Source: a virus
Virus record (IMG/VR): IMGVR_UViG_3300050343_000230
Span: 13,500 to 77,499 of that record
Reading direction: 5' to 3' (one strand)
DNA: 64,000 nt
A program made the position numbers and the translations under genes. Positions 1 to 64,000 of this stretch are shown piece by piece (positions within the stretch are counted from its first letter, which is position 1; the number at the start of each line of letters is the position of its first letter). The notes beneath the pieces are model-generated. The model was not told the origin of the DNA and did no database searches. It saw only the letters and a list, made by a program, of their open reading frames with translations.

Positions 1-29
1 GCAGCTAAAAAAGCTAAGGACAAAAGATC

Positions 30-152
30 ATGAAACAAGCTAAAAAAGATTTACAGAAAATCTCCAAACAGTTAAAAGGCAGTGCCAAGATGCATGCCAG
101 CCAAGCTAAAAAAATTGACAAGCTTGCCGGTAAATACATGGAGAAAAAATAA
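30..152 (+). CDS. small basic hypothetical protein (40 aa)
   Basis: MKQAKKDLQKISKQLKGSAKMHASQAKK...; coupled to neighbours by ATGA and TAATG overlaps; below the ORF-track cutoff. Confidence 0.6.
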   Translation: MKQAKKDLQKISKQLKGSAKMHASQAKKIDKLAGKYMEKK

Positions 153-850
153 TGGATTTAGCAGGTAAATTGATGGGCGGACTTAAATCTGTTGCAGGAG
201 CAGGTTTAAATTTATTGCCAGACAGAATCAATTTGTTTGGTCGTTACTTGACAGGTGTCGGTAATTCTAATTTGCAATTAGATCGTTCTACTGAACAATC
301 CTTAATCAATGCAACTGAAAAACCTCCTGTCTCTATGGGAATGGTACGTAGTTGGCCAGATCAAAGAACTGCAATAGAAGGTGATCTTTCTAAAAGCAAG
401 ATGGTAGAAAGCCCAGTGGTTGCAGCAGGCCCAGGCATTCCAACCTCTGGTCCAACGATGCCATATATGAGTGGTGATCAAGTAGCTTCTCAAACACTCG
501 GACGCTTTAATGCAGAAGTGACTCCAACCACTGTTCGTGTTAAAGATACTTATGACATGGTCAATGAATCAGAAGATCCTGATTTAGTTAGCGGTCAATT
601 CCAACCAGGCAAAGCGTATAGAACTTTGCAAGGAGCTTTTGATCCGACAAAAATTTATCATCCAAGGATTGATCAACTACAAGATATCAGCCATTTACTA
701 AAACCTGAAGAAAAAGATTTTGGTGCTTACATGCGCGAGGTGGGTAAAGGCACAACAAGAAGTCCCTTAACAGATGTGGCTCGTGCTGCCATGTACGCAT
801 TACCTGTTCAATTTCAACCGTATGAAATTGATTACACGATTCAACGCTAA
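152..850 (+). CDS. hypothetical protein
   Basis: 232-aa ORF, translationally coupled within the operon. Confidence 0.7.
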   Translation: MDLAGKLMGGLKSVAGAGLNLLPDRINLFGRYLTGVGNSNLQLDRSTEQSLINATEKPPVSMGMVRSWPDQRTAIEGDLSKSKMVESPVVAAGPGIPTSGPTMPYMSGDQVASQTLGRFNAEVTPTTVRVKDTYDMVNESEDPDLVSGQFQPGKAYRTLQGAFDPTKIYHPRIDQLQDISHLLKPEEKDFGAYMREVGKGTTRSPLTDVARAAMYALPVQFQPYEIDYTIQR

Positions 851-852
851 CC

Positions 853-1062
853 ATGGCAGACAAAGCAATCCAATCTGACGGTACGACCAAACGTTACCTC
901 CCCAAGAAAGCATGGGCTTCTCTTTCCAAAGAAGAAAGGGAAGATACTGACCGCAAGAAACGAGAGGGATCTCGTAAAGGAAAACAATTTGTCGGTAACA
1001 CAGAGAAAGCAAAGAAAGCTGGTAAAGCTGCTAGGATGTATAAAAGTAAGGCTGGTAAATAA
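853..1062 (+). CDS. small basic hypothetical protein
   Basis: K/R-rich 69 aa (RYLPKKAWASLS); TAATG coupling to the next gene. Confidence 0.7.
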   Translation: MADKAIQSDGTTKRYLPKKAWASLSKEEREDTDRKKREGSRKGKQFVGNTEKAKKAGKAARMYKSKAGK

Positions 1063-3443
1063 TGGCCGGAACGAGCGCCCGTCTAAGAGAAATCGTTAAC
1101 TCATACATCGAAAGAGATGGTAATGAGTACGTTGACACGGGCATTGTCGCAGGTCATATCGCTCAGATGAAGCTCTTTGGTATCCGCCAAGGTGTTGAGT
1201 TCTTCCCTTCACAAGATAACTTCGGGAATCAGCGAAAAGATTTTATCGATAAAGTAATTAAATACAACAAGCTAGACACAAGACTTGATTCGATATGGGA
1301 TTATTTTCTTTGTGATGGAAAAGGGCTTTTCTACATCAGACCTACTAAAAATAATTATCGTCTCTATTATTTCCGTAGCCATGAGTATCGCTCTTATTAC
1401 AACGTAGATGGTGAATTAGAAGAAGTCGTAATCATCTACAGCTATAAAGTCAAGACTGGAAAAGGAGGCATTTACCAGGACATTGGTTTGTCCGGACTAA
1501 GTGGTGCCACTGATCATGAAAATCCTGGACAGAAGCGTTACATCCGTTTGTCAATCAAACCTGATGTTATCGAAGAAACTCACTCAGAAGGTGAAATTTC
1601 ATTTGACAATGTCAACATGATGACCCCTGGCAAAACCCAGAAATTTGCCAATGAGCTTTTATATATTCCTTGCGTTGAGATCTTCAACAACCCCAAGGGC
1701 TTCTCCATGGAAGGCAGTGGGGAATTTGACCAATTAGCCAACCACATCATTACGCATGATGAGTTGGTACGCAACATGAAAAAGAACTTGCAGTTCTTTG
1801 GTAATCCTACGTTGCTTTCTTCCCGTCCCAAGACGGATCTGATGGAGCCAGGGGGAGGTGGGGATGGATCTGCGCAACGTCCCTCTATTGCTGCAAACTC
1901 AGGTTTCAATAGTATGTCGCCAATGTCGCGATCTACCTTTAAACAAGATCCTATTCAACGTGGTGTTGACGGACAACTCCGTGTGCCACGTGTTATTGCC
2001 AACCTTGAGCCTAACGATCGAGTTGGTTATATTGTTCCTGATGCAATTTCAGGTGACCAGAATGCATTTGTACGACAATATAGAGAAGAGATTCGTACAG
2101 CCCTTGGAGGTGTAGATGAACTTTCAATCTCCGCAGGTGTTACTGCGACCGAATATAAAAGTTTGTTTGGTCGTGTTGCAGCCACCAGCAAAAAGAAAGC
2201 GAATTCGATTTATACGCATGGGCTCTGCCGATGCATGGAACTAATCATTTTTCAAGAGGAACAACTCTTCAAAGATACATTGGCAGCTGCTGCACAATTT
2301 GAAAAACCAATCACGCCTTCGCCAGGAAGTGGTCCAGAAGAAATGCAGTTTTATCGCGAGGCGATGGAAGAATATGACCAGCGTGTAAATCAACTTATGA
2401 TGGCATGCGTTAAAGCACAGATGATTCCACCTGGTGTTAGGGGACTAATACCAGATGGAGACATTACAATGCTTTGGCGTTGGCTTGGGCCGGTTTATGA
2501 AGAATCGACTCAAGATATCCTGAACAATTCAATTGTTGTAAGAAACTTACAAGAATTGGGTGTTGATAGCATAGAAGCACTGAAATATCTTTTCCCTTCA
2601 AAAACAGAAGAGGAAAGAGCGGAGATGCTTTCAGGATTTCCGTTCAGGATGGTTAACGAGTTACAAGGTGCTTACAACCAATTCTCTCGTTTGATAGGGG
2701 GCATGATGCAGACCCCTCATCCCCAATCTCCAGATTTGCCTATGGCAGCTGACCCGAGATTGGACCTTACTCCATATCTGTATCGAACACTAGAAGCATT
2801 ACAAAAGGAGATGAGTTATGCAGGACGCTTCCGTCCAATCGATCCCACAGATGAGCCAGCCATCCGTGGCCCCGAGCAGTTACGTGGCGGCAGCACCGGC
2901 AGCTCCGGTAGCGGCTCCTCAGGCAGCCCCGGCTCAGGTGGGGACGTACTTCCCCCAGGCGGTGCCCCAGGCGGCTCCAGCCTCGACTACCAGTTACCAA
3001 TCAAACCCGTCAGCATTCGTCCCCCCTTCCCAGGGCCAGGCGGATCAGGGGAACCCATGGGAATCGGCCTTCAACAAGGTGGTGAACCTACTGGGCAGTC
3101 CGGTGCAATCCCCGTTCCAGGGAGCACCATCACAGGCCCCGGTTCAGACTCCGGGTCAGTATACCCCGGCCAATTGGGGTCAAACAGCATCGACCCAACC
3201 CGACGCATCAACGAGCTGGGGTCAGCAGACCTCGCAAACAAGCCCGACCTCATACAGCAGCTCTTCCCAAACTTCATCGATCAACTCCTTAGCCGACGTG
3301 GCGGATCTCCTTCAGTGGAGTCCGGAGAGTCAGATGGTAGTGGCGAACTACGGGACGGAAGCGCCAGCGATTCTAAACCAGTACGCTCTAAACCTGGAAG
3401 GAATGCTGGACAGCGCGGTCGCGTGGGGAAGCGAGGCAACTAA
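1062..3443 (+). CDS. putative portal protein with overprinted G/S/P-rich C-terminal extension
   Basis: ~585-aa globular core upstream of the scaffold and major capsid genes; the last ~208 codons are low-complexity and overlap the next ORF. Function inferred from size and synteny. Confidence 0.55.
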   Translation: MAGTSARLREIVNSYIERDGNEYVDTGIVAGHIAQMKLFGIRQGVEFFPSQDNFGNQRKDFIDKVIKYNKLDTRLDSIWDYFLCDGKGLFYIRPTKNNYRLYYFRSHEYRSYYNVDGELEEVVIIYSYKVKTGKGGIYQDIGLSGLSGATDHENPGQKRYIRLSIKPDVIEETHSEGEISFDNVNMMTPGKTQKFANELLYIPCVEIFNNPKGFSMEGSGEFDQLANHIITHDELVRNMKKNLQFFGNPTLLSSRPKTDLMEPGGGGDGSAQRPSIAANSGFNSMSPMSRSTFKQDPIQRGVDGQLRVPRVIANLEPNDRVGYIVPDAISGDQNAFVRQYREEIRTALGGVDELSISAGVTATEYKSLFGRVAATSKKKANSIYTHGLCRCMELIIFQEEQLFKDTLAAAAQFEKPITPSPGSGPEEMQFYREAMEEYDQRVNQLMMACVKAQMIPPGVRGLIPDGDITMLWRWLGPVYEESTQDILNNSIVVRNLQELGVDSIEALKYLFPSKTEEERAEMLSGFPFRMVNELQGAYNQFSRLIGGMMQTPHPQSPDLPMAADPRLDLTPYLYRTLEALQKEMSYAGRFRPIDPTDEPAIRGPEQLRGGSTGSSGSGSSGSPGSGGDVLPPGGAPGGSSLDYQLPIKPVSIRPPFPGPGGSGEPMGIGLQQGGEPTGQSGAIPVPGSTITGPGSDSGSVYPGQLGSNSIDPTRRINELGSADLANKPDLIQQLFPNFIDQLLSRRGGSPSVESGESDGSGELRDGSASDSKPVRSKPGRNAGQRGRVGKRGN

Positions 3444-3816
3444 CACCCTGATGGGTTATGCCAACTTCTCCGTCAATGAGCATCGCGAGAATCTGGCTTA
3501 CAACGAAATTCTTACTAACCCTGACATCTTGTCGGATTACACCTTGAATTTCTTTGGTCCTCAAGGTCCATATCCAGTCTACGAATCTGAAGCAGAATTA
3601 GCTACCCCTGGTTATCCAACTCAGCAGGTATCTAACGAGCAAATGATTCCTGGCGCAAACTTCCCTGCACCTCCACAGGCTGCTGCTCCTCAAGCTCCCC
3701 AAGATTTCTGGGGTTCTTTCAAGCAACAGATGGATCAAGATCCTACGCAAGCATGGCGTGTGATCAACCAGGCTTCACCTCAGGTGATGGCTAACAAACT
3801 CTTCGTCATGGAGTGA
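2818..3816 (+). CDS. putative capsid scaffolding/assembly protein
   Basis: A/P/Q-rich 332 aa between the portal-like and capsid genes; AAAGGAG SD upstream of the ATG. Confidence 0.55.
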   Translation: MQDASVQSIPQMSQPSVAPSSYVAAAPAAPVAAPQAAPAQVGTYFPQAVPQAAPASTTSYQSNPSAFVPPSQGQADQGNPWESAFNKVVNLLGSPVQSPFQGAPSQAPVQTPGQYTPANWGQTASTQPDASTSWGQQTSQTSPTSYSSSSQTSSINSLADVADLLQWSPESQMVVANYGTEAPAILNQYALNLEGMLDSAVAWGSEATNTLMGYANFSVNEHRENLAYNEILTNPDILSDYTLNFFGPQGPYPVYESEAELATPGYPTQQVSNEQMIPGANFPAPPQAAAPQAPQDFWGSFKQQMDQDPTQAWRVINQASPQVMANKLFVME

Positions 3817-3820
3817 TCCA

Positions 3821-4342
3821 ATGCGTAACGCTTTGAAATATGGTATTCCTGCGGCTGCCGGTCTCGGCGCTGCAGGTCTTGTTGCCAGTCAAGGCGGGAA
3901 TCCTGTTGAAGCCGGTGGCGCTGCTATTGCTGCTGGCTTAGGCGGTGCTGCTGGTTTAGTAGGCGCTCGTCTACTTGCGGGTAAATACAGCCCTCAATTA
4001 GTATCTAAAATCCAACGTGGTTTAGGTACAGTTGAGGATCGGCTTTCCCAGGCAAGTGCAAATCGCCCTGATGGTTCGATGAGAGCCAATGCCTTACTGG
4101 ATTTATCTAGCGCGGCAGGTAACATTGCTGATTCAGTCACTGAACGTGGCATGGCTAAAGCTACTGCTGCTGGCCTAGTTCCAGCTTCTGCTGCTACTGC
4201 TGCCCTTGGCGGCTATGGTGCAGGACAAGCAGTTGGTGCTGTTGCCCAAATGATTGGCATTGATCCAGAACTCCCTGGTTCAAGCAATACAGTTAATTCC
4301 CGATTAAACATGCAAGGTATGAACTACCTTCCCATGTATTGA
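3821..4342 (+). CDS. G/A-rich hydrophobic virion-associated protein
   Basis: Gly/Ala-rich hydrophobic helices; located in the head module. Confidence 0.5.
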   Translation: MRNALKYGIPAAAGLGAAGLVASQGGNPVEAGGAAIAAGLGGAAGLVGARLLAGKYSPQLVSKIQRGLGTVEDRLSQASANRPDGSMRANALLDLSSAAGNIADSVTERGMAKATAAGLVPASAATAALGGYGAGQAVGAVAQMIGIDPELPGSSNTVNSRLNMQGMNYLPMY

Positions 4343-4453
4343 TTAGCACTTAAAATATTTAAGACTGCTAAACTTTTATTTAGATAGGGTGATTGTTTTG
4401 CCCGAATCTTTCGTTTGACAAACTTACTATCCGTATACGGAGGATAAACACAA

Positions 4454-5617
4454 GTGTTTTTAGATAACGACTTTCCTAAGATTTTAGGTGCGGAACTATA
4501 CCGTCCGCATCCCGCTTATGTCTGTGAAATGGCTGTCGAGCCTGTAGTCGTACATGACTTCACCTCGCAGCCCGGCCAGACCGTGCAGCTGGATCGCTAT
4601 AAGTTCTGGGGAACTCCTGGTACTAAGGATTCACGCGAGCGTATTGCTGACCAGACTATTGGTACAGCTAATAGCCGTAACATCACGAAGGAGAAAGTCC
4701 TCGTGGTGCTTAAGGAATACACCGGCCCTGCGGACCCAGGTGATCCTACCCAGCCTTCAACCTTTAAGATTGCTCGTGAGACCCTGGTCACCGCGCAGCG
4801 TTTGCTGCTCGACACTGGCAACTTGAACATGTTCCACCAGTCAATCGGTAGCTTGACGCTGCTTGATGACTATCGTCGTTGGCGTGACCGCGTCTTCATT
4901 GACGAACTTGCAAAAGCAGAAGCACAAGGTGCAGCTTCTTCAAGCCAAGGCGGTTATTACTTCGCTGGTGGTAAAGGTAAAGATGGTACTGGCCGTATTT
5001 CTTATACAGCTGCTGAGTACACCGCACAAGTACAACAGTTCTCTGTTCGTACCGACCTTCTCGAAGTTGTAAAAGATCTTCGTAAGCGCAACGTACCTAC
5101 ATTTGCTGATGGTCTGTATCGCTGTATTTGCGATCCTACCTTCATGATGCACTTGCGTCGTGACGAAGATTTCCGTGAGATCGCTCGCTACGCAGGCAAT
5201 CCTGGACAAGGCATGTACATGGCTAACCCCATGATGCCTAACAACTCCAGTTTCTACATGGGACCACAAGCTGGTCAGGGCTACTTCCTGGCTGGTGAAC
5301 CTGTGATGCCTACTGGCGTTCAGTTTGAAGGCGTTAAGTTCTTTGAGTCAACCAACTTCCCAAATAAGAGTGTAACCACCTCATTTGATGCGGGTGCTAA
5401 CTACGCTTCTGAAGAAGTTGCACAAGGTTACTTCTTCGGTCCTCAGTCTGTTGGTGTTGGTATTGGCGGTCCTAACGCACAAGTACTCATTAACAACAAT
5501 GATGACTTCTCTCGCTTTATCATCCTGATTTGGCAGCTCTATGCTGGTTTCGAGGTCTTGAACAAAGACTTCATCACTACTGCATTCAGCTACCTCTCCG
5601 ATGACGGCGTAGTCTGA
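4454..5617 (+). CDS. major capsid protein
   Basis: 387 aa, GTG start after GGAGG, strongly biased codon usage, C-terminal DFSRFIILIWQLYAGFEVLN typical of HK97-fold/N4-gp56-like capsids, follows the scaffold. Confidence 0.75.
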   Translation: MFLDNDFPKILGAELYRPHPAYVCEMAVEPVVVHDFTSQPGQTVQLDRYKFWGTPGTKDSRERIADQTIGTANSRNITKEKVLVVLKEYTGPADPGDPTQPSTFKIARETLVTAQRLLLDTGNLNMFHQSIGSLTLLDDYRRWRDRVFIDELAKAEAQGAASSSQGGYYFAGGKGKDGTGRISYTAAEYTAQVQQFSVRTDLLEVVKDLRKRNVPTFADGLYRCICDPTFMMHLRRDEDFREIARYAGNPGQGMYMANPMMPNNSSFYMGPQAGQGYFLAGEPVMPTGVQFEGVKFFESTNFPNKSVTTSFDAGANYASEEVAQGYFFGPQSVGVGIGGPNAQVLINNNDDFSRFIILIWQLYAGFEVLNKDFITTAFSYLSDDGVV

Positions 5618-5647
5618 TCATAAATAAGTAAACCTCTATCAAGAAAA

Positions 5648-6415
5648 ATGGCATACTTATCTGCTAAGAAAATCTTCCCAGGTGACATGACTGAACCCCT
5701 TAATGGGTGGTATCAGAATATTGACACTACTGGTGGATCACAAAATAATGCATCCTTGGCAGGCCCGACTTCGGTCTTGGCCAATCCTGGATGGCAGTTT
5801 TATCAACTGCGTGGATACGTACCTGTTACCAATACTGTTGGTGCAGGCTACGTCACTGTGGGCGATGTGATCATCCCTTCTCCTTACAAGAATGATGACA
5901 CCCGCGTCAACATCACTGGCATGACTGTCACTGCTGATGCTGAGCGCCCTGCTTACGTTTATCGCACTGCTGTTTCCGTAGCCTCTGGCTGGGGTGACGG
6001 ACGCGTTGCACTGGATGGCATCACTACTTCTGGCGCTACTCAGGTAATCGGTTTCGGTCCTGGTACTGCTACTGCTCCTGTAAGTTTCTCAGGTGTAGTT
6101 GAAGGAGCTAATATCACTGCTGCTGCTAGCAATCTTGCTGCAGGTACTGGTGGATTGGGTGCTTGCCCTCTAGATTCTTCTGTTGATTACGAAGTCTTAA
6201 CTGCTAACACAAACTTCCGTGTTTATTCCAAAGCATTGACTAACTCCACTGCCACTAATGGCGGCTGGGCTATCTCTAATGCTGACGCAGCTGCTGGCCG
6301 TGCTGGCTACATCCTTTGCGAAGTTTGCTTCGTACGTCAAGATGTTCCTGTCGATTACGACGAGCTTGAGCAGTATCTTCCCTACAAGATCGCTTCTAAC
6401 TATCCTGGTTATTGA
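5648..6415 (+). CDS. virion structural protein (minor capsid/decoration candidate)
   Basis: T/G/A-rich, highly expressed codon bias, directly after the MCP. Confidence 0.55.
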   Translation: MAYLSAKKIFPGDMTEPLNGWYQNIDTTGGSQNNASLAGPTSVLANPGWQFYQLRGYVPVTNTVGAGYVTVGDVIIPSPYKNDDTRVNITGMTVTADAERPAYVYRTAVSVASGWGDGRVALDGITTSGATQVIGFGPGTATAPVSFSGVVEGANITAAASNLAAGTGGLGACPLDSSVDYEVLTANTNFRVYSKALTNSTATNGGWAISNADAAAGRAGYILCEVCFVRQDVPVDYDELEQYLPYKIASNYPGY

Positions 6416-6458
6416 TATTTAGGGTAACATGGGGCTAGTTAATAAATAGCTAGTCCCA

Positions 6459-6869
6459 ATGCTCTTTAAACACAATAAAACCGGTGTAAGGTTAAAGATC
6501 GTGTCTGAATGGGATGAGGGCGATTGGTTCATGGTCGAAGACCAAGACGGTCGCATCTTTACTGTTTACAAGACAGAAATTGTTGAAGACAAGGAAGCAT
6601 CTAAGAAGGTTAAAACTCTTCAAGTAAAAGATGCAGCCAAAGGTGACGAGCCTCGTAAATTTCCTACAGATGTTCGGCTTAATGTCAATGGAGCTACGGC
6701 TCAAATGATTGCCGATCATATCAAAGGAGTCGGTCTTAAAACTGCAAAAGAGATTAAGGATTTACAGCTTTCTTTGTCAGGCGAAAGGTTCACTAGCCTT
6801 GAGCAGTTAAAATCGATTCCCCGCGTAGATTGGGACTCAGTGTTTGCAGCTGATCTAATCCGCGTCTAA
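6459..6869 (+). CDS. helix-hairpin-helix (ComEA-like HhH) DNA-binding protein
   Basis: LNVNGATAQMIADHIKGVGLKTAKEI...FTSLEQLKSIPRV matches the HhH pattern. Confidence 0.7.
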   Translation: MLFKHNKTGVRLKIVSEWDEGDWFMVEDQDGRIFTVYKTEIVEDKEASKKVKTLQVKDAAKGDEPRKFPTDVRLNVNGATAQMIADHIKGVGLKTAKEIKDLQLSLSGERFTSLEQLKSIPRVDWDSVFAADLIRV

Positions 6870-6874
6870 TGGTT

Positions 6875-6894
6875 AAGCCCCTGTAGGGGCTTTT
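6875..6894 (+). terminator. intrinsic terminator ending the capsid transcript
   Basis: AAGCCCC-TGTA-GGGGCTT-TT just after the HhH stop codon. Confidence 0.75.
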
Positions 6895-6939
6895 CTATTA
6901 TTTGTGCAGATTATAATTAACAAATACTGACGGTGCATT

Positions 6940-7419
6940 GTGCAGTTATCTGATTTCAATAAAAGCCGCGTCAGGTATCATCTTGGGTATTACGTTACCA
7001 GTGTCCCAGCAGGTGACTATGCGCGGCTAGAAGAAGCTTTGAATTCTGTCCCTGATTCAGTGTTCAACGATAAGATCATTTATCAGATCAATCGTTGTGA
7101 CGCTGCAGAGAAGAAAACACAGCTTGCTTCTTATGAGGATGACTTCACTCCTCCAAGCACAAGAGTCGAAGGTATTGTGGGAGACGTTGATCGTACGATT
7201 CGCTCCAGCAATGTCAAAGATGCTTTGAAAGTATGGGACGAAGTTTATCTGTATGAGACTAATCGTCTTGCACAGATTCTTTATGTACCTAACTACAAAG
7301 ATCCCTTCCAGGCACGTTATCGCTATGAGCGTTCTGGGGCAGAATTTATCATGGCTCTACCAGGCCCAGCTGATACAGCAGTGGGCGCAAACCTTTACCT
7401 TCGCGTTAACTACAGATAG
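6940..7419 (+). CDS. putative head-completion/adaptor protein
   Basis: 159 aa; position after the head genes. Confidence 0.4.
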   Translation: MQLSDFNKSRVRYHLGYYVTSVPAGDYARLEEALNSVPDSVFNDKIIYQINRCDAAEKKTQLASYEDDFTPPSTRVEGIVGDVDRTIRSSNVKDALKVWDEVYLYETNRLAQILYVPNYKDPFQARYRYERSGAEFIMALPGPADTAVGANLYLRVNYR

Positions 7420-7421
7420 CC

Positions 7422-8780
7422 ATGCCCCTTAACTTTCTCGCTAAGCAAGCTGTACGATTTGGCAGGCCGGTTGTTAGTTCTGCTGTTGATGCTATTACAA
7501 ACCCCCAGACTTATATCAAACTGGGAGACCAGGCTAGTGACGTACTGCAACGGACACTTCCGACTCGTTTTCAAGGAGCTGGCTTTAAAGATATCCCGAC
7601 TGCGTTTACTGGAACGCTTAATGATATTGCAGGCATGGCCCCTGGCGCAGCTAGAGAGCAAGCACGTAATAGTGCAAAGACACAATTAAACCAGGTTGCG
7701 CGTTCTTTAGAGCCTACCCTTCGTCGCCCTGCAGGACAAACAGCATCAGGTTTGTTAAGAGCGCCTAACGTAGGCAGTGCAGCACCGCGCCCAACTGTAG
7801 CGACAAGTGTGCCTGTTACACAGCTTCCACAGGCCGGTGGTCCTTTAGCTCGTGATTACGCCTTAGGACGTAGCTCAGGAGCTGTTAATGAAATGGCAGA
7901 TGTTCGTAAGCTTTTAACACAAGCACCTGCTAAAGCCACAAGTTTTTTAAACAACTTAAATCCTTTTAATAAGCCCGGTCGCCTTCTGAATCCCACTGGA
8001 TTTCGTGGGGGTCTTCTTTACGGTACAGCTGCTGACCAACTTCTTCCTCGTATAGGTTTAGATAAAAAGAATACAGCCGCTATTTCCACTGCACTTACAA
8101 TGCCTGGACCCCCATCGTTGAAACTTTTAGCGGGTCTTATGGCGCATGATTTTAACAATCCGCTTGCTACTGGAACCTTGGCGGATGCCCCGCAGCTCAC
8201 TCCTGCACAAATAAAAGTAGCCAATAAAGCGCGTAAAGAACAAGGATTTTCTCCTTTAGGGCCTAATGGAGAAGTAGATAATAGACAAGAAAAGCTAACA
8301 CCACCTAAATCTGAAGAAATCTACGGATCCATTCCTCCTTCTGTCAATGATGATCTTCCCGGACAGAACTATGATTCAAGTGTGACACTGCCTGGTGCAC
8401 CCACAATAAATAATCCTCCTTACGTACCACCCACAACGCTGACACCTGATCCCGTACCTCCTACGCCAACACCAGACATTGGGCAAGCAATGGATCCTTA
8501 TGCATATCAATTAAATGTATATGGACAAGGACGCCAAGATGCTGCTACACAGTCTTCACAAGCTGCTGTGCGTGACCTAGGACTTTCTATTCACAGGCAA
8601 CTGTATCCCGGCCTTTACCCAAATGAAGGGCCTAAAACACCCTTGCAAGAGCCAAGCACAATGAACAATTTGGATGCAATGTCTGAACTAGATGCATCCA
8701 CGAACGCAGTAGAAGAATTAATTGATCCTACAATTCTTGCTCAACTCAATGCAATGAACTTAAGGAGGTCAGGTTATTAA
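7422..8780 (+). CDS. Pro-rich putative internal virion protein
   Basis: 452-aa low-complexity ORF coupled to the transglycosylase gene. Confidence 0.5.
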   Translation: MPLNFLAKQAVRFGRPVVSSAVDAITNPQTYIKLGDQASDVLQRTLPTRFQGAGFKDIPTAFTGTLNDIAGMAPGAAREQARNSAKTQLNQVARSLEPTLRRPAGQTASGLLRAPNVGSAAPRPTVATSVPVTQLPQAGGPLARDYALGRSSGAVNEMADVRKLLTQAPAKATSFLNNLNPFNKPGRLLNPTGFRGGLLYGTAADQLLPRIGLDKKNTAAISTALTMPGPPSLKLLAGLMAHDFNNPLATGTLADAPQLTPAQIKVANKARKEQGFSPLGPNGEVDNRQEKLTPPKSEEIYGSIPPSVNDDLPGQNYDSSVTLPGAPTINNPPYVPPTTLTPDPVPPTPTPDIGQAMDPYAYQLNVYGQGRQDAATQSSQAAVRDLGLSIHRQLYPGLYPNEGPKTPLQEPSTMNNLDAMSELDASTNAVEELIDPTILAQLNAMNLRRSGY

Positions 8781-9598
8781 TGGATTACCAAATCACTGAT
8801 AACGATAAAGCAGCCATTGTCAGAACGGCACAACAGTTAGGAGTTACCCCTATTGAACTAGGAGCCGTTCTTCAGCGTGAGTCAGGCATGAACCCTAATA
8901 TCTGGGGTGGTAAAGGCGGCAATTACTATGGTGCTATTCAATTTGGTGGTCCGGAACGCAAAGAAGCTGGCTTAGATCCTAATAAGATTGGCAACTACAG
9001 CCTGGCAGAGCAAATGCCACATGTTCAAAAATGGCTTGGTGGTCGAGGGTATGAGCGAGGAATGGGAGTAGCTCTTTTATACAACACAATTCTTGGTGGC
9101 AATCCAAATGCCAACATGAATACACAAGATTCGTTTGGTAGTTCAGTAAACAACTCTTTGCGAAGATTCCAACCCGGTGGTGCTGATTACACTGCAGCAC
9201 AGAAAAAGCTAGGAGATCTAACTAGCTACGGTGTAGGGCAAGGCGGTCCAGGCTTCCCCCAACTCTCCTACCAATTCGACGAAGACGGAAACGTTATCGG
9301 CATTGACCCCAGCTCAGCTGGTGGATCTACTACTTCCGGTGGTAATACTTACAACACTACTATCAATGTCACGGAAGGCAAAGATAAAGCGAACTTTATG
9401 GATGCGATCAAAAAGCAACTTATGGGTCAAGCGCTTCTGGACCAGAATAAAAAAAGTTCAACCTCGTACGACCCGATGAGTATTGTCCAGCAGTACACAG
9501 GCATGAATTTAAAGCAATTTATGCCAGGAGAAACGACTAAAGAGGAGACACCTGGATATTTAGATCCAGCAACCTATCTAAACTTAATCAATAAGTAG
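8780..9598 (+). CDS. virion-associated lytic transglycosylase (SLT/lysozyme-like) protein
   Basis: AVLQRESGMNP...YYGAIQF motifs with the catalytic ES. Confidence 0.7.
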   Translation: MDYQITDNDKAAIVRTAQQLGVTPIELGAVLQRESGMNPNIWGGKGGNYYGAIQFGGPERKEAGLDPNKIGNYSLAEQMPHVQKWLGGRGYERGMGVALLYNTILGGNPNANMNTQDSFGSSVNNSLRRFQPGGADYTAAQKKLGDLTSYGVGQGGPGFPQLSYQFDEDGNVIGIDPSSAGGSTTSGGNTYNTTINVTEGKDKANFMDAIKKQLMGQALLDQNKKSSTSYDPMSIVQQYTGMNLKQFMPGETTKEETPGYLDPATYLNLINK

Positions 9599-9627
9599 TA
9601 AAATAAACTGATACTAGAAGTGGAAAC

Positions 9628-10413
9628 ATGACCGCTACGAATACTAATAAGCAGCCAGTATTTGTTGATCGGCCGCTAATTGCTCGGACTCGTTTAACAA
9701 ATCAGGTTGTTGGTAGTAACGCAACGGTCGAAGTCCAGGGTGGCCAAAGCCCTGCTCTACTGGTTGATATGGATGCAAACCTAAGCTCCGACAACAACAG
9801 TGGCGGCATCATCGATTCAGTAAGGGCTGTTCGTGATGACATGAACACCTCTATTGATCCTGACTATATTGTTAATACAACAACTTCAGGACAATTCATT
9901 GGCTTGGTTAGCGGCCAGACTGTTTACGTTACTAGTACTGGTCTTTTGGCTACTGGTACTTCTAACGGCCCTGGGTATTACACCTATACAGGAACTACTG
10001 TTACTGGAGAAATCAATACAGAAATCCTTTACTCAGGAGGAGTCGTCAATGGTTTTACATACACTTCCCTTGAAGCTGGCACTCTTCCCGCAGTCACATT
10101 AGCTCTTTATCACACTCGTGGAACCACAGTTCCCATCCCAGCAGATGGTGACTACCACATGGTTAGCTACAAGACCCTAGCCGTGGGCGAAACTAACATG
10201 GATTTCACAGATGTCTTGCCTGAACTCAGCGTACCAGTTCCTAATACAGGTAATACCGCAGGACTTGGAGAAGCCAGTCCTCTTCGTAATAGGGCTATCA
10301 ATCTTCAACGCGGTGATCGTCTTTATGTTGGTGTTGTACAGCGCGGTGCACAGTCTTCTCAAACTGGTTATGTAAACGGAATTAGAATTACAGCGCAAGG
10401 CGGTTTCTATTGA
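9628..10413 (+). CDS. putative structural protein
   Basis: T/G/V-rich, beta-like 261 aa in the virion module. Confidence 0.5.
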   Translation: MTATNTNKQPVFVDRPLIARTRLTNQVVGSNATVEVQGGQSPALLVDMDANLSSDNNSGGIIDSVRAVRDDMNTSIDPDYIVNTTTSGQFIGLVSGQTVYVTSTGLLATGTSNGPGYYTYTGTTVTGEINTEILYSGGVVNGFTYTSLEAGTLPAVTLALYHTRGTTVPIPADGDYHMVSYKTLAVGETNMDFTDVLPELSVPVPNTGNTAGLGEASPLRNRAINLQRGDRLYVGVVQRGAQSSQTGYVNGIRITAQGGFY

Positions 10414-10414
10414 T

Positions 10415-12148
10415 ATGACACGAAGAAGACCCGGAGGAAACTTTGGAAACTTCGGGACCGATTCTTTTGCAAAAAGACCAGACAAGAAAGATAAAAATTA
10501 TAAAGTAAAACCAATCACAGGAGCTTTTGGGGGTAGCGTTCCAGACTCTCTTTATAGCAGCAATAGAGAAGCAGCCTGGACACGATGGCGCAAAGGATGG
10601 GAGCTTGCTGTTGGAGATGGGGCACGTAAGTCTTTCTTGTATCCGTTTGACTATGAAATTCCTTTTCCTCCAGGAATCATTACACCCATTGGTGCAAGAC
10701 AACCTGTTATCTCCGGTGTCTTACAGGGTTTTCCAACTCAGAACAAAGAACTGGGTATGCACTGGGCCGGTGTTGTAGAAGCAGGTAACTTAAGATTTGA
10801 TGGCTTACAAGCACAAGATGGAACCCTGCTGGCAGTTTCTGGAGAAGCTGATCCAAGAGTTTTGTTTCTCAGCAGTGGCCAAGACAATACAAACTATTGG
10901 TATATACAGCTCAGTGGTACGTTTAGCTCAGGTACTATTTCTGGCGTAACAGGGCCTTTACCTCCGCCTTTGTATGTAAGCTTTGGTCCTGCTGGCAGTC
11001 TTAAAGCAATCAACGGAGACATACTGGAAGATACGATTTTAACTGTGTCAGGAGAAGCAATCGATGCAGAGACACGTGATCCATTAACCAATAAACTTTA
11101 CGGTTTTGTACAAGCTGTTCTTATTGATGTTGATCAAAATCAAGGCATCCTTAAAGTTGCAAAGACTGGTTCAGTAGAGACAACGATTGATTCCGGCGTT
11201 AGAAGAACGCCGTCTCGTATACCATTTCATCCAGGACGATTTCTTCAGACAGGCAGACGTTACTGTTGCTCTTGCCAGGATTACATGCGTCGTGATTACG
11301 CTTACCTATCTAATCTTGGACTTAGAAAGAAACCTTTGTTTCCTGTTACAAGGTGCGCCACGACTAAACCGGGTCGCTACGAAGTGATGACAATGAATGG
11401 GCAGGTGATGAATGCAGCCCAAACCAAAGTTAATGCACAGATTCAACAAAACCGTTTGATGACTCTTGTCTATCCAAGCGGTAATCCAAATGATTACTCT
11501 TTACCAGGGGTTGGAACATTTGAGTCAGGCAAAAACATTGAAGATCCTAAGAACTTGTATAGAGATTTACCAGGTGTCTTCTCTGATTTCGGCAAAGCGT
11601 ATACCAGAGGAGTTGGACCAAATCCTGATCAAGTTGCAGAAGGCATGCCTAACTACAACGATTACAGGGCACCCGGCGGAGAGCTTACTTTCATCGCTGA
11701 CAACTGGACCTACACACTTGATTCCTATCGTTGGTGCAAGCACATTTATGCAATGAAATTTGCTGCTGGCGAAGCACCACCAGAACCATCAGATTTTCCT
11801 GTAGAAATAGGGCTTATGAGTGAATGGGAAACAAAATTAGTTCTCAGAACCCAAGCAGAACAGGTACGTGCATTTAATAAACTGGATTATTACGGAATGG
11901 GGTACATGGATGTACCACCATTCAATATCCAGGCACCAATGATGATGCCAATGATGCAAAGACTGTTCAATGTACCTAGTACTTTTATCGATATAAAAAA
12001 CTTCATGATGAAAGATAAAGACGGTAATTACTATAGTGTTGCTTCAGGACAGAAACCTGATTCAGGCGGTCAGTCAAGTGGATTCACTATTAATGACTGG
12101 AACTTTAAAACCAACGCTTACGACTTAGGACCAGGCATAAATTACTAG
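10415..12148 (+). CDS. hypothetical protein with a split SWIM-like Zn motif
   Basis: YCCSCQDY ... WCKHIYA. Confidence 0.55.
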   Translation: MTRRRPGGNFGNFGTDSFAKRPDKKDKNYKVKPITGAFGGSVPDSLYSSNREAAWTRWRKGWELAVGDGARKSFLYPFDYEIPFPPGIITPIGARQPVISGVLQGFPTQNKELGMHWAGVVEAGNLRFDGLQAQDGTLLAVSGEADPRVLFLSSGQDNTNYWYIQLSGTFSSGTISGVTGPLPPPLYVSFGPAGSLKAINGDILEDTILTVSGEAIDAETRDPLTNKLYGFVQAVLIDVDQNQGILKVAKTGSVETTIDSGVRRTPSRIPFHPGRFLQTGRRYCCSCQDYMRRDYAYLSNLGLRKKPLFPVTRCATTKPGRYEVMTMNGQVMNAAQTKVNAQIQQNRLMTLVYPSGNPNDYSLPGVGTFESGKNIEDPKNLYRDLPGVFSDFGKAYTRGVGPNPDQVAEGMPNYNDYRAPGGELTFIADNWTYTLDSYRWCKHIYAMKFAAGEAPPEPSDFPVEIGLMSEWETKLVLRTQAEQVRAFNKLDYYGMGYMDVPPFNIQAPMMMPMMQRLFNVPSTFIDIKNFMMKDKDGNYYSVASGQKPDSGGQSSGFTINDWNFKTNAYDLGPGINY

Positions 12149-12151
12149 GAT

Positions 12152-12181
12152 TTGACTTAGCATAACTTAATCCTTTATAAT
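12152..12181 (+). promoter_or_regulatory. sigma70-type promoter
   Basis: TTGACT-N18-TATAAT upstream of ORF 12286. Confidence 0.6.
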
Positions 12182-12285
12182 GTTTTTATCAAGGAACAAT
12201 AAGTTCTCTTGATATTCAAATCAAGTTACTCGTCGAGCTGGTTGACCAGTGTCTATAGTGCCATTATTCTTTTTCTCCTCTTACC

Positions 12286-12705
12286 ATGATCCATCAACAC
12301 CTTCCGAACGACGCCCGGATAGTTGACGAAGTTTTCAATGTAGTTGCAAAACCAGGACTGGCAAAAGTAGGGTGGCTTCTTGCAATGGTTGCCGTTTACG
12401 GTAAAGCACCTATTGAACTAGAAGGGTTTACCTGGAATGAAGATAATTCAATTAACATCAAATCAAAAAAAAGACCCATTCACCCTCTGCATCCTCAGTG
12501 GGTTTTTATTTTTCAACTCAAAGAAAAGCAGCCTCTCAAAAAGAAAAGCTGCTGGAATCTCCTCGTCGTCAGCTTAACTGATGCAATGAATAAAGAACAG
12601 ATCAATCTTTCAATTGATGGTCTTATTCTTGCTCATAAGATTCGTAAAATTTATTACACTCCTATTAAACGACAGAAGCAGTTGCCTGCTCTTGTTTCTG
12701 CTTGA
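12286..12705 (+). CDS. truncated/degenerate tyrosine-recombinase-like protein
   Basis: WLLAMVAVYGKAPIEL resembles the integrase box I MxATYGLRPHE, but the catalytic Arg is absent; only 139 aa. Confidence 0.45.
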   Translation: MIHQHLPNDARIVDEVFNVVAKPGLAKVGWLLAMVAVYGKAPIELEGFTWNEDNSINIKSKKRPIHPLHPQWVFIFQLKEKQPLKKKSCWNLLVVSLTDAMNKEQINLSIDGLILAHKIRKIYYTPIKRQKQLPALVSA

Positions 12706-12883
12706 GAAGCTTCTCTACCAAAGGAATATTCCAATAGTAAGTGTCACGGCACCTAGTCATTGGTCCCGCACCAAAGTGCTTTCCTAGTTTGTAGTCACCA
12801 CTATCCCGCATGCGATAGAGCGTACTGGTATCTACGCCAAGCATCTTTACTGCGCGATGCCTTGGTTGCCAGCTACTAGCCAT
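12665..12883 (-). CDS. excisionase/AlpA-like HTH protein
   Basis: AVKMLGVDTSTLYRMRDSGDYKLGKHF winged-HTH pattern. Confidence 0.65.
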   Translation of the reverse strand: MASSWQPRHRAVKMLGVDTSTLYRMRDSGDYKLGKHFGAGPMTRCRDTYYWNIPLVEKLLKQKQEQATASVV

Positions 12884-13024
12884 TAGTTTTAATCATGTAC
12901 ATATCTAAAATAGTTCCAGATACAGAAAAGTCAAGCTGTGTGCAGAGGATGTTAACAGAGTCTTCAACAGGTTGAAGTTTTATGATATTTACCTGACATA
13001 GGATGGATTAACGGCTAGAACAAC

Positions 13025-13387
13025 ATGTTCAAAACGGAGAACGAACCGCTCGCACTCCTACTTGAACTCCGACCGAAACAAGCGAAAAAACGTTTTAGAG
13101 ATGAAATATACAAAGCCTGGAACTATAAATGTGGATATTGTGGAAACGAGGCAACCAGCCTGGACCATATTATCCCAAAATTTAAATCGGGTTCTTCCAA
13201 CCGAAATAATTTAATTCCTTGTTGTCGTACATGCAATACTAATAAAGCTTCAAGCCCAATGGAAGAATGGTACAGACAACAAGAATTCTTTTCCCAAAAA
13301 AAATTAGATGCTGTTCATGAATGGACAAAAGGAGATAAAATAGTATTTACTTCTGATATGAGCCAGCTAAGGCTAGGTGTTGCATAA
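13025..13387 (+). CDS. HNH endonuclease
   Basis: CGYCG...SLDHIIPKFKSG...NLIPCCRTCNTNK. Confidence 0.9.
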   Translation: MFKTENEPLALLLELRPKQAKKRFRDEIYKAWNYKCGYCGNEATSLDHIIPKFKSGSSNRNNLIPCCRTCNTNKASSPMEEWYRQQEFFSQKKLDAVHEWTKGDKIVFTSDMSQLRLGVA

Positions 13388-16309
13388 ATGGCTACATATA
13401 CAAGCAAAGGATGGAAAGCAACAAATTTAAAATACAACGGAAGAAGCTCAAGTAATAATCCATATACAGCAGGTGAGTTTTCAGAAGCTATACCTACAAG
13501 ATCAGCAAACCGTAAAACGGATGCAAAGACTAATCGTCCAGAAGAAACATCAACACAAATTTATGTAAAAATTAGAAATGGAAGAGTAGTAGATCTTAAA
13601 AATGATGGCAAAGATTATCAAGGAGATGAATGGAAAGCATTTACTATAAGGCAACCGAATGACTATGATGGTTACGGGTTAAAGCAGTTTGCAGAAAATA
13701 GAAACTTTGAATGGACTGATAAATATTTAAATGAGGCACGTGGTTTTGGCGACCGAATAAAAACTGAGCGAGAAAATAACATCAAAGATAATGAGACAGC
13801 TAGAAGAACAAATGATGCGAATAGAATTTTAAATGAAACAGACCAAGCTTATAACGAAACAGTCCCTGCGTTACGTCAAGAAAAAGCAGATGAATTTAAT
13901 GCAAAAGGTGATAAGCAAGTAACAAAAGTAAATTCCATAAACCAATGGAGTTCTTCTGCTGTTAAATGGGCGAAGGCTAGTCCGACTGGTCGCTATGTTG
14001 GTAATCGTTCTCAAATAAATTCAAATGCTTCTGGAGGCCAAGGTGAGTTCTTAACTTCATTAGTTAATGATGGTTATATTACAAATAAGGAAAAAAAGGA
14101 TCTTTTAGGTACTTTAACAACTTCTTATAAGACCTACTACGGCAGCACAAGGGTAACAGCCTGGAATTACGAAGCACAAGGAATCAATCCCCCTGTAGGG
14201 GGCTTTGATAGTAAGTATTACATAAACCAAAATGAAGGCAACAGTAATTTAGAAAAAAAATGGAATAATGCTGTAAAAAACGATGACCTTGATATTCTTG
14301 TTCGTTATGAAAACAAAGGTAATTTTGCATGGAATGATTACAGTACAGTAGGAAAATCAGCTGGTTATAGAGGTAATAAAGAAAAACCAACAGCACAAAC
14401 AGATGCTTATAGAGAAGATTTTCAAAAGAATTTTTCAGATGCTGATAGACAATTAATTCGTGATAACCAGCTAGGCCTTACGGGTGAAAGGATATCAGAT
14501 GGCAAACCTATTCGCACTGTTAACTGGGACGACGGAGTAGGTGGCGATTTAGAAGTAATTATTGGCGGCAGTATTGCACAAAGAGAATTAACAGAACAAG
14601 ATAAGTTTAAAGGCCTTGGTCTTGACATGGCAACTGATGCAATTAATGAATTAAATAAAGCAAGAGCAAGAGAAAGAGAATTAGATATATACAAAGGTTT
14701 ACCAGGATTTAGTGAAATATTTAATATGAATGCGACACTTTCAAACTCTATCCTGGGTGACTCAGGTGTAGGCGGAATCCTAGGAACGATGGGTGTTAAT
14801 ACATCCCAATTAGAAGAAAGTTTTGAAGATCAAATAGGGGCGGTTACAGGCGTAAACTTCAATAGCTCAGAATACAACTGGCAAAAATGGTTTAACGATA
14901 CTTTAATTAAAGATATAGAGAGTAAAAGTGAAGTACTAGGTTTTGGTGTTGATTACAATAAAGATACAGGAGAGGTAAAAATCGGAGACGAACGTACAAC
15001 TGTTTATGAACTAGAAGAAGATTTTAAAAAGAACTTTATCGATAACTATGTAACGCCACGTTTTGATCAATCAAAATCTATGGATGAATTTATTAGTTAC
15101 ATTGACACTATTGATAAAGAAACAGAACAAAATATTTTTCAAACACAAACAGCAGTAAATGCACTGCGTGATGTCGCAGCATTACGTGCAGAAGAGTTTT
15201 ATGCAGGACTAGAAGGAAAAGTAGGAGATAGTTATCAAAAATCTTTTAATCCTGAATTTTATTTTAATCCTGGGAATTCCGCTAAGTATGGAACTGTAAA
15301 TGATGCCAAAAAATTAGATTATGCAAATCAGAAAAAAGAAGTTGCTGCTGACTGGAAAAAAGCAAAAGCAAATCCTAATTCCATCGCTTACGCATTGACT
15401 AAAAAGGAAGCTAAGGACTTTGGTTTAACGGGGTCAAGAACTGGAGTAACCTGGGCAGAGCTTGCTTATTATTATGGTCTAGATTTAAAAGATAAAAATT
15501 CTTTTGCCAAGTTACATTACGACAAAATAGGACGAAGCAAAAATTTTGACCCTGCACGTGATGTAGTAACAGACAGTGATGTAAAAAGTTTTATTAGCAA
15601 TAACGTTTTATCTGCAGTAGATGATTCACGTGATAAGTTTGGTGATTCACCTTTCCTTGCTTTTGTTACACCTGAAGAATTTGCAAATGAAATACTTGAA
15701 GGTATTGATCCCTTAGAAAATAAAGATGAATGGAAAGAATTGCTTGAGCTATATGGACTAGATGAAAGCGCAACATTAAATGAAGTAAAGGAATATATTC
15801 TTGAATCCGTTAGGACAGGTGCAGCAAAAGATATAAGAGAAGGTATTAAATATTTAAACCAAAAAAGTAAAAAGCCTACGCAAAAAGAGTTAGGCGTCAC
15901 ATACATCGAAAGAGACGAAGACGCAAATCCTGAAGAAGATCCTGATGCTGATGCCTTATACAAAACATTTAAAAATGCTGGTTTTGGTGGTACGCAAGAA
16001 GAATTTTATGAAACGTTTTTGCCAGATATGGATAGAAATGATCTTAATATGATCACCCAAGGTCTTGAGGGGCTTCAACTTAAAGATGCTGACATGAGTG
16101 ATCCATTCACCGCCTTAGGTTCTGTTCAAGGCTTCCTAGGTGACGACGGTAGTGATCTATTTGGATCGTCAGACGAAGATAAAGATAAAGAAGAAGACAA
16201 AGAACCTAGTTATTTTGATTTATTTGCTGATGAAAAAAATTATGATAACGATTACGCAAGCGATTCAGGAAGAGAGTTGATTACAGATTTTACAAGTTTC
16301 TTTAAGTAA
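13388..16309 (+). CDS. large acidic putative internal virion protein (973 aa)
   Basis: long AT-rich ORF with two FD/FNxxY(Y/F)...YxxxG repeat-like segments. Confidence 0.55.
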   Translation: MATYTSKGWKATNLKYNGRSSSNNPYTAGEFSEAIPTRSANRKTDAKTNRPEETSTQIYVKIRNGRVVDLKNDGKDYQGDEWKAFTIRQPNDYDGYGLKQFAENRNFEWTDKYLNEARGFGDRIKTERENNIKDNETARRTNDANRILNETDQAYNETVPALRQEKADEFNAKGDKQVTKVNSINQWSSSAVKWAKASPTGRYVGNRSQINSNASGGQGEFLTSLVNDGYITNKEKKDLLGTLTTSYKTYYGSTRVTAWNYEAQGINPPVGGFDSKYYINQNEGNSNLEKKWNNAVKNDDLDILVRYENKGNFAWNDYSTVGKSAGYRGNKEKPTAQTDAYREDFQKNFSDADRQLIRDNQLGLTGERISDGKPIRTVNWDDGVGGDLEVIIGGSIAQRELTEQDKFKGLGLDMATDAINELNKARARERELDIYKGLPGFSEIFNMNATLSNSILGDSGVGGILGTMGVNTSQLEESFEDQIGAVTGVNFNSSEYNWQKWFNDTLIKDIESKSEVLGFGVDYNKDTGEVKIGDERTTVYELEEDFKKNFIDNYVTPRFDQSKSMDEFISYIDTIDKETEQNIFQTQTAVNALRDVAALRAEEFYAGLEGKVGDSYQKSFNPEFYFNPGNSAKYGTVNDAKKLDYANQKKEVAADWKKAKANPNSIAYALTKKEAKDFGLTGSRTGVTWAELAYYYGLDLKDKNSFAKLHYDKIGRSKNFDPARDVVTDSDVKSFISNNVLSAVDDSRDKFGDSPFLAFVTPEEFANEILEGIDPLENKDEWKELLELYGLDESATLNEVKEYILESVRTGAAKDIREGIKYLNQKSKKPTQKELGVTYIERDEDANPEEDPDADALYKTFKNAGFGGTQEEFYETFLPDMDRNDLNMITQGLEGLQLKDADMSDPFTALGSVQGFLGDDGSDLFGSSDEDKDKEEDKEPSYFDLFADEKNYDNDYASDSGRELITDFTSFFK

Positions 16310-16333
16310 AATAAACAAAAGGATCTTATCCAA

Positions 16334-16633
16334 ATGTCAGACAAGCCTAAGAGAGCAGCGAAGGCTGCCAAGCTGCATAAAGATAAGATGAAATGCAATA
16401 AGCCACAAAAAACACCAGGGCATAAAACTAAGTCCCACGTCGTAAAAGCTTGCGAAAACGGTAAAGAAAAGATAATCCGTTTTGGCCAGCAGGGCGTGAA
16501 GGGAGCCGGTAAAAATCCCCAGACAGACAAAGAGCGAGCACGTAAGAAGTCATATTACGCAAGACACAATGCACAGGATAGCAAGCCATCTAAAATGAGT
16601 GCCAGGTATTGGAGTCATAAGGTCAAATGGTAA
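16334..16633 (+). CDS. basic hypothetical protein
   Basis: KIIRFGQQG...RKKSYYARH...SARYWS, a pattern common in marine phages. Confidence 0.7.
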   Translation: MSDKPKRAAKAAKLHKDKMKCNKPQKTPGHKTKSHVVKACENGKEKIIRFGQQGVKGAGKNPQTDKERARKKSYYARHNAQDSKPSKMSARYWSHKVKW

Positions 16634-16636
16634 CTT

Positions 16637-16816
16637 ATGACTCATGTAGACATTAAAGTTTCAGTAGAAGGAGTACGTACTCTTTACCAAGCAGTCAATG
16701 ATGCACTGGAATACTGGCCTGGATCACCAGCCAGACCAGCAGAGGAGCAAGAAAATTATAGACAAATGAAATTATTTTTGTTTAGTATAGTTTGTGAAGC
16801 TAATTATGACTTATGA
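16637..16816 (+). CDS. hypothetical protein (59 aa)
   Basis: MTHVDIK...YWPGSPARPAEEQE; read manually. Confidence 0.6.
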   Translation: MTHVDIKVSVEGVRTLYQAVNDALEYWPGSPARPAEEQENYRQMKLFLFSIVCEANYDL

Positions 16817-16926
16817 ATACCGCTGGCTCTTATGTTCAAGCAAAGCCTAAGAAAACACGTCAAGGTCAAGGCAAGCATTCAAAGCCTTCTCATCGCCGTA
16901 AACAGTTACGAGGGCAAGGAAAGTAA
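16813..16926 (+). CDS. small basic protein (37 aa)
   Basis: KPKKTRQGQGKHSK...RGQGK; ATGA coupling. Confidence 0.55.
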   Translation: MNTAGSYVQAKPKKTRQGQGKHSKPSHRRKQLRGQGK

Positions 16927-16959
16927 TATATAGTTAAAGGGATTCTCTTTCAGCGTTCA

Positions 16960-17622
16960 ATGTACCCCTATAAGACTGCGTTGAACATCATTAAAACCTT
17001 TGAGGGCTTTAATGAAAAAGCATACCCAGACCCTGGGTCTGGAGGAGAACCCTACACGATTGGCCATGGAACACAGTTCTACCCTGATGGTACTGCTGTT
17101 AAGCAAGGACATATGTGTACCAAGAAGAAAGCTCTTGAGTATGTTCTCAAAGACATCAATATCATTGCGCATGAACTCAAAGCTTTAAACATGGGTCTAT
17201 ACCCATCCAGCCTGGAAGCATTGATTTCTTTTATCCATTCCATTGGATGGGAAGCTTTTTTGTACAGTGAAATTATTGACCAATTAGACAGCAACGATTA
17301 CAAGGCAGTAACTGAATCCATCAACCAATGGGTCTTTGATAAAAACCACCAGGTGATAGGAGGTTTACTGGATAGACGCAGACAAGAAGTCAGGCTATTT
17401 CTGCAAGATATAGAGATGAACCCATGGCCTTCAGACATGATTCTACTAAAGGCTTTTAGAAATTATTCTGCAGCACCTCACCAGGTACGTGCTATTCGGG
17501 AATTAGAAAGCGCAGTCAGCCCTTACGTTTTAAGTGAGTTCGCAAATGCCTTTTGCGTGACAGATACAATAGATGAAATGGAAGACGAAGAGCTAAGAGA
17601 CATCTTTAGTTCTTGGAGTTAG
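16960..17622 (+). CDS. GH24 (phage lysozyme) endolysin with C-terminal accessory module
   Basis: IKTFEG...AYPD...YTIGHGT (E-x8-D...T catalytic motif) and GLLDRRRQE. Confidence 0.9.
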   Translation: MYPYKTALNIIKTFEGFNEKAYPDPGSGGEPYTIGHGTQFYPDGTAVKQGHMCTKKKALEYVLKDINIIAHELKALNMGLYPSSLEALISFIHSIGWEAFLYSEIIDQLDSNDYKAVTESINQWVFDKNHQVIGGLLDRRRQEVRLFLQDIEMNPWPSDMILLKAFRNYSAAPHQVRAIRELESAVSPYVLSEFANAFCVTDTIDEMEDEELRDIFSSWS

Positions 17623-17646
17623 AATTATTCCAACAAGGTCTGAAGA

Positions 17647-17943
17647 ATGGAAGATTTCACATCGTTGAAAGAAATGGATCTGCCTTTACACTTACAGCTT
17701 TCTATGCGTAAAGCCGAGTTGGCAGCGCAAGAGATGACATGGGACCAGCTGCAGATTGCTCTTTTGAATCTGTACCACCAACGAATGCTTGAGCTGCAAG
17801 CAATTAAGGACATGCTCCAGGCTGAAGACGTTGAAATTGAATTTGATATCCCCACAGATCTAGAGCTTACTCAGCTTGCTATCAGCATGATGAGTCAAGA
17901 GATGGACGACGAAGAGGATGATGAACAGCCAATTTTTGGTTAA
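17647..17943 (+). CDS. nblA: NblA-like phycobilisome degradation adaptor with acidic tail
   Basis: LPLHLQLSMRKAELAAQEMTWDQLQIALLNLYHQ aligns without gaps to the recalled NblA pattern LSLEQQFSIRSFxxQVQxMSxDQAxxFLxxLYEQ. Confidence 0.65.
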   Translation: MEDFTSLKEMDLPLHLQLSMRKAELAAQEMTWDQLQIALLNLYHQRMLELQAIKDMLQAEDVEIEFDIPTDLELTQLAISMMSQEMDDEEDDEQPIFG

Positions 17944-17949
17944 ATTGTC

Positions 17950-18267
17950 ATGCTATCAACTGAATACAGGCTACGCCTAGAGTACATTTGCAAGCGCATT
18001 GCAAATCAAGAAGAGGTAAAACTCACCGATATGATCTGGGCTGAGAAGCTAGGAAAAGCTAATCGTTCAGCAGGTGAGATGATGCGCAAAGCAAGGCGAA
18101 AAGCAAATAAACCAGAAATGGAAGAAGGTAGTCTTGACAGCTTTATGAATGCAATGGATCTAGGTGATCCAGACCCAAGCAATCATCGGACTAAGTTCAA
18201 TGGTCCAGATGATATTGCAAATTGGTTTAGTCAAGAAAAAACTGATGATTGGCGTCAACGCGATTAA
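17950..18267 (+). CDS. conserved cyanophage hypothetical protein
   Basis: MLSTEYRLRLEYICKRI...MIWAEKL. Confidence 0.7.
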   Translation: MLSTEYRLRLEYICKRIANQEEVKLTDMIWAEKLGKANRSAGEMMRKARRKANKPEMEEGSLDSFMNAMDLGDPDPSNHRTKFNGPDDIANWFSQEKTDDWRQRD

Positions 18268-18449
18268 GGCCACCCAGTAGGAGCTACAATTCCTGGGTGC
18301 AAAAAGTTTTGTCCACATCGACGACGAAGATTATTTAAAACTTTTCTTTTATCTTCTGTCTTAAGGACAGGAGTATGGATTATCTCCCAAGCAACCTCCG
18401 CACACAGCTTTGCAGGCAATGGCGGAGGAGTGTAGTGTGCACCTACCAC
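18264..18449 (-). CDS. hypothetical protein
   Basis: 61-aa ORF following hli. Confidence 0.45.
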   Translation of the reverse strand: MVGAHYTPPPLPAKLCAEVAWEIIHTPVLKTEDKRKVLNNLRRRCGQNFLHPGIVAPTGWP

Positions 18450-18634
18450 AAGCCAGGAATCAATTGACCTGTGGTCGCATACGCACCGATAGCAGCAATG
18501 ATTCCAAGCATTGCGAACCTACCGTTTAAACGTTCTGCTTTTGTGTTGTGGTCTTCGGTCACTTTAATTACCTCCATTGTGGGTTCTTTAGCAAAGACGT
18601 TTGTTTGTCCATGCTCGTTAGTTGTTACCGTCAT
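18443..18634 (-). CDS. hli: high-light inducible protein
   Basis: AERLNGRFAMLG chlorophyll-binding motif and C-terminal TGQLIPGLW. Confidence 0.95.
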   Translation of the reverse strand: MTVTTNEHGQTNVFAKEPTMEVIKVTEDHNTKAERLNGRFAMLGIIAAIGAYATTGQLIPGLW

Positions 18635-18652
18635 AGTTTTTCATGATCTTGT

Positions 18653-18934
18653 TTATTCTATATCTACAAGACGCGTGAGATACCATTGCGCTTTTTGTAA
18701 TGACTGAACCCCTCCTTTATATTTTTCTCTCCACAAATATTTGGCGACGTTACCTTTTAAGTACCCTCTATATTCTTCTGGCGTTAGCTGCGCTTCAATT
18801 GCTTCAATGCATTCAATATTGCCATCAGTGTAGTGTGCAGGATGATTGACAAGATCTTCTTTTATATCATCTCCGCTTGTATCTGTTGCCCAAGGGACAG
18901 GACAAACACCCCCCGGACAATCAGAAAACTCCAT
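18653..18934 (-). CDS. DUF3310 (SaV/T7 gp1.7-like) protein
   Basis: VNHPAHY...IECIEAI...GYLKGNVAKYLWR...LQKAQWYL; start reassigned to MEFSDCPGG. Confidence 0.85.
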   Translation of the reverse strand: MEFSDCPGGVCPVPWATDTSGDDIKEDLVNHPAHYTDGNIECIEAIEAQLTPEEYRGYLKGNVAKYLWREKYKGGVQSLQKAQWYLTRLVDIE

Positions 18935-18936
18935 AA

Positions 18937-19329
18937 TCACATCGCTAGATTCTGAAGAACCGCTCCCGACCGGTTCAAACCAGTCTGTAGTTTGCGTTGC
19001 TGGTTCATCGCTACTTCCTGCTCCTCTGGTGACAGCTGACCCATGTCTACTATCAGCTGCCTTGGCTGAGGTTCCGCTCCGTGCATCATTCCGGTTTCTG
19101 CGCTTGGAATCGTTCCCGTTACTCCGCATCTGGGCTGTGCTCTTGGATCAATACTTAGGTTAATACGATCGCTCATATTTTGCTGCGTTGCAGCAAGACC
19201 AGTATTGTATTGGTCATACAAAGGAACATCATTAGCCTCATTATCCAAAGGCTGACCAAAACTATCAAGAGTCAACATACGATCTTTTAACGTATCATTC
19301 GTTCCCATGAATTCATTGAGGAAACTCAT
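18937..19329 (-). CDS. hypothetical protein
   Basis: 130-aa ORF. Confidence 0.6.
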   Translation of the reverse strand: MSFLNEFMGTNDTLKDRMLTLDSFGQPLDNEANDVPLYDQYNTGLAATQQNMSDRINLSIDPRAQPRCGVTGTIPSAETGMMHGAEPQPRQLIVDMGQLSPEEQEVAMNQQRKLQTGLNRSGAVLQNLAM

Positions 19330-19367
19330 TACACTATGCCCTGGTTTAAGTCAACTATAATTCTATT

Positions 19368-19721
19368 ATGGCTTATTCAAAGAATTATGACCGCAGTTTA
19401 GATGCGGGATCTTCTGGTGGAGAGGTTAATGACCTTAACCCACAAAGGGCTTATGACGTAGATATTCGTCGATTAGATGAGGATGAGAGAGAAATCGCGA
19501 AGGCTGCGGACACTCGCAACGTAGGGAAGCAAAATCGTGTTGAAAAGTTTCTGCGAGCAAAGCGATCTGCAGGTAAGTTTTCTCAGAAGAGAAAATTCGA
19601 CGGTCCATGGACGAACAGAGAAGGACAAGTCCCTGCTTTTACCGAAGGTGATCAGTTTGGCAGGGCCGGTTCAACGAACTATGCAGATAAACCACAAGCG
19701 TCAACCAGTAGCTTTTTCTAA
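19368..19721 (+). CDS. hypothetical protein
   Basis: 117-aa ORF preceded by TATAAT. Confidence 0.6.
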   Translation: MAYSKNYDRSLDAGSSGGEVNDLNPQRAYDVDIRRLDEDEREIAKAADTRNVGKQNRVEKFLRAKRSAGKFSQKRKFDGPWTNREGQVPAFTEGDQFGRAGSTNYADKPQASTSSFF

Positions 19722-20302
19722 GCCTTAGCTAATATTACTTCCAGCGGCTGGTTCTGATATTTTCCTTTGCGTTCTAAATAGCTCACTTCACAGGGCTCAC
19801 CCTGGTAGAACAAGAGCTGGCAAATACCTTCGTTGGCGTAAATTCTATTGAACAAAGGAGTGCAATTACTAATCTCCAAAGTCAAATGCCCTTCCCAACC
19901 AGCCTCCGCAGGAGTAATGTTAGCCATAATGCCAGCCCTGGCATAAGTACTTTTGCCTACAGCCACCACCGTAACGTCCCTGGGTAGAGCCAGGCGTTCA
20001 ATAGCAACGCCAAGGCAGTAACCGTAAGGAGGCAAGATAAAATACTTTCCGCGCTCGTCTTCATGAAGTGCAGTCTCCTTTAAAATTTCAGGATCGAAGT
20101 TCTTAGCATCGCACATTCCGTGCTGAACGCCACCAAACAAAAGGCACTGACTGGGAGATAACCGGATATCGTAACCATAAGAGCTAAGTCCGTAACTAAG
20201 TACAGGTACATCTTTTTCTTTGGTCACAAGACGATCCTGAAAGGGTTCAATCATCCCCTTCTTTGCAAATTTACGGATCTCTTTATCGCTTAGAACGCTC
20301 AT
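19718..20302 (-). CDS. dcd: dCTP deaminase
   Basis: SYGLSSYGYDIRL, GKSTYARAG, PAEAGWEGHLTLEISN, YANEGICQLLF. Confidence 0.95.
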   Translation of the reverse strand: MSVLSDKEIRKFAKKGMIEPFQDRLVTKEKDVPVLSYGLSSYGYDIRLSPSQCLLFGGVQHGMCDAKNFDPEILKETALHEDERGKYFILPPYGYCLGVAIERLALPRDVTVVAVGKSTYARAGIMANITPAEAGWEGHLTLEISNCTPLFNRIYANEGICQLLFYQGEPCEVSYLERKGKYQNQPLEVILAKA

Positions 20303-20325
20303 CTGACTATGTCTGTTCAGATAAT

Positions 20326-20919
20326 CTACACCAGCACTCTACCTTTTTCAGAGTAAATATCGACAAAATTTTCAGTTGCTTCAGCGATATTGTCTGGTGG
20401 ACCTAAGTAGACAATCATAGAAACCCCAGTAGACTTTGGCTCCACTTTGTCATCAGCATAATAGTGACGCAATAAAGAAGGTCTTTGCTTCATGATGCAC
20501 ACTGGATGATCAAAGATGTCCTGGCTGTACATCACCATATCCACATAATTGGTAAGATAAACAGCTTGCTCTACTTCACGAGCCAACCATTTACGCTTTA
20601 AAGTTCTCCACCAGAGAGAATGCCCTGATGTAAGAGTGGGTGACAAACCTCTAGTCGGCTTCCAGCGAGCATTCTTTTTATCCCAGAAGTAAGACTGGTG
20701 TGGAGGAAATAAGTAGACTTTGCCAAACCATTTTTGATCGTTAAGCCCATCGTCAACTGGGTTGTAATAATTTTTTGCTCCTACATACGGATTGGCAAAG
20801 GCTGAGCTAGCAGGATCAAGATCAATTTCACCCATGAGCATATGGGCAGAGTCAACTAAATCACGATTTGAAATCCATTCAAAGTCTTCAGACTTTAAGT
20901 TCCCTCTCCTTAATCCCAT
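20326..20919 (-). CDS. phage DNA N6-adenine methyltransferase-like protein (atypical FPPH motif)
   Basis: IDLDPASS...DDGL...WFGKVYLFPPH. Confidence 0.65.
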   Translation of the reverse strand: MGLRRGNLKSEDFEWISNRDLVDSAHMLMGEIDLDPASSAFANPYVGAKNYYNPVDDGLNDQKWFGKVYLFPPHQSYFWDKKNARWKPTRGLSPTLTSGHSLWWRTLKRKWLAREVEQAVYLTNYVDMVMYSQDIFDHPVCIMKQRPSLLRHYYADDKVEPKSTGVSMIVYLGPPDNIAEATENFVDIYSEKGRVLV

Positions 20920-21302
20920 TATTTTGCATCCTTTTCATAATCAACTACAAAATAACGCATCCCCTGACTGTCATTGAGAATATAAGCAGCTGCTGCAGTG
21001 GGATCGATCTTAGCTGCTGACTCAAGAATTGTATTAAATGTTTCTGCCATTTTCTTTTCACCCTTACGTTCAGACTCTTCCTTGGCAGCGTGGAGTTCTT
21101 CTAGTGTCAGCCAGAACATTGAACGTTCATCCTCTGGTTGCATTACCAATGCACCAGGGCCTTCTGTTTTCCAAAATTCAAAAAAATATTTACCCATATC
21201 TGCCAAGATAATTCTGGCAGTTACGTCTGCGTAAGCTGCGCTATTACCATCGACATCCTTCCCGCAAACAGCTTGGAGGATTTTTTCTCTTCTATCTGTC
21301 AT
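20919..21302 (-). CDS. hypothetical protein
   Basis: coupled ORF in the minus-strand operon. Confidence 0.65.
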   Translation of the reverse strand: MTDRREKILQAVCGKDVDGNSAAYADVTARIILADMGKYFFEFWKTEGPGALVMQPEDERSMFWLTLEELHAAKEESERKGEKKMAETFNTILESAAKIDPTAAAAYILNDSQGMRYFVVDYEKDAK

Positions 21303-21756
21303 TGGTGATCAGTTTTTGTTTTTGCAAGACAGTCAACATCTTAGGTAATGGCTGATAGATAACAACCATTTTTCCCAAAACGCCCCGCTTTTTAATCAGC
21401 TTACCATTTTCATGACGCATTTTTTCAAACTCACCTGAACGGATTAAATACTCAGCAACGCAACGTAACCGCCGTTTCAAGGGTAGATCAGCATTGGGAA
21501 AACGAGTACAAATCGTATCAGGTGTCATATCACGGAAAGCCAACCGTAAACGGTTAGCTAACGTCATATTGCTATTAGGATCCTCTAACTCAAAATCTTT
21601 GAGCAATTGGATGTATCGCTGTAGTACCTCGTTATCAAAAGAACCTGATGGAGGTGTGAATGGTTCCACTTGCAAGATCAAGCTTTCAGGAAGAAGCTCG
21701 ACATAATTATCAATAGTTAAGTTTTCGATCTCAACTTTGTCAAAACGATGCGGCAT
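21292..21756 (-). CDS. hypothetical protein
   Basis: start reassigned to MPHRFDK. Confidence 0.65.
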   Translation of the reverse strand: MPHRFDKVEIENLTIDNYVELLPESLILQVEPFTPPSGSFDNEVLQRYIQLLKDFELEDPNSNMTLANRLRLAFRDMTPDTICTRFPNADLPLKRRLRCVAEYLIRSGEFEKMRHENGKLIKKRGVLGKMVVIYQPLPKMLTVLQKQKLITNDR

Positions 21757-22210
21757 CTTTTTCTTCCTGAGTTCTAGGGATAGGAACGTTGTCCCAATGC
21801 GAGCGGTCATGAGGCTCATAAAGAGGACGCTTGCTTTTGTCAAAAGTCCTGAGGGTAGCCTCTGGGCCTTTGTGATAAGACAAGATCAACTGGTTCCAAG
21901 GGATACGAACCAATTGTTTTTTGGCACCTGCGGGAATAACAATGTAATGAACCCCCTGGACCCAGCCGTCAAAGCCCTTGGTCTTGTTACGTTTCTTGCC
22001 TTGCAAAATCCAATTACGAATCGTTTGATCCGTTACGCCTAAACGTTTTGCACACTCCTCAGTGGAAATGTATTCATCAGAATAGATTTCAGGACTGACC
22101 ATATCAGTCTCATCCTTGCTATACCGAGAATGCCACATAGAAGCAAGTATATTACGGATGCCTTTCAGCTCTCCTGCAATAACGTCTAAGCTCTTATTTA
22201 CTTCCGACAT
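21740..22210 (-). CDS. HTH (excisionase/MerR-like) DNA-binding protein
   Basis: YISTEECAKRLGVTDQTIRNWI. Confidence 0.75.
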   Translation of the reverse strand: MSEVNKSLDVIAGELKGIRNILASMWHSRYSKDETDMVSPEIYSDEYISTEECAKRLGVTDQTIRNWILQGKKRNKTKGFDGWVQGVHYIVIPAGAKKQLVRIPWNQLILSYHKGPEATLRTFDKSKRPLYEPHDRSHWDNVPIPRTQEEKDAASF

Positions 22211-22248
22211 ATACGAAAGTTTAATGCTACAGTTCATTTGAAAATACT

Positions 22249-22749
22249 GTGTTTTTGATGGAAGATCAAGTAACTCAGCAAAGGGATTTTGTTACTCCCA
22301 GTCAAGTCCCTCAAGAAGGGAACTATTTTGAGAACCCTGAAGGCCCTCGCTACAACAATCCAGCTGAATACGAGCAGGCCATGGCAGCTCAAACACCTCA
22401 ACCACAACAGCCTGGTGTTCAGTTCAATGTGCCTGATTTTGCAGCCATGCGGCAAGCTGCTTTACAGCAAGCAATTGAACAAGTAAAAGGTCAGCAAGTC
22501 CCTACTCCTCAAGCTCCTCCCGCAAGACCACCACAAGCGATTCCCCCTAATCCACCACGGGCTATCCCACCTAATCCCCCAAAGCCTCAGGTTCAACAAA
22601 ACCCTGAAGTCATATATGTCAGGCGCAACCTGACATTTGCAGAATTAATTATTGTATTCGCCCTTTCAGTTGGTGTTGTAACAGGTATTCAATTTGGATG
22701 GTATGTAGCTACTGATGTCTTGCCACGAATTGAGATCCGCGATAAATAA
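22249..22749 (+). CDS. P/Q-rich protein with a C-terminal TM helix
   Basis: AIPPNPP tandem repeat; LIIVFALSVGVVTGIQFGW. Confidence 0.6.
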   Translation: MFLMEDQVTQQRDFVTPSQVPQEGNYFENPEGPRYNNPAEYEQAMAAQTPQPQQPGVQFNVPDFAAMRQAALQQAIEQVKGQQVPTPQAPPARPPQAIPPNPPRAIPPNPPKPQVQQNPEVIYVRRNLTFAELIIVFALSVGVVTGIQFGWYVATDVLPRIEIRDK

Positions 22750-22790
22750 GCAGTCCTATAATCAACAAAGGATCTTAGCGTTATAGCAGG

Positions 22791-25247
22791 GTGGCAAATA
22801 GAAGAATAACGCAATTCCCTGTTATTGCACCAGGGGATATCAACGATCAAGACGTGCTTACTTTGGTGCACGTTTTTGAAGTTGACCCTGCACTGCGTAA
22901 TAAAAAGTTTAGCTTTGAACAGCTTCGTTTATATCTAGACGAATACTATATCAACACAGCAGAGTTTGATCCTCTGGTAGCAGGAAATGTTATTGTTTCT
23001 GGATACGCCATTATCAGTGGCGAAAGCATTTTTGGATCAACGTTAAATGTTAGTGGTAATACTTTTTTCTCTTCTGATGTAACAATCACAGGAGACCTAA
23101 ACGTATTAGGAGATTTAAATCTCACTGGTGACTTAAACGTAGACGATATTGATGCAGTTTTTATTACCACTGATGGATTCGAAGCTCAAGTATCTGGTTT
23201 TATTAATAATCTTTCTGGTAATACAATCCAAGCCACAAGTGGAACGTATCAACACACTTCTACTGTTACGCAAACAGGTATTACTTCTAATTTTGTTAAC
23301 GGTAATTTCACCAACTTAACAGCAGATTTTGTTGATATAGGAACAATTGAAGTCAGTGGTATCACTATTACAGGTGAGCTGATTTCTAGTGGAACAATCA
23401 ATGCAAATGATATCAATGTAACTGGCACCCTATCGGGCGCAACAATTACTGGTGATGTTGTTAATGTTACAGATCTGAACGTTACCAGCGGGAATTTCGA
23501 TTACATCTCCGGTATCACAATTACTGGCGACAACGTTGGAATTGCTAACGGTGAATTTACCAGTATGACTGGTGAAGACCTACGCTCCCTTAATCTCTCT
23601 GGTACGACAATCACCGGAGAAGATGTTTTCATCTTTAACGCGACCATTGTTAGTGGCAGCTATCAAACTCTGACGGGGCAAACCTTTACAGGAAACACTA
23701 GCAATATTCTGGACGCAAACATTACTGACTTGTATGCAGAAGTTGCAAACATTGATAATGCAACAATTACTGGTTTAACAGTACACACAATTACTGGAGA
23801 TGTTGCACAGTTTGAAGCCTTGTACGTTAGTGGTGATGCCACTATTACAGGCAATATAAATGTCAGCGGTGACCTTGTTATTGATGACATTACTGCTGAT
23901 CACATTGTTGCCAACAGCGGAGAATTTGGATCAGGCTATTTTCAATACCTTTCAGGCTTAGTAATCTCTGGGGAGAAAGGAGAATTTGGTCAAATTGACG
24001 TTACAGTTCTCAATGCGGCTGCTCTTCAATTTTCAGGTAACCAGGCTATTAGTGGAAGTTTAGATGTTATTGGAGATATTACAGTTACCGGAGATGTTTA
24101 TGTTCGAAGCGGTTTAACCGTCACAGGAACAATCAGTGGCACTTCAGGAATCTTCCCAACACTTGATTCAGATGTAACCAGAGTTAGTGGCCTCGAAGCT
24201 CAAGTTATCTGGATCAGTGGCGATGCTGTGGTCAGTGGTAATACTGAGTTACAAGGCAATTTAGATGTTAGTGGTTCACTGTCTACCAGTGGTGTTCTTA
24301 CCGTTCTTGACAACGTATTCGTCAGTGGTGATGTTGTAGTTGGCCCAAGTGGTGATCTTATTGTTTCTGGTGAAAGCCTCTTTGAAGGCAGTGGTTTATT
24401 CCTGGAAGATGCAATCTTTGCATCTGATGCAACAATCACTGGTGGCCTTAGTGTCTCAGGTGATTTAGAAATTGCTGGAGGCATTATGCTCACTGGTGAT
24501 TTAAATGTCAATGATTTAACAGTTCGCAATGAATTATATGTAGGCAGCAATACAGTTATTAGTGGAGACCTCACTGTTACTGGTGGACTGTCAGTCAGTG
24601 GAGCAGCAGAATTTTTAAATGCCGTAACAATCTCAGGTGACCTGTCAGCTGATAACATTGTTGCGACAGGAAACATTATTGTTACAGACAATATTACTGC
24701 TACAGGAGATATTTCTGGAGATAACGGCAATTTCCTCGGAACAATTACTGGTGACACAGTTCATGCGATCACAGTAACGGGAACGACTGCCAGTTTTACC
24801 TCTGGTTTATTTGACACGATTGTTGTCAGTGGTTCTCATACAATCAGCGGCAACTTAGCGGTAAGTGGTGATTTAGAAGTTGATGGTTCCGGTTTATTCC
24901 AAGGAACAGTAACGGGATCAACAGCAGACTTTACTTTCGTATATGGAAGGAATACCGTATCAGGATTAATTGTCACTGGCGAAACAGGTAATTTTACAGA
25001 GATCCTTGCGAGTGGCATTGAATGTAGTGGCATCACTGTCATTGATGAACTTAACGTACCCTTTGGAACAGTAACTGAACCTGGATTAGGTTTTAAACGA
25101 CAAGGGCAGCCAACCGTTTATGACGGCATCATGTGTGAAAATATTGGCGGACAGTACAGTGAAATGACTTTCGTTAACCAGCAAGCGTCAGGAATGACAC
25201 TTTCTTCTGGTAATGGAAGGTTCATTCTAACAATTTGGGGTGGCTAA
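22791..25247 (+). CDS. tail fibre/spike protein (repetitive beta-helix)
   Basis: MANRRITQFP N-terminus; dozens of [VI][ST]G[DN]L repeats. Confidence 0.75.
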   Translation: MANRRITQFPVIAPGDINDQDVLTLVHVFEVDPALRNKKFSFEQLRLYLDEYYINTAEFDPLVAGNVIVSGYAIISGESIFGSTLNVSGNTFFSSDVTITGDLNVLGDLNLTGDLNVDDIDAVFITTDGFEAQVSGFINNLSGNTIQATSGTYQHTSTVTQTGITSNFVNGNFTNLTADFVDIGTIEVSGITITGELISSGTINANDINVTGTLSGATITGDVVNVTDLNVTSGNFDYISGITITGDNVGIANGEFTSMTGEDLRSLNLSGTTITGEDVFIFNATIVSGSYQTLTGQTFTGNTSNILDANITDLYAEVANIDNATITGLTVHTITGDVAQFEALYVSGDATITGNINVSGDLVIDDITADHIVANSGEFGSGYFQYLSGLVISGEKGEFGQIDVTVLNAAALQFSGNQAISGSLDVIGDITVTGDVYVRSGLTVTGTISGTSGIFPTLDSDVTRVSGLEAQVIWISGDAVVSGNTELQGNLDVSGSLSTSGVLTVLDNVFVSGDVVVGPSGDLIVSGESLFEGSGLFLEDAIFASDATITGGLSVSGDLEIAGGIMLTGDLNVNDLTVRNELYVGSNTVISGDLTVTGGLSVSGAAEFLNAVTISGDLSADNIVATGNIIVTDNITATGDISGDNGNFLGTITGDTVHAITVTGTTASFTSGLFDTIVVSGSHTISGNLAVSGDLEVDGSGLFQGTVTGSTADFTFVYGRNTVSGLIVTGETGNFTEILASGIECSGITVIDELNVPFGTVTEPGLGFKRQGQPTVYDGIMCENIGGQYSEMTFVNQQASGMTLSSGNGRFILTIWGG

Positions 25248-25289
25248 AGTAGAATGAAAAGATCAGTAGTGGTAGTCAGGTAGAAAATT

Positions 25290-26075
25290 ATGCCACAGTA
25301 TGGCGAAGTACGGGTTGATTACATCACCTATACAACCGGCGTTGTTCCGGCTGAAGGCAATCGGACTGTCACAGTTTCAAGCCTGATCGGTAACCCTACT
25401 TTTACTGGTGATGTCATTATCTCTGGTAACACATTTATCAGTGGTCAATTAGATGTTAGCGGTAACGTAATCTTTGACCAGAATTTAAATGTTAGTGGGG
25501 ATACTACTCTCAACAATTTAACTGTCACAGGAATTGCTTTTGTCGATGAATTGTATGTAAGTGGTGACACTACTGTTACTGGCAATGTTGGCATCAGTGG
25601 TGATACTGATATTCGCGGAAACTTAACTGTTACCGGGACATCTCAACAGATAGGAAATGCACAATTTGGAAGTGATGTTTGGATCAGTGGTCTAACCACA
25701 ATTAGTGGTGATCTTTACGTATCTGGCACTATTTCAGGTGCCACGGATGGTGGCGTAAATGGTTCTGGTTATTGGAAGATTCCTTCCGGTACATCTGCTG
25801 AACGTCCTACTGGTGCAGGCCAAGTTCGTGCTGGCATGATCCGGTACAACACTACTCTTGATACATATGAAGGATTTGATGGTGGTGAATGGGGACCACT
25901 TGGTGGAGGTGCAACCGGTTCTGGGACTGATCGCGTATTTGTACTGAATGAACAAAGTGTCAACACTAACTACACGATCCCCGATCAGATGAACGCTACC
26001 AGCTGTGGACCGATTACAATTGAAAATACAGCAGAAGTCATCATTGGCGATGGCGAAAACTGGTCAATCGTTTAA
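25290..26075 (+). CDS. tail fibre-associated protein
   Basis: SGD repeats; PSGTSAERP...GMIRYNTTLDTYEG fibre motif. Confidence 0.7.
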   Translation: MPQYGEVRVDYITYTTGVVPAEGNRTVTVSSLIGNPTFTGDVIISGNTFISGQLDVSGNVIFDQNLNVSGDTTLNNLTVTGIAFVDELYVSGDTTVTGNVGISGDTDIRGNLTVTGTSQQIGNAQFGSDVWISGLTTISGDLYVSGTISGATDGGVNGSGYWKIPSGTSAERPTGAGQVRAGMIRYNTTLDTYEGFDGGEWGPLGGGATGSGTDRVFVLNEQSVNTNYTIPDQMNATSCGPITIENTAEVIIGDGENWSIV

Positions 26076-26086
26076 CTTAAAGAGCA

Positions 26087-27517
26087 ATGACATTACAACT
26101 AGGCGGCGACGGTGTAATTACAGGTTGTACTTCTCTTCAAGAACCTGATCTTACTGTTAGTGGTTTAACAATTAATGGCGCTCTAGAAGCTCCAAAAGCA
26201 ATCGTTAGTTCTGGTACTGCTGCAGAACCTTCTTATACGTTTAGTGGTGATATAGATACAGGTTTATATTATGCAGGCACTAACACTATTGGTGTGTCTA
26301 CTAATGGCACCCCTGCAGTAATAGTTAACGCTGTTCGCCAAGTGCTAGTGGGAACGACTAGTGCGCGTAGCGATTTTAATAACGGTACTGCATCTTGCAA
26401 AGTGCAGTTAGAAGGTACTAACTTTCCTTCTTCAAGTATTTCAATTACACGAAACTCTAGCGGTGTAGGAGCCCCCGCTCTTGAACTTGCAAAAACAAAA
26501 AGTACCGATGTTGGAGGAGTTGCGGCTGTTGTAGCTAATGACAAGCTTGGAACCATTAATTTTTCCGGATCGGATGGAACAGATCTTATCCGTGGTGCCA
26601 GGATTGAAGCTCACGTAGACGGTACACCTGGCACTGATGACATGCCAGGTCGCCTAGTGTTCTTAACTACTGCAGCTGGTATGGCATCACCAGCCGAACG
26701 TTTGAGAATTAATAAGGAAGGTAAGCTGTTGGTGGGGATTACTAGTGATTTTGGATCAGGTTCTGCCGGAGATCTTATTCAAGCTGCGTCAGGTTCAGGA
26801 GGTCATCTTTTACTTGGAAGAGAAGACTCCGCAGTAAGTGCCAATGAAACTATGGGACTTATCCGTGGCTATAGTTACGCAGGTAGCGTATGGGGAGAAG
26901 CTGCAAGAATTTCTCTTCAAGCTGATTCTAATCACATATCTACATCTAAACCCGGTCGCATACTTTTCTCCATTACTCCTGATAGTGCGACTACCCCTAC
27001 GGAGCGTTTTAGACTTGATAATGAGGGTAGAGTTGATCATTTTGCTAGTGACGCAAATGCTTATGACTTACATGTCGCAGACAGTGGTGCTACTGACGTA
27101 GCTTTTGCGGTTAAAAGTGGTGCGACTAGCCTTGACGACGGCACCCTAGTCATGAACATATTGGCAGATGGTGATATAGAAAATGCAACTGGTAGGTACA
27201 CACAAATTTCTGATCTTAAATTCAAAGAAAATATTATAAATGCTTCATCTCAATGGGAAGATCTTAAAGCGATTAGAATAGTAAACTTTAACTTCAAAGA
27301 AGAAAAAAATTGGGGTACGCACAAGCAAATTGGTGTTGTCGCTCAAGAAATTGAGGCTGTTTCTCCTGGTCTTGTTTGTCAAAGAAAAGAGGAAAATGGC
27401 GAAGAGTATAAATCCGTTGCATACTCCGTGCTCTATATGAAGGCAGTCAAAGCTCTTCAAGAAGCGATAGAGCGTATCGAAACCCTTGAACAACGCCTAA
27501 CTGATGCTGGCCTTTGA
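26087..27517 (+). CDS. tail fibre with C-terminal peptidase S74 intramolecular chaperone
   Basis: SDLKFKENI...GVVAQEIE...VAYSVL...ALQE. Confidence 0.85.
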   Translation: MTLQLGGDGVITGCTSLQEPDLTVSGLTINGALEAPKAIVSSGTAAEPSYTFSGDIDTGLYYAGTNTIGVSTNGTPAVIVNAVRQVLVGTTSARSDFNNGTASCKVQLEGTNFPSSSISITRNSSGVGAPALELAKTKSTDVGGVAAVVANDKLGTINFSGSDGTDLIRGARIEAHVDGTPGTDDMPGRLVFLTTAAGMASPAERLRINKEGKLLVGITSDFGSGSAGDLIQAASGSGGHLLLGREDSAVSANETMGLIRGYSYAGSVWGEAARISLQADSNHISTSKPGRILFSITPDSATTPTERFRLDNEGRVDHFASDANAYDLHVADSGATDVAFAVKSGATSLDDGTLVMNILADGDIENATGRYTQISDLKFKENIINASSQWEDLKAIRIVNFNFKEEKNWGTHKQIGVVAQEIEAVSPGLVCQRKEENGEEYKSVAYSVLYMKAVKALQEAIERIETLEQRLTDAGL

Positions 27518-27569
27518 TCTTAAATAAAAATCTCTCACGTTAGAATAGTTAAAAAGTAGTTGGTAAAAA

Positions 27570-29330
27570 ATGTCTGGCGTTCTTCGTTTAAGCAATAACG
27601 TTACTGGTCGCAGCACCATTGTTGCTTCTGCAAATACTGACCAGACTTTTACTTTGCCTTCAATTGGCGGTACACTGTTAACTGGTGGAAGCAGCTTAGA
27701 AGTAATATTTCCTCCAGGAACAGAAGCCTTACCTGGTCTTCATGTACAAGGTGATGTAGATACAGGTTTATATGCTCCTGCAGCAAATTCATTAGGTATT
27801 TCTACGGCAGGATCCCAGCGCCTAATAATTGACGCTTCTGGCAGGGTTGGAATTGGAAATTCAACTATGTACCAATACTTAGAAGTAGGCTTTACTGACG
27901 ACAATGCTACTTTTCAAGGCACTGGTGCTTTCGGAGATTGGGGTGCAGGTTCTAGAGGGATTTTACTTGAAAACAAAAGTTCTACTACTGGCTCTAAAGT
28001 ATTAGCTCAATTTAGAAACACTGCTAATGATTGGTTTGCAGGCACCGCTCATAATGGAACTAACACTGATTTTATACTTCAGCGTGAAAATTTTGATCCT
28101 ACCCTAATAGTTAGTGCCGAGGGCAGGCTGTTGATGGGCACACCGTCTGATATTACTGGTAGTACAAATTATATTCTCCAAGCTGCAACCACAGGTGGTG
28201 GAAGTATAGCTCTTGCTAGAAATGATGGGACAGTAGGAGTAAATGAATCCATGGGGAGGATTACCTTTTATGGTAATGACGGGGGAACTTATGAAGCTGT
28301 TGGTCAAATTGATTGTCAAGCAGATGATCCTCATGCAGCAGGTGACAAACCAGGTCGCCTAGTGTTCTCCACTACTGCAGATGGTGCGTCAGCAGTAACT
28401 GAGCGAATGCGACTGGACAGTTCGGGTTCGTTGTTGATTGGGTCTACTCAAAATCAGATAGTTGGAAGAGGATCTATTGGCGGACGTCTTCAAGTTAGTG
28501 CTGATGACAACGAAGCAGCAATAACAATTAAAAGAGCCACTGCGGGTGCATTCGGTAGCTATCTTGGCCTTGGTAAAGCGAGAGGAACACTAGCGTCACC
28601 TAGCATCGTTCTAGATGGTGATGAACTTGGAACAATTTCTTTTGGAGCTTATGACGGAACAGACTACGCATCATTTGCTGCACAAATCACAGCTATTGTA
28701 GATGGTCTTACCGGTGAAAATAACACTCCAGGGAAGCTTCATATCTATACGACTCCTGCTGGAGGTAGTCAATCATTGGCACGAATGCAGATAGATGCTC
28801 GTGGGCAGTTTATAGCTATATCAGATGGAACAGGCTCTGTTGACAATATGTTATCAACTCTAGGTGCCAGTAGTAGTAGCACAAAACTACTTTCTTGTCG
28901 GCGTAATGCAACTAGTGAAAATTTTGGATCAGGAACAGAAGTCTGTGTAATCCGAAGAAATGGAGATCTTGATAACACGAACAATTCGTATGGCGCTCTT
29001 TCTGATATTAAACTAAAAGAAAATATCGTTGATGCTGGCTCTCAGTGGGAGGACTTAAAAGCAATTCGGTTCCGTAAATACAATTACAAAAAAGAAACCA
29101 GAAACGATACGCTTACGCAACTAGGTGTTATTGCACAAGAGCTTGAACTTGTTTCCCCTGGCCTGGTTACCACTACTCCAGACCTGGACGAAAACGATGT
29201 TGATCTTGGCACAACTACTAAAAGTGTCAAATATTCGGTGTTAACCCTGAAAGCACTTGTTGCATTACAAGAAGCCATGACTCGAATTGAAGCTCTTGAA
29301 ACCGAAGTCAGCTCACTTCGAGCTAAATGA
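27570..29330 (+). CDS. tail fibre with C-terminal peptidase S74 intramolecular chaperone
   Basis: SDIKLKENI...GVIAQELE...VKYSVL...ALQE. Confidence 0.85.
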   Translation: MSGVLRLSNNVTGRSTIVASANTDQTFTLPSIGGTLLTGGSSLEVIFPPGTEALPGLHVQGDVDTGLYAPAANSLGISTAGSQRLIIDASGRVGIGNSTMYQYLEVGFTDDNATFQGTGAFGDWGAGSRGILLENKSSTTGSKVLAQFRNTANDWFAGTAHNGTNTDFILQRENFDPTLIVSAEGRLLMGTPSDITGSTNYILQAATTGGGSIALARNDGTVGVNESMGRITFYGNDGGTYEAVGQIDCQADDPHAAGDKPGRLVFSTTADGASAVTERMRLDSSGSLLIGSTQNQIVGRGSIGGRLQVSADDNEAAITIKRATAGAFGSYLGLGKARGTLASPSIVLDGDELGTISFGAYDGTDYASFAAQITAIVDGLTGENNTPGKLHIYTTPAGGSQSLARMQIDARGQFIAISDGTGSVDNMLSTLGASSSSTKLLSCRRNATSENFGSGTEVCVIRRNGDLDNTNNSYGALSDIKLKENIVDAGSQWEDLKAIRFRKYNYKKETRNDTLTQLGVIAQELELVSPGLVTTTPDLDENDVDLGTTTKSVKYSVLTLKALVALQEAMTRIEALETEVSSLRAK

Positions 29331-29359
29331 TTTAAACTAGTATTACTAGGACGTAAAAA

Positions 29360-32152
29360 ATGAGTACGCTACGCGCATCTAATTTGATTCATGGTACTAC
29401 AAGTATCAACAACATTGTTCTAGATGGACAAGGTCGCGCAATTTTTGGCCCTAATAGTTCTTTTGGTCGCGCTGCTCTTTATGTAGATCCGCAAACTAAT
29501 AGAATAGGAGTTAACAAGGAGACTCCTACTGTTGCTTTAGATGTTGATGGCTCTATTAATGCAACAGGAAGTCTTAATTTTAGTGGTACTTTAAATCTTA
29601 CAGCAGATTTAGCAGTTGATACAAATACTTTATACGTAAATTCAACTACTAATCGTGTCGGACTTAAAAATAGTTCTCCTCAGTCTTTGCTACAAATTGG
29701 GTCTAGCACACCAGATGAAGAAGTTTATATTACTTTTGGTAAAACACTAGCATCCACTCAAACTAATCTACCTGTTATTGGACAGACGTCGCTTGATGGC
29801 GTAAGTAATGATTTAGCTATTGCTACTCGTTCTAGCACCGGAAAATTATTATTTTATACAGGGGCAGCTAACATTGCTAATATTGGTATAGGTACAAGTG
29901 ATAATAAAGCCCGTCTTCAAATTAATGAAGAAGGTCAACTTTTAGTTAACCCAAACAATGCATCAACAGGTGCAGCTGAAGCGGTTGTTATTTATGGTTA
30001 TGGTGATAGTAACAATATCTTAAAAGTATATGGCGCAGACGTAACTGCCGCGCCTTTTACATCCTTAGGTATAAATGGTGATATCGCATATGTAACAGGA
30101 GGCAACAACGGCACTGCATTTTGCAATCTAGCCCTCAGATGTACGCCTGCCACCGGAGTGGAAGCAACAGAATTATTTATATCAAGCAATGATGGTACAT
30201 ATGCTGCCTTCTTTGGTGGAGATGCAAGCAGTAATGTTACGAACAGTAGCAATAATGTTCAAGTATATGGAGGAACTACTAACCGACCAAGACTTAGCCT
30301 GATAACGAGTGATACCAGCATCGGAGATACCGCTGAGCTAGGTCGCTTTAACTGGTGGAATAACGACGGAGGGACATACGATGAGCTTGCGTATATGCGT
30401 GTTCTTGCTGATCAAGCCTTTAGTGCTGGTAATAAAGGATCACGTATTACCTGGGGCACTACGGCTAATGGTGCTACAACACCTACTGATCATATGATCT
30501 TGAGTTCGGCAGGTGATTTAACAGTTAGTAACGTTTTAAACGTAAGAGAAGCAATTGATTTAGCCGATAATGATGTCTTGCGCTTTGGCAGTGGTGATGA
30601 TTGTCAGATGGTGCATGATGGCTCACATTTCTATATTAAATTATTAGCTGATGACGACTTAATTATTAAAGATGAAAACAACGACGTAACTGCACTTAGG
30701 CTTGATTCTAGTGCTCGTCGTCTTTATGTTCAAGATAATATATACGCTGGTTATAACTTAACTGATTACAATAGCGGTACAAGTAATGCTGTAACTACAT
30801 ACTGTAGAGATGCTGCTAATCAAGCTGCTGATACATGGACTGCCTATGCAAGTATCACTGCTGATTTCCGTGGTAATGCAAATGAAACAACTACTGAATC
30901 TACACATCATTTTATTTCAGAAATAAAAGACCGAGCGGGTAATAGAACTGTTATTAACAAACTCGATGTTAACGGATCGCATTGGGCCTTTGGAAGTGTG
31001 TATGCAGGACGGACGCAAAATTCTACAACCAGTACAGCTACAAATTACTATCAGCGTACTGGTAATGGCTATGGATTTCATAGTTATAACAGCATACCGT
31101 ATGCGACGGGTAAGAAATATGGAACTACCTATCGCGCTTATATAAAAATGAGTGCAGTATTTGATGATGCAGATGATAGAAAAGCTTTGTATGGGATCAA
31201 ATCAGATGCTGATAGTGTTATTGATTACGACGCAGATCAATATTTAGCCTGCTCTGCAATGGGGCGGTTTGATGTAAAAGGTGGTATTCGATCAGGGCGT
31301 GTTGAATCAGATGAAGCATCTCCTAACCAAATTTATGCACCAGTAGGCTGGGGTGGTGGTACTGGCATATTATCGTACACAACCAATAGTAATTCTTACA
31401 CTGCAATTTATGGACGCACTACAGCTAATACCGATCCTGTCTTACGCGTCCGTGTTAACCAAAGTGCTGATAAAGTACGTATTCAATCAAACGGTCAAGC
31501 TTATACAGATGGAGCTTGGAACAATGTCCCTGCTGACTATGCAGAATATTTTGAATGGGAAGATGGTAACCTTAACGATGAAGATAGAAGGGGTTTGCCT
31601 GTAGTCTTAGTTCAAGATGGCAAAATTCGTATTGCAACAACGGAAGACGATAGTGAAAGTATTATCGGTGTTATTTCAGCTTATCCAGCATTTGTTGGCG
31701 ATGCAGCGGAATTATCTTGGCATGGAATGTATGAGAAAGATTCTTTTGGTAAACCTGTTGAAGAAGACGAGTTATGGTTGATTTGGAACAAAGACTATAA
31801 AGATGGACTCCCTATCAACCAGCCAATTGCAAGTGACCCAGATACCTGGGGAGCTTCTGACGGTTTTCCTTTGTCAGATCTTCCAGGCATTGAAAAAGCC
31901 ATGGCTGATGGAGTAGATACAGGCATTCCACGCTGGGCGATTGCTCAAAATTGCATTGTCAATAAGCCAAAGCAAATTGTATCAAGTGCTTATGATGCAA
32001 GTAAAGCCTATATTCCAAGATCAGAACGTAAGGAATGGGATACTGTTGGTTTAATTGGAAAATTACCAGTAGTTAAAGGTTCTCCTATAGGTTCTAGGTG
32101 GATTAAGATGGGTGAGTTGTCCGATACCTTAGATCGTTATTTTGTCCGTTAA
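29360..32152 (+). CDS. tail fibre/spike with peptidase G2-type autocleaving chaperone
   Basis: ADYAEYFEWEDG...YIPRSERKEWDTVGLIGKL. Confidence 0.85.
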   Translation: MSTLRASNLIHGTTSINNIVLDGQGRAIFGPNSSFGRAALYVDPQTNRIGVNKETPTVALDVDGSINATGSLNFSGTLNLTADLAVDTNTLYVNSTTNRVGLKNSSPQSLLQIGSSTPDEEVYITFGKTLASTQTNLPVIGQTSLDGVSNDLAIATRSSTGKLLFYTGAANIANIGIGTSDNKARLQINEEGQLLVNPNNASTGAAEAVVIYGYGDSNNILKVYGADVTAAPFTSLGINGDIAYVTGGNNGTAFCNLALRCTPATGVEATELFISSNDGTYAAFFGGDASSNVTNSSNNVQVYGGTTNRPRLSLITSDTSIGDTAELGRFNWWNNDGGTYDELAYMRVLADQAFSAGNKGSRITWGTTANGATTPTDHMILSSAGDLTVSNVLNVREAIDLADNDVLRFGSGDDCQMVHDGSHFYIKLLADDDLIIKDENNDVTALRLDSSARRLYVQDNIYAGYNLTDYNSGTSNAVTTYCRDAANQAADTWTAYASITADFRGNANETTTESTHHFISEIKDRAGNRTVINKLDVNGSHWAFGSVYAGRTQNSTTSTATNYYQRTGNGYGFHSYNSIPYATGKKYGTTYRAYIKMSAVFDDADDRKALYGIKSDADSVIDYDADQYLACSAMGRFDVKGGIRSGRVESDEASPNQIYAPVGWGGGTGILSYTTNSNSYTAIYGRTTANTDPVLRVRVNQSADKVRIQSNGQAYTDGAWNNVPADYAEYFEWEDGNLNDEDRRGLPVVLVQDGKIRIATTEDDSESIIGVISAYPAFVGDAAELSWHGMYEKDSFGKPVEEDELWLIWNKDYKDGLPINQPIASDPDTWGASDGFPLSDLPGIEKAMADGVDTGIPRWAIAQNCIVNKPKQIVSSAYDASKAYIPRSERKEWDTVGLIGKLPVVKGSPIGSRWIKMGELSDTLDRYFVR

Positions 32153-32184
32153 CTGCTATAGTATTTAGTGTTTAAACAAGACTA

Positions 32185-32364
32185 ATGGCCTGTAAAAAAA
32201 GTGAATTGATCGAAGCTATTAATACTTTGATCAGTGCAGTATCAACGAGGAACCAGAAGCTCTTAGCTTTTAGTTCTGAAGAGCTTTCATCTTGTATTGA
32301 TACACTTGAATTCGAGCCAGAAGAGGAGATGATTAATGACGATCAACCTGAGCAAGTCGGCTAA
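32185..32364 (+). CDS. hypothetical protein (59 aa)
   Basis: MACKKSELIEAINTL...; read manually. Confidence 0.55.
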   Translation: MACKKSELIEAINTLISAVSTRNQKLLAFSSEELSSCIDTLEFEPEEEMINDDQPEQVG

Positions 32365-33019
32365 GTACTACAAGGAAGAATCACATCAGTTAGCTGCCTG
32401 GAACTGGCTAGAAAGTCAGCTATCTGATGCTGTCCTTGATGAGTTTGCTGAACTGTATCGTGCTGGGCCTGTTAACCCCAGCACTAAAATCATCACACCA
32501 CAGATCTGTCAACAGTTAACTGGTTATTCAGCCAGTTCTTTTGACGATACTTTCTGTGGTGACTTTAATAAGTTGCTAACGATGACTGGCTTTGACAAGC
32601 ACAGAGAAGCAATGTGCATGTTGATTGCTAATCTCATGCACGAAACTGGCAACTTTAAGTGGATGTCTGAGATTGCTGATGGCTCAGCGTATGAAGGACG
32701 TCAAGATCTCGGAAATACGTCCCCTGGTGACGGGAAAAAATATAAAGGGGCCGGAGTCTTGATGCTGACAGGTAAGTACAATTACTCACGTGCAGCAGAG
32801 AAATTACAAGACCCGCTTATCTTGGAACGCGGATGGAAATATGTAACTGATCAGTATCCGTTTAGGTCCGCCTTAGGCTGGATTGAAGATAATGATTTGT
32901 TAAATGTCTGTCTTACAAAAGGATTCGACGACTGTTGCTACCGAATCAACGGAGGTTGGAACGGGTATGACGACCGGGCCGCAAAATTCTCCATCACTAA
33001 AAACGTATTCGGCGTTTAG
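32336..33019 (+). CDS. GH19 chitinase-like endolysin with N-terminal accessory module
   Basis: HETGNF...YEGRQDLGN...DGKKYKGAG.LMLTGKYNY...INGGWNG. Confidence 0.9.
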   Translation: MTINLSKSAKYYKEESHQLAAWNWLESQLSDAVLDEFAELYRAGPVNPSTKIITPQICQQLTGYSASSFDDTFCGDFNKLLTMTGFDKHREAMCMLIANLMHETGNFKWMSEIADGSAYEGRQDLGNTSPGDGKKYKGAGVLMLTGKYNYSRAAEKLQDPLILERGWKYVTDQYPFRSALGWIEDNDLLNVCLTKGFDDCCYRINGGWNGYDDRAAKFSITKNVFGV

Positions 33020-33245
33020 TTCTACCGTCAGTGTGTTCTTAGGCATATGGGCTTTAACGTCCGTTACTATTTTATTGCGAGCAATGAACTATGTCTAAAG
33101 ATAAAAGGATTCGTGTCAACGTTTGCTGGACACAAAGTGGTGAAAACCATTGCAAGACAATGGAAAAAGAAGAAGCCTATGCTCTCAAGCGTTGGTTAGA
33201 TAAGAGCAAAGAAGGCTTTACATATTGGTTTCAAGCACTTGAAAA

Positions 33246-33464
33246 TTAATCTTTTCTTCTACGTTTGAGGCGTTTAGAACGCTTAAACGCTTCATCACTC
33301 CACTCAGGAGCTTCTTTTTTGTACTGCTTGATCGCTTCATCAATCGTATAGGGAAGCATTGCTTCGTTCTTACGACGCTCAAGTTCTTGGGCGATACGAT
33401 CTTTATCACTCCTCAAACTCCATGTTGCTAAGAACACAGCATCTGGAGGAGTGACACCCTTCAC
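33246..33464 (-). CDS. hypothetical protein
   Basis: 72 aa; GTGA coupling. Confidence 0.5.
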   Translation of the reverse strand: MKGVTPPDAVFLATWSLRSDKDRIAQELERRKNEAMLPYTIDEAIKQYKKEAPEWSDEAFKRSKRLKRRRKD

Positions 33465-33607
33465 TTTTTTACAGAAGGCTTTAACTTAAGTACAGCACGT
33501 AGGACAAGCTGGATCACGCTGTTGTCTTTATACTTAGACATACCAATGATCTCAGACGCTGCAGCAATAATGATCCAAGTAATTGGACTGGATAAAATTT
33601 CTTGCAT
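33461..33607 (-). CDS. small membrane protein, holin candidate (48 aa)
   Basis: MQEILSSPITWIIIAAASEIIGMSKYKDNSVIQLVL; near the endolysin. Confidence 0.5.
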   Translation of the reverse strand: MQEILSSPITWIIIAAASEIIGMSKYKDNSVIQLVLRAVLKLKPSVKK

Positions 33608-33633
33608 GATAGAACTAATGAAGTATAACTATT

Positions 33634-34365
33634 CTAACGATCAAATTTTTCGTCGTTTTCATGCGGCGTATAAACAGTAAATTTATATTTACTTTTTGTT
33701 TCTGTTTTGGTTTCCCAGAAGTAATCTTCTGATTCCCCTAAACGCCCCCACTTAGCATTTGGATATTCGACATTGAAGTACCTGGTCGAGACAAGAAAAT
33801 CGGGTGTCTTAAGTTCTTCTGGCGACAAACTAGGGTCAGTAATACAACATCGGTTGTTGGGGTACGCTGCGAATTGACCATTTCGCAATGCAATGACATT
33901 GAAGGATTTATGTTCGTCTGGCGTTTCTGCGAAAGATAAATCAGTCCTAGAGCGGTCCCCATTAAAACTGTCAATAGTAAACAGATAATCTCCGGAGAGA
34001 GAACCGTGGGTTTTGGTTCTGATTTCCCAGCCCATTGTGTAGGTAAGATTTTTTTCCAAGGTGGTAATGTCATAGCTAAAGCAATTCCAAAATTGAAGTT
34101 CTTCTAAAGGCAGATCAGGTGTGGGTGCTTCTGGTATTTCTGGATGATCTGAATCCCATACTAAGAAAGCAGAAATAGGAAGCTTGTCGTATAACGCACC
34201 ATATGACGGTATGAACGTCTCGAAGTAAAAGCACCGCCCTGGAAGGGATTTAATACTGACCCAATAACCAAGCACATACTCACCATGCCCATCACGCATA
34301 TCGCGTAAGTACTCTTTACGTACCCAAACTTTTTGTGCGGGTGCATTCGTAATCAGTGTTGACAC
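33634..34365 (-). CDS. conserved phage hypothetical protein
   Basis: VWVRKEYLRD...HGE...EHKSFNVI...AAYPNNR. Confidence 0.7.
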   Translation of the reverse strand: MSTLITNAPAQKVWVRKEYLRDMRDGHGEYVLGYWVSIKSLPGRCFYFETFIPSYGALYDKLPISAFLVWDSDHPEIPEAPTPDLPLEELQFWNCFSYDITTLEKNLTYTMGWEIRTKTHGSLSGDYLFTIDSFNGDRSRTDLSFAETPDEHKSFNVIALRNGQFAAYPNNRCCITDPSLSPEELKTPDFLVSTRYFNVEYPNAKWGRLGESEDYFWETKTETKSKYKFTVYTPHENDEKFDR

Positions 34366-34558
34366 CTAATCACACATCGTATTCACGGCACTCTAACGCC
34401 CATGGCTCTAGCCTGCAATACTCTTTAAACGCTTCTGTTGGACGAGAAGATAACTTTATATCTGTTTTATTTTTTGTTCCTTCCCAATAGCTTCTAATCA
34501 AATCAACAGGGGATGTTACTAATGGATTAGTCATCACATATTTATCAGTCAGTATAGT

Positions 34559-35494
34559 TTACTGGGAGGTAGCGAAAGGAGCGAAGACCCCTGATGGGAA
34601 ACGCTCATCATATGAATGATCTCTATCCCACGCTGCTTTCCATTCAGACAGCGAATGGTTAGGAGGAATCGTATTATACCAATTCTCTGTTGCATCTAAA
34701 TTAATCTTGCTACCCTCATTTGGCGCTTCTAAATCAGGACCAATGACCCACGTTAAAGGGTTTTTTGTCACAGTATTTTCAAAATTTACTTGCACAAAAA
34801 TTCCTGATGCAATCTCCGAAAATACAGGTGTATAAGCACTTAGTTCATTAAGCGTGACAGTTTGCGTAACTACCTGAGGGATTTCCAGGAACCCTGCACT
34901 GCTGTTTCCAAAATCTTCTTGCAACATATAAGCAACAAGAAAATCTTCAGTCATAATAAAGTTTTCTTCAATCTCTGAAAACTCAACAACTAAACCAACT
35001 CCATACTGGAATAGTTCATTGCGTGTAGCAGACACGCAGAACATGTACTCACCTGGAACAAGGTCGTAAAATAATTCGTCGCCCTTGTTATAAGCTTTTG
35101 GATCATATGTATTGTATAAATCTGACTGACCACCTGCTACATCACCCTTGTAGGCACGGGGTTCTTGATGAATAACCCGACTTTCAATCGGGTTTTTATT
35201 CATGTCATAGAAAGCAATCTCAAAACGAGTGGAGGTATCACTAAACCGATTGGTAGGTACGTAGTTACTAGTAGCTAATTTAGTGCCTGCTTTAATAGCA
35301 ATTATGCAAGCATCATCTAATAGTGTAAGTTTGAACCAGTTGTTATAAGTGTCATTGCCATACCCCCCTTGAATGATCTGACTTTTTGGTCCAAGCGTTC
35401 CTGTAAGAAGACGCAAGGATGTGCGATCAAAACGACCTAGGTTAAGGGGATTAAATTGTGATCGCTCCCTTTGAGGTACGCTCGGGTTCGTCAT
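34559..35494 (-). CDS. hypothetical protein
   Basis: 311-aa ORF. Confidence 0.65.
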   Translation of the reverse strand: MTNPSVPQRERSQFNPLNLGRFDRTSLRLLTGTLGPKSQIIQGGYGNDTYNNWFKLTLLDDACIIAIKAGTKLATSNYVPTNRFSDTSTRFEIAFYDMNKNPIESRVIHQEPRAYKGDVAGGQSDLYNTYDPKAYNKGDELFYDLVPGEYMFCVSATRNELFQYGVGLVVEFSEIEENFIMTEDFLVAYMLQEDFGNSSAGFLEIPQVVTQTVTLNELSAYTPVFSEIASGIFVQVNFENTVTKNPLTWVIGPDLEAPNEGSKINLDATENWYNTIPPNHSLSEWKAAWDRDHSYDERFPSGVFAPFATSQ

Positions 35495-36191
35495 CTATAT
35501 CTTGCCGAGTCTGCGTATTGCTTTCTATTTTAGGATCTCTAATTGTTGGCCTATACAACTGTTTTAATAGGTAATCAATTGTCTGTCCTTTGCTTTGACG
35601 CAAAGCCATGATGGCATGTTTCTGCGGATCCCAATCCAGGGACAAGTATTGGAATGAAACTGGCCTGCGCTTAGCAGAAGAATTAAAGCTGGAGGTTGTA
35701 TGTAAAGGATTTACACAGCTTTCATCACCACAAAGATTGGCTGCTGTTGTTACGTACATCCTGCCCACGTCACCCCAGAAGGCTTGGTAAATAATTTTCT
35801 TTGTCTGCACACGGTCAGTAAGACGACCAGTGTTGTGGCTTCTCCAAGAGGGATAAGACGGTGCTTTAAAACTTTTACGCACATGCCAGCAACCTTCGTG
35901 AGGTGCCTCTGGATTATCCATCACCACGTTTTTCATCACCCTAGTAAGGATGTTCTGGTAATCTCTGTGGATAAAGTTCAGATCAAGACCACAAACGTTG
36001 GATTCGATCTTCAAAGCGCAGTGATAACACCAGTGTCTTTCTGAGTCTCGTATGCGATGACCGAGATGGCAGGGAAAACCAAGGTAGAAACCTTGCTCTT
36101 CAAGGGAACCATTGGGATCTAGGTAACGAAAACTCCTGTCAATCACTGCTTTCTTGCCTCTGATGCCCTTCCTGTCATCAACATTGGCCAT
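35451..36191 (-). CDS. Zn-binding HNH/His-Cys-type endonuclease-like protein
   Basis: CHLGH..CYHC, GCW, LCGDESCVNPLH. Confidence 0.55.
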   Translation of the reverse strand: MANVDDRKGIRGKKAVIDRSFRYLDPNGSLEEQGFYLGFPCHLGHRIRDSERHWCYHCALKIESNVCGLDLNFIHRDYQNILTRVMKNVVMDNPEAPHEGCWHVRKSFKAPSYPSWRSHNTGRLTDRVQTKKIIYQAFWGDVGRMYVTTAANLCGDESCVNPLHTTSSFNSSAKRRPVSFQYLSLDWDPQKHAIMALRQSKGQTIDYLLKQLYRPTIRDPKIESNTQTRQDIDDEPERTSKGAITI

Positions 36192-36202
36192 AGTTCAAGC
36201 AA

Positions 36203-36384
36203 AGTTGAGGAGTTGAGGGTCCAATACTAACTCTTTTATTCTATGCAGTGTCATTTTAGCCCGACATTTTAGCCGTAACTTTAGCCCTCAGACAGCGCAG
36301 GCCCAAAATCGCGGCCAAAGTTGCAGGCCAAAATGACACTACATACATGAAGGGAGTAGGAATGAACCCCTCAACTTCTGAACT
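36203..36384. repeat. long imperfect inverted repeat with internal TTTAGCC direct repeats (origin candidate)
   Basis: ~85-bp arms (AGTTGAGGG/CCCTCAACT; AGTGTCATTTT/AAAATGACACT) in non-coding DNA. Confidence 0.8.
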
Positions 36385-36428
36385 CCAACCGTCGCATTTG
36401 AATCTCAGACTGAGACTGGTTAGCCATT

Positions 36429-36447
36429 AAAAAAGCCCCGAAGGGCT
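36429..36447 (-). terminator. intrinsic terminator after the glycosyltransferase
   Basis: minus strand AGCCC-UUCG-GGGCU-UUUUU. Confidence 0.85.
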
Positions 36448-36452
36448 GGTGG

Positions 36453-37709
36453 TCAGTCAGCCACGCCTACTGGTTCAAGCTTCTTTCCACCCTTGCGGCG
36501 ACGGCGTACCTTGGGGCGGGGGGGCTCGATCTCTTTCAGGGTCTCAGCAAAGACTTCCTCGAACTGGTAAGCGACGGTATCCCACTGGTACTTGGTATCC
36601 GTGGCACGTTCATAGCAAGCCTTGCCAACCTCTTCAAGCTTCTCGCGATTCTCATATAAGTCGCAAAGGATCTCACAGAGATGCTCGGCGCTAGGCACCG
36701 GCATATCACGGTTGTAGTTCATGTCCACATCAATGAAGCAGTTATCGATCAATGGTGCGGCACCTTCAAAGATCTCCTTGAGACTCGTGTGATTAGGCAC
36801 CACCTGGGCGATGCCACAGGCGGCGGACTCATGGTTGACTAACCCGTGTCCCTCACCTTTACAAGTATTTACCGAGACATCGGCCGTGTTGTAGATAAGA
36901 TTCAGTAACTCAACAGGGACTGAAGGCGGATGCGGAGACTGAGCAGTCATGACGATCCTGCCATTGGGATCCAGCCCACGCTTGAGCATCTCCCTGGAGA
37001 ACAGGGGCATGATGTCCCACCCTTGATCTTTCAATCCCATGTGAAGATACAGCTTGGTATCTGGTCGGCCAACGGCGAACTGAGCAAAAGCATCAATCGT
37101 GATATCGATGCGCTTACGTCCTTGGTTCCGATTTCCATTGAAAACAATGAAGCCCTCCTCGGGAATGCCGAGTTTTTTCCTCGCTTCCTTCTTATTGACA
37201 GAGAAGAACTGTCCGTCAGTGACGCCGTGGGGGATTACAGTCACAGGCTTTTGGATTCCTGCGGCCATAAGTTCGTAAGCCCCGAAGTCTGTGTAGACAA
37301 CAATGTTGTCCCAGGCATTGGCGTGGTCTTTCAAGCAGCCCGTCCAGCCGTAGCTGTCCATCGGCATGTAAGCAATGAACTTAAAGTGCTTTGCTTCATG
37401 CAGATCCTTGATCTTGGCATAGATCGCATTGACGATCCACGCATCATTATTGATAAAAATCAGATCGGGTTTTTCCTTCTCAACGATCTCGCGGACACGA
37501 AGAGTACCGAAGGGCTCCGTTTGGAAACGGTTGGATGAGGGATACATCTTGAAGTCCTTCTGGAATTCATTTGGATCACCCCACCAGTTATTACCCAATA
37601 CAACGATCTCATATTTATCTTTCAATCGTGTAATCAAATTTTCTGTTACACGAGCAAAGCCAGTACGAGCAACGATGTCACCTGACCATAGGATCTTCGG
37701 CTTCGACAT
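36453..37709 (-). CDS. glycosyltransferase, GT-B fold (GT4-like)
   Basis: TGFARV, IPHGV, NRNQGRKRID, GEGHGLVNHESAACG (ExxGxxxxE); start MSKPKILW. Confidence 0.9.
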   Translation of the reverse strand: MSKPKILWSGDIVARTGFARVTENLITRLKDKYEIVVLGNNWWGDPNEFQKDFKMYPSSNRFQTEPFGTLRVREIVEKEKPDLIFINNDAWIVNAIYAKIKDLHEAKHFKFIAYMPMDSYGWTGCLKDHANAWDNIVVYTDFGAYELMAAGIQKPVTVIPHGVTDGQFFSVNKKEARKKLGIPEEGFIVFNGNRNQGRKRIDITIDAFAQFAVGRPDTKLYLHMGLKDQGWDIMPLFSREMLKRGLDPNGRIVMTAQSPHPPSVPVELLNLIYNTADVSVNTCKGEGHGLVNHESAACGIAQVVPNHTSLKEIFEGAAPLIDNCFIDVDMNYNRDMPVPSAEHLCEILCDLYENREKLEEVGKACYERATDTKYQWDTVAYQFEEVFAETLKEIEPPRPKVRRRRKGGKKLEPVGVAD

Positions 37710-40293
37710 TAGTATTCTTAACCTTATGTTCGAGCTGTATGTTACCGTAAAAATCACGGTACTTGTTAACATCCTGGGCTAAATCAATCAGGGAAGGATA
37801 ACCAGAATCAGTTTCATAGCTACGGATTCTAATGTTGAACAGCTGAATAGTTCGCTGATTCCCCTTGTAAACATTGAGGTTTAGCTGATGGTTGAGGATA
37901 TCCATGAGCATGTTTTCAAACCGTGCTCGTGACATCATATTCACATTGTTGTTACGGCAAAACTCACCGTAGTTGGCATAGAGCCTTGTCTCTGCGTAGT
38001 GATAATAAGTACGAGCATCCTTAGCAGCAGGCTTGCAATCACCGATGTAGGACATGCAGTTGTTGTCGAACACGATGTTGGTATGCAGCCAGTCCATGAT
38101 TGGATTGGATCGGATGTGTTGTTGCGTCGTGAATTTCTGGAAATAAGCAACCCGCTCTTGGGTTTGTAGCAGATAGCTACGCATGTCCTCTTCTGACATT
38201 TGCAGTACCCAGTTGACCAGTCCTGGCATATAAGGAGCAAACTCTCCAGATGTGGTATGGCGATCACAATTAATCAGAACCCTTTGCTGCTTTGCATTAC
38301 CAGTGAAGGGACGATCAAAAGGAATTGTTAAGCGACGACGAAACAAGCCAGAGCTTGGGTCAGTAGTTTGGATCTGTTCGTTGGCTGTGATCATGATCAA
38401 GCCATCAAATTTAAATGTTGATTCTGTCTGCTTGTACTTGTGCTCACAGTTGATCAAGTCAGTACCCGTCAGGGCTTTGAGCATTGAAACGTTGCCGCCG
38501 TAACGCTCAACATCATTGAATAGCAGAAGCTTTTTATTAACAAGTTTGGAGGTTTCAAATCTGTTTTTCTCAAGCCGTTCCATGGTTGAGACTGCTGCAT
38601 TGTCGAAACCAACCAGTGCATGACAGAGGTTTGCGAAAGTTGACTTACCGGATTTACCGGGTCCGACAATCTCAACAAAGCGTTGGATACTATCTGCGCT
38701 AGTAAGTACAGCCCTTAACCATGCACGAAGGAGTTGCACTCGCTCCCAATCATTGTGCTGTGTAAATTTCAGCCAGCGAACAATAGGTTCGCAGGTTGCG
38801 CTTGAGTCATACTCATAAGGCAATGAACGGTTGATGTAGTTTTCTTTCTTAAAGCCCTCAATCTCCTCTGTTGCAGTATTGAAAATGCCATTACGGAACA
38901 GGATCAACTCTTTATTAATGTTCCATTCAGAATTCTGCAGTGACTGAGACAACAAAATATACTGATCATTGATGGTGGAAACACCAAAACCCCTTGGCAG
39001 TAGTTCGTTTTTGATACGACTGAGCATGGAGTACAGCTCATGTTTCATCTCAGCTTCTGAAACCCCACTCCACAAACCCCATGCTTCACGTTCATAGATA
39101 TAGAACTGGTTTGAAGCAGGATCAAAGAGCAACTTACCGGCAAACATCTGGGTCAAAATGTCACACAGTTCGTTCGCTGGCGCATTTCGTTTTTTATTCA
39201 TCTCATTACCATCGGCATCGCCATCGAACTGCCGAGACTTTGGGAAGGTTTGCACCCTATTAAATGTGATTTCATCAGGTACTTCGGGTTCAGAATCCAA
39301 CATTGCTTTCAACATGTCGCTTAGTGCCTCTATTGATTCATCGGCTACCGGCATTGCCCGGTATTCCTGAGATGGCTTGAAGCCATACTGTTTTGCATTG
39401 TGATATAAGGTGCCAGCTGTGATACCACCACCAGAAGAAAATGACCGCCACTTTTGATGGCAGGCACCATTCCTATATTTTTCAGACTGCTTAGACCATT
39501 CATCCCACTCATCACAGAGTGCTTCATCAACTGAATGCAAGGCTTGACCTGCGGTCAGCCATGCGTCGTAATCATCAGCACATTCGGGAGGCAAAGTCCA
39601 TAATGCTTTGACTGCTTCTTTAACTTCAAAGTCATGGCCTAGTTTTGCATTGATAGCAAAGGATTCGCCATACATACGCGAATGCGTTTCGTTTGGCTTA
39701 CCTTGCTTCATATTCTTCAGTACAATGCCAGCAAGAATCCAATCAGGAATCTCAGGCAATTCTTTAGAAAAAGTGAAGTCCTCTTGCTCTTTCGTGAAGT
39801 AGCCCTCAGTATCCGGGTGCATACCCATGAGGACGCCTTGGCACCGCTTCCAAAGTATTTCAAGTTTCTCGCCATCCCCTTCTGCATGCCAGGCATATTT
39901 ATTACGGATGAACTTATCCCAATTGTTTTTGGAAACACGGTAGAGCTTACGCTCTCTACCCTCTCTGCCACTACAGATTGTCAGGGTTGGAGGGAGTGCT
40001 TCGTTGAGGGGCAATCCACTTTCTTTTTTAATAAGTTCGTAAACAGTAGGGCCATCGATGTCAATCCAGACCAAACCATAGGGCTCGTTGTAAACAGGCC
40101 CACCAATAAGACCAACAGCTTTGGCACGTCCTTCTTCTAGTTCTTTCCCAACATCTTCTACTGCGTATGGTTTGTTTTGCCAGCCCTGGATGTAAGGGTT
40201 TTTTCTATCACCAATCGGGGTAAGAGGCCAGTCAAGAGGGATTAAGCCAAGATTAATTTCGCCGGGTTTTAATGCTGAAGACATTTGATTCAC
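37678..40293 (-). CDS. Prim-Pol/PriCT-2 primase fused to a D5/P4-like SF3 helicase
   Basis: WIDIDG, DDYDAWLTAGQALH...WDEWS, Walker A GPGKSGKST, SSGLFRRR. Confidence 0.9.
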   Translation of the reverse strand: MNQMSSALKPGEINLGLIPLDWPLTPIGDRKNPYIQGWQNKPYAVEDVGKELEEGRAKAVGLIGGPVYNEPYGLVWIDIDGPTVYELIKKESGLPLNEALPPTLTICSGREGRERKLYRVSKNNWDKFIRNKYAWHAEGDGEKLEILWKRCQGVLMGMHPDTEGYFTKEQEDFTFSKELPEIPDWILAGIVLKNMKQGKPNETHSRMYGESFAINAKLGHDFEVKEAVKALWTLPPECADDYDAWLTAGQALHSVDEALCDEWDEWSKQSEKYRNGACHQKWRSFSSGGGITAGTLYHNAKQYGFKPSQEYRAMPVADESIEALSDMLKAMLDSEPEVPDEITFNRVQTFPKSRQFDGDADGNEMNKKRNAPANELCDILTQMFAGKLLFDPASNQFYIYEREAWGLWSGVSEAEMKHELYSMLSRIKNELLPRGFGVSTINDQYILLSQSLQNSEWNINKELILFRNGIFNTATEEIEGFKKENYINRSLPYEYDSSATCEPIVRWLKFTQHNDWERVQLLRAWLRAVLTSADSIQRFVEIVGPGKSGKSTFANLCHALVGFDNAAVSTMERLEKNRFETSKLVNKKLLLFNDVERYGGNVSMLKALTGTDLINCEHKYKQTESTFKFDGLIMITANEQIQTTDPSSGLFRRRLTIPFDRPFTGNAKQQRVLINCDRHTTSGEFAPYMPGLVNWVLQMSEEDMRSYLLQTQERVAYFQKFTTQQHIRSNPIMDWLHTNIVFDNNCMSYIGDCKPAAKDARTYYHYAETRLYANYGEFCRNNNVNMMSRARFENMLMDILNHQLNLNVYKGNQRTIQLFNIRIRSYETDSGYPSLIDLAQDVNKYRDFYGNIQLEHKVKNTNVEAEDPMVR

Positions 40294-40511
40294 TACTGGA
40301 TCCTCACTGTAAGTTGTTTTGAGTTGTTTGTAGATTTTTTTGCAATGTCGTAAGCATGTGCGTGAGCGTCTGAGGGCAACAGAAAGCAGTCACCATCACA
40401 AGCTTCATCCAAAGCCTGTGTGATCGCTGAGATCCATTGCCCTGTCTGGATTCTTATCTCCATAGGGCCTCTTTTGTTTGCGTCTTTTAATCTTAGTTGT
40501 ACTGAATCCAA
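40293..40511 (-). CDS. hypothetical protein
   Basis: short ORF upstream of the primase; start uncertain. Confidence 0.5.
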   Translation of the reverse strand: MDSVQLRLKDANKRGPMEIRIQTGQWISAITQALDEACDGDCFLLPSDAHAHAYDIAKKSTNNSKQLTVRIQ

Positions 40512-40554
40512 GAAAAATTAGAGTGAAATAGAATAAATAAAAAGATCAGGCAAG

Positions 40555-41349
40555 ATGTACGGTAACAATTTTGATTACACAGGACAACAGCCTGATGTAG
40601 ATCGTGAGATCTTGCAAGAGATCATGGATGATACGCGAAACAATACAAATAAATACACCGCACAAGGATTCCCAGATTCTGACATGGGAGATCGGTTTGA
40701 AGAAGCTGGTGTCGGTGATGTTAGTGCCTTTTTAGACGAAGCTTATGCACCTTTTATACCTGAGCAAACTCCGTCTTATGCAGACTTTATGTCGAAGACA
40801 CCCCAAAATATTGCCAATACAATTGGGGCAGTGCAAGCGCAATATCAAACAGGACGTGCTGCTAGAACACAAGACTTTCAAAACATACTGAATGACGTAA
40901 AAAAATATACGTATGGTGATGATGATGCCTTTGCTAATGCCGGTTCACCAGCAATTCCTAACACTGTAGATCTAGATAATTTGAATGGAAACAACGCAGC
41001 TGCTGCAGAAATTGATGCTCTTAGAATCAAACGTATCCAGGCAGTTGATGGCGAGCCTCTAGAATATTTTGCTGACACATTCGGTAAATCATTTGGTCTT
41101 AATGACTACGACAGATTACTGGCAGGAGGCCAGAGTGAAGATGTTATACAAGGTCGTATAAACCAGTACGCAAAAGAAGGAGGTACGTTTGGCGCAGGAG
41201 TAAAACAAATGGACTTTTTTGAACCACGCCCTACTATTGGTAGCTTTATGAAAGGCAGTGGCTTTGGTAAAGAAGATAAAGCACGAGCCCAAGGAGCAGG
41301 TTACTCTAATGCTGAAATCAGGGAATGGAAGAAAAAAACTGGTAATTAA
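40555..41349 (+). CDS. hypothetical protein
   Basis: 264-aa ORF on the opposite strand to its neighbours, TAGAAT upstream. Confidence 0.65.
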   Translation: MYGNNFDYTGQQPDVDREILQEIMDDTRNNTNKYTAQGFPDSDMGDRFEEAGVGDVSAFLDEAYAPFIPEQTPSYADFMSKTPQNIANTIGAVQAQYQTGRAARTQDFQNILNDVKKYTYGDDDAFANAGSPAIPNTVDLDNLNGNNAAAAEIDALRIKRIQAVDGEPLEYFADTFGKSFGLNDYDRLLAGGQSEDVIQGRINQYAKEGGTFGAGVKQMDFFEPRPTIGSFMKGSGFGKEDKARAQGAGYSNAEIREWKKKTGN

Positions 41350-42194
41350 ATAAGGTCTCTGTCATAGACAGGGCAACGGTCAAGTTGTTTGTAGTATTCC
41401 TCTACAACCTTTAGCCATTTGTCCTGACAAGAATCAAGATGACGACGAGAGATTTTAAAGAGCTGCGTATCCTCTGGTGTTGACACAAGGATGGCAGCTT
41501 GCTGTACTTTCATGTTTAATGTCTGCTCAATACCAAGGGCATAAGCTCCTAGCTGCAAGCATGTTTTATTAAACTTCATATAACCACCAAGACGATCCCG
41601 CCATTCCACACTTCCCTTTGGCAAATCTTTAGGCCACCATCTGCAATATGGCTTTACGCTGGTCTTCAGGTCAGCAAGTGTCAGCTTGTTGCCTGCAACT
41701 CCAATGATGTCAGGTGATCCGACCCATGGTCTCTCTTCCTCGTCCCTTCCCCACACGCGCCCGATACCATCTTCGGATAAAGCGAACTCGTGTTCACGCT
41801 TCAGCGGTGTTTCGGCCCAAAGCACTTCTTGGAATTGGTCAAGAATCTCTGGCATCCCGGTCCAAAAGTTTGCGTAATCCGGAAGAACGTCAAAGGCTTC
41901 TTGCTTCAGGTACATCTCCATACAGCTATGTATCGCCGTACCACGTTCTGCTGCAGCTTCTTTGACACCAGGATTATTCTTGGACCACATCTCAAGCTTT
42001 TTCTTATTAGCTTCTGATGCGGTCTCTGAAATTATTGTTGTTACAGATGCTGCTGGCCCTGTCTGGAACGGGGTTTGATAGTGCCGTTTACCATTGATAG
42101 TGACCCTGGCAGGCTTATTGTTTAACGCTTTAAACTCTTCGGGGTCACGAGTATAAATGTCAAAGACAGTTTCAGTATCTGTGTATCCAACCAC
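41346..42194 (-). CDS. PD-(D/E)XK exonuclease
   Basis: RGTAIH...GSPD...ADLKTS...QLGAY. Confidence 0.85.
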   Translation of the reverse strand: MVGYTDTETVFDIYTRDPEEFKALNNKPARVTINGKRHYQTPFQTGPAASVTTIISETASEANKKKLEMWSKNNPGVKEAAAERGTAIHSCMEMYLKQEAFDVLPDYANFWTGMPEILDQFQEVLWAETPLKREHEFALSEDGIGRVWGRDEEERPWVGSPDIIGVAGNKLTLADLKTSVKPYCRWWPKDLPKGSVEWRDRLGGYMKFNKTCLQLGAYALGIEQTLNMKVQQAAILVSTPEDTQLFKISRRHLDSCQDKWLKVVEEYYKQLDRCPVYDRDLI

Positions 42195-42202
42195 GGCGAG
42201 TT

Positions 42203-42955
42203 GTGTATATTAAGTTGAGTGTAGCGCAATCCCTGGTGAATACAACACAGATCTTTCTCAGCACATTACCAAAAGAAAAGCGAGGAGATTTACCATGGCA
42301 AATACAAGATGCCATGGAATCTGTACTGGATTGGTATAGCGATACTGACTACACGGTTTACGACAACGAAGCGGTTGAAAAATTTCTTGATACCCATTTC
42401 GAGCCAAAAGTTCGCGCTGCATATGAGAAGCTAAATCCTTTGGCATATAAAGCAGATCTAGCGAGGTACTGCATTCTCTATATCAAAGGAGGATGGTATC
42501 TAGATGTAGGCATCACTGCCCTTGGCAGAGTAGAACCAAAAGAAAATCTATTTGCTTTCCGCAGTATGAATAGATATTCCATGACGAGCTGGGCCTGTGA
42601 CAACGGAATGATCTATTGCAAGGAAGGAAACCCTGCATTGAAACGTGCTATTGATCTTGTAATCTCAAACGTCTCAAATAAGTATTACGGTAAGACACCA
42701 TTGTGTCCCACCGGCCCGTCCCTATGGGGCCGTGCCATTGCAGAATCTGTTAGTGAAGGAAATGAAAGCATGCTTTTTGGTGACTGTGACGAGCTAACAC
42801 CCAACCTAATCATCAAAAATAAAGCATTTATCACACCGCAAGGCCAAATCTTGGCTGAATGTAAGCCCACACAAGGTGGTGACCTCACTGGAATGGGAGC
42901 AAGGGACACCAATAACTACAATATTTTCTGGCATAACCGGCAGGTTTACCGTTGA
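42203..42955 (+). CDS. glycosyltransferase (GT32/DxD sugar-binding type)
   Basis: KADLARYCILYIKGGWYLD, TGPSLW. Confidence 0.85.
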   Translation: MYIKLSVAQSLVNTTQIFLSTLPKEKRGDLPWQIQDAMESVLDWYSDTDYTVYDNEAVEKFLDTHFEPKVRAAYEKLNPLAYKADLARYCILYIKGGWYLDVGITALGRVEPKENLFAFRSMNRYSMTSWACDNGMIYCKEGNPALKRAIDLVISNVSNKYYGKTPLCPTGPSLWGRAIAESVSEGNESMLFGDCDELTPNLIIKNKAFITPQGQILAECKPTQGGDLTGMGARDTNNYNIFWHNRQVYR

Positions 42956-43590
42956 ATCAATAGTTTTCCTGCTGTCAGGTAGGAGAAACGTGCCTCTGGT
43001 AGGACAGAATTTGCTCCTGTGATCTTTTCTTTTACATTGGTGAAGTAATTTTCCTCTACTTCATCTTCAATAGCTGGTAGTTGTAGACCAGGTAAATCAA
43101 AAGTACACAGGAGATAACCTCCTTTCTTAACCATTGAGAACAAACGGCGTAATATTTGTACATGATTACCATTGACTTCTTCCAACGTCGAGACGTTAAT
43201 GACAAAATCAAATGCTTCCCACCAATCAGACGGTGGGTCTTCTAGCAAATTCCAGAGCGTAGTTCGTGGTAGATCAGATCGTTGGATGTCAGTATGAAGA
43301 GTTTCATATCCACGGCCATCTAATGCATCTTTGAATTCTTTGTGGCAAGTATAAGGGCCGCCTTCAAAGCCCCAGCTGGTGTTATGAACAGTAGAAGCTT
43401 TGCTATCTTTAGTCCGTGGTTTTGCTCCTAACTTTTCTAACGTTTGAAGTACCCATTCATATTCATATACACGAGACCATGCACCCCACTTGACATCTGA
43501 CGGATCATCTGTAGAAAAATTTCTAAATTCAAGAACATCAAAGTCCTCGATAGGCCCCGTCACAAGCTTACGTACTTTACGATTCGGCAT
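42946..43590 (-). CDS. class I SAM-dependent methyltransferase-like protein
   Basis: WSRVYEY, FDFVINVSTLEEV, VKKGGYLLCTFD. Confidence 0.7.
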   Translation of the reverse strand: MPNRKVRKLVTGPIEDFDVLEFRNFSTDDPSDVKWGAWSRVYEYEWVLQTLEKLGAKPRTKDSKASTVHNTSWGFEGGPYTCHKEFKDALDGRGYETLHTDIQRSDLPRTTLWNLLEDPPSDWWEAFDFVINVSTLEEVNGNHVQILRRLFSMVKKGGYLLCTFDLPGLQLPAIEDEVEENYFTNVKEKITGANSVLPEARFSYLTAGKLLIQR

Positions 43591-43604
43591 GCACCGGCTC
43601 AAAA

Positions 43605-44252
43605 CTACGTTAAGTATAAGGATAAATACAGAGAATACATCTCTTTTACTTTTGGTTTGTTCAGCGGACCATCGTAAACATGGCTATGGAAATATTGATT
43701 CATGAAGTCATAAGGCTCTAGTTCTAAGTTGATAGGTCTAAAGACAGACCCGATAGCAAGATCTGTATTGGCTTTACATGTCTTGTTGGTGGTAACAAGC
43801 AAAAGCTTACCGACTCTTGACGCTTCTTTTAAGTATTGAATGTTGTATGCAGTAGGCAGATGCTCTAATGTATGGCGGCATAAGATCAAATCAAATGCAT
43901 TGTTAGCTTGATCCTCTAAAAAGGAAAGAGAATCTGTATGGACAAAGCGAGTATGACTATTGCCATAGGTGAAATTATTTCTGACTACAAGTTCTTCTAC
44001 GATGTCTAACCCTGTGTAGTCAGGCAGTCGTTCAGCTAATCTCTTCATCCAATTCCAGTCACCGCAAGAGGTATCAAGCATGCAGTTGACATTGAACTCA
44101 CTGACAATATCGGTGAAATTCTCTAGCAAAGAACCTGCATAACTCATGGTGCTGCCTTCACCACTGCGTGATTCGGCAGACCCCCAGAAATTAGAACGAT
44201 AGATATCGGTGAATGTTTCTTCTAAAGCGTGACACTCTTTACTGTTTTCCAT
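43605..44252 (-). CDS. class I SAM-dependent methyltransferase
   Basis: ESRSGEGS, LDTSCGDWNWM, YTGLDIV, DLILCRHTLEHL. Confidence 0.85.
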   Translation of the reverse strand: MENSKECHALEETFTDIYRSNFWGSAESRSGEGSTMSYAGSLLENFTDIVSEFNVNCMLDTSCGDWNWMKRLAERLPDYTGLDIVEELVVRNNFTYGNSHTRFVHTDSLSFLEDQANNAFDLILCRHTLEHLPTAYNIQYLKEASRVGKLLLVTTNKTCKANTDLAIGSVFRPINLELEPYDFMNQYFHSHVYDGPLNKPKVKEMYSLYLSLYLT

Positions 44253-44983
44253 CCACCAGAAATCGCATTCCTAACTACTTTATCTCGTTGCGAGAAAAAT
44301 AGGGAATGTGATAACCAAGTATTGTTAGATGTTGCAACTGCGTCCGTACCCAGTTCAATCGCATGAATGCTACCCCACTTGTCTTCTTCACCTGGGGGAT
44401 GTGGAGGACAGAAGGTTTGTACATTGCCATATTTTTGAGCACAGTAACTGAAGTGAATGTCTTCTCCGTTATCCCACGTGTAAGGCTTCTCCCTCCAAAG
44501 ATGAGATAAGCATTCACGATTAAAGAACCAAGCGTGTCCAACAAGATCAACACGTTCTGTTTCTTGATTTTGCCCAGGCCAACCAGAGCGTGTGTGGTTT
44601 TCATATCTAAAACTATTTAATGTGACACCAGCTGAACCAAGAATAGGAGTTTGATAACCTTCTTCTTCTAGCTTGCAGTAAGTACCGAGACAGTTCTCAA
44701 ACCATTCTGGCCCAGGAATCGTGTCATCATCAAACATTGCAATGTATTTAGTGTCAGCTAAGAGCGCCCCTGCGAATCGTCCGAAGAATTTGAAATTATA
44801 ACTACAGTCAATAACCCTGTCGATATCAAGATACTCAAGGCAAAGGTCACTGTTATCAGCATGCTCATTAACCCATACCCAAATTTCTTTCGGTGGGAAT
44901 GTCTGGTTGCGCAGAGCCTCAATTTGTCTCGCTAGATTCTGAGGTCTGCGATACAGGTTAAGGATAACCGTTACGTCAAACAT
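44222..44983 (-). CDS. glycosyltransferase family 2 (GT-A)
   Basis: VTVILNLYRR, FDDD, GEDIHFS. Confidence 0.85.
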   Translation of the reverse strand: MFDVTVILNLYRRPQNLARQIEALRNQTFPPKEIWVWVNEHADNSDLCLEYLDIDRVIDCSYNFKFFGRFAGALLADTKYIAMFDDDTIPGPEWFENCLGTYCKLEEEGYQTPILGSAGVTLNSFRYENHTRSGWPGQNQETERVDLVGHAWFFNRECLSHLWREKPYTWDNGEDIHFSYCAQKYGNVQTFCPPHPPGEEDKWGSIHAIELGTDAVATSNNTWLSHSLFFSQRDKVVRNAISGGWKTVKSVTL

Positions 44984-45089
44984 GGCCCACTTGTTTATTT
45001 CTGCACTATAGTTCAATTGGCTTCATGTCGGAAGCCATTCAATTTAGTAAACAAACGTCTCCAAGGTTACGGTTTAAAAGGAAGAACCT

Positions 45090-45113
45090 AGGGCTTGATC
45101 AGCCCTTTTTTTT
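45090..45113 (+). terminator. intrinsic terminator
   Basis: AGGGCT-TGATC-AGCCCT-T7. Confidence 0.75.
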
Positions 45114-45142
45114 GTTATTATTTACAAAACATATAAATTTTT

Positions 45143-45394
45143 TTGGCAACTAGAGAAGCAAATCTTAGACATAGGTATGGCATTGGGGTCAAAGACTATG
45201 ATGCGATGTACAAAAAACAGAAAGGAAAGTGTGCAATTTGTGGCATCAAGAGGGATAAAAATCTAGATGTAGACCATTGTCATCACACAGGAAAGATTCG
45301 CGGCTTGCTTTGCAATTGCTGCAACCAAGCCTTAGGTTTATTAAACGATGATGAAAAAATTATTAAGAAAGCAGCTGAATATGTTACTTCTTAA
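45143..45394 (+). CDS. endonuclease VII-like protein
   Basis: QKGKCAIC...VDHCHHTGKIRGLLCNCCNQALG. Confidence 0.85.
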   Translation: MATREANLRHRYGIGVKDYDAMYKKQKGKCAICGIKRDKNLDVDHCHHTGKIRGLLCNCCNQALGLLNDDEKIIKKAAEYVTS

Positions 45395-45933
45395 TTGTTT
45401 CTTAGGGTTGCTTTGATTTGCCAAGCAGCGGTAAAGCAATCTTCAACAAGTTCTCCACAATAATTTTCAATATCAAAAGCATCCATCTTAGCTGCTATCT
45501 TGGCTACGTTTTTAGCACACATACCAAAAGCTTCTAAGTTCTCGTAGTAAGTTATAAGCATCGCAGTGCCTTCATATGCTTCGATATGACTGAATTTTTT
45601 ATAAGCTGCCATCAAGCCTTTACAACACATAGGCATCAAATAATCAAGAGAGCGGGTAAGTTCTCCGAGTCTATCCAATTGTTTTTGGTGTTTTTTATAT
45701 TGTCCCTTAGTGAATTCATGTACACCAAAGAAATTACCACCTTCAAAATTCAAATGTACGAGGTGCGCTTGAAGCATCAAGTGGGCAGCATGGCTACTAA
45801 GTGTTATGAGTTCATTAGCCAAACGGCTTACGGGTTCTTTTTTACTCTTGGGCTGGGGCTCATTGGATACTGGCTTTTCTGGCTGCCGCTCTGTAGTTTG
45901 TTCCGGCTGTACCGGAGGAATGCCACTATACAT
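45391..45933 (-). CDS. dps: Dps/ferritin-like protein
   Basis: HLNFEGGNFFGVHEF...QY....LDRLGE, the Dps signature pattern. Confidence 0.7.
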   Translation of the reverse strand: MYSGIPPVQPEQTTERQPEKPVSNEPQPKSKKEPVSRLANELITLSSHAAHLMLQAHLVHLNFEGGNFFGVHEFTKGQYKKHQKQLDRLGELTRSLDYLMPMCCKGLMAAYKKFSHIEAYEGTAMLITYYENLEAFGMCAKNVAKIAAKMDAFDIENYCGELVEDCFTAAWQIKATLRNN

Positions 45934-46015
45934 GAACCTTTGCTCGTGCTAATGATTTACATTCTAATAGAAAGACCGCTGGTAAACTAGATAAAAGCGA
46001 TACTCAAGGCAGGCA

Positions 46016-46555
46016 ATGGCTAGTTCAAGAAAGAATTTATTAGATCGTTACGCTGAACTTGGTTTTAGACAAGGAGACACAAAAAATGTTGGTCTTGCTG
46101 TTCGTTTAGAAATTGAAGAACGAAAAGAACAGTATAACGAATTAAAAAAAGACATTGAAAAACTTCCTTCCGAAGACAACAGCTCTGTTGTTGATTGCAA
46201 TACACCTTATTCTCTTGTAGTAGGCGAGCTTGACAGCAACGACTTACTTAAATCAAAAGGTAAAAATGTAGAAGCTACCCAAATTTTAGAGACTATTAGT
46301 CTTAGAGATAAGAAAGGAAACGACCTGGGCAATGTGAGGTTTGAATCAGGTAGCGGAATTGGAGTAGCCTTAAGCAATAGATATAAAGACACTATTTATA
46401 TCCATGGAGGACAACTTCAAAGCAACATCACAAAGAATTCTTCTGACATCAGCGCTAACTACACTGATTTGTTAGGTCAAATCAAAGACCTTCAACGTGA
46501 AGTTGAGGTGCTTAAAAACATTTTAAATGGTTCAAAGGCAACCAAGAAAAAATAA
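46016..46555 (+). CDS. hypothetical protein
   Basis: 179 aa with coiled-coil ends. Confidence 0.6.
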   Translation: MASSRKNLLDRYAELGFRQGDTKNVGLAVRLEIEERKEQYNELKKDIEKLPSEDNSSVVDCNTPYSLVVGELDSNDLLKSKGKNVEATQILETISLRDKKGNDLGNVRFESGSGIGVALSNRYKDTIYIHGGQLQSNITKNSSDISANYTDLLGQIKDLQREVEVLKNILNGSKATKKK

Positions 46556-46565
46556 TGTGTAATGA

Positions 46566-46790
46566 ATGAACTTATCACAAAAAGAAAAAGTATTAATTAG
46601 CTTTCTAGGTATTATCTTTTCAGCCCAGATCATTCTCTATGGGATTGGTCTGGGTTTTTGCATGCGTAATGGTGGATTAAATGCATGTCCTGAAATCGGC
46701 AAAAGAGGAGAGATTATGTTTGCTGGAATGACTGCCACTGTATTAGCATTAATCACAAATATAGGTACTGGCGGCCGTACTCCAAAATGA
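46566..46790 (+). CDS. small membrane protein
   Basis: two hydrophobic helices. Confidence 0.55.
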   Translation: MNLSQKEKVLISFLGIIFSAQIILYGIGLGFCMRNGGLNACPEIGKRGEIMFAGMTATVLALITNIGTGGRTPK

Positions 46791-46915
46791 AAAACATGGA
46801 TGACGAAACCCTACACAACTGGCACAAAATAAAAACCCACCTTGAAAAGGTAGGTAAAACAGATAACATGTTTTATACACGTGCAGTAAGTATCACTGCA
46901 GCTAATGGTGACCCA

Positions 46916-47263
46916 TTACCCCAAATCAATTGGCCGAGTTCCAGTGGTGAAATCAACTAAGTCATCAAGAGTTTTTATCTCTGCCTTATGCCAGTTTTGT
47001 TGAGCCTTAATTCCTTCAAGGAATGCTTTATAAATGTCTTCACCTGACAGACGTTTCTGTCCGAGGACATCATAAGGCTCTGTGTATTCACTAACAATCT
47101 CTTCAAAAGCATCGACACAGCGTCGGTACTGTAGATAGTGATTGTCAAGATCATCTAATGAACCAGCATGAGTTGTGTCATGAAGGTTTTCTCTTGACGC
47201 CTTGGTTACACCAGGCTCATCAAGTTCAGCAACAACAGGCTTTCCAAACGATTTAGTAGTCAT
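46916..47263 (-). CDS. hypothetical protein
   Basis: start MTTKSFGK, coupled to the upstream stop. Confidence 0.55.
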   Translation of the reverse strand: MTTKSFGKPVVAELDEPGVTKASRENLHDTTHAGSLDDLDNHYLQYRRCVDAFEEIVSEYTEPYDVLGQKRLSGEDIYKAFLEGIKAQQNWHKAEIKTLDDLVDFTTGTRPIDLG

Positions 47264-47604
47264 CAATCGTGGAGAGTAGGTACAAATTCTTCTGTGCATC
47301 CATCTTCTTTAGAACATGGTGAGACATCTTCCCTAGCATCAACACCAGTACCAATCAAGTTCGGATCCATTTTTTCAAGTTGCCTGAATGCTGCTTGATC
47401 AAGAAAGTCTTTGATTGCTCGTTGTTGTTCAAACCACATTTCTTTGCAGTAAGGACCAGCTTCCTTTAAACAAAACTCTTGCCAAAGCCCAGTGAACAAA
47501 CCATTAGTACGTCCTGAACGTTCATACATATGTTGCATGAATATAGTACGTTTGTTTTGTTCATTGATGTCCCAACCAACCATGTCTGGAGTGTCCATTG
47601 TCAT
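47263..47604 (-). CDS. conserved cyanophage hypothetical protein
   Basis: FMQHMYERSGRTNGLFTGLWQEF. Confidence 0.65.
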   Translation of the reverse strand: MTMDTPDMVGWDINEQNKRTIFMQHMYERSGRTNGLFTGLWQEFCLKEAGPYCKEMWFEQQRAIKDFLDQAAFRQLEKMDPNLIGTGVDAREDVSPCSKEDGCTEEFVPTLHD

Positions 47605-47610
47605 AAGAAT

Positions 47611-47811
47611 TTAGTTGAACTGATCTACTGATACTACCTTGCTAAAGAGACCGTGCACACTATCGCCACGAACATCAAACAATGCAGCGTGAATATCATC
47701 TTCTAAAGAGACAGCAAATTCCTCTGGTGTCTTGCCTTTAAAAGGATCGTATTCAACCTCAAATTCTAAAGTGTACTTAATAGAAAGTAGAGGCTTAGCT
47801 TCGATTTGCAC
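47611..47811 (-). CDS. hypothetical protein
   Basis: 66-aa ORF. Confidence 0.55.
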   Translation of the reverse strand: MQIEAKPLLSIKYTLEFEVEYDPFKGKTPEEFAVSLEDDIHAALFDVRGDSVHGLFSKVVSVDQFN

Positions 47812-47838
47812 GGTGTTGTTGTAGATGCTTATACCTTA

Positions 47839-48111
47839 TCATTTATCCATTAATCTTTCCAGATTATTTACGGTGGATCCTTCGTATTGAGCAAGCTTGC
47901 TTTGGATGATGTTGGCATAAGACACAGCAGCTTCTACGATCTGCTCTGCATCAAGGCCTTGAGAAACCTGTGGGTTAGCAAGCAGGCCAGCTACGAGTGT
48001 AGTGACCTGCCATTCCATGCGTCCACCTAAGAACGCTGTTAAGGGCGTACCACCCTTGGTGAAGTTATCGAGGATGTAATAAATATGTTCCTCGTAATTC
48101 TTAGGGTCCAT
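47839..48111 (-). CDS. hypothetical protein
   Basis: 90-aa ORF with AAGGAG SD. Confidence 0.65.
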   Translation of the reverse strand: MDPKNYEEHIYYILDNFTKGGTPLTAFLGGRMEWQVTTLVAGLLANPQVSQGLDAEQIVEAAVSYANIIQSKLAQYEGSTVNNLERLMDK

Positions 48112-48134
48112 TGGTACAACTCCTTTTCTTTATC

Positions 48135-48422
48135 CTATTGCATGGAATACCAATAGGCATTGGATGCATTGGTGTGATACCGCTTCGCATTAATTAACTT
48201 AATGCGGCGCTCATATAATGCATTGATCTTGTCCTCGTTATAAGGAACCTCTTCTCCTTTTTCTAGTTCGATCTCTGCCACCAAGACTTCCATTTGCATG
48301 TCGATGTCAGTCACCGCATGCTTATGGCATGTCATCTTTAGGTCAGCATCCTTTTCATTAGCTGGTGCATCAAGAGTTGCGTAGAAGTTTTTCTGTAACG
48401 AAGGATGAAATTTAGTCCACAT
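48135..48422 (-). CDS. hypothetical protein
   Basis: start reassigned to MWTKFHP. Confidence 0.55.
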   Translation of the reverse strand: MWTKFHPSLQKNFYATLDAPANEKDADLKMTCHKHAVTDIDMQMEVLVAEIELEKGEEVPYNEDKINALYERRIKLINAKRYHTNASNAYWYSMQ

Positions 48423-49071
48423 TTTGGTTGAGTTGTTTGTTGAGGATACGTTTGCGACTGATGCGGTACTTTTTGATGAGGCGTACTCCTGAGGGGAGTG
48501 GCTGACCATTTTCATGGGCTGCTCGGATTGCATCGGGATTCGGTACGTGCTTATGCTTGATTTTTTCATCTGACCAAAGGATGTCTTTGCCATTGTTTGA
48601 TCTAACGATAGTGGTCGTGGTGACCTCTTCGACCATAGCGTAGGCTTCTTTGTCTTCGTTGTCCCATTCTTCTACGGGTTTCGATACCTCTAGGGCCAAT
48701 TCCGGTAGTGGACTAATGTTGAATTGGTAATTTTTACCTATCAACTTGTTATCTTCTATGCATCCCAGTTGATGCAAGCGTTCTAAGATGCCACGCAATC
48801 CTTTTACTTCTGCTTCATGATGCTTGATTGCAGCATCAAGAAGTTTTTTCTCTTCCTTACCAGTAGCAATTAATTGTTCGTGGTTGGTAAGAGCGTAATG
48901 AATGCCATCCATCTTTTCAGAACGGATCCGTGCAACTTGCTCAAGCTCAGCCAGAACCAACTGCTTTGATTCAGGAGTGAGCAAAGGCAAGCTGTGCGAC
49001 AGGCCAGCATAGTGCTTGTACAAGTCGAAGGTGTTGAGCTTGTTGAGATTAACAGCTGTGATTTGTGTCAT
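48412..49071 (-). CDS. Siphovirus Gp157-like protein
   Basis: coiled-coil N-half; PNPDAIRAAHENGQPLPSGVRL C-terminus; start MTQITAV. Confidence 0.65.
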   Translation of the reverse strand: MTQITAVNLNKLNTFDLYKHYAGLSHSLPLLTPESKQLVLAELEQVARIRSEKMDGIHYALTNHEQLIATGKEEKKLLDAAIKHHEAEVKGLRGILERLHQLGCIEDNKLIGKNYQFNISPLPELALEVSKPVEEWDNEDKEAYAMVEEVTTTTIVRSNNGKDILWSDEKIKHKHVPNPDAIRAAHENGQPLPSGVRLIKKYRISRKRILNKQLNQNVD

Positions 49072-49141
49072 CAGAATTGTGAAGTAATGTAGTTGATTGC
49101 CATTGCCATACCGAAGGCAATAGCGCTTTGAAATACCTCGG

Positions 49142-50107
49142 TCAGGATGTTGGTGACTGCTGAGAAGAAGGCTGAGAACATGATTTGAATGCGTTAGAAA
49201 CTGAAAGTAATGCGGTGTGTGGGAAAGGAACAAAGCCTTGTTCAATCATGGCATCGAATAGATCCCATGCATGTGTTTCATCGAAACGTTCTTGTGATTT
49301 GTATACCCGCCAGTATTTCAGCGGAGCATTCTGACCATGTTTAGTGAAGATAATACTGAGACGGCCATGGGTTTGACCAATCTCTGGTGGTGCATAGTAC
49401 CAAGCTGTAGCATTGTCTGCCATGTTGCCACGGCAGGATTCGATTAGTTCAGAGCGTTGTGATAGATGTGAACGATACTTGGCGAACCAAGTCATGTGTT
49501 TGCATGTGGGTTGATACCCAGGGATTTCTTCCTGTAGTTGTGGAAGCAATTGAACTTGACGTTGGAAAGAACCACAGTTGCAATAGGGCTTGGGTTCTTC
49601 AGGAGTCTCAGGTGTTTCATCAAGACCTGAACCTAAGATGTCCTTAGGATTAATCTCGGTCTTACCATCTGGTGAAATCAGATAGCCGAGATCGAATGCA
49701 CTCAAGGTGCTTTTGAGTTTTGTCTCGTCATGAATCATCGAGAACTTATTGGCCCAACGACGTTGAGCTACTGCTGAGACGAGTGCGGTACTACCTTGAG
49801 ACTGGTAATGCCAGCCTTTAAACAAGATGTAGCAATTGTTTCTCCAGATACTGGGTCCACGGAAATTTGGTCCGAGGTAAGAGAAGAAGTGCGGCAGTCG
49901 GGAGGTAAAGGTCTTGAAGGCATCGATGATTGGTCGTATGGCATACTCCTGGCTGGTGCCGTCAGTACGACACACAACAAGATCAGAACCCTTACGGAAT
50001 AAGCCACTGATGTCGGTATCATCAAATTCAGCAAACGCTCTACGGATGTTTGCACGGGAATAGATAAGTGATTGAGCTTCATTTAGTGGACTTAGTTGTG
50101 TTTCCAT
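49142..50107 (-). CDS. SWIM zinc-finger protein
   Basis: YCNCGSF...PTCKHM; start METQLSPL after a CA-rich leader. Confidence 0.7.
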   Translation of the reverse strand: METQLSPLNEAQSLIYSRANIRRAFAEFDDTDISGLFRKGSDLVVCRTDGTSQEYAIRPIIDAFKTFTSRLPHFFSYLGPNFRGPSIWRNNCYILFKGWHYQSQGSTALVSAVAQRRWANKFSMIHDETKLKSTLSAFDLGYLISPDGKTEINPKDILGSGLDETPETPEEPKPYCNCGSFQRQVQLLPQLQEEIPGYQPTCKHMTWFAKYRSHLSQRSELIESCRGNMADNATAWYYAPPEIGQTHGRLSIIFTKHGQNAPLKYWRVYKSQERFDETHAWDLFDAMIEQGFVPFPHTALLSVSNAFKSCSQPSSQQSPTS

Positions 50108-50134
50108 TGATAAGATGAAATGAAATGATGTGGT

Positions 50135-50341
50135 GTGATGTTGAACTTTGAACAATCTCCAGAAGAGGAGTTTTGGAAGTTAAGAATGCATCGTGAAATA
50201 GAGAATACAGAATCAAAAGAGGAACTCCGCACGATCGCGAAGCTCCTCGTCAGCATAGCAGCAACTAGGCAGTGTGTGATCAAAGGTCTAGTACGTGATG
50301 CACTAGACCATATGTCATCACAACATACTGTCAGCTCCTAG
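50135..50341 (+). CDS. second NblA-like protein (marine cyanophage type)
   Basis: SPEEEF...MHREIENTESKEELRTIAKLL...RQCVIKGLV two-helix NblA-like pattern. Confidence 0.45.
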   Translation: MMLNFEQSPEEEFWKLRMHREIENTESKEELRTIAKLLVSIAATRQCVIKGLVRDALDHMSSQHTVSS

Positions 50342-51328
50342 GTTGTCTCGTTGGTTGAGGACTTTGACTTCAACGGTTTCGTTAGGGTTCCCCCCTCTGG
50401 ACTCCGGAAGAATATTGACACCTTCCGCGATCCCATACGCACCATTGAGCCGACTAGCGTCTTGCTTCGAGTGCTGGTTGATGTAGTCGTTATACATCTC
50501 TTGGAATTTCCAGGTTGATTCACGATCTTCATCGGGGATAGAGAACTGATCAAGGGAGAAGGCAGCAGCTTCTTGAGTATTGAAGATAGGCTTCTCATAC
50601 TCATCAACGCAGCAGATCTCTACGTTGTTCTGACCGCGCATGTCACTGACCAAGCTGGGGGTCCAGATGGTAGTGCAATAGAACTGTTCGTTCATCATCA
50701 GTGGAACTTCAGAGCCAATAGCTTTGGAGAAACACTTAGACATATCTGACTCAAACTCTTTGAGACTGCTTGATACATCAGTACCATTCAATCCTTTAAG
50801 AGTAAGGACAATAGGAAGCTTGTGGGCTCGCTTGTTCTCTTGGGTCAAGATGTAGATCAGGTATTTAGTGCGTACAGAAAACTTACGCTTGTACATCTCA
50901 CCTTTGCTTTGTGCAAGGTCAGCTGCAATCTTGTCGGCATCCCACAGTTCTTTGACACGATCGTTGTCAAATGAACCAAGAATCTGACGCATACCTGATG
51001 TCTCTTCCACCATCAAAGGAGAGCGGAGGAGGACTTGAACCCGTGGTCGATGGAAGTTAATTCCCAGTTCCTTGGAGGTATTGGGGGGCATACCAAAGGT
51101 TTGTTCGTAGTCAAAGCTGACCGATCCTTTGTCAAAGTCTGTGACTTCCGCAGTCCAACCACAGTTGTCCAGATCGCTATTGCGAATAAACCAACCACGT
51201 TTCTTTGATTTGTTAAGGGGTTGAATAGTTACAAGCGGCTGATAACCAGCCACAAAACGCTTGTCATTAAAGAAAGCGAATGACTCAAGCGATCGTGTCG
51301 CAAGAGCTGATGAAGATTTCGTAGGCAT
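50318..51328 (-). CDS. DUF5895-like protein
   Basis: KYLIYILTQENKRAHKLPIVLTLKG; next to SSB. Confidence 0.5.
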   Translation of the reverse strand: MPTKSSSALATRSLESFAFFNDKRFVAGYQPLVTIQPLNKSKKRGWFIRNSDLDNCGWTAEVTDFDKGSVSFDYEQTFGMPPNTSKELGINFHRPRVQVLLRSPLMVEETSGMRQILGSFDNDRVKELWDADKIAADLAQSKGEMYKRKFSVRTKYLIYILTQENKRAHKLPIVLTLKGLNGTDVSSSLKEFESDMSKCFSKAIGSEVPLMMNEQFYCTTIWTPSLVSDMRGQNNVEICCVDEYEKPIFNTQEAAAFSLDQFSIPDEDRESTWKFQEMYNDYINQHSKQDASRLNGAYGIAEGVNILPESRGGNPNETVEVKVLNQRDNLGADSML

Positions 51329-51357
51329 TGAGATAGTGAGTTTGTTCAGGGTGAATT

Positions 51358-51394
51358 AACTGGGCCTTACACGCGTAACTAGCGTTGCCCAGTT
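51358..51394 (-). repeat. structured intergenic element family I, copy A
   Basis: AACUGGG-CA-ACGC-loop-GCGU-GUAAGG-CCCAGUU. Confidence 0.75.
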
Positions 51395-51410
51395 GAATGA
51401 TCAGTATAGA

Positions 51411-52310
51411 TCAGAAGGGTGCGTCGTCATCAGCAGACGCTGGAAGATCTGGTAAAGCCTGTGCTGCATTGACTTCTACGAGTTCAGCCATGCTTTCATT
51501 AGCCTTGACCCATGGATCTAAAGCTGGGACAGGAGACGGTGGTGTAGGTGCAGAAGGTGCAGGAGCGATTGCATCTTGATGTGGTGATTCATTCTGCATG
51601 GTCTGGCCACCCCACAAAGAGGTGGGCATAGACCCTGCATTTATAGTGGTGCTAGGTTTCACCTCACTAGATACACCAGACTTAGGAGCAAGTGTCATCT
51701 TGTTGACTTGAATTTTGGTTTGACTTTTTTGTTCACCGCTTGCTTTATCTACCCATGCATCGGTAACTAAACGCCCACATATTGTGAGGCCAGTACCTTT
51801 ATGGGTGAAATCACATAGCAGTTGTGCTTGGTTGTAACGATCATCTGCTTTGTTAATTGCATAAAGATTAAACAAATCAGCTTGTTGTTTGCCTGTATTA
51901 ACAGACAATGTTTGATTCGTAATCATATAACCAGAGTCAGTACAACGGAATGACCTGGAATCTGATTGATCTACGTCACGAATACAACGACCGCCAAGGA
52001 TAATCTCATTGACAATGCCAAATGTTTCGTGGCTTACTGCATAGATTGATCCACCATGAATGGTATGCTCCCTGGTTTTAAGATCATGGCGTAGTGTGCC
52101 ACCGGCAATAAACAAAGTGCTGTTCTGCTTTACAGTAGAAAGCACTCTTGCCTTATCATCCTTGCCATAGACATGTACTGTGACAGGAGTTGGTGCTTTA
52201 CCTGACGCTGGAGGTACTAAGCAGTCAATGATTACATTCGTACGCGTCTGGTCAACATAGATCTCTTTAGGATCATTTGATGCTTGGACAGAAAGATAGA
52301 CTTTGTTCAT
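51411..52310 (-). CDS. ssb: single-stranded DNA-binding protein (tandem OB folds)
   Basis: KGTGLTICGRLVTDAWVDKASGEQKS; acidic tail DDDAPF; start MNKVYL. Confidence 0.8.
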   Translation of the reverse strand: MNKVYLSVQASNDPKEIYVDQTRTNVIIDCLVPPASGKAPTPVTVHVYGKDDKARVLSTVKQNSTLFIAGGTLRHDLKTREHTIHGGSIYAVSHETFGIVNEIILGGRCIRDVDQSDSRSFRCTDSGYMITNQTLSVNTGKQQADLFNLYAINKADDRYNQAQLLCDFTHKGTGLTICGRLVTDAWVDKASGEQKSQTKIQVNKMTLAPKSGVSSEVKPSTTINAGSMPTSLWGGQTMQNESPHQDAIAPAPSAPTPPSPVPALDPWVKANESMAELVEVNAAQALPDLPASADDDAPF

Positions 52311-52335
52311 AGCTTGAGAGTTTTGTTCAGAGTAG

Positions 52336-52363
52336 CTGGGACTTACACCCAATGGATGCCCAG
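52336..52363 (-). repeat. structured intergenic element family I, copy B
   Basis: CUGGG-CA-UCCAUUGGG-UGUAAGU-CCCAG. Confidence 0.8.
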
Positions 52364-52368
52364 TTTAA

Positions 52369-54231
52369 TTAATGAGTATCAGCCCAGCAATAGCCAGTCT
52401 TTGCATCACCTTCAATCTTGCAACGGAAACCAAAGAAGTCACCAGCTTCTATGAAAGAACGCAGGACTGTACTAATGATTCCGTCTTCTAGGCCTGGTCT
52501 ACAGGATAGTTGGATCTCGTCATGGATCATGGCGTGTTGATGCCAATCTTCACCATAAACATAGCCATCTAATTCCATATTCTTTTGTACGCCAATGACT
52601 ACCTGTTTCATTAACACTGCACCAGCTGATTGCAACAATGAGTTCAGTGCTTGGTATTCACTACGGCAATACAATGGCCTGCGGTCGAGGGCCAACAAAT
52701 GCCCTCGATCCAGCAGGCTTTTAGTTAGTGAGTCTTTGAGTTCTTGAAGAGCTGGTACTCCAGAATAGAAGGATTCGATAGCAGCTTTTCCGAGAGCTTT
52801 AAGTCGCTCGTTATCTTTTTCTGTAGCATCGATAATACTACCCGCCTTAGCATGTCCGCAGCCATAAAGAATCCCATATAGAAGACGTTTACTAATGTCC
52901 CGTGTGGCAACTCCGAACATGCGTTGATTGTATGTATGGATGTCTTTAGTTTCATCGATTACTACATCACCATATTGTCCATCATCCCATAAAGCTAAAT
53001 ATCCCGCTAGACACCTAAGCTCCAAAGCTTTAGCATCAGCACCGATGAGAACCCAATCATCAGGAGCATGGAATAAAGAACGGCATTCCTTTCCGTAAGG
53101 AGAATAAACAGCAGGAATTTGTGCCGTGTTGGGATTTCTGTGGCTACATCTTCCGGTGATGCATCCATTGGTGACCACATCACCATGCATGTATCCATCT
53201 TTGGAAACCAACTTGAGCCAACCGTTCTTACCATCTTTGATTTGACCGAGCCGTTTCTTAAGTAACATGTACTCAGCAAGAGGTTTAGCCTCAGGATATG
53301 GAAGGGCCTCAAGCACATCATCATTAAGGATTGGATTTCCTTTTTCAGTTTTGTGTTCAGGTTTCCATCCATACTTGGCAGTGAAACGATCAATAAGTTG
53401 TTGTCTGGAACCAGGGTTGAATTCTTCAGTGCGTACCTTTTTGAATGGGACTCCTTTGACATAGCCTCGTTTAGTGTTGTTTACTTTGGGTGTGAACCAT
53501 TCCTCATGTTGAATAGGAGGAAAGATTTCTTTTAGTTTAAGTTCTAGTTCTTGTTTCTTAAATTCAAGTTCATCCACAAGATTAAGACATTCATCAATAT
53601 CAAAAGGAAAGCCTGATCTAATTTGTCGCTCAATGGCTTGAGCGAAGTCATGCTCCAATCGATAAGCCGATTGCTTAATGTTCTGTCGTTCGATGACTTC
53701 GTATAACTTGGTAGTGACGTTGACATCTTGTTGGCAGTACACAAGCATCTCGGTACTGTATTGAGAAAAGTCTTTGAAATCGATCTTGTTATCACTGAGT
53801 CTGTAGCCCCAGGCTTTAAGACCAGCTGTTCCCCTGAGTCCAGGCGGTACGTTTGCGTAGTGATTGAGATCGAGGTCGTATAACTTTTCTTTTGGCCATA
53901 GTAATCTGGTCGCGACGAGTGTGTCGATGACATGTGGTTTCTTTGTAAAAAAGTTTGGATAAAGTTTTTCTAAGACTGGGATGTCATAAAAGATAATATT
54001 GTGCCCTATAAGAGCATCAGCATTCCTGATAAGCTCAAGAGCACTATCAACATCGTCAGGCCCAAAGCTAAGAGTTTGTTCTCGTGCGACATCATAGATA
54101 ACGACGCAGAAGATTTGAGTAACATCATCATAGAGTCCGTCAGTTTCTAAATCAAAAACGTACCAATTTTCACTTGAAGTACTTGGCTTCAGGCTGAACG
54201 TTGAGTCCTTTATTGGCAAGCTTTTTGTCAT
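52369..54231 (-). CDS. polA: family A DNA polymerase (3'-5' exo + pol, T7-like, Tyr762 type)
   Basis: FDLETDG, GHNIIFYD, DAKALELR, KRLLYGILYG, HDEIQ. Confidence 0.95.
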   Translation of the reverse strand: MTKSLPIKDSTFSLKPSTSSENWYVFDLETDGLYDDVTQIFCVVIYDVAREQTLSFGPDDVDSALELIRNADALIGHNIIFYDIPVLEKLYPNFFTKKPHVIDTLVATRLLWPKEKLYDLDLNHYANVPPGLRGTAGLKAWGYRLSDNKIDFKDFSQYSTEMLVYCQQDVNVTTKLYEVIERQNIKQSAYRLEHDFAQAIERQIRSGFPFDIDECLNLVDELEFKKQELELKLKEIFPPIQHEEWFTPKVNNTKRGYVKGVPFKKVRTEEFNPGSRQQLIDRFTAKYGWKPEHKTEKGNPILNDDVLEALPYPEAKPLAEYMLLKKRLGQIKDGKNGWLKLVSKDGYMHGDVVTNGCITGRCSHRNPNTAQIPAVYSPYGKECRSLFHAPDDWVLIGADAKALELRCLAGYLALWDDGQYGDVVIDETKDIHTYNQRMFGVATRDISKRLLYGILYGCGHAKAGSIIDATEKDNERLKALGKAAIESFYSGVPALQELKDSLTKSLLDRGHLLALDRRPLYCRSEYQALNSLLQSAGAVLMKQVVIGVQKNMELDGYVYGEDWHQHAMIHDEIQLSCRPGLEDGIISTVLRSFIEAGDFFGFRCKIEGDAKTGYCWADTH

Positions 54232-54418
54232 TAGTGTTAATCCATTTAAGAATACTCATAGCACCTGTCTTATTAGGTGAACAGAAAGCTTTAGAAATTT
54301 GAGAAGCACGTTCGATCGGAATCAAATCAAACTTATTCTCTTCAACGTTAGGCTTAATAGCGTGGGGCACCCCGTTAATGTCGGTGGTGATCAGATAAGA
54401 CAATTGAGTTGAGGACAT
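54170..54418 (-). CDS. hypothetical protein
   Basis: 82-aa ORF. Confidence 0.55.
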   Translation of the reverse strand: MSSTQLSYLITTDINGVPHAIKPNVEENKFDLIPIERASQISKAFCSPNKTGAMSILKWINTNDKKLANKGLNVQPEAKYFK

Positions 54419-54470
54419 TTGAAATTAGAATAGCAAAGAAAAAATAGATAGCAAGTAGATAAGTGTCTAC

Positions 54471-55241
54471 TTATTTGTGGTAACCAACAAAGTCACCGTT
54501 GCGTTTGCGATCTTGAATTGATTTGCCTGCAACAGATCCCTTGGGCTGGGTGCCATGGACTAGAAGTGCAAACGGTTGAGTACCAAAACAATGACTGTCG
54601 TCGTGATCAATTGATAGACCCAGACCAGCTGCTTCCATCTGGCTGTAGACCACATGAGAGATGCGAACGAATTTGTGTGCATGACTCTTGAGTAGTGGGT
54701 CAAGGTTGCCACCTTGTGATGCAGTGAGGTAGAAGTTCTCTGGGATCTGGTCGAGGTTATTCAGCCACAGTTGTAGCTGTTTGGTGTAAGCGTAATACTT
54801 ACGAGTTGGATTCTTGCGAGCTACACGTAGCCATGCAAGGAAGTAAAGCTCTGACCAGAAATCTCCTGACTCATGGATACGAACCAGCTCAATCTTAGAC
54901 TTAGGATCTTTGGCGTCAATCGATTGTGTGATTAACATTTGTAACGCTTCAATCTTTTCTACTGGGTTGTTAATAGGCACCATGGTTTCTTTCAACATGT
55001 CCCAGTTGTGCCAACGTGCGGCACGACATTGAGGGCTTCGTGCCTCACTACTAGCAGCAAAGCAACGGTATGGTGCAGCATCAGTGTTGTTTGTCTGTGG
55101 CAGATCTTGGATCTTGCCAGTGACTCGGTCACTGAATGTCTTGCATACACCAGCATTAGGGCATGTGTACCCAGCTGGTAGTGAGAAGATCAGGCGCTTG
55201 CCAAGTTTGGCATTGCCTGTGGAAAACTTGAGTAGTGTCAT
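54471..55241 (-). CDS. GP88-like phage protein
   Basis: FSLPAGYTCPNAGVC...CFA, RIHESGDFWS, YAYTK. Confidence 0.7.
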   Translation of the reverse strand: MTLLKFSTGNAKLGKRLIFSLPAGYTCPNAGVCKTFSDRVTGKIQDLPQTNNTDAAPYRCFAASSEARSPQCRAARWHNWDMLKETMVPINNPVEKIEALQMLITQSIDAKDPKSKIELVRIHESGDFWSELYFLAWLRVARKNPTRKYYAYTKQLQLWLNNLDQIPENFYLTASQGGNLDPLLKSHAHKFVRISHVVYSQMEAAGLGLSIDHDDSHCFGTQPFALLVHGTQPKGSVAGKSIQDRKRNGDFVGYHK

Positions 55242-55270
55242 TTGATTTTGTGTGGTGTAAGTGAATGGCC

Positions 55271-55306
55271 CCAGGACTTACGCGATGCTCTACTACCGCT
55301 GCCTGG
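55271..55306 (-). repeat. structured intergenic element family I, copy C
   Basis: CCAGG-CA-GCGGU..AUCGC-GUAAGU-CCUGG. Confidence 0.8.
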
Positions 55307-55312
55307 TATAAT
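55304..55312 (+). promoter_or_regulatory. extended -10 promoter for the riboswitch/DUF4278 unit
   Basis: TGG-TATAAT 8 nt upstream of the riboswitch 5' end. Confidence 0.6.
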
Positions 55313-55320
55313 TAATGATA

Positions 55321-55370
55321 CGTTCACCTCTTAAGAGGCGCATAACAACAGGCGTGGAACGGCACCTGTT
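55321..55370 (+). ncRNA. glutamine-II (Downstream-peptide) riboswitch
   Basis: CGUUC-A-CCUC(UUAA)GAGG-CGCA..AACAGG-CGUG-GAACG-GCA-CCUGUU: P1, P2 and 3' pseudoknot, upstream of a YRG peptide. Confidence 0.85.
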
Positions 55371-55386
55371 TTATCGGAGAACTCCA

Positions 55387-55530
55387 ATGACCCTTACTTA
55401 TCGTGGTCTGACTTACGAATCTCAGTCTGGTTTGCTTACTCATTTATTGAGCAAGTATAAGAAAGAGTTACGTCGTGAGAAAGAACTTAAGAAAGATCAA
55501 GAAAGAATGGCGGCAGGTCCAGCTATTTAA
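55387..55530 (+). CDS. DUF4278 'downstream peptide' (GifB/IF17 N-terminal-like), 47 aa
   Basis: MTLTYRGLTY motif; GGAG SD; directly after the riboswitch. Confidence 0.85.
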   Translation: MTLTYRGLTYESQSGLLTHLLSKYKKELRREKELKKDQERMAAGPAI

Positions 55531-55659
55531 TAAGATAAAGAAGTAGACAGTACTGTCTACGTTTCATGTACACTTATTCATGAAGCTTTACTCGCTACCG
55601 GAAGATAGCCAGATCAGGTTAGGCGCGTGAGCCACTGAATCTTCCATTACTGGATCTAG

Positions 55660-55863
55660 CTAGCACCAGGGCCAACTTAGTTCAAGGTCTTCTTGTTCCC
55701 ACGCGGCGGGATCATAAGGACGTTGTGCTACGTAGTCTTTAAACAGGCGTTTCATTTCTTCAAATGGAACGTCTATTTCTTTGGCGATTACTGCAACATT
55801 AGTCTGTCCTTGGTAGATCAGATCAAGTGCTTGTTCCGTAGTGATTACAGTCATGTGCTTCAT
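55660..55863 (-). CDS. hypothetical HTH-like protein
   Basis: NVAVIAKEIDVPFEEMKRLF. Confidence 0.5.
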   Translation of the reverse strand: MKHMTVITTEQALDLIYQGQTNVAVIAKEIDVPFEEMKRLFKDYVAQRPYDPAAWEQEDLELSWPWC

Positions 55864-56335
55864 TGGTCATGTACTCAGGCAAGAACCAGTCACAACGGTC
55901 TTGACCTCTGTTGTTATGTTCACATTGTAGACAAGCGATAGTTTCTTGAGGTTCAGTTGTATTTGTTTGTGGTGCAATGTTGCCTTGTTCAAATACATGT
56001 TCAGGTACTTCTAGTGTTACGACTCTGTAGTCACAGTTTTGACAGTGCTTACTGCGTCGTCTGTAGTTCTGTTTAGTGATACGAGTAGTAATCACTTTAA
56101 GAAAGTGTTGGTTGCATACAGGACAAGCTTCAGTAAAGCCTTTCCTTGCAGCAGTGATACGTTCAGATTCTGTTTTAACAACAGCAGGTTTGCGATGTAC
56201 CTTGGATGCACATACAGTCGAGCAATAAGTTTTAATACGACCGCGTCTGATGTTGTTATTGTGTTGCCATTTTGGACGTGTAAATAACACGCCACATTTG
56301 ACACACGTTAACTCAACAGGAGGAACTCTTTTCAT
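55823..56335 (-). CDS. multi-Zn-finger protein with an NrdR-like zinc ribbon
   Basis: CPVC...VITTR...RRRSKHCQNCDYRVVTLE. Confidence 0.6.
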   Translation of the reverse strand: MKRVPPVELTCVKCGVLFTRPKWQHNNNIRRGRIKTYCSTVCASKVHRKPAVVKTESERITAARKGFTEACPVCNQHFLKVITTRITKQNYRRRSKHCQNCDYRVVTLEVPEHVFEQGNIAPQTNTTEPQETIACLQCEHNNRGQDRCDWFLPEYMTNEAHDCNHYGTST

Positions 56336-56984
56336 TGGGCCACATTGATTGTGAGATGATTGGGAATTGTTTGGTGAAGATTACTTTGCAAGCATCAGCA
56401 ATCTCTTTGTGTTCTTGTTGCGTACCATTAGAAGTACGCAGATCTATGTAATGCATCCATGATCGGAGTGTACCGCTCATGAATAATTTTGTTGGTGAGG
56501 CTAAAGGCAATAAAAATCTTGCTGATTCCTTTGCAATACCATCAGATAACATCTCTTGATATAGATGTTCAGCGTCTTCAAAGAGACAGCTGGTTCGACG
56601 GTAGTACTCAGCAAGCTTGGACTTGCCTATCTTTTCAACTAGATCATCATTAGAGTTCTGCCTGTTCTTGATGTCTTGTGAACGTAGATGAGGAACAGTT
56701 GCATTACCAATTGCATTGGTGTTTGCATACCGTTGAGAGAATTCTTGGAAGCTAAAGCTTCTATGTCTCAGTATCTGTGGTGAGATACCACGTGTTGTAT
56801 GGATTTCTAAGCACATGGATGCCATCTCAAATGGACTCCAGTGCTTATGTTTGATTAGATAAGACAGTAGACGTGGACTGGTAGTTGTGTTCTTTGCATT
56901 GGCAGGGGCGCTGACGCGAGCCATCTCTACGATGAGAGGCTCTGCCATTTGTGTTGCCCATACCAATGAAACAGTTGGTGTCAT
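56313..56984 (-). CDS. thyX: FAD-dependent thymidylate synthase
   Basis: HWSPFE, RHRSFSFQEFSQRY motif, ESARFLLP; start MTPTVSL. Confidence 0.95.
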   Translation of the reverse strand: MTPTVSLVWATQMAEPLIVEMARVSAPANAKNTTTSPRLLSYLIKHKHWSPFEMASMCLEIHTTRGISPQILRHRSFSFQEFSQRYANTNAIGNATVPHLRSQDIKNRQNSNDDLVEKIGKSKLAEYYRRTSCLFEDAEHLYQEMLSDGIAKESARFLLPLASPTKLFMSGTLRSWMHYIDLRTSNGTQQEHKEIADACKVIFTKQFPIISQSMWPNEKSSSC

Positions 56985-57073
56985 AATTAGTATTGAAAAA
57001 TCCCCGGTTGTTCCAAGACCAGGGATGTGGTCCACTTCATCGCCGGGGGTTGATCAACAACCCCTAGCAGATG

Positions 57074-57430
57074 TTAAGCAGTAGCTGCTTCTGTGTCAAT
57101 AGTGTCAGCAGTAGATGCCTCAGTGATCTTGTCGATCATTGCGGACATCATTACTGCATTCTCCTGAGTCTTCTTGAAGAATGCATTGACTCGTTCAGCG
57201 GACATGGTATGAATCATGCCACCGGATTCAATGTACTTCCAGCTGCCATCAGGTTGTGGTTCACCGTTGGTAACAGCAAGCTTCTCGCTGTTACGAATGT
57301 ACTTGATCTGTAGATTGTGATGATCAGTTAGACCTTCACGATCAATCCAAGTAAGGCCAAGGTTGTACCGTTGCTCGCCATCCATGTGTGCATGGGGCTG
57401 AGGAATGAGGTGCTTGATTGCTCCGAACAT
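57074..57430 (-). CDS. hypothetical protein
   Basis: 118 aa after the tRNA, CA-rich leader. Confidence 0.65.
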   Translation of the reverse strand: MFGAIKHLIPQPHAHMDGEQRYNLGLTWIDREGLTDHHNLQIKYIRNSEKLAVTNGEPQPDGSWKYIESGGMIHTMSAERVNAFFKKTQENAVMMSAMIDKITEASTADTIDTEAATA

Positions 57431-57456
57431 GATGCTGTGTGATGTAATGGGACGGT

Positions 57457-57533
57457 TGGTAGGAGTGGCGGGATTCGAACCCGCACTGTAGCGATTTTAA
57501 GTCGCTTGCCTCTGCCAATTGGGCTACACTCCC
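57457..57533 (-). tRNA. trnL: tRNA-Leu(UAA), 77 nt, short variable loop, encoded CCA
   Basis: GGGAGUG/CACUCCU acceptor, AGCGA-CUUAAAA-UCGCU anticodon arm, GCGGG-UUCGAAU-CCCGC T arm, ACCA end. Confidence 0.95.
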
Positions 57534-57536
57534 GTT

Positions 57537-57592
57537 CTAGGGCTTACACTTTCGGTGTCTCCTGGAGGCGGCGTTACCTACCGGATGCCTAG
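57537..57592 (-). repeat. structured intergenic element family I, copy D
   Basis: CUAGG-CA-U...GUGUAAGC-CCUAG, ending 3 nt before the tRNA 5' end. Confidence 0.7.
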
Positions 57593-57598
57593 CTGTTA

Positions 57599-59368
57599 TC
57601 AGGACTGTAGCTGAAGCTCGCGGACATTCAATGCCATCTTAAGTTGATGTTCAACAATGGCACGATCAATGTCGTTGAGTCTGGCATTGCCAACGTCTGC
57701 TATCTGAGAGACGTGCATTACACCGTTGTCAACTGTTAGTTGCACAGTGTAACGAGGCTTGTTATCAATCATGACCAGTACGATCATGTGTCTGTACTTC
57801 TTAATACCGTCTGCATAGCTCTGGGAGCCGACGCAGTTACGTACTGCGCGGCCCCAATGAGCGAGCATGTGTGTATCAAGTGGTTGCAAGAACGTATAGG
57901 TATTAACTACCTCAGGTTCTGCCAGTGTGATGTCACCTTTGAGTGGTACTTTGATTGGTTCAGGGAATAGTTTCTGGGGTAATGAAGTCAATGGATTGTC
58001 TAGTTTCCATGTCTCTGCCATGAGGTGATCATGCCATTCAGTCATGCGCCAACGTCTTGGCTTAAGCTTGGCTGGATCTGTACCAGCTGCAATACATTGG
58101 GTAAGCATGGCGTATGTATCTCTCCATTCGTACGTATACATGTGTACGTTACCTGTTCTGTTGTCAATTCTTTGACGTGACTTATATTCTTTAGATGTTT
58201 CTATTGCTTTGGCATATTGCTTGCATAACATATTCAAGAAGGATTCAACAGGTAAGTTGGCACGTAACCATTCGTATCCTGTCTCAGAATGATACCCATG
58301 CATCTCGATACGAGATAGGTAACCATATCTTGAATGTAAGTAGTTGATATCCATGTCACGCCATATGCACTTGACGTGGCATACAGACTCAATGAATATC
58401 TGTAGTTCGCTATAAGGTTGTATCAATAGGTCTAAGTTAAATTGTTGTTTAGCATTCTCTGTGTCATATATAGTTTGTAGTTTATCCATTGCAGTGACTA
58501 CCATGCGACGGAACCATTTAGATTCCCATACGTCTGTTAGCCATGGATTCTTATAGTGATTAGAGATCTTTTGCAATACATCATTGATGTCATGTACGTA
58601 AGAACTCTCTATAATGTTTAACCATTTAGGACGTGTGTGACTATGTGTTAAGAGCTTGGATAAGCCTGTGCCTTTATTAGCTACGCGTTCAAATACATTA
58701 CGTGAGAAGCCACCTTTGTAAGTAGGTATCTTGCTTAGTAAGTATGCTTCCCATTTAGTAACAGCTTTGTATATAACGCTTCCATTACCCCATGATGAAA
58801 TGTAATGATTATTGCGATCAATGCCTTTCCAATAACTAGATGAGTAACCATTTTGGATTGCTACATCGTTAACTAACAATGTATCTCTGTACCAATATGA
58901 CTTACCATCTTTAACGTGTTGCATTTCTCTTCGTTTGTATTCATTATCTTCATCTGATTTAGATGATTGAAGCATGCAGGTGTTACATGCCTTACGTCCT
59001 GTTGCTGTGTCCTTATAGGTATAGCTCAGTCCGTAGTAATAAGTATCTTCTTCTTTCTGTGGTAACCATGCGGCTACCCATAGTTGTTTGTAGTAGTAGA
59101 TAACTGCTACTGGCTGAGGTTCTTCACCGAACACTGGTCGTGTGATAAGACGTACCTTACCGTTTGCAACTGACGTGGAGTTGATGTAGTCAACTGCCTC
59201 TTGCCATGTTCGATCATTAACAATGTGAGTTGGTATGAGGTTAGATGGGTTGCCATTGGGATACTTAGCTTTCTTACTAGTAGTAGTTGTCTTTGGTTGT
59301 AGTCTCTTGAGCGTCTTGTCATAGGACATGACTTCAAGTTGAAGGTTGGAAGGAAGATTGAATCGCAT
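57599..59368 (-). CDS. PcfJ-like domain protein
   Basis: WHDHL...LAHWGRAVRNCVGSQSY...YTVQL C-terminal pattern. Confidence 0.65.
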   Translation of the reverse strand: MRFNLPSNLQLEVMSYDKTLKRLQPKTTTTSKKAKYPNGNPSNLIPTHIVNDRTWQEAVDYINSTSVANGKVRLITRPVFGEEPQPVAVIYYYKQLWVAAWLPQKEEDTYYYGLSYTYKDTATGRKACNTCMLQSSKSDEDNEYKRREMQHVKDGKSYWYRDTLLVNDVAIQNGYSSSYWKGIDRNNHYISSWGNGSVIYKAVTKWEAYLLSKIPTYKGGFSRNVFERVANKGTGLSKLLTHSHTRPKWLNIIESSYVHDINDVLQKISNHYKNPWLTDVWESKWFRRMVVTAMDKLQTIYDTENAKQQFNLDLLIQPYSELQIFIESVCHVKCIWRDMDINYLHSRYGYLSRIEMHGYHSETGYEWLRANLPVESFLNMLCKQYAKAIETSKEYKSRQRIDNRTGNVHMYTYEWRDTYAMLTQCIAAGTDPAKLKPRRWRMTEWHDHLMAETWKLDNPLTSLPQKLFPEPIKVPLKGDITLAEPEVVNTYTFLQPLDTHMLAHWGRAVRNCVGSQSYADGIKKYRHMIVLVMIDNKPRYTVQLTVDNGVMHVSQIADVGNARLNDIDRAIVEHQLKMALNVRELQLQS

Positions 59369-59393
59369 TTGATTTGATGTGGTGTAAAGGAAA

Positions 59394-59427
59394 AACCTGG
59401 GACTTATACCGTTTGGATGCCCAGGTT
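59394..59427 (-). repeat. structured intergenic element family I, copy E
   Basis: AACCUGGG-CA-UCCAAACGG-UAUAAGU-CCCAGGUU. Confidence 0.8.
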
Positions 59428-59432
59428 ATTAG

Positions 59433-59717
59433 TTAGTCAATGTCAAGTTCCCATTCAAGATCTAGTGGATCAATGAATTGGATCTTGTCGTGTTCAGTAC
59501 CATGTACCGGTGGTGGAAGTTCGTCTGGCTCTAGGACAAAGCTCGCGCTACAAAGCGCTGGGCCATACTCTGCAGGATGCGCAGCGTCAGCTGGATGGTA
59601 GGTAGCAGGAATTGTCTGCACCATGTCAGCAATGTTGGCAACAGCAATCCAGTGAGACGTTCCATCGGGTTCAACAAGGTCAAGGTAAATGTTGTCAATT
59701 GAGATGATGTTGGTCAT
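59433..59717 (-). CDS. hypothetical protein
   Basis: PAEYGPALC motif, 94 aa. Confidence 0.65.
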   Translation of the reverse strand: MTNIISIDNIYLDLVEPDGTSHWIAVANIADMVQTIPATYHPADAAHPAEYGPALCSASFVLEPDELPPPVHGTEHDKIQFIDPLDLEWELDID

Positions 59718-59911
59718 GAGTTCTCCAATAAGATGATTGCAGCTTGACGTAAGCCGTTGGTCTTACCGCAGCCTATGAGCCATGCATCAGAACCTACTTT
59801 ATGCTTGTAGGTTTCGTCATGTGATGCATCTGCTGCGGCAGAGATGATGAGATACTTCTCCCATACTTTGTCACGGTAGATGCCAGGAAGTTCAGTGATT
59901 GATGAAGTCAT
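59714..59911 (-). CDS. hypothetical protein
   Basis: start reassigned to MTSSITEL. Confidence 0.55.
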   Translation of the reverse strand: MTSSITELPGIYRDKVWEKYLIISAAADASHDETYKHKVGSDAWLIGCGKTNGLRQAAIILLENS

Positions 59912-59936
59912 TTGATTAGATGTGATGGATGGACAT

Positions 59937-59963
59937 GGGTAGTTTAAAGACATACCCAGGTCT
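59937..59963 (-). repeat. 27-nt H-type pseudoknot, family II, copy a
   Basis: AGAC-CU-GGGUA-U-GUCU-UUAAAC-UACCC. Confidence 0.8.
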
Positions 59964-60033
59964 AGTTCATTGGTATCTATAAGTCTTAATAGTTGTGGTC
60001 GTGGCTGTTCCCAGGGGGTGCAGGGGGACTGAC

Positions 60034-60309
60034 TTACTGGTCGTCAGACCACATGGAGTTGTCTTCTTTGTACTCAGGTAGATCTGGTACTTGGAAGGAG
60101 GATATATCTGGTAGGTCATAGCGTTTAGCTAAGCCCGTACCAGGTAGTGATGTGGTTCCTTTTAGGTGGCCAGTCTCAACATTGATGTTGATTGTTTGGC
60201 TGAAGGGACCAATCTTAAAGGTCTTGGTGTAGGACTTGACGCCACGCTCGGTGATATTAAAGCCGAGGATGGACTTGTCAAAGTTGAATGCTGATTTCTT
60301 ACGTGTCAT
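60034..60309 (-). CDS. hypothetical protein (DUF4236-like)
   Basis: FKIGPFSQTINI...TTSLPGTGL. Confidence 0.5.
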   Translation of the reverse strand: MTRKKSAFNFDKSILGFNITERGVKSYTKTFKIGPFSQTININVETGHLKGTTSLPGTGLAKRYDLPDISSFQVPDLPEYKEDNSMWSDDQ

Positions 60310-60464
60310 GTTGAACGCTTCCGCATTGCAGGGTTTAGATCACTGAGTGCAATTAACTGGCAGATAGTTTCTATCCTTTGATAAATTTGCGTGTCAGTTG
60401 ATTGAAGCTCTAGCACCTTGTCTTCAAGATACTCAATTCTTTCTAGTAGTTCTCTCTTTTTCAT
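60306..60464 (-). CDS. hypothetical protein (52 aa)
   Basis: MKKRELLERIEYLEDK...; ATGA-coupled at both ends. Confidence 0.5.
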   Translation of the reverse strand: MKKRELLERIEYLEDKVLELQSTDTQIYQRIETICQLIALSDLNPAMRKRST

Positions 60465-60524
60465 ACCAAGTCTTCAAAAGCTGCTTTCTTACGTGTCATG
60501 TTGAATGATTTTGTAGAGGTGTAA

Positions 60525-60728
60525 CTATGAAAGGATGTCAGGGATGATGTGGTCAGGATCTGACTCATCCATGTTGGACATGATGAATCGTTCACCGTCT
60601 GGTGACATAAAGCCACCGATGAACTTGGCACCTGCCTTGTCAGCAGCTGCTTTCATCTGAGCAACAATCTGCATAGCACGTAGCTTGTCATCAGTAGGTA
60701 GTGAGTCTGGAACTTGGAGGTCATTCAT
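60525..60728 (-). CDS. hypothetical protein
   Basis: 67 aa. Confidence 0.6.
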   Translation of the reverse strand: MNDLQVPDSLPTDDKLRAMQIVAQMKAAADKAGAKFIGGFMSPDGERFIMSNMDESDPDHIIPDILS

Positions 60729-60746
60729 TTGATTGATTAGCGTAGC

Positions 60747-61031
60747 TTATGAGTTTGTGGTTGTTTGCATAAAGGCCTTGAAGCGTTTCGCTACGTCCCT
60801 TTGTGCATCCATTTGGTCATGGGCTCTCTTCTCTGCTTCTGCAGAGGTGATCTCTTCATTCATCATGAAGGCTGTTACTAAGCCTGCAAACTCTTCGTTC
60901 TCTTGTTCGTCGAGCCAGTCGTCTAGTAGCAATGGTGCTGAGTAATCATCACCATAGTTCTGTGGAGATGGATCGAAGTCGTCCAAGTAGGCTTGGTACT
61001 CTTTGAGTTGCTTGTCTGTAAAGGATGCCAT
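60747..61031 (-). CDS. acidic hypothetical protein
   Basis: start MASFTDKQ after the family I element. Confidence 0.6.
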   Translation of the reverse strand: MASFTDKQLKEYQAYLDDFDPSPQNYGDDYSAPLLLDDWLDEQENEEFAGLVTAFMMNEEITSAEAEKRAHDQMDAQRDVAKRFKAFMQTTTNS

Positions 61032-61049
61032 GTGATGTAGTGATAGGAA

Positions 61050-61083
61050 ACCCTGGGACTTATGCATTGTAGCTGCCCAGGGT
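61050..61083 (-). repeat. structured intergenic element family I, copy F
   Basis: ACCCUGGG-CA-GCUACAAUGC-AUAAGU-CCCAGGGU. Confidence 0.8.
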
Positions 61084-61113
61084 ATTAGTTATTTGTACTG
61101 TTACTAGATGTGT

Positions 61114-61485
61114 CTAGCAATAGTAAGGCCGCTCGGTGGGATAGTCCAAGGCATATCCCGAACCGAGTGTTGCGTGAAGGGCGGTAAAGCCTCTGCTGTC
61201 ATCAATAGGTGGTTGTTCGTAGAGACAGAGGTCTTGGGTGAGGTCGAGTAGTCGGTTGATACATTGCTTCTTCGTGAAGATGAAATGGGTTTGGTACGCT
61301 TGCCCGACTTCGTACCACCAGCCGCCTTCTTCCGGTCCACCAAATTGTTGGTTGACGTTGTGGAGTTTGATGCTGGTTGGTTCTGCACCGTCCCAGTCGG
61401 TTGCCCAGTTGTACTGGTCGATCCAGTATCGGGCTGCTCCGGTGCGTGGATAGCGGTTGATGTAGTCCTGGAGGAGTGAGGCCAT
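61114..61485 (-). CDS. conserved phage hypothetical protein
   Basis: FGGPEEGGWWY...YPTERPYYC. Confidence 0.7.
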   Translation of the reverse strand: MASLLQDYINRYPRTGAARYWIDQYNWATDWDGAEPTSIKLHNVNQQFGGPEEGGWWYEVGQAYQTHFIFTKKQCINRLLDLTQDLCLYEQPPIDDSRGFTALHATLGSGYALDYPTERPYYC

Positions 61486-61558
61486 AGGAGGATTGAAAGT
61501 AAAGCAATGATGTGATCGATGACGTGAACCTCGACAGGTTCAACTGTGGGCTTGAGTT

Positions 61559-61735
61559 TCAAAGGAGAGCCTCAGGGTGATTGTCAATGAACTGTTCGTA
61601 GACATGGTCTACTTCTGGTTCGTCCATTTCCTCACGCATTGCGTTCTCTTGTTGATAAGCAATGTCTGCAAGGATGTCAAGGTCGTCGGCCTTGATCTCT
61701 TGCATGAGGCGATGGAGTTCGGACATGGTTGACAT
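61559..61735 (-). CDS. acidic hypothetical protein (58 aa)
   Basis: MSTMSELHRLMQEIKADD...; read manually, follows a family II element. Confidence 0.6.
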   Translation of the reverse strand: MSTMSELHRLMQEIKADDLDILADIAYQQENAMREEMDEPEVDHVYEQFIDNHPEALL

Positions 61736-61764
61736 GATGTTGAATTGAATAATGTGATGGGACA

Positions 61765-61791
61765 GGACAGTTTAAGGACATGTCCAGGTCC
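61765..61791 (-). repeat. 27-nt H-type pseudoknot, family II, copy b
   Basis: GGAC-CU-GGACA-U-GUCC-UUAAAC-UGUCC. Confidence 0.8.
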
Positions 61792-61952
61792 ATAGATTAG
61801 CGTTTGAGTAGTCTGTAAAGCCACCTGGCTATTGCATTTCTTAACCCTGGTGACTTATAAGAGTCAAGGGTGCAAAAGTTATATTTAGAAATGCGGAAGG
61901 TGTGTTGTGCCATGTGTCTTGCAAATAGAATTATGCGTTTGGAAAGTGTTAC

Positions 61953-62207
61953 TTAGAAGCTAATGAAAGGAGCTTGAATAGTGTTGCTTGGTGCTGGTGA
62001 TTGGACATAGCGTTGGCAATAAGCCATGACTTGTCCATCGTTATAGCCTGCATTCTGTAGTTGATTGATACAGATACAGGCCTGAGTACCAAGCTGAGAT
62101 ATACAGTAGTTCATAACAGGACTAGCCTGAGAACTGGAGTAGTACTGAGCCTTGGCTTCCAACCCTGCGGTTGTGGCGACAAGGAGGGGGAGGAGGAACT
62201 TGATCAT
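61953..62207 (-). CDS. signal-peptide-bearing hypothetical protein
   Basis: MIKFLLPLLVATTAGLEAKAQ. Confidence 0.5.
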   Translation of the reverse strand: MIKFLLPLLVATTAGLEAKAQYYSSSQASPVMNYCISQLGTQACICINQLQNAGYNDGQVMAYCQRYVQSPAPSNTIQAPFISF

Positions 62208-62211
62208 TAAC

Positions 62212-62424
62212 TTAGAAGCGGATCTTCTTGTTGATGTAGCTACTGTCATTGTCGTAGCTAGTGGTCTTAGTAGTTGTGTCTTCCTCATACTCTTTAGAGT
62301 CTCGGAATGCTTCACGTACTACTAATGCACAGCCAGTGGCAACGATGAAGGGTGCTGCACCGACCATGGCTGCGATACCAGTAAGACCGGCACCAAGTGC
62401 GATTGCTTGTGACTTGTTGTTCAT
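62212..62424 (-). CDS. small membrane protein
   Basis: hydrophobic N-half. Confidence 0.55.
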   Translation of the reverse strand: MNNKSQAIALGAGLTGIAAMVGAAPFIVATGCALVVREAFRDSKEYEEDTTTKTTSYDNDSSYINKKIRF

Positions 62425-62609
62425 GATAGTTGTAGATCGTCTTGAAAGAATTGGTTTAAAACGTAACGCATCTTTATATCATCGGAGTTAGTAAATTCTT
62501 TGCTCCAATGAGTAACAATGCATTTCGTCTCCTGACATTCAATAGTCAGTCGTGTCTCATTAGGTAACTCAACTGTTAGATCGTTACCTGGTTTGATGTC
62601 AATGAGCAT
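62421..62609 (-). CDS. hypothetical protein
   Basis: 62 aa after family I copy G. Confidence 0.55.
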   Translation of the reverse strand: MLIDIKPGNDLTVELPNETRLTIECQETKCIVTHWSKEFTNSDDIKMRYVLNQFFQDDLQLS

Positions 62610-62621
62610 AGAGGTGTGAGC

Positions 62622-62665
62622 AAGAGGTAGGACTTACACACCTGGCGGGGTGATGCCTATCTCTT
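62622..62665 (-). repeat. structured intergenic element family I, copy G
   Basis: AGAGAUAGG-CA-UCACC..GGUG-UGUAAGU-CCUACCUCU. Confidence 0.8.
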
Positions 62666-63029
62666 AGTTATAGATGGGGGATTCGTAGATGAATCCTTTC
62701 TCGAATGTTTTCCATGCCTTATAGATAGCGGCACGGATCTCTTCTCGGTTGTTATAGATCACCACTGCTCCTTCCCAGGCTAGCTGGGTGAGCAGGATGA
62801 TCAGTGCAATGGCATGTACTAACAGCCATTTGAGTGGTTTGTGTAGGTGCCTGCGATAGAACTTACCAAAGGCATAGCCTGCCTCGTAGGTGTTCTTGAC
62901 GCAGTTACCAAGGAAGTTCAAGCATAACAATAGGGCTGTGATGCTGAACAGTTCACCACCTAATGCATAGATACGCATGGCGGTAGTGATGAAGGTGTCA
63001 AGGTGTGACAGGATGTGAAGGGTAGTCAT
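62664..63029 (-). CDS. membrane protein
   Basis: two hydrophobic segments. Confidence 0.6.
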   Translation of the reverse strand: MTTLHILSHLDTFITTAMRIYALGGELFSITALLLCLNFLGNCVKNTYEAGYAFGKFYRRHLHKPLKWLLVHAIALIILLTQLAWEGAVVIYNNREEIRAAIYKAWKTFEKGFIYESPIYN

Positions 63030-63050
63030 TAGTTTAATGTGTAATGGTTG

Positions 63051-63130
63051 ATGCCCCCTCGTGTAGAGAGTGAGGAGGCAATAACTGACCAGGGCCTTCG
63101 AGGCCCCAGCTCACGCTTGGTGATCAGTTG
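63051..63130 (-). repeat. three-way-junction + hairpin element, family III, copy i
   Basis: AACUGAUC...GGGGCC-UCGAA-GGCCCU-GGUCAGUU-AU-UGCC..GGCA. Confidence 0.75.
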
Positions 63131-63288
63131 TCAGGTGAGATACGCTTGGCAACCTTCCTGCGAACGTTGTCAATTTCGTATGTCACTTGTGCTTTGCTTG
63201 GCACACCTGGTGCCTTAGCTTTGCTGATACCATCTGCTGTGATATGCAGAAGGTTGGATAGATTCTTGCGGATGTTGAGTGCAGTCAT
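63124..63288 (-). CDS. basic hypothetical protein (54 aa)
   Basis: MTALNIRKNL...ISPDN*; read manually. Confidence 0.6.
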   Translation of the reverse strand: MTALNIRKNLSNLLHITADGISKAKAPGVPSKAQVTYEIDNVRRKVAKRISPDN

Positions 63289-63325
63289 TGTTCAGTAGGT
63301 AGTGTGTGTTGTAATAACCTAGACC

Positions 63326-63550
63326 TTAGAAGCCAGGGCCATACTTGTTAGTGGTGGCATAGCCGTAAGTCTTACAGAAGTCCACATGAGCAGCATGCTT
63401 TTCAGCAGGCCAGTCATGGTTAAGACATTGCTTACGGGTAGCAGCTTCTAATACTGTAGGTAATACAACTGCAGCTGAGATGGTACTCAGTGCAAGTAAC
63501 AGTGTACTGATGAATACAAGACGGCCATCGGCAAGGAACTTGTTAAACAT
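63326..63550 (-). CDS. small membrane-anchored protein
   Basis: start MFNKFLADG; QCLNHDWP...HVDFC. Confidence 0.6.
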   Translation of the reverse strand: MFNKFLADGRLVFISTLLLALSTISAAVVLPTVLEAATRKQCLNHDWPAEKHAAHVDFCKTYGYATTNKYGPGF

Positions 63551-63565
63551 GATGTGATGTAATAG

Positions 63566-63635
63566 ATGCCACGGAGGTGTGGCAATAACTGACCCCGGCA
63601 TTGCACCGGGGATGACCGCGTTTACGGATCAGTTG
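63566..63635 (-). repeat. three-way-junction + hairpin element, family III, copy ii
   Basis: AACUGAUC-CGU(AAAC)GCG...CCGG-UGCAAUG-CCGG-GGUCAGUU-AU-UGCC..GGCA. Confidence 0.75.
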
Positions 63636-63925
63636 GTAGTGATGACTAGACGATGGATGAACTTCAGCTGGTACTTATCACCCACCTTGTTGGCATAGAC
63701 ATGCCAGGTGAATGGTACGTAGTCCTCTGCATCTGTTGGTCCATCCATTGTTGTTAGGAAGGACTTGAACATCTGCATGACATCAGTGATTGTCTTGCCA
63801 TAGAACTGGAGCTGACACGTTGTGATCGTGACAGATCTTGTGTTGGTTGTTGCAATCTTGTCGCTGAGTTCATAACACTTGGTCAAGAACTCTTCGCACT
63901 TGATGTCTTCTGATGTGTAATTCAT
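63629..63925 (-). CDS. hypothetical protein
   Basis: 98 aa ending ITTN*. Confidence 0.6.
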   Translation of the reverse strand: MNYTSEDIKCEEFLTKCYELSDKIATTNTRSVTITTCQLQFYGKTITDVMQMFKSFLTTMDGPTDAEDYVPFTWHVYANKVGDKYQLKFIHRLVITTN

Positions 63926-63947
63926 GTGATTGAATGTGATTGAACGC

Positions 63948-63974
63948 GAGAAGTTTAAAGACTTACTCAGGTCT
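63948..63974 (-). repeat. 27-nt H-type pseudoknot, family II, copy c
   Basis: AGAC-CU-GAGUA-A-GUCU-UUAAAC-UUCUC. Confidence 0.75.
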
Positions 63975-64000
63975 TACGAGCTTACAGTAGTTTCTGAAAG

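Follow-up and report, generated by a model that had tools for sequence, protein, structure and literature searches.

A 626-nt out-of-frame overlap between a portal-like and a scaffold-like gene in an S-EIV1-like cyanophage

Introduction

Can two core head genes of a tailed phage be carried by the same DNA in two reading frames, and is the product of each frame maintained by selection? Long out-of-frame overlaps are a textbook trait of tiny ssDNA and RNA viruses; in tailed dsDNA phages they are, to our knowledge, rare and short. The question is raised by an uncultured S-EIV1-like cyanophage, of which we analysed a stretch of 64,000 nt (the window). A first-pass annotation of this DNA had claimed a 626-nt overlap in the +1 frame between a portal gene and a scaffold gene, with selection acting on the portal extension, including its basic end.

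Architecture of the locus

The coordinates of the overlap proved exact, and both ORFs lie on the + strand. The locus comprises the following features:

1062..3443, + strand: portal-like gene (793 aa), an ORF with a core (residues 1–585) and a G/S/P-rich C-terminal tail (586–793)
2804..2809, + strand: Shine-Dalgarno sequence AAGGAG of the internal gene, 8 nt ahead of the ATG and inside portal codons K-E
2812..2814, + strand: TGA in the frame of the downstream gene, which shuts this frame one codon ahead of the ATG
2818..3816, + strand: downstream scaffold-like gene (332 aa), an ORF whose N-terminal half is Q/P/A/S-rich and whose C-terminal half is predicted to be helical
2818..3443, + strand: dual-coding overlap of 626 nt; the downstream frame is the portal frame +1
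3441..3443, + strand: portal stop codon TAA, formed by the scaffold-frame junction act/aac
3821..4342, + strand: 173-aa ORF of unassigned function between the scaffold-like and capsid genes, with no family match
4454..5617, + strand: major capsid protein gene (387 aa), matching phrog_1357 'major head protein' with E=1.7e-16

The gene order is portal, 332-aa gene, 173-aa ORF and capsid. The portal start codon and the stop codon of the ORF before it are fused as TAATG, and the stop-to-stop ORF of the downstream gene opens 3 nt 5' of its ATG in nearly all loci. The capsid protein shares 85% identity with an unannotated 385-aa frame of S-EIV1. In the S-EIV1 GenBank record, the downstream gene is annotated from 59863 as a protein of 133 aa. 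This start lies 576 nt too late: the downstream protein is homologous over its full length to S-EIV1 DNA from 59287. Gene calls of full length come mainly from short contigs that truncate the portal gene.

Identity of the two proteins

The portal protein of the window has a single PHROG match, phrog_20475 (E=5e-255). Among its homologues, 27 of 60 match phrog_64 'portal protein' (best E=2e-10), one each matches phrog_104 and phrog_533, and 10 of 60 match PF05133 weakly. The best named Atlas matches of the portal protein are portal clusters. In profile searches against PDB sequences, the deeper alignment A3 matched only a portal (E=0.35) and alignments A1 and A2 gave no match; an hhalign comparison of A3 with SPP1 gp6 alone did not reach significance, and Pfam and NCBIfam searches of the window's proteins returned no match. 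A TerL homologue ends ~2.3 kb upstream of the portal gene in the same genome, an order also found in S-EIV1. The phrog_64 and PF05133 matches of the homologues and the Atlas matches, together with the position by TerL and capsid, support the assignment of 1062..3443 as a gene for a portal protein, as the first-pass annotation had proposed.

The tail of this protein, ~150–210 aa long and G/S/P-rich, is tentatively regarded as mostly disordered; the AlphaFold model of the portal, built from a 29-row alignment, reached a pLDDT of 35. Conserved within the tail are the motifs YAGRYRPIDPTDEP, YQLPI.PVSIRPP, IPVPGST and GSADL..KPDLIAQLFPN.

For the downstream protein, a search for scaffold-family homology found no Pfam, PHROG, PDB or Atlas match, the Pfam hits amounting to coiled-coil-like noise; an Atlas search with its C-terminal half likewise found no match. 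Its structural model (29-row alignment, pLDDT 49, low confidence) places helices at residues 80–93, 158–245 and 297–328, and the gene sits between the portal and major capsid genes. Gene position and predicted helicity suggest a scaffolding or internal head protein. The earlier label 'scaffold' thus agrees with gene order and predicted helices, while no family match backs it. A complex prediction that paired portal tail 586–793 and the downstream protein gave 'no answer' (score 0.00), which speaks neither for nor against binding.

Conservation of the overlap

The close set consists of the window, S-EIV1 and 80 IMG/VR loci at 69–99% portal identity, of which 80 sequences are complete at the locus and two are cut. 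The one isolate that the phage collection yielded is S-EIV1, which infects Synechococcus PCCC-A2c. Both frames are open in all 80 complete sequences and in the present part of the two cut ones, with overlaps of 506–644 nt. More distant loci were gathered by searches with alignments A4 and A5; the single-protein queries P0134 and P0182 yielded no match when used to seek them. Clades at 35–56% portal identity have the +1 overlap in all complete loci, with a length of 340–584 nt in 55 of 57; in the remaining two, no ATG stands at the usual site. At ~30% portal identity, the +1 overlap is present in 10/10 loci and spans 65–398 nt. In the distant clades the ATG mostly falls within portal codons EL(T/N)Y, and the motifs of each frame are retained. 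Altogether, 80+ close relatives and 60+ distant ones keep the two frames open.

The initiation site is preserved as well. All 58 non-redundant relatives read CAA AAG GAG ATG AG(T/C) TAT GCA at the Shine-Dalgarno and start site. In the flank, AAG accounts for 35% of Lys codons, GAG for 33% of Glu codons and TAT for 62% of Tyr codons; AAGGAG-N8-ATG is thus invariant although synonymous alternatives are common elsewhere.

Base composition and chance

The overlap coincides with a change in base composition. The GC content of the window is 0.58–0.66 over 2700–3450, against ~0.43 upstream, and falls to 0.47–0.53 downstream, so that the GC drop previously noted past the overlap is borne out. Across the 58 non-redundant relatives, GC is 0.61 in the overlap and 0.43 in the portal flank.

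The first-pass annotation had also pointed to more than 20 scaffold-frame junctions that avoid T, and to T-ending junctions resuming after the overlap. We counted 29 at-risk junctions in the overlap, at which a T-ending synonymous codon would make a portal-frame stop; none ends in T, compared with 7 of 20 past the portal stop. As zero T at the at-risk junctions of an open frame is true by definition, the significance of this count rests on comparisons. Over the 58 relatives, T-ending codons (T3) occur at 0/1448 at-risk junctions in the overlap, at a frequency of 0.19 at non-risk sites inside it and at 0.42–0.53 outside.

For the chance test, synonymous codons were resampled with one protein held fixed and the openness of the other frame was scored. 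The portal frame was open in at most 0.2% of trials with flank codon usage and in up to 5.7% when codon usage was taken from the overlap itself; the probability of its being open for at least 470 nt was at most 0.4% with flank codon usage. With the portal protein fixed, the scaffold frame was open in 0–6% of trials. As controls on the same DNA, stops average 6.6 in the third + frame and 4.5–11 in the three reverse frames, whereas the portal and downstream frames hold none across the overlap in the 58 representatives. Because of these resampling tests and control frames, composition alone is excluded: the out-of-frame overlap exceeds what it would give.

Selection on the two proteins

Substitution rates were obtained from 21 independent close pairs and normalised to flank pS; the pairs are nearest neighbours, and their phylogenetic independence is not proven. 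Changes synonymous in both frames (SS) occur at 1.12 times flank pS (CI 0.74–1.53). Those that alter only the downstream protein (SN) occur at 0.19 times (0.14–0.24) and those that alter only the portal tail (NS) at 0.29 times (0.25–0.34), rates that are lowered slightly since conditioning on open frames drops stop-creating changes. Changes that alter both proteins (NN) are down to 0.07 times. A replicate of five pairs from a distant clade gave 0.16, 0.20 and 0.06 for SN, NS and NN, respectively, and 1.7 times for SS.

At the third positions of portal codons, diversity drops from ~0.5 in the flank to 0.04–0.40 in the overlap. Which frame is the most diverse changes along the overlap, and indels occur only in multiples of three; the indel-rich low-complexity parts were aligned with a portal-frame guide, which may slightly favour the portal frame. 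Judged from these substitution patterns, purifying selection acts on both proteins, because SN and NS are at 0.19 and 0.29 times while SS is about neutral. With NS at this level, the motifs kept and the frame open in relatives, the earlier claim of selection on the portal extension holds for the extension as a whole.

Mosaic of constraint along the overlap

Constraint is distributed unevenly between the frames, and four segments can be distinguished:

2818..2860, + strand: both-frame segment and translation-initiation region; portal YAGRYRPIDPTDEP, downstream MQDATVQSIPQ
3052..3123, + strand: downstream-dominated segment with motif NPWESAFNKVVNLLGSPVQSPFQG and the predicted helix 80–93
3216..3290, + strand: portal-dominated segment, IGSADL..KPDLIAQLFPN.., with two short predicted helices
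3296..3443, + strand: end of the portal tail, an acidic and then a basic run, overlying the start of the downstream structured domain

In the first segment, diversity is 0.01–0.08 at all three codon positions, and SN and NS are 0.10 and 0.12 of neutral. In the second, s1/s2 diversity is 0.03–0.15 and s3 diversity 0.26–0.29; NPWESAFNKVVNLLGSPVQSPFQG hardly varies in the alignment and can still be made out as NPW..AF in distant clades, and the portal frame reads a variable ..MGIGVQQGGEP..IPVPGST. The relation is reversed in the third segment, where the downstream frame encodes a variable S/T/Q-rich run and p3 diversity exceeds p1. Over 3201–3295, NS is 0.15 and SN 0.44 of neutral, and the motif GSADL..PG.L.QLFP is retained at 35–55% portal identity.

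The fourth segment behaves differently. Here s3 diversity is 0.43–0.57, s2 diversity 0.04–0.29, SN 0.07 and NS 0.47, and the portal stops of close relatives are spread over ~140 nt. When synonymous codons are drawn at random under a fixed scaffold protein, 8.5 K+R residues are expected in the basic end and 9 are observed (P=0.48), and the last 40 portal codons are stop-free in 19% of trials (17–56% over resamplings). By its codon pattern, 3296–3443 looks almost scaffold-only, and scaffold-only coding fits it almost as well. We propose that the last ~120–150 nt of the window's portal ORF are a weakly selected run-on. The claim that the basic end is itself under selection fails on these grounds, this being the least constrained part of the extension. 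Independent selection on it is rejected for the close clade, because the scaffold sequence alone predicts its K/R content. Among 12 sequences subjected to the K/R test, three (L045, L093 and L083; two of them from distant clades) were marginally enriched (P=0.002–0.04).

Alternative explanations

Could one of the frames alone account for these observations? If only the scaffold-like frame were functional, the portal tail would be an unselected read-on kept by GC-rich, T-poor DNA. The last ~150 nt fit such a read-on in their codon pattern, variable stop, 17–56% of stop-free resamplings and predicted basic composition. However, portal-only changes are reduced to 0.29 times overall and 0.15 times in 3201–3295, relatives with core identity as low as 35% retain the portal motifs, all close relatives have at least 506 nt of open portal frame against P ≤0.4% on resampling, and 6.6 stops interrupt the third frame in this same GC-rich stretch; we consider this reading very improbable. 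Conversely, the portal frame alone might be functional, with a downstream gene that starts past the portal stop, as in the 133-aa S-EIV1 annotation. We give this very little credence. The GenBank start at 59863 and the low-complexity, predicted disordered N-terminal half of the long ORF would agree with it, but scaffold-only changes run at 0.19 times neutral and NPWESAFNKVVNLLGSPVQSPFQG is better conserved than the portal residues on the same bases. Moreover, the Shine-Dalgarno sequence and ATG are invariant against codon usage whereas no Shine-Dalgarno sequence precedes the ATG at 3452, the scaffold frame is open in at most 6% of resamplings with the portal fixed, and the structured domain of the downstream protein clearly starts upstream of the portal stop.

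Two further explanations were weighed. Programmed frameshifting could link the frames, a fusion or a truncated portal being the real functional product. A formally slippery heptamer in the portal frame, C CCA AAC at 3266–3272, is found in 44 of 58 relatives, and a –1 slip there would end at the TAG at 3290–3292. Yet the conserved codons for F-P-N in one frame and for S-Q-T in the other account fully for the heptamer, any given scaffold-frame heptamer occurs in at most 16 of 58 relatives, the internal gene has its own conserved Shine-Dalgarno sequence and ATG, and no observation requires slippage, which makes this explanation very unlikely. Entry into the second frame by a frameshift of the T7 10A/10B or G/GT type was rejected as well, given the independent invariant SD/ATG and the lack of a conserved scaffold-frame heptamer. 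Least probable is the conservation of a nucleic-acid element (an RNA structure or a packaging or regulatory signal) instead of two proteins. At the start of the overlap, 45 nt are near-invariant at all positions, and the overlap forms a sharp GC island, as such an element might; but doubly synonymous sites evolve at the neutral flank rate (1.12 times, 1.7 times in the replicate), and therefore a nucleotide-level element does not explain the conservation. Variation instead tracks codon phase, with the phase switching by segment and indels only in multiples of three.

Discussion

We consider it highly probable that two head-morphogenesis genes are encoded in this one stretch of DNA in two frames, and infer, with the conserved Shine-Dalgarno sequence and ATG as support, that both are translated. 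Ribosomes starting at 1062 would produce a portal with a core of ~585 aa followed by a flexible tail. By analogy with solved portals, whose C-termini point inward, twelve of these tails would extend into the head. Independent initiation at the strong internal Shine-Dalgarno sequence and ATG (2804–2820) would yield the 332-aa protein in frame +1, with a disordered Q/P/A-rich N-terminal half, the conserved helix NPWESAFNKVVNLL and a helical C-terminal half. The two proteins share the DNA as a mosaic, a conserved motif in one frame lying over mostly tolerant low-complexity sequence in the other, and high GC together with T depletion keeps both frames free of stops. Set against the weak, stop-start-coupled start of the portal, the strong internal Shine-Dalgarno sequence may cause the downstream protein to be made in large excess over the portal.

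How did this arrangement arise? The portal tail had been described as overprinted on the scaffold gene; of that description the dual coding is genuine. For the direction of origin that it asserts, the sole hint is the distribution of overlap lengths, from 65 to 644 nt, which may point to growth of the portal tail. A speculative and, to our minds, rather doubtful scenario is the birth of a protein segment by overprinting. A short ancestral stop-start overlap of 65–180 nt, the size seen in the most distant clades, would have lengthened stepwise to >600 nt as the portal frame lost its stops over the scaffold-like N-terminus. The tail would then have gained motifs (IPVPGST, GSADL..QLFP) and a role in the head, for example in contacting the scaffold/core or the packaged DNA. 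In this way the assembly partners would be tied to a single stretch of DNA, where the internal Shine-Dalgarno sequence would fix their ratio.

The arrangement is reminiscent of the spanin genes Rz/Rz1 of lambda and 18.5/18.7 of T7, same-strand pairs in the +1 frame in which both genes are functional and the second has an internal start. As in Rz/Rz1, the internal gene here has its own start. However, Rz1 is short, wholly embedded and acts in lysis, whereas here two large head genes overlap end-to-start over 500–640 nt (~200 codons each), most of it predicted to be disordered. In lambda C/Nu3, head genes are nested and the scaffold is made from an internal start in the larger head gene. There, too, head-assembly proteins share DNA, but in-frame and with a common amino-acid sequence, unlike the different frames and unrelated sequences of the present pair. 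P22 gp1 resembles our portal in having a long extension past the portal core, here likewise expected to face the capsid interior. Yet the P22 barrel is an ordered coiled coil encoded by unshared DNA, whereas the tail described here is G/S/P-rich, mostly disordered according to a low-confidence model, and shares its DNA with the next gene. In SPP1, gene 6 (portal) and gene 7 overlap by 44 nt on the same strand (3802..3845), an ordinary short overlap akin to the 65–86 nt of our most distant relatives and unlike the 626 nt of the window.

The overprinted genes A/B/K and D/E of phiX174 and G4 (PMC8227390) show the same long out-of-frame dual coding, selection in both frames, compositional bias and mosaic of constraint. 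With ssDNA genomes of 5 kb, however, phiX174 and G4 face strong size limits; at 77 kb, the dsDNA genome of the present tailed phage has no evident reason to be compact. Among the overlaps listed in that review (PMC8227390), none is a tailed-phage portal case, and our literature search found neither a paper describing a portal/scaffold-like overlap nor proteomic or ribosome-profiling data.

The overlap is unusually long and old for a tailed phage: some 200 codons of either core head gene lie in shared DNA, an arrangement that persists in members of the family with as little as ~30% portal identity. It offers an example of two probably disordered regions that share one sequence as a mosaic, and it exposes a systematic annotation error in which gene callers shorten one of the partners. 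Public data hold more than 2000 portal clusters of this mostly uncultured aquatic phage family, and the overlap lengths of 65 to 644 nt form a natural series for studying how overprinting grows. The portals concerned are predicted to be unusual, with twelve long flexible tails inside the capsid. More broadly, the family indicates that dual coding can stay stable over the long term without pressure on genome size.

Two overlapping genes

The window covers bases 13500-77499 of an IMG/VR virus record that is 77.5 kb long and 98% complete, and the sole named relative of this phage is S-EIV1 (KJ410740, our L001), a polar freshwater Synechococcus phage. The first-pass annotation had described a 626-nt overlap between a portal-like and a downstream ORF, and this length is exact by the ORF coordinates:

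1062..3443, + strand, portal-like ORF, 793 aa
2818..3816, + strand, downstream ORF, 332 aa, frame +1 relative to the portal ORF
8 nt 5' of the internal ATG, + strand, consensus AAGGAG, SD of the downstream gene
One codon 5' of the internal ATG, + strand, TGA in the downstream frame, which shuts this frame upstream

The GC content of the overlap is 0.58-0.66 vs ~0.43 upstream. Translated in the portal frame, the overlap yields a G/S/P-rich tail; in the downstream frame, it yields a Q/P/A/S-rich N-terminus. At 1060-1064, TAATG joins the stop of a 69-aa upstream ORF to the portal start, where the only SD-like sequence, TAAGG, is weak. The portal start thus seems to be translationally coupled and to initiate less than the internal gene.

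Open frames, chance and conservation

From base composition alone, ~5 stops would be expected per 208 codons (probability of no stop, 0.003). We redrew synonymous codons while keeping one of the two proteins fixed. With flank codon usage, 0-0.2% of resamplings left the portal frame open as far as its observed stop, and with the overlap's own usage 0.2-5.7% did; reciprocally, the downstream frame was open in 0-6% of trials. Stops in either frame of the overlap were absent from 58 non-redundant relatives, in which the control frames carried a mean of 6.6 (third + frame) or 4.5-11 stops (reverse frames).

The reported avoidance of T-ending codons where these would create a portal-frame stop was correctly counted, with 0/29 at-risk junctions ending in T inside the overlap and 7/20 downstream. 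Zero T at such junctions is tautological for any open frame, and the junction evidence thus rests on the contrast in third-position T, which is 0/1448 at at-risk junctions; elsewhere within the overlap (non-risk sites) it is 0.19, and beyond the overlap 0.42-0.53.

An IMG/VR scan recovered >598 relatives, of which the best 80 (portal identity 69-99%) were combined with the window and S-EIV1 into a set of 82 sequences. AAAAGGAGATGAG[TC]TATG occurs exactly once in 82/82 sequences, and both frames are open in every complete locus, with overlaps of 506-644 nt. The start-site codons CAA AAG GAG ATG AG(T/C) TAT GCA are invariant, despite common alternatives in the flanks, where AAG, GAG and TAT account for 35%, 33% and 62% of Lys, Glu and Tyr codons, respectively. 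This pattern is a signature of selection on the SD and start codon of the downstream gene.

Selection in each frame

Across 58 representatives, nucleotide diversity in the portal flank is ~0.15/0.08/0.5 at codon positions 1/2/3. In the portal frame of the overlap, diversity at position 3 falls to 0.04-0.40 and that at position 1 rises. With codon positions assigned in the downstream frame, the pattern changes from one segment to the next.

Nucleotide diversity along the overlap
2818-2847: near zero at every codon position
2863-2985: highest at the downstream-frame third position
3061-3120: highest at the downstream-frame third position, yet below flank
3205-3288: highest at the portal-frame third position
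3292-3441: as in an ordinary single gene read in the downstream frame

We sorted the substitutions of 21 nearest-neighbour pairs (four-fold divergence 0.08-0.39) by their effect on each frame and scaled the rates to that of synonymous changes in the flanks outside the overlap (pS 0.278; flank pN/pS 0.06-0.08).

Substitution classes in the overlap, relative to flank pS
SS, synonymous in both frames: 1.12x (95% interval 0.74-1.53)
SN, portal synonymous, downstream non-synonymous: 0.19x (95% interval 0.14-0.24)
NS, portal non-synonymous, downstream synonymous: 0.29x (95% interval 0.25-0.34)
NN, non-synonymous in both frames: 0.07x

These rates therefore indicate a normal mutation supply and no nucleotide-level constraint: within the overlap, the portal tail and the downstream protein are each under purifying selection. 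Constraint is tight in both frames at 2817-2860 (0.10 and 0.12), in the portal frame at 3201-3295 (0.15 vs 0.44 for the downstream frame) and in the downstream frame at 3296-3443 (0.07 vs 0.47 for the portal frame). The earlier proposal is supported in part. Dual coding under selection is borne out by class rates, resampling and conservation; not so the basic end, the direction of overprinting or the scaffold label, none of which is established.

The end of the portal tail

As a selected feature, the basic end is the least convincing part of the tail. In close relatives, the portal stops are spread across ~140 nt. When codons were redrawn around an unchanged downstream protein, no stop arose in the last 40 portal codons in 19% of resamplings, and K+R in this stop-free subset averaged 8.5 vs 9 observed (P=0.48). 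Given this scatter and these counts, the basic run in the window's clade is largely a by-product of the downstream frame. Basic portal ends of differing sequence recur in all clades, and of 12 sequences tested, 3 (2 from distant clades) showed marginal K/R enrichment (P=0.002-0.04), so that a family-wide preference for basic ends is possible.

At 3266-3272, the portal frame contains a heptamer that formally qualifies as -1 slippery, C CCA AAC, and that is kept in 44/58 relatives. A -1 slip here would terminate at TAG 3290-3292, right before the weakly constrained tail end. The heptamer is probably coincidental, being fully accounted for by codons that are conserved in the two frames.

Persistence across distant clades

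A search without profiles, run exhaustively, yielded 289 representative clusters. Full-length representatives are mostly 640-840 aa long and the core match stops near residue 540-596, so that tails are general among them. At 35-56% portal identity, a +1 ORF crosses the portal stop in all loci. The overlap measures 340-584 nt in 55/57 complete loci; the ATG is missing at the usual site in 2/57 and lies within the portal codons EL(T/N)Y (TAT-G) in 52/57. The class test was replicated in five pairs of these clades (SN 0.16, NS 0.20, NN 0.06, SS 1.7). At ~30% identity, 10/10 loci have a +1 overlap, of merely 65-398 nt. Close in size to the overlaps of these most distant relatives is that between portal gene 6 and gene 7 of SPP1 (X97918, 3802-3845, same strand), a 44-nt overlap of the ordinary short kind.

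Motifs lasting across clades are ELxYAG, (I/L)P.PG(S/T) and GSADL..PG.L.QLFP in the portal frame, and MQD.., NPW..AF, EAPA.LN.Y.C..ED.L, an FFGP.GP block and the C-terminal helices in the downstream frame. The downstream protein is fairly constant in length (277-390 aa) and the portal varies via its tail, a comparison that hints at growth on the side of the tail but is no proof of it.

Identity of the portal and downstream proteins

The window portal protein matches phrog_20475 ('virion structural protein', E=5e-255) up to residue 738, so this match covers most of the tail. Matches to phrog_64 'portal protein' (best 2e-10) were obtained for 27 of 60 diverse homologues, and weak ones to PF05133 for 10. 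The sole matches of the PDB profile search were to a portal (E=0.35), portal clusters ranked first in the language-model Atlas, and a TerL homologue lies just upstream.

The large terminase of S-EIV1 has 846 aa (L001 526-3066); its homologue here is a 513-aa frame upstream of the window (G000:C1:10698-12221, in the full viral record). This frame aligns solely to S-EIV1 residues 1-198 and 532-846, and the S-EIV1 protein thus has a ~330-aa insert, possibly intein-like, that is absent from the window's phage.

No family match for the downstream protein was found in Pfam, PHROGs, PDB or Atlas. Gene order (portal, downstream gene, 173-aa ORF, capsid) and a low-confidence model, disordered to about residue 156 except for a helix at 80-93 and then helical, are the basis of the scaffold label, which is not established. 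Searches of Pfam and PHROGs gave no match for the 173-aa ORF (3821-4342).

Annotation and proposed working

In the S-EIV1 record, the downstream gene is annotated from 59863 and codes for 133 aa. The DNA is homologous to the 332-aa protein from 59287 onwards (L001 5733-6710 = record 59287-60264), and homology, SD and ATG together place the predicted start there, inside the portal gene. Public gene calls of the full-length protein are mostly on short contigs with the portal gene cut. The S-EIV1 major capsid homologue (L001 7299-8453, record 60853-62007, + strand; 85% identity over 385 aa) lacks a single annotated CDS, the record having a minus-strand CDS (60784..61545) and a truncated + CDS (61540..62010) at this locus.

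Our literature search found no paper describing this portal/downstream-gene overlap, and a review that systematically covers overlapping genes in viruses does not mention a tailed-phage portal case (PMC8227390).

We propose that the genes are initiated independently, from a weak, stop-start-coupled portal start and from an internal start with a consensus SD; the strong internal SD would be in keeping with a need for far more copies of its product than of the 12-copy portal. The tail would leave the portal crown towards the capsid interior. The overlap may be a mosaic, in which the few conserved motifs of each protein fall where the other has low-complexity sequence that tolerates change, and high GC and T depletion would be the compositional price of two open frames.

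At the level of sequence, ORFs, chance tests, conservation and selection confirm the 626-nt dual-coding overlap. Dual coding here takes the form of out-of-frame overlapping genes, notable for their length, age, wide distribution and involvement of core head genes.

Follow-up and report, generated by a model that had tools for sequence, protein, structure and literature searches.

The window, a 64-kb stretch of a 77.5-kb genome, includes the early arm of an S-EIV1-like marine cyanophage. This arm is split into cassettes, and one of three small conserved RNA folds lies at each head. We located copies of these elements with regular-expression scans and with covariance models (filters off) across the whole window. 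The models gave exactly seven copies of family I, three of family II, and two of family III, all within 51.3-64 kb and all on the minus (sense) strand; an earlier note on this DNA had reported at least 12 copies, divided in the same way. It had also reported no copies in the late, plus-strand arm, and across the window the models found no further element above noise, except for a weak family III-like match at 21402-21312 (15.4 bits). A scan of the remaining 13.5 kb of the genome found zero elements. Two of the seven family I copies were absent from that family's seed alignment. Scores below are in bits.

63944 to 63977, minus strand: family II copy 1 (core 63974-63947, AGAC-C-UGAGUA-A-GUCU-UUAAAC-UUCUCG; S2 pairs 5/6); R2 28.8; 21-nt leader, AUG 63925
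63549 to 63635, minus strand: family III copy 1; R3 68; fold -30 kcal/mol; 15-nt leader, AUG 63550
63045 to 63130, minus strand: family III copy 2; R3 30.1; fold -37.9 kcal/mol; 24-nt leader, AUG 63029
62625 to 62662, minus strand: family I copy, one P1 mismatch, outside the seed; R1 27.7; begins 1-2 nt past the UAA of a 121-aa ORF; 15-nt leader, AUG 62609
61761 to 61794, minus strand: family II copy 2 (core 61791-61764, GGAC-C-UGGACA-U-GUCC-UUAAAC-UGUCCU); R2 36.1; 28-nt leader, AUG 61735
61051 to 61082, minus strand: family I copy; R1 36.2; 19-nt leader, AUG 61031
59933 to 59966, minus strand: family II copy 3 (core 59963-59936, AGAC-C-UGGGUA-U-GUCU-UUAAAC-UACCCA); R2 35.7; 24-nt leader, AUG 59911
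59395 to 59426, minus strand: family I copy; R1 38.8; heads the 589-aa PcfJ-like gene (Pfam), AUG 59368
57535 to 57594, minus strand: family I copy with long P2, outside the seed; R1 20.7; starts 6 nt past the UGA of the 589-aa gene
57457 to 57533, minus strand: tRNA-Leu(UAA) (ARAGORN; Rfam RF00005, 62.4)
55269 to 55308, minus strand: family I copy; R1 31.3; heads the GP88-like 256-aa gene (Pfam), AUG 55241
52334 to 52365, minus strand: family I copy; R1 42.8; 5 nt past the DNA polymerase stop; heads the SSB gene, AUG 52313
51358 to 51394, minus strand: family I copy; R1 32; heads the DUF5895 336-aa gene, AUG 51328

Folds and placement of the elements

The three families are unrelated, and each has real structure. 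Family I is a hairpin carrying an invariant asymmetric loop; its shortest copies are 28 nt in total, with only about 10 bp. Family II is a pseudoknot. Family III is a three-way junction plus a T-arm-like hairpin, and its first stem (P1) holds the upstream UGA stop. In copy 1, P1 (AACUGA/UCAGUU) includes the stop (63631-63629) of a 98-aa ORF and is accompanied by P2 (CCG..CGG), P3 (CCCCGG-UGCAAUG-CCGGGG), and then AUUGCC and the hairpin GCCAC..GUGGC. In copy 2, P1 (AACUGAUC/GGUCAGUU) includes the stop (63126-63124) of a 54-aa ORF, and there are a GNRA hairpin, P3 (GGGGCC-UCGAA-GGCCC), and P4 (GCCUCCUC..GAGGGGGC).

Placement is stereotyped and agrees with the original description. The upstream stop lies 1-31 nt 5' of the element, or within P1 for both family III copies; the exception is the copy at 55308, which is preceded by a plus-strand insert. 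Eleven copies are followed by a leader of 15-29 nt and then a protein gene. These leaders contain just 6 G in 248 nt (2%, versus 20% G in the arm's sense strand) and no Shine-Dalgarno (SD) sequence (no GGAG, GAGG, AGGA, or GGA). The twelfth copy, from family I, ends 3 nt 5' of tRNA-Leu(UAA), 57533-57457. Of about 24 early protein genes, just 11 have an element at their head; the tRNA has one as well, and genes that overlap or are tightly spaced within a cassette have no element, in the window or in relatives. The proposal of a phage-wide system serving every cistron thus went too far. Its post-transcriptional part fits, because the three families are structured, interchangeable at cassette heads, and on the sense strand.

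Covariation, exchange, and spread

All three folds show covariation across about 40 S-EIV1-like contigs. For family I, 87% of cells are paired, versus 63% in shuffles; P2 changes on both sides at 7/7 pairs and is free in sequence and length. The family II pseudoknot is 93% paired across phage copies: the middle pair of S1 is U-A in 131 copies and A-U in 19, with 0 mismatches, and pairs in S2 vary as well (A-U 74, G-C 61). The family III junction is 94% paired, with compensatory changes at 6/7 pairs of P3. Matches are on the sense strand in 142 cases versus 6 antisense for family I, 100/100 for family II, and 94/94 for family III.

Families I and II also swap at orthologous junctions of S-EIV1-like relatives, as had been suspected. 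Four genes headed by family I in the window illustrate this: orthologues carry family II in 37 and family I in 2 cases for the PcfJ-like gene, 31 and 1 for the SSB gene, 29 and 3 for the GP88-like gene, and 12 and 2 for the DUF5895 gene.

When the window is compared with its nearest relative (L002), homology breaks at 63098, 62677, 59406, and 52338, each time within an element or no more than 15 nt from one. DNA homology restarts inside the family I copy at 59426 (at 59406), and a homology block terminates inside the family I copy at 52365 (at 52338). The SSB cassette, which is bracketed by the family I copies at 52365 and 51394, is missing from L002, and a 3.3-kb non-homologous block is also flanked by family I copies. 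Because the breakpoints and the cassette indel fall at elements, the earlier alternative of recombination handles is directly supported. A similar arrangement is found in the PeSL cassettes of T4-type phages, where short conserved structured motifs border small early genes at the points where insertions, deletions, and replacements between related phages begin or end (PMC2839356, PMC4122927). PeSLs combine a terminator-like stem-loop with a sigma-70 early promoter and act at the level of DNA and transcription (PMC2839356, PMC4122927). In contrast, the elements in the window have no U-tract, form three elaborate covarying folds, and belong to motifs found across unrelated phages; promoter-like sites are no more frequent than expected by chance, which means that they lack the promoter half of a PeSL. 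Also, the compensatory changes, the free P2, and the strict sense orientation imply selection on a folded single strand rather than on DNA identity. It is therefore very unlikely that these are primarily PeSL-like borders of mobile cassettes with incidental RNA folds.

The family II motif is present in unrelated phages and in genomes from many bacterial phyla. Exact matches to its 23-mer are present in at least 119 IMG/VR stretches, as well as in a microvirus of 6 kb, in phages of Moorella and Nostoc, and in 37 bacterial contigs from many phyla, versus about 0.3 contigs expected by chance. Judging by this spread over unrelated carriers, the motif appears to require no phage protein. Different folds that are interchangeable at equivalent sites, adjoin tRNAs, and recur in many unrelated phages are also what is known for hammerhead, twister, and HDV-like ribozymes. 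However, no natural self-cleaving class is known to be as small as these 28-nt cores, no Rfam ribozyme matched even at E up to 10, and the relatives of family II are nuclease blockers, so new classes of small self-cleaving ribozymes are highly improbable.

Resemblance of family II to coremin

A search of Rfam gave no match for any of the three families. The earlier note recognized none of them as a named family, but family II does have a named relative: it is a naturally occurring Watson-Crick form of coremin (xrRNA-C), a motif of eukaryotic RNA viruses. This phage relative of the plant-virus coremin knot is absent from Rfam. GUCC...GACGUUAAACU is common to both, including the nucleotides essential for stalling Xrn1: the BNYVV coremin sequence is GUCCGAAGACGUUAAACUAC (PMC10520033), and the consensus of 150 phage family II copies is GUCCUGAGCAUGACGUUAAACUGC. 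Mutations in loop C5, A15-A17, C18, or U19 abolish stalling by coremin (PMC6546385), and these positions are invariant or at least 90% conserved in the 150 phage copies. Both motifs are compact (about 28 nt for family II) and have a 4-bp hp1, (N)GUC/GAC(N); C as the first nucleotide of the loop; a UUAAACU spacer that contains the essential bases AAA, C, and U; and pairing between loop and spacer. Both occur between genes and shortly past stop codons, and are sometimes present in multiple copies per genome. For coremin, a pseudoknot between loop and spacer has been proposed, and Xrn1 is stalled by xrRNA-WCC, a Watson-Crick variant obtained by selection (PMC10321173). The copy at L003:11400 is GUCCGAAAUGACGUUAAACUAC, whose CGAAAU loop fits YGNNAD.

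There are also differences. Coremin is a motif of beny-, cucumo-, and numerous further eukaryotic RNA viruses (PMC6546385, PMC10520033, PMC10321173), whereas family II is carried by DNA phages whose hosts are bacteria, which are not known to have Xrn1. Family II has an 8-nt loop and a canonical 6-bp second stem. In the window, its S1 is GAC/GUC instead of GUC/GAC. The obligatory downstream hairpin of coremin, hp2, is missing from family II; just 16% of phage copies have one directly downstream.

Possible roles of the elements

The earlier note left processing and protection from decay side by side, and the kinship of family II to an exoribonuclease-stalling RNA points to protection. We consider it about an even bet that the elements are protein-free roadblocks to 5'-to-3' decay that are also recombination breakpoints. 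As family II is related to coremin, a blocker of RNA-degrading enzymes, the set would most likely shield each message. The early arm would be transcribed into a long polycistronic RNA, with the three families as interchangeable protein-free caps, one per cassette head. A compact, mechanically stable fold, sitting between the footprints of the upstream terminating and downstream initiating ribosomes, would block 5'-to-3' enzymes, namely the exonuclease RNase J and perhaps also RNase E when it scans from a 5' end. Decay begun upstream would halt at the element; what lies downstream, a translatable message or a tRNA precursor, would stay stable, and such a message would begin with the fold and a G-free, unstructured, SD-less leader. 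Cassette exchange, gain, and loss by recombination at the repeated elements would be a by-product or a second function.

By analogy, phage family II may stall a bacterial nuclease: xrRNAs also block bacterial RNase J1 (review, PMC8374639). A family II copy in L077/L084 lies 16 nt past the 3' end of a tRNA, where tRNA processing would give rise to a new 5' end, and this speaks for a roadblock. We infer from their equivalent positions that families I and III might share this job; neither has a known nuclease-blocking relative. In chloroplasts, PPR proteins act as barriers to RNase J during intercistronic processing (PMC3799425). There, too, an intergenic block defines and stabilizes the downstream 5' end against a cyanobacterial-type 5'-to-3' exonuclease, but the block is a bound protein, whereas in the phage it would be the RNA fold itself. 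Several points count against roadblocks. The plant coremin motif needs hp2 directly downstream for Xrn1 resistance. Also, to our knowledge, Xrn1 is absent from bacteria. RNase J was above the curated cutoff in 4/4 motif-bearing isolate genomes, which is weak evidence because 8/14 control genomes encode it too. One motif-bearing Bacteroidetes MAG is without RNase J, and this also counts against roadblocks.

Alternatively, host RNases (P or Z for the tRNA-like family III; E or III for the others) might dice the polycistronic RNA, as at mitochondrial tRNAs or the RNase III sites of T7 early RNA. This seems rather unlikely. Elements are associated with true tRNAs, and P3 of family III is T-arm-like (some copies have perfect GGUUCGAUUCC or GGAUCGAAUCC loops), lies directly 5' of the 3' strand of P1 in tRNA fashion, and together with P1 spans about 12-13 bp. 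The known comparators are tRNA punctuation, tRNA-like t-elements, and mascRNA; family III shares with them a T-arm-like hairpin beside an acceptor-like stem, between coding regions. However, it has two arms and P1 only, neither ARAGORN nor the Rfam tRNA model calls it a tRNA, and if RNase P cut 5' of P1, the upstream gene would lose its stop codon, which is in the 5' strand of P1. The T7 early mRNA sites (R0.3-R1.3) likewise separate the cistrons of a polycistronic early RNA, and the hairpins that remain at the ends of the messages influence stability. The T7 sites are irregular duplexes of about 20 bp, unlike a pseudoknot (II), a three-way junction (III), or family I, whose shortest copies have too few pairs for RNase III. 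With no Rfam match either, the proposed analogies to T7 sites and RAGATH motifs do not extend to membership. Cleavage alone would also leave the conserved loops unexplained.

It is unlikely that the elements instead shield 3' ends, with RNase E cutting the leader, or RNase P the tRNA 5' end, and the element protecting the upstream message from PNPase and RNase II/R (3'-to-5') a few nucleotides from the new end. The median distance from the upstream stop to the element is 6 nt for family II and 11 nt for family I, and the stop is inside P1 in 33/55 family III copies. The distance from element to AUG is just as tight (median 22 nt for II, 30 nt for I, 38 nt for III), which does not favor this explanation. 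In nearly all S-EIV1-like contigs, a family I copy stops 3-4 nt short of a tRNA, and in Nostoc phage NMeng1, a family II copy stops 6 nt short of one. A cut by RNase P at these copies would give a very short 3' overhang and would remove the element, which therefore cannot cap the mature tRNA; a shield for the 3' end of the upstream message fits these copies just as well as a roadblock. On the other hand, the copy at 55308 has no minus-strand gene immediately upstream, the family II copy in L077/L084 follows a tRNA, which needs no 3' shield, and coremin's known activity is directional, from the 5' side (PMC6546385).

The fixed 20-30-nt spacing to SD-less AUGs and the G-free leaders could suggest that the fold acts in translation, either by offering a platform for ribosome standby or S1 recruitment at initiation or by insulating against upstream ribosomes that slide or re-initiate. 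Coremin is an obstacle to scanning ribosomes and promotes -1 frameshifting (PMC10520033, PMC10321173), and the spacer of about 6 nt between stop and pseudoknot resembles frameshift or readthrough geometry. But the same elements precede tRNA genes, some carrier phages have clear SD sequences on the genes downstream, and in the microvirus the element is located past the last gene, all of which make a translation module quite unlikely.

Three RNA families in the early arm

The window covers bases 13500-77499 of one phage contig of 77.5 kb. The phage is related to Synechococcus phage S-EIV1: the two DNA polymerases share 63% identity, and S-EIV1 is the closest named relative among the matches listed. 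DNA of the window was found again in seawater and marine viral metagenomes. The early arm is a run of minus-strand genes from 64000 down to about 49000, and its products include a PcfJ-like protein of 589 amino acids, ThyX, a GP88-like protein, a family A DNA polymerase, SSB, and a DUF5895 protein. Across 30 proteins, Pfam identified neither a phage RNA polymerase nor an RNase as a possible reader of the motifs.

An earlier note had described structured elements in the gaps between these genes, and its count was exact: seven copies of family I, three of family II, and two of family III. When both strands of the window were searched with three covariance models (filters off), as well as with simple patterns, every element was on the minus strand between 51358 and 63977. 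Named by their 5' coordinates, they are:

63977, minus strand: family II
63635, minus strand: family III, copy 1
63130, minus strand: family III, copy 2
62662, minus strand: family I
61794, minus strand: family II
61082, minus strand: family I
59966, minus strand: family II
59426, minus strand: family I
57594, minus strand: family I
55308, minus strand: family I
52365, minus strand: family I
51394, minus strand: family I

Copies 62662 and 57594 were recovered by the family I model even though they were absent from its seed alignment. The late plus-strand arm, where no copies had been noticed before, indeed had none, and nothing else outside the early arm was comparable except for a weak family III-like match at 21402-21312 (minus strand; 15.4 bits, E 0.007). 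This match lies in another block of minus-strand genes and may be a degenerate copy or a chance hit.

Eleven elements precede protein genes, and their leaders are G-poor and lack a Shine-Dalgarno (SD) sequence, as had been reported: they are 15 to 29 nt long, with 6 G in 248 nt (2%, versus 20% for the arm) and no SD-like words. The 3' end of the twelfth element is 3 nt before tRNA-Leu. The proposal that each cistron receives a 5' structure is correct in placing structures at the heads of genes, but not in assigning one to every cistron: besides the tRNA, elements head just 11 of the roughly 24 protein genes in the early arm. The others overlap or closely trail their upstream neighbor, and they are element-less in relatives as well. 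Because only these 11 genes are headed and the rest are tightly packed, the unit is the cassette, not the cistron. In family III copy 1, an AUG at 63601 (minus strand) within the UGCAAUG loop opens a mechanically listed ORF of 91 amino acids (63326-63601); the true start is more likely AUG 63550, past the G-free leader.

We then compared the window to 41 S-EIV1-like loci from IMG/VR (about 0.8 Mb in total), which were fetched with a profile of the PcfJ-like protein. S-EIV1, which grows on Synechococcus PCCC-A2c and is the only relative in culture, has all three families in its genome. The elements are nearly always on the coding strand: this was true for 94 of 94 model matches for family III and for 100 of 100 for family II, and a pattern search for family I gave 142 sense and 6 antisense matches.

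Family I consists of P1, C-A, the P2 hairpin, R-U-A-A-G-N, and a 3' strand that closes P1. All copies have G-G-C and U-A-A-G..C-C, but P2 varies freely in both length (3 to more than 15 bp) and sequence. Across an alignment of 81 distinct copies, 87% of cells are paired, as compared to 63% in shuffles and 20 to 42% if the partner columns are slid, and all seven P2 pairs show compensatory changes. Since the search demanded five P1 pairs, the unbiased evidence comes from P2 and the two outer P1 pairs only. A proposed pairing of the loop with a downstream YUUAC was rejected: the motif is present in 20% of copies only, with zero covariation. Family I is in at least 120 IMG/VR stretches, where some copies precede tRNAs or SD-bearing genes. 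Using BLAST, a 32-nt copy had only chance matches, inside genes, in GenBank phages. The VIPR preprint covers only arrays interspersed with hammerheads and does not mention family I.

Family III folds as a three-way junction, with (A)ACUG/CAGUU as P1 and the short hairpin CCG-N6-CGG as P2. The P3 hairpin has 7 bp and a loop of 7 nt; this loop usually reads UGCAAAC but in some relatives is a perfect T-loop (UUCGAAU-type), such as GGUUCGAUUCC. Pairing reaches 94% of cells, and six of the seven P3 pairs have compensatory changes. All 57 copies share the CUGA of P1, whose UGA serves the upstream ORF as stop codon in 33 of 55, including both copies in the window. The junction is followed by AUUGCC and one more hairpin, a 3' module that in many relatives forms a second pseudoknot, UGCCC-CAGCGGAGAU-GGGCA-CCGC (for example, at L005:4503-4545 and L018:1537-1579, both in IMG/VR loci), whose pairs covary (GCGG/CCGC, GUGG/CCAC, GCCG/CGGC, CGCAGG/CCUGC); the two copies in the window have plain hairpins instead. 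We also considered whether GCAA of the P3 loop pairs with AUUGCC, and rejected this because the G/A change covaries with P4 instead.

The suggested check for covariation across homologs gave compensatory pairs in all three families. None of the 12 elements matched any Rfam 15 model at the gathering score or at E up to 10. These models include RAGATH motifs, ribozymes, riboswitches, and xrRNAs, which argues against the analogy to RAGATH-type motifs. We conclude that these are three real RNA families that are absent from Rfam, and their function we infer from what follows.

The elements are neither promoters nor intrinsic terminators. There were 24 promoter-like sites versus 28.6 expected, none of them tied to elements. 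An intrinsic terminator is a GC-rich hairpin with a U-run behind it, but U5 follows only copy 59426, and there is no conserved U-run after the elements. Terminator-like sites were in modest excess (19 versus 11.1 expected), and this excess falls away from the elements. Hairpins with U-runs lie at the sites below and may mark the true ends of transcription units in the early arm; a 13-bp stem behind the DUF5895 gene is the strongest of them:

50248-50219, minus strand: terminator-like hairpin and U-run
55543-55560, both strands: terminator-like hairpin and U-run
57018-57002, minus strand: terminator-like hairpin and U-run

Family II and the coremin fold

Family II is an H-type pseudoknot of 28 nt: N-G-W-C, C, S2a (6 nt), U, G-W-C-N, UUAAAC, and S2b (6 nt). 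A pattern that ignores pairing gave 281 distinct instances, and 269 of these have at least three of four S1 pairs and at least five of six S2 pairs. Across 150 aligned copies, 93% of cells are paired. S1 is paired in 96.8% of cells; its G-C and C-G are invariant, and its middle pair is U-A in 131 copies and A-U in 19 (the form in the window), with no mismatches. The six pairs of S2 (91% of cells paired) switch among A-U, G-C, and G-U, and five of them show compensatory changes. The 8-nt loop is C-U-G/A-N-N-N-A-U, and neither its first C nor its penultimate A ever varies. In two copies in the window (61794-61755 and 59966-59930, minus strand), GUCC is repeated just past S2b, which permits a long nested hairpin instead of the pseudoknot (-12.5 and -11.9 kcal/mol, respectively); most relatives lack this option. 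A reading of UUUAAAC as a slippery site for frameshifting was rejected: copies in S-EIV1 have AUUAAAG, GUAAAAC, and CUAAAC, which are not X XXY YYZ.

A literature search with the invariant decamer of family II led to coremin (xrRNA-C), a motif of eukaryotic RNA viruses that stalls Xrn1. Coremin starts with a hairpin of 4 bp and a YGAD loop, which is followed by a conserved spacer and another hairpin. Xrn1 stalls one nucleotide before it reaches the first of these hairpins (PMC6546385, PMC10520033).

Coremin and family II sequences
BNYVV coremin: GUCCGAAGACGUUAAACUAC
Family II consensus: GUCCUGAGCAUGACGUUAAACUGC
Family II copy at L003:11400 (an IMG/VR locus): GUCCGAAAUGACGUUAAACUAC; its loop, CGAAAU, fits the published YGNNAD rule

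The first hairpin of coremin has a 4-bp stem with a GUC/GAC core, and so does S1, with a middle pair of U-A or A-U; swapping a pair in this hairpin occurs naturally, and is tolerated, in plant viruses (PMC6546385). The coremin loop is YGAD or YGNNAD (first Y, penultimate A), whereas family II has an octaloop with an invariant first C and penultimate A; octaloops are known from plant viruses but without a fixed consensus (PMC10520033). In the coremin spacer, UUAAACUAC, A15-A17, C18, and U19 are essential; in family II, U-A-A-A is invariant and the next C and U are at least 90% conserved (150 copies). All of the stalling-critical positions of coremin, including the first loop C, are therefore invariant or nearly so in the 150 phage copies. 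A loop-spacer pseudoknot was proposed for coremin, and a selected Watson-Crick form, xrRNA-WCC, still stalls Xrn1 (PMC10321173). This interaction is non-canonical in xrRNA-C and Watson-Crick in xrRNA-WCC, and in family II it corresponds to the 6-bp Watson-Crick S2. From these alignments, family II looks like xrRNA-WCC in a natural form, extended to 6 bp.

However, the second hairpin, which directly follows the spacer of coremin and is needed for Xrn1 resistance in plant constructs, is absent. In its place, 6 nt pair back to the loop, and the next 30 nt have a median minimum free energy of 0 kcal/mol, with a hairpin of at least 3 bp in just 16% of 140 copies. Given the missing hairpin, we call family II a coremin-like variant rather than a member. 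By sequence and structure it is a phage variant of a known nuclease-blocking fold, and its own nuclease resistance is putative. The earlier note recognized none of the three as a named family, which is right as far as Rfam 15 is concerned, but family II does have this named relative; our literature search found no paper linking coremin to phages.

The exact 23-mer of family II is in at least 119 IMG/VR stretches, and its flanks are often quite different, including SD-bearing genes. It is also in Moorella phage MTATph1, in a 6-kb microvirus, in Nostoc phage NMeng1 (6 nt before a tRNA), and in 37 contigs from bacterial genomes (about 0.3 were expected by chance), from Bacillota, Actinomycetota, Omnitrophota, Planctomycetota, Saccharibacteria, and other phyla. 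Since conservation is confined to the 28-nt core and ends at its edges, the module is autonomous, without need for a phage-specific protein.

Exchange of elements and of cassettes

We asked, as the earlier note had proposed, if homologous genes swap element family between phages, and they do: families I and II exchange at orthologous junctions.

Elements preceding orthologous early genes
PcfJ-like gene: window, family I; orthologues, family II in 37, family I in 2, none in 3
SSB gene: window, family I; orthologues, family II in 31, family I in 1, none in 0
GP88-like gene: window, family I; orthologues, family II in 29, family I in 3, none in 2
DUF5895 gene: window, family I; orthologues, family II in 12, family I in 2, none in 16

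Genes that are element-less in the window, such as DNA polymerase, are also element-less in 34 to 37 relatives. Two unrelated folds thus serve the same junctions, and this interchangeability is our strongest argument that families I and II do one job. Family III has a different position: its arrays precede the most upstream small genes of the early arm. At L018:988-3286, in one of the IMG/VR loci, nine copies about 250 to 300 nt apart each seem to head one very small ORF at the promoter-proximal end. Later early genes and replication genes are headed by families I and II, so family III marks the earliest part of the gene set and the other two families the later part.

The elements could instead be recombination handles for exchanging cassettes. 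We compared the window to L002, which is its nearest relative (88% identity between the PcfJ-like proteins). DNA homology breaks off 15 nt short of family I copy 62662. After a gap of 3.3 kb it picks up again within copy 59426, and copy 52365 contains the end of another block. The SSB cassette (52365-51358, the SSB gene and the next family I copy) is missing from L002, which has a single family I copy at L002:15040-15098 with the DUF5895 gene directly after. In total, four breakpoints and one cassette indel are in or beside elements, which implies that elements are cassette borders in evolution too. PeSL (promoter-early stem-loop) motifs are cassette borders in T4-type phages (PMC2839356, PMC4122927), and like the elements in the window they are at boundaries of gene gain, loss, or replacement; however, PeSL combines a stem-loop with an early sigma-70 promoter, and our elements have no tied promoter. 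Covariation and the strand rule show selection on the RNA fold. We therefore regard recombination as either a by-product or an additional role, and the handle proposal stands in this lesser sense but not as the primary role.

Possible functions of the elements

The earlier note also proposed a phage-wide post-transcriptional system. The observation behind it is confirmed, and the interpretation is partly supported. The best-supported reading, which we infer from the arrangement of the elements and the likeness of family II to coremin, is that they are a protein-free block to enzymes moving 5'-to-3' on RNA. The fold would be packed between a terminating and an initiating ribosome, with the G-free leader next; degradation of the upstream RNA would leave a stable, translatable message that begins at the fold. 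A plausible enzyme is present in cyanobacteria, namely RNase J (PMC7283877), and RNase J1 is stopped by xrRNAs in vitro (review PMC8374639). In chloroplasts, intergenic PPR proteins set the 5' ends of messages by blocking RNase J (PMC3799425). RNase J is encoded in four of five motif-bearing genomes (four of four isolates) versus 8 of 14 controls, which is too weak to count as support for a roadblock. RNA data came from three metatranscriptome runs that cover small parts of the window as Logan contigs at depth 1 to 7; one contig edge, a single low-depth record, is at 59431 and coincides with the 5' edge of a family I copy.

Three other versions compete with this one: the elements may shield the 3' end of the upstream message, act as endonucleolytic punctuation, or provide translational insulation. 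The median distance from the end of the upstream ORF to the element is 6 nt (family II) or 11 nt (family I), and from the element to the next AUG it is 22 nt (II), 30 nt (I), or 38 nt (III). Because the spacing is tight on both sides, distances do not separate a 3'-end shield from endonucleolytic punctuation. A 3'-end shield fits the copies that abut tRNAs well: in nearly every S-EIV1-like contig, the PcfJ-like gene is followed by a family I copy that ends 3 to 4 nt before a tRNA. In favor of the 5'-to-3' block, a family II copy lies 16 nt behind a tRNA 3' end (L077 and L084 below), exactly at the spot where processing makes a new 5' end. The copies near tRNAs in phages that are not S-EIV1-like are (all in IMG/VR loci):

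L077:470-550: family II, 16 nt past the tRNA 3' end
L084:7950-8030: family II, 16 nt past the tRNA 3' end
L131:12769-12860: family II, about 45 nt before the tRNA
L204:3453-3540: family I, about 5 nt before the tRNA

The partly tRNA-like character of family III would fit endonucleolytic punctuation. P3 is directly before the 3' strand of P1, and together they have 12 to 13 bp (5 to 6 in P1 and 7 in P3); in tRNA, a T arm with a 7-nt loop lies beside the acceptor 3' strand, and acceptor and T arm stack to about 12 bp. Neither ARAGORN nor RF00005, however, called family III. For family I, the analogy to T7 fails. Whereas a T7-type RNase III site is an internal loop within a duplex of about two helical turns, many family I copies total 28 nt, with a P1 of 5 to 7 bp and a P2 of 3 bp.

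We know of xrRNAs only from eukaryotic RNA viruses, and to our knowledge the structure of coremin is still unsolved. A natural Watson-Crick coremin fold in DNA phages and prophages of many phyla would extend the xrRNA principle to prokaryotes, and the phage copies would supply hundreds of covarying natural sequences for the structure of coremin, as well as compact 28-nt parts for stabilizing or insulating cistrons in engineered operons. A broader idea, which we regard as possible but doubtful, is that all three families are xrRNAs of bacterial viruses. The coremin fold would then be a universal protein-free mechanical block in viruses of bacteria and eukaryotes, families I and III would be two structurally new xrRNA classes, and phages would use the elements as exchangeable caps, by which a single long early transcript yields individually stable messages. 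The swapping of three unrelated folds at orthologous junctions is a rare natural experiment: it suggests that the folds share one job, so that what families I and III do can be tested directly. That RNA modules are linked to cassette exchange is also relevant to the evolution of phage early regions.

Finally, the only Rfam 15 matches were the tRNA and, on the opposite strand, a Glutamine-II riboswitch. The riboswitch and the ORF after it are antisense within the early arm and abut the family I copy at 55308-55269:

55318-55368, plus strand: Glutamine-II riboswitch aptamer (RF01704; 40.4 bits versus a gathering score of 33), then GGAG
55387-55530, plus strand: ORF of 47 amino acids, MTLTYRGLTYES...

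Together, the aptamer and ORF look like a phage version of the "downstream-peptide" arrangement of cyanobacteria.

Follow-up and report, generated by a model that had tools for sequence, protein, structure and literature searches.

What function do seven short hairpins with a near-constant internal loop serve between the genes of a 77.5-kb S-EIV1-like cyanophage? A preliminary description of the window (the 64,000-nt stretch of this phage genome analyzed here) grouped them as Family I, and folding and a covariance model confirmed all seven (7/7) where that description had placed them. All are intergenic, lie within 11.3 kb, and are on the minus strand, which is also the sense strand for the genes around them. 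Each copy follows the layout basal stem-GGCA-apical stem/loop-RTAAGNCC-basal stem: the basal helix ends in GG/CC, the CA opposite RUAAGN is invariant, and the apical stem-loop is variable, with a spacer of 10–40 nt between GGCA and RTAAG among the window copies. The minimal form is 28 nt with 7–8 bp (4–5 basal and 3 apical pairs). Hairpin stability is moderate (−11 to −16 kcal/mol; z-scores −0.6 to −2.9).

Copy 1 (51358..51394; 23.2 bits, dG −15.9, z −2.7) begins 16 nt past the SSB stop (51411) and ~30 nt ahead of the DUF5895 ATG (51328), with the basal stem ACUGGG/CCCAGU and the internal loop CA / GUAAGG. Copy 2 (52336..52363; 45.8 bits, E = 5e-9) is the minimal 28-nt form and is located 5 nt past the PolA stop (52369) and 25 nt ahead of the SSB ATG (52310). 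Copies 3 (55271..55306) and 4 (57537..57592) were both recovered by the covariance model and folding. Copy 3 has a CCAGG/CCUGG stem 29 nt ahead of the GP88 ATG (55241), and what lies upstream of it is a plus-strand glutamine-II riboswitch cassette, not a same-strand gene. Copy 4 has a CUAGG/CCUAG stem and a long branched apex, 6 nt past the stop of a PcfJ-like gene (57599) and 3 nt ahead of the 5′ end (57533) of the minus-strand tRNA-Leu(UAA) immediately 3′ of it (57457..57533; RF00005, 62.4 bits). The basal helix of copy 5 (59394..59427; 43.6 bits, z −2.9) is extended to 8 bp, and the hairpin sits 5 nt past the stop of a 94-aa ORF (59433) and 25 nt ahead of the PcfJ-like ATG (59368). Copy 6 (61050..61083; 41.9 bits) is 20 nt past a stop at 61104 and ~10–20 nt ahead of a small-ORF ATG (~61040), and copy 7 (62627..62660; UAGG/CCUA stem, 15.8 bits) is 3 nt past a stop at 62664 and 17 nt ahead of an ATG at 62609. 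The closing stems (CUGGG/CCCAG, CCAGG/CCUGG, CUAGG/CCUAG, and UAGG/CCUA) and the next genes (DUF5895, SSB, GP88, tRNA-Leu(UAA), the PcfJ-like gene, and two small ORFs) were thus as the preliminary description gave them.

The bare pattern GGCA-N9-39-TAAGNCC had nine matches against 3.0 expected by chance, with complementary flanks in only seven, the Family I copies. A covariance model built from the short copies matched exactly these seven in the window (E = 5e-9 to 0.2) and had no match in the remaining 13.5 kb of the phage genome. It also had two matches in phage S-EIV1, and Family I recurred in >120 IMG/VR contigs with GC contents of 33–67%. Conservation in related phages, one of the points on which the preliminary description had beforehand staked its proposal, was observed, and the picture of a real hairpin family with a constant internal loop, two covarying stems, and a free apex holds in relatives and far beyond. 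Searched with the same pattern, 596 Gb of cellular genomes yielded nothing but unpaired chance matches. This absence, together with the GC range of the phages, fits a function that depends on nothing beyond the fold or machinery common to all hosts.

Structural selection on Family I was evident in copies from many contigs, whose basal stems covary. Across 70 distinct copies, 90.5% of cells were paired compared to 81% in shuffles, and double changes occupied 40 cells compared to 7. When the basal stem was left free in the search it still paired, via about a dozen different sequences. G-U pairs outnumbered A-C by 16:3 in apical helices and 5:2 in basal flanks (76 distinct copies, many contigs), and 6/21 distinct tetraloops were GNRA or UNCG. 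The G-U excess and the GNRA/UUCG enrichment identify Family I as a structure made on sense-strand RNA. By far the commonest arrangement, found at 97 loci, has both flanking genes nearby and oriented like the motif. The mixed strand polarity reported earlier is real within the window, where 5/7 copies fold equally well or better as the plus strand, but across the 76 copies the sense strand is favored; with these counts, the tetraloops, and the strictly sense orientation, the antisense or ssDNA role that had been entertained gives way to one in sense-strand RNA.

The same data leave only a slim chance that Family I acts as DNA, either as a phage-specific promoter (an N4-type hairpin promoter or a relative of the Syn5 RNA-polymerase promoter) or as an ssDNA hairpin recombination site for cassette shuffling, like T4 PeSL or integron attC. 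A promoter could account for a conserved motif ~30 nt before start codons that heads the same gene units in related phages, and the Syn5 promoter, ATTGGGCACCCGTAA then G, has GGGCA..GTAAG in the same order. However, the variable 10–40 nt spacer between the conserved halves contrasts with a contiguous promoter duplex of fixed length, the Family I model does not match Syn5, and a search without a positive control found no T7-like RNA polymerase (PF00940) in the phage and five relatives. The geometry also misfits a sigma-70 −10 element, and a sigma-70 promoter scan (16–18 nt spacing) returned 22 sites against 26.6 expected, none at the hairpins. Shuffling would suit the cassette-like replacement and the wide variation in copy number among relatives, but no recombinase was linked to Family I. 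T4 PeSL cassettes, which combine an early promoter with a stem-loop, and regulated homing-endonuclease genes such as I-TevI are comparable in that a stem-loop recurs between genes, at the edges of cassettes within a plastic early region. A TTGACA-17-TATAAA promoter overlaps the hairpin in AT-rich contigs, where the leader of an HNH gene is paired with the hairpin loop, but even in this group the conserved GTAAGTCC occupies the promoter spacer and is not a promoter element. The S-EIV1-like copies differ from PeSL in having no sigma-70-type promoter, and the conserved part of Family I is an RNA internal loop.

Placement was as regular as structure. The most frequent distance from the upstream stop codon to the helix was 2–5 nt, and at 18 loci the UAA within the motif itself was that stop codon. 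The next ATG followed ~18–33 nt past the hairpin (25–34 nt downstream in 78/184 cases), across a G-poor, unstructured stretch. Where extra genes were inserted, Family I moved along with the downstream gene. Non-coding RNAs were also neighbors: in 12 contigs Family I was 3–5 nt ahead of tRNA-Leu or tRNA-Asn, and at 26 loci it directly followed vipr, 6–36 nt ahead of the first GGY-NN vrRNA. Since tRNAs and vrRNAs starting 3–6 nt past the hairpin leave no promoter space, they must be co-transcribed through it. Placement at stops, ATGs, tRNAs, and VIPR guide RNAs alike is hard to reconcile with a promoter, with efficient termination, or with an operator acting on translation alone.

It is quite doubtful that Family I grades operon transcription as a weak intrinsic terminator, attenuator, or pause hairpin. 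The position right after stop codons would suit one, as would the GNRA/UUCG loops, which are typical of terminator hairpins. A short U-rich patch lies 2–5 nt past the stem in about half of the S-EIV1-like copies, and UUUAU follows the hairpin of the AT-rich contigs, ahead of the sigma-70-like promoter for the HNH gene. The preliminary description had held that there was no U-tract and that these were not ordinary terminators. The first statement fails for copies 5 and 6, which are followed by UUUUU and UUU, though these residues extend the basal helix by pairing with the A-rich sequence around the upstream stop codon; the second stands, as 0/7 copies passed a terminator scan. The U patch is mostly paired with an upstream A-rich region, high-GC copies have no U tract, transcription must read through to the tRNAs and vrRNAs, and a conserved internal loop is not a feature of terminators.

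Could the RNA act by itself, as a very small self-cleaving ribozyme or a ligand-sensing aptamer? We know of no natural self-cleaving class as small as 28 nt with 7–8 pairs, and Family I thus falls below the size of the known classes. Invariant unpaired bases in a tiny fold spread over phages of many hosts would be in keeping with such an activity, but no Rfam 15 curated covariance model, whether for a ribozyme, a riboswitch, or any other family, matched Family I even in permissive scans. A kink-turn requires a 3-nt bulge followed by tandem sheared G-A/A-G pairs, and, read from the sequence, a short strand of CA facing a long strand of RUAAGN makes tandem GA impossible. Genomes carried seven to eleven copies, and these stood before unrelated genes, unlike a riboswitch. 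In other VIPR arrays the vrRNA boundaries are occupied by hammerhead ribozymes, which are interspersed in the vrRNA arrays (preprint 10.64898/2026.04.26.720920), and both they and Family I are RNA elements at a vrRNA boundary, in a position to separate a guide RNA from neighboring RNA. Family I is nevertheless not a hammerhead, carries no sign of self-cleavage, stands only at the array head, and is also present in phages without VIPR, including the phage of the window. We consider a self-acting RNA highly improbable.

Relatives showed that a different fold can take the place of Family I. At the orthologous junctions before PcfJ, GP88, and SSB, the window and the relatives L002 and L003 have Family I, and the relatives L007 and S-EIV1 have a pseudoknot, GUC..GAC-N-UUAAAC (Family II). 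In sequence, Family II resembles the coremin motif GUCCGAAGACGUUAAACUAC of plant RNA viruses (coremin/xrRNA-C, in which this motif is joined by hp2), which stalls Xrn1 and ribosomes in tests confined to the eukaryotic enzymes and ribosomes (PMC10520033; PMC6546385). Because Family I is interchangeable with a coremin-like pseudoknot, a fold-based barrier is as good a reading as a loop recognized by a factor. Coremin is, like Family I, a tiny structured RNA (28–30 nt), and its conserved unpaired bases and small helices halt a processive enzyme, as those of Family I may do. The architectures differ: coremin has hp1 with a YGAD loop, a conserved 10-nt spacer (GUUAAACUAC), and hp2, none of which Family I has, being a single hairpin with an internal loop and neither the YGAD loop nor the GUUAAAC spacer. 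Only the neighboring Family II, which the phage of the window also carries, resembles coremin.

The nine strictly invariant loop and closing bases are more typical of a site for a specific factor than of a generic barrier, and count against the barrier reading, as does the only moderate stability of the hairpins. The invariant bases are compatible with an operator: an RNA-binding protein or endonuclease with sequence specificity, of phage or host, would read CA/RUAAGN and either make a Cas6-like cut at the base of the hairpin or time translation of the downstream genes, as at the T4 RegA/gp32 operators. Invariance of the loop and closing pairs beside variable stems and apex would be expected of such a site, as would the presence of several copies in one genome, upstream of early and replication genes. 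The T4 gene 32 operator also pairs a structured element with an unstructured leader, and in VIPR loci the hairpin adjoins a RAMP-family gene. Still, no candidate protein was common to the unrelated motif-bearing phage groups. The only widely shared neighbor was Vipr, which was undetectable in the window's phage, and the Vipr-bearing isolate phages examined lack the hairpin. Copies ahead of tRNAs or vrRNAs cannot be translational operators, and a different fold at the same junctions in relatives speaks against one dedicated reader. We judge an operator unlikely, if conceivable.

Our preferred, tentative reading, which we think could well be correct, is that Family I marks boundaries between cistrons in the RNA, where it would define RNA ends and shield them. 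It would serve as a cis-acting punctuation hairpin within the long polycistronic RNAs transcribed from the minus strand of the early/replication arm. The fold is compact: two invariant G-C pairs close the basal helix, the internal loop sets C-A against R-U-A-A-G with one further bulged base, and the short apical helix often carries a GNRA/UUCG cap. It may form a physical barrier, a recognized one, or both, and the unstructured, G-poor stretch before the start codon would be a landing pad for ribosomes. The precursor would be cleaved by RNase P at the tRNA and by other host nucleases elsewhere. After cleavage, the barrier could keep 3′-to-5′ exonucleases from the upstream message, and 5′-to-3′ decay, RNase E scanning, and sliding ribosomes from the downstream RNA. 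A hairpin ahead of a tRNA or vrRNA would not remain on the downstream RNA, and so could have only a 3′-protective or separating role there.

RNase III, which had been put forward as a candidate nuclease, does not suit a minimal hairpin of only 7–8 bp. Its substrates are helices of ~two turns (~20 bp), and minimal substrates have at least ~11–14 bp. The RNase III signals of T7 early mRNA (R0.3, R0.5, R1, R1.1, and R1.3) are otherwise comparable to the boundary element: they are repeated sense-strand hairpins, each with an asymmetric internal loop, between the cistrons of a polycistronic phage message, and once cut they presumably give one product a protective hairpin and the next a free leader. 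In addition to the helix length, Family I differs in having a loop sequence conserved across phages of unrelated hosts, and its cleavage is presumptive.

A bolder proposal, which we find possible but rather doubtful, is that Family I represents a new class of bacterial-virus roadblock RNA, a 28-nt fold equivalent to and swappable with coremin-like xrRNA pseudoknots and serving as general RNA punctuation in phages of many hosts. Such punctuation would set message ends and free tRNAs and VIPR guide RNAs from their precursors, and nucleases or post-termination ribosomes would be kept from crossing gene borders.

To our knowledge, detailed understanding of phage intercistronic RNA signals is limited to a few coliphages. 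Family I adds a tiny, strictly patterned fold outside Rfam that occurs in >100 uncultured phage contigs, always at an RNA boundary. S-EIV1 and its Synechococcus host are in culture, which makes the question directly testable. If Family I is a barrier or processing mark, synthetic operons and guide-RNA arrays would gain a compact insulator part, xrRNA-like logic would operate in bacteria, and it would become easier to understand how SD-less cyanophage operons are split into messages of separate stability.

All seven hairpins attributed to Family I in the preliminary description were present on the minus strand of the window, at 51358–51394, 52336–52363, 55271–55306, 57537–57592, 59394–59427, 61050–61083, and 62627–62660 (copies 1–7). 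Each had a basal helix whose two inner pairs were invariably G-C; beyond it the 5' strand carried C-A and the 3' strand R-U-A-A-G-N, on either side of an apical stem-loop 10 to ~40 nt long. RNAfold predicted that the C pairs with the G of UAAG and that the N is bulged. The bare sequence pattern was not rare (9 matches vs 3.0 expected), and complementary flanks occurred only in seven of these matches, which shared one strand, an intergenic location, and a single 11-kb neighborhood. Searched with a covariance model made from 24 minimal copies of 28 nt, the whole phage genome gave exactly these seven hairpins, and S-EIV1 gave two more.

The source record is a 77.5-kb single-contig IMG/VR virus, 98% complete by CheckV (window, bases 13500–77499). 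Its family A DNA polymerase shared 63% identity with the homolog in Synechococcus phage S-EIV1, the sole close cultured relative, and a megablast of a 12-kb region against cultured phages returned no match. The 48–64 kb portion of the window is the early/replication arm, which runs leftward on the minus strand and encodes small ORFs, a PcfJ-like protein, tRNA-Leu(UAA), ThyX, an NrdR-like zinc-ribbon protein, GP88, PolA, SSB, and DUF5895. A glutamine-II riboswitch in this arm (RF01704; window 55318–55368, plus strand; 40.4 bits against a gathering score of 33) stands at the head of a 71-aa ORF (55315–55530, plus strand), and beyond the ORF lies a perfectly palindromic hairpin resembling a terminator (55543–55560). 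This cassette is an antisense insertion and takes the place of a gene found upstream of hairpin copy 3 in relatives. Two larger minus-strand elements with the layout AACUGAUC-hairpins-GGUCAGUU (window ~63570–63640 and 63060–63135), named a tRNA-like family in the preliminary description from sequence alone, lie between early ORFs. The rightward structural arm begins outside the window with an 845-aa ORF (796–3333 of the whole phage genome, L001, plus strand), which gave no lead in Pfam, PHROG, PDB sequences, or ESM-Atlas; the counterpart position in S-EIV1 holds a hypothetical protein of 693 aa.

Conservation in related phages, on which the recognized-loop proposal had been staked, was borne out by six viral contigs found through PolA (61–74% identity), which held between one and six copies apiece, all in the orientation of the genes. 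Scanning IMG/VR for the pattern returned many further copies. In the 82 matches aligned to the model (70 distinct), 90.5% of cells were paired vs 81% in shuffles, double-sided changes numbered 40 vs 7, and the covariation signal collapsed when the pairing partners were slid. We then fixed the loop and a UCC/GGU apex in a second IMG/VR scan, leaving the basal stem unconstrained, which gave at least 120 loci. Among the matches listed, contig GC spanned 33% to 67% and the free basal flanks paired in 95 distinct copies using about a dozen different sequences, including CUG/CAG, UUG/CAA, CUU/AAG, AAG/CUU, GAA/UUC, CCG/CGG, and AGA/UCU. The same pattern had 17 matches in 596 Gb of prokaryote genomes, which were chance occurrences since nearly all lacked basal pairing, and a stricter form had none there. 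The viral and cellular scans therefore show that the Family I motif is real and widespread, with essentially no occurrence outside viral contigs. It is absent from searchable RNA databases and from the literature found: Rfam 15 held no matching family, including in permissive scans of short stretches, a blastn search of the 32-nt minimal hairpin against cultured phages returned nothing relevant, a literature search with the motif string gave unrelated matches only, and the S-EIV1 papers did not mention the hairpin.

The preliminary description had also noted a strand ambiguity, and within the window alone both strands indeed fold about equally well. A criterion symmetric for G-U and A-C was therefore applied to 76 distinct copies from the contigs. 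Apical helices contained 16 G-U vs 3 A-C pairs (p = 0.004) and basal flanks 5 vs 2. Four of 21 distinct tetraloops were GNRA and two were UNCG, with ~1 expected. Co-directional genes nearly always flanked the motif, which lay in their sense. The pairing bias, tetraloops, and orientation are the signature of a sense-strand RNA structure.

The stop codon of the upstream ORF was most often 2–5 nt before the helix, and at 18 loci the ORF ran through the hairpin, with the UAA of the motif itself as its stop. The following start codon was 25–34 nt past the helix in 78 of 184 cases, and the leader between hairpin and start in S-EIV1-like phages was almost G-free, with no Shine-Dalgarno sequence. In the window and eleven other contigs the hairpin ended 3–5 nt before a tRNA, which in those eleven was tRNA-Leu(UAA) ten times and tRNA-Asn once. 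The latter, tRNA-Asn(GUU), begins 5 nt past the hairpin in an unrelated 109-kb contig of 39% GC (L171:3451–3556), so descent from a single tRNA-Leu locus does not by itself account for the adjacency.

A large group of contigs with GC of about 0.5–0.66 had the hairpin after a ~200-aa gene (phrog_4652) with homologs in Felixounaviruses, and 6–36 nt 3' of the hairpin came runs of 8–20 GGY-NN pentamers with a structured tail. The gene, pentamer runs, and tail match the Vipr protein and vrRNA guide RNAs of the recently described VIPR systems (preprint 10.64898/2026.04.26.720920); as a control, our repeat finder recovered in a Felixounavirus the published layout of one vrRNA upstream and three downstream. 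These VIPR loci occurred in uncultured high-GC phage contigs (L134:3075–4100, L017:2900–3850, L182:1548–2700, and about 25 others). Their gene order was terminase GpA, HNH, Vipr-like protein (phrog_4652), Family I hairpin, two or three vrRNAs, head-tail joining protein, and portal; the vrRNAs consisted of GGY-NN runs with a UUCG-capped structured tail, and in many loci the vipr ORF terminated at the hairpin's own UAA. Outside this group, the motif UAA had no frame preference as an in-frame back-up stop. The source phage had no vrRNA repeats, and a sequence search of its genome, run without a positive control, found no Vipr homolog. The hairpin was absent from Pseudomonas phage Medea1 and Escherichia phage bumzen, isolates with a Vipr homolog. 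When motif loci of different phage groups were searched for a common protein family, Vipr alone was found, limited to one group.

These tRNAs and vrRNAs start a few bases past the hairpin, too close for either to have its own promoter there, and transcription must pass through the hairpin to reach them. Family I is therefore neither an efficient terminator nor a sigma-70-type promoter, and the copies adjoining tRNAs and vrRNAs are not translational operators.

Two further groups placed the hairpin in other contexts. Capsid-group contigs (GC about 0.5) had a single copy between a 163-aa gene and the Phage_cap_E major capsid gene (L114:1943–2025, L122:414–495, L102, L079, L164, L166, and others). 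Downstream of this copy came another covarying hairpin (UGGUU..AACCA or UGUGU..ACACA), then the conserved CAUUUGAAGUC box and GGAG..CUCCCUCCC-AUG; blastn of this leader against cultured phages returned nothing relevant. In an AT-rich group (L108:2272–2360, L125:5530–5625, L069:9425–9512; also L094, L123, L010, and L049) the hairpin overlapped a near-consensus TTGACA-17-TG-TATAAA promoter, in which TTGACA was formed by the R together with the apical stem's 3' arm and TATAAA followed 17 nt on. As it falls in the promoter spacer in this group, the conserved GUAAGUCC is not itself a promoter element. The apical loop and the bases immediately before the downstream ATG, that of an HNH or I-HmuI-like homing-endonuclease gene, were complementary and covaried. 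The arrangement recalls the control of T4 I-TevI and looks like expression silenced on read-through and activated from the gene's own promoter.

When gene order was mapped across the window, four relatives, and S-EIV1, the element at the junctions before PcfJ, GP88, and SSB was seen to differ between genomes. Family I occupied all three in the window and in relatives L002 and L003, a 27–30-nt pseudoknot (GUC..stem..GAC-N-UUAAAC..stem) occupied all three in relative L007 and S-EIV1, and relative L005 had mixed elements. S-EIV1 contained at least six pseudoknot copies, with the sequence GUCC..GAC-A-UUAAACU. The window itself had three copies of 27–30 nt on the minus strand (63948–63973, 61762–61790, and 59931–59963; GAC..stem..GUC-N-UUAAAC..stem), which sit ahead of G-poor leaders. 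Where a relative had an extra gene at such a junction, that gene was on the upstream side, and the element thus keeps its place ahead of the downstream gene. At the sequence level the pseudoknot does resemble a known Xrn1 roadblock, the coremin motif of plant viruses (published sequence GUCCGAAGACGUUAAACUAC), a compact element of two helices and a conserved spacer that stalls Xrn1 and scanning ribosomes (PMC6546385, PMC10520033).

Phages are known to use repeated hairpins between cistrons as signals. The closest textbook analog of Family I is the T7 R sites, cleaved by RNase III, and an RNase III site is unlikely for Family I because minimal copies have only 7–8 pairs. The Syn5 RNA-polymerase promoter, ATTGGGCACCCGTAA plus the following G, bears an order-preserving likeness to Family I: the two such promoters in Syn5 (L129 4929–4946 and 44797–44814; ATTGGGCACCCGTAAG) have GGGCA..GTAAG in common with Family I, and the transcript from each starts with a hairpin. 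A PF00940 search of this phage and five relatives, run without a positive control, found no T7-like RNA polymerase; since, in addition, the spacer is variable and the model had no match in Syn5, kinship is unsupported. The likeness is probably coincidence. Judged from sequence, loop strand order did not fit a kink-turn, loop E/sarcin-ricin motif, 11-nt tetraloop receptor, S8 site, SRP domain IV, 16S h27, 23S H71 loop, Ro/Y-RNA helix, group II domain 5, or T-box specifier mimicry. The strict loop invariance could mean that a dedicated factor reads the loop or that its three-dimensional fold is exacting, and we infer that Y-GUAA-G could form a GNRA-like turn.

Among marine RNA contigs (Logan; four libraries, two of them oligo-dT; shares 0.06–0.16; depth about 3–5), some short contigs bridged copy 2 and one stopped at the 5' base of copy 5, though neither RNA ends nor strand can be read from contigs, and these are too sparse to serve as evidence. 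All contexts are accommodated by one reading, in which Family I is an RNA boundary element within polycistronic precursors. Such an element would close the upstream message and open what follows, either the stretch where ribosomes load for the next gene or a tRNA or guide-RNA precursor. It can be replaced by another compact fold resembling a known exonuclease roadblock. Because this reading fits all contexts and the hairpin is exchanged with a roadblock-like fold, the most likely function of Family I is a barrier or the definition of RNA ends, which we hold at slightly less than an even chance.
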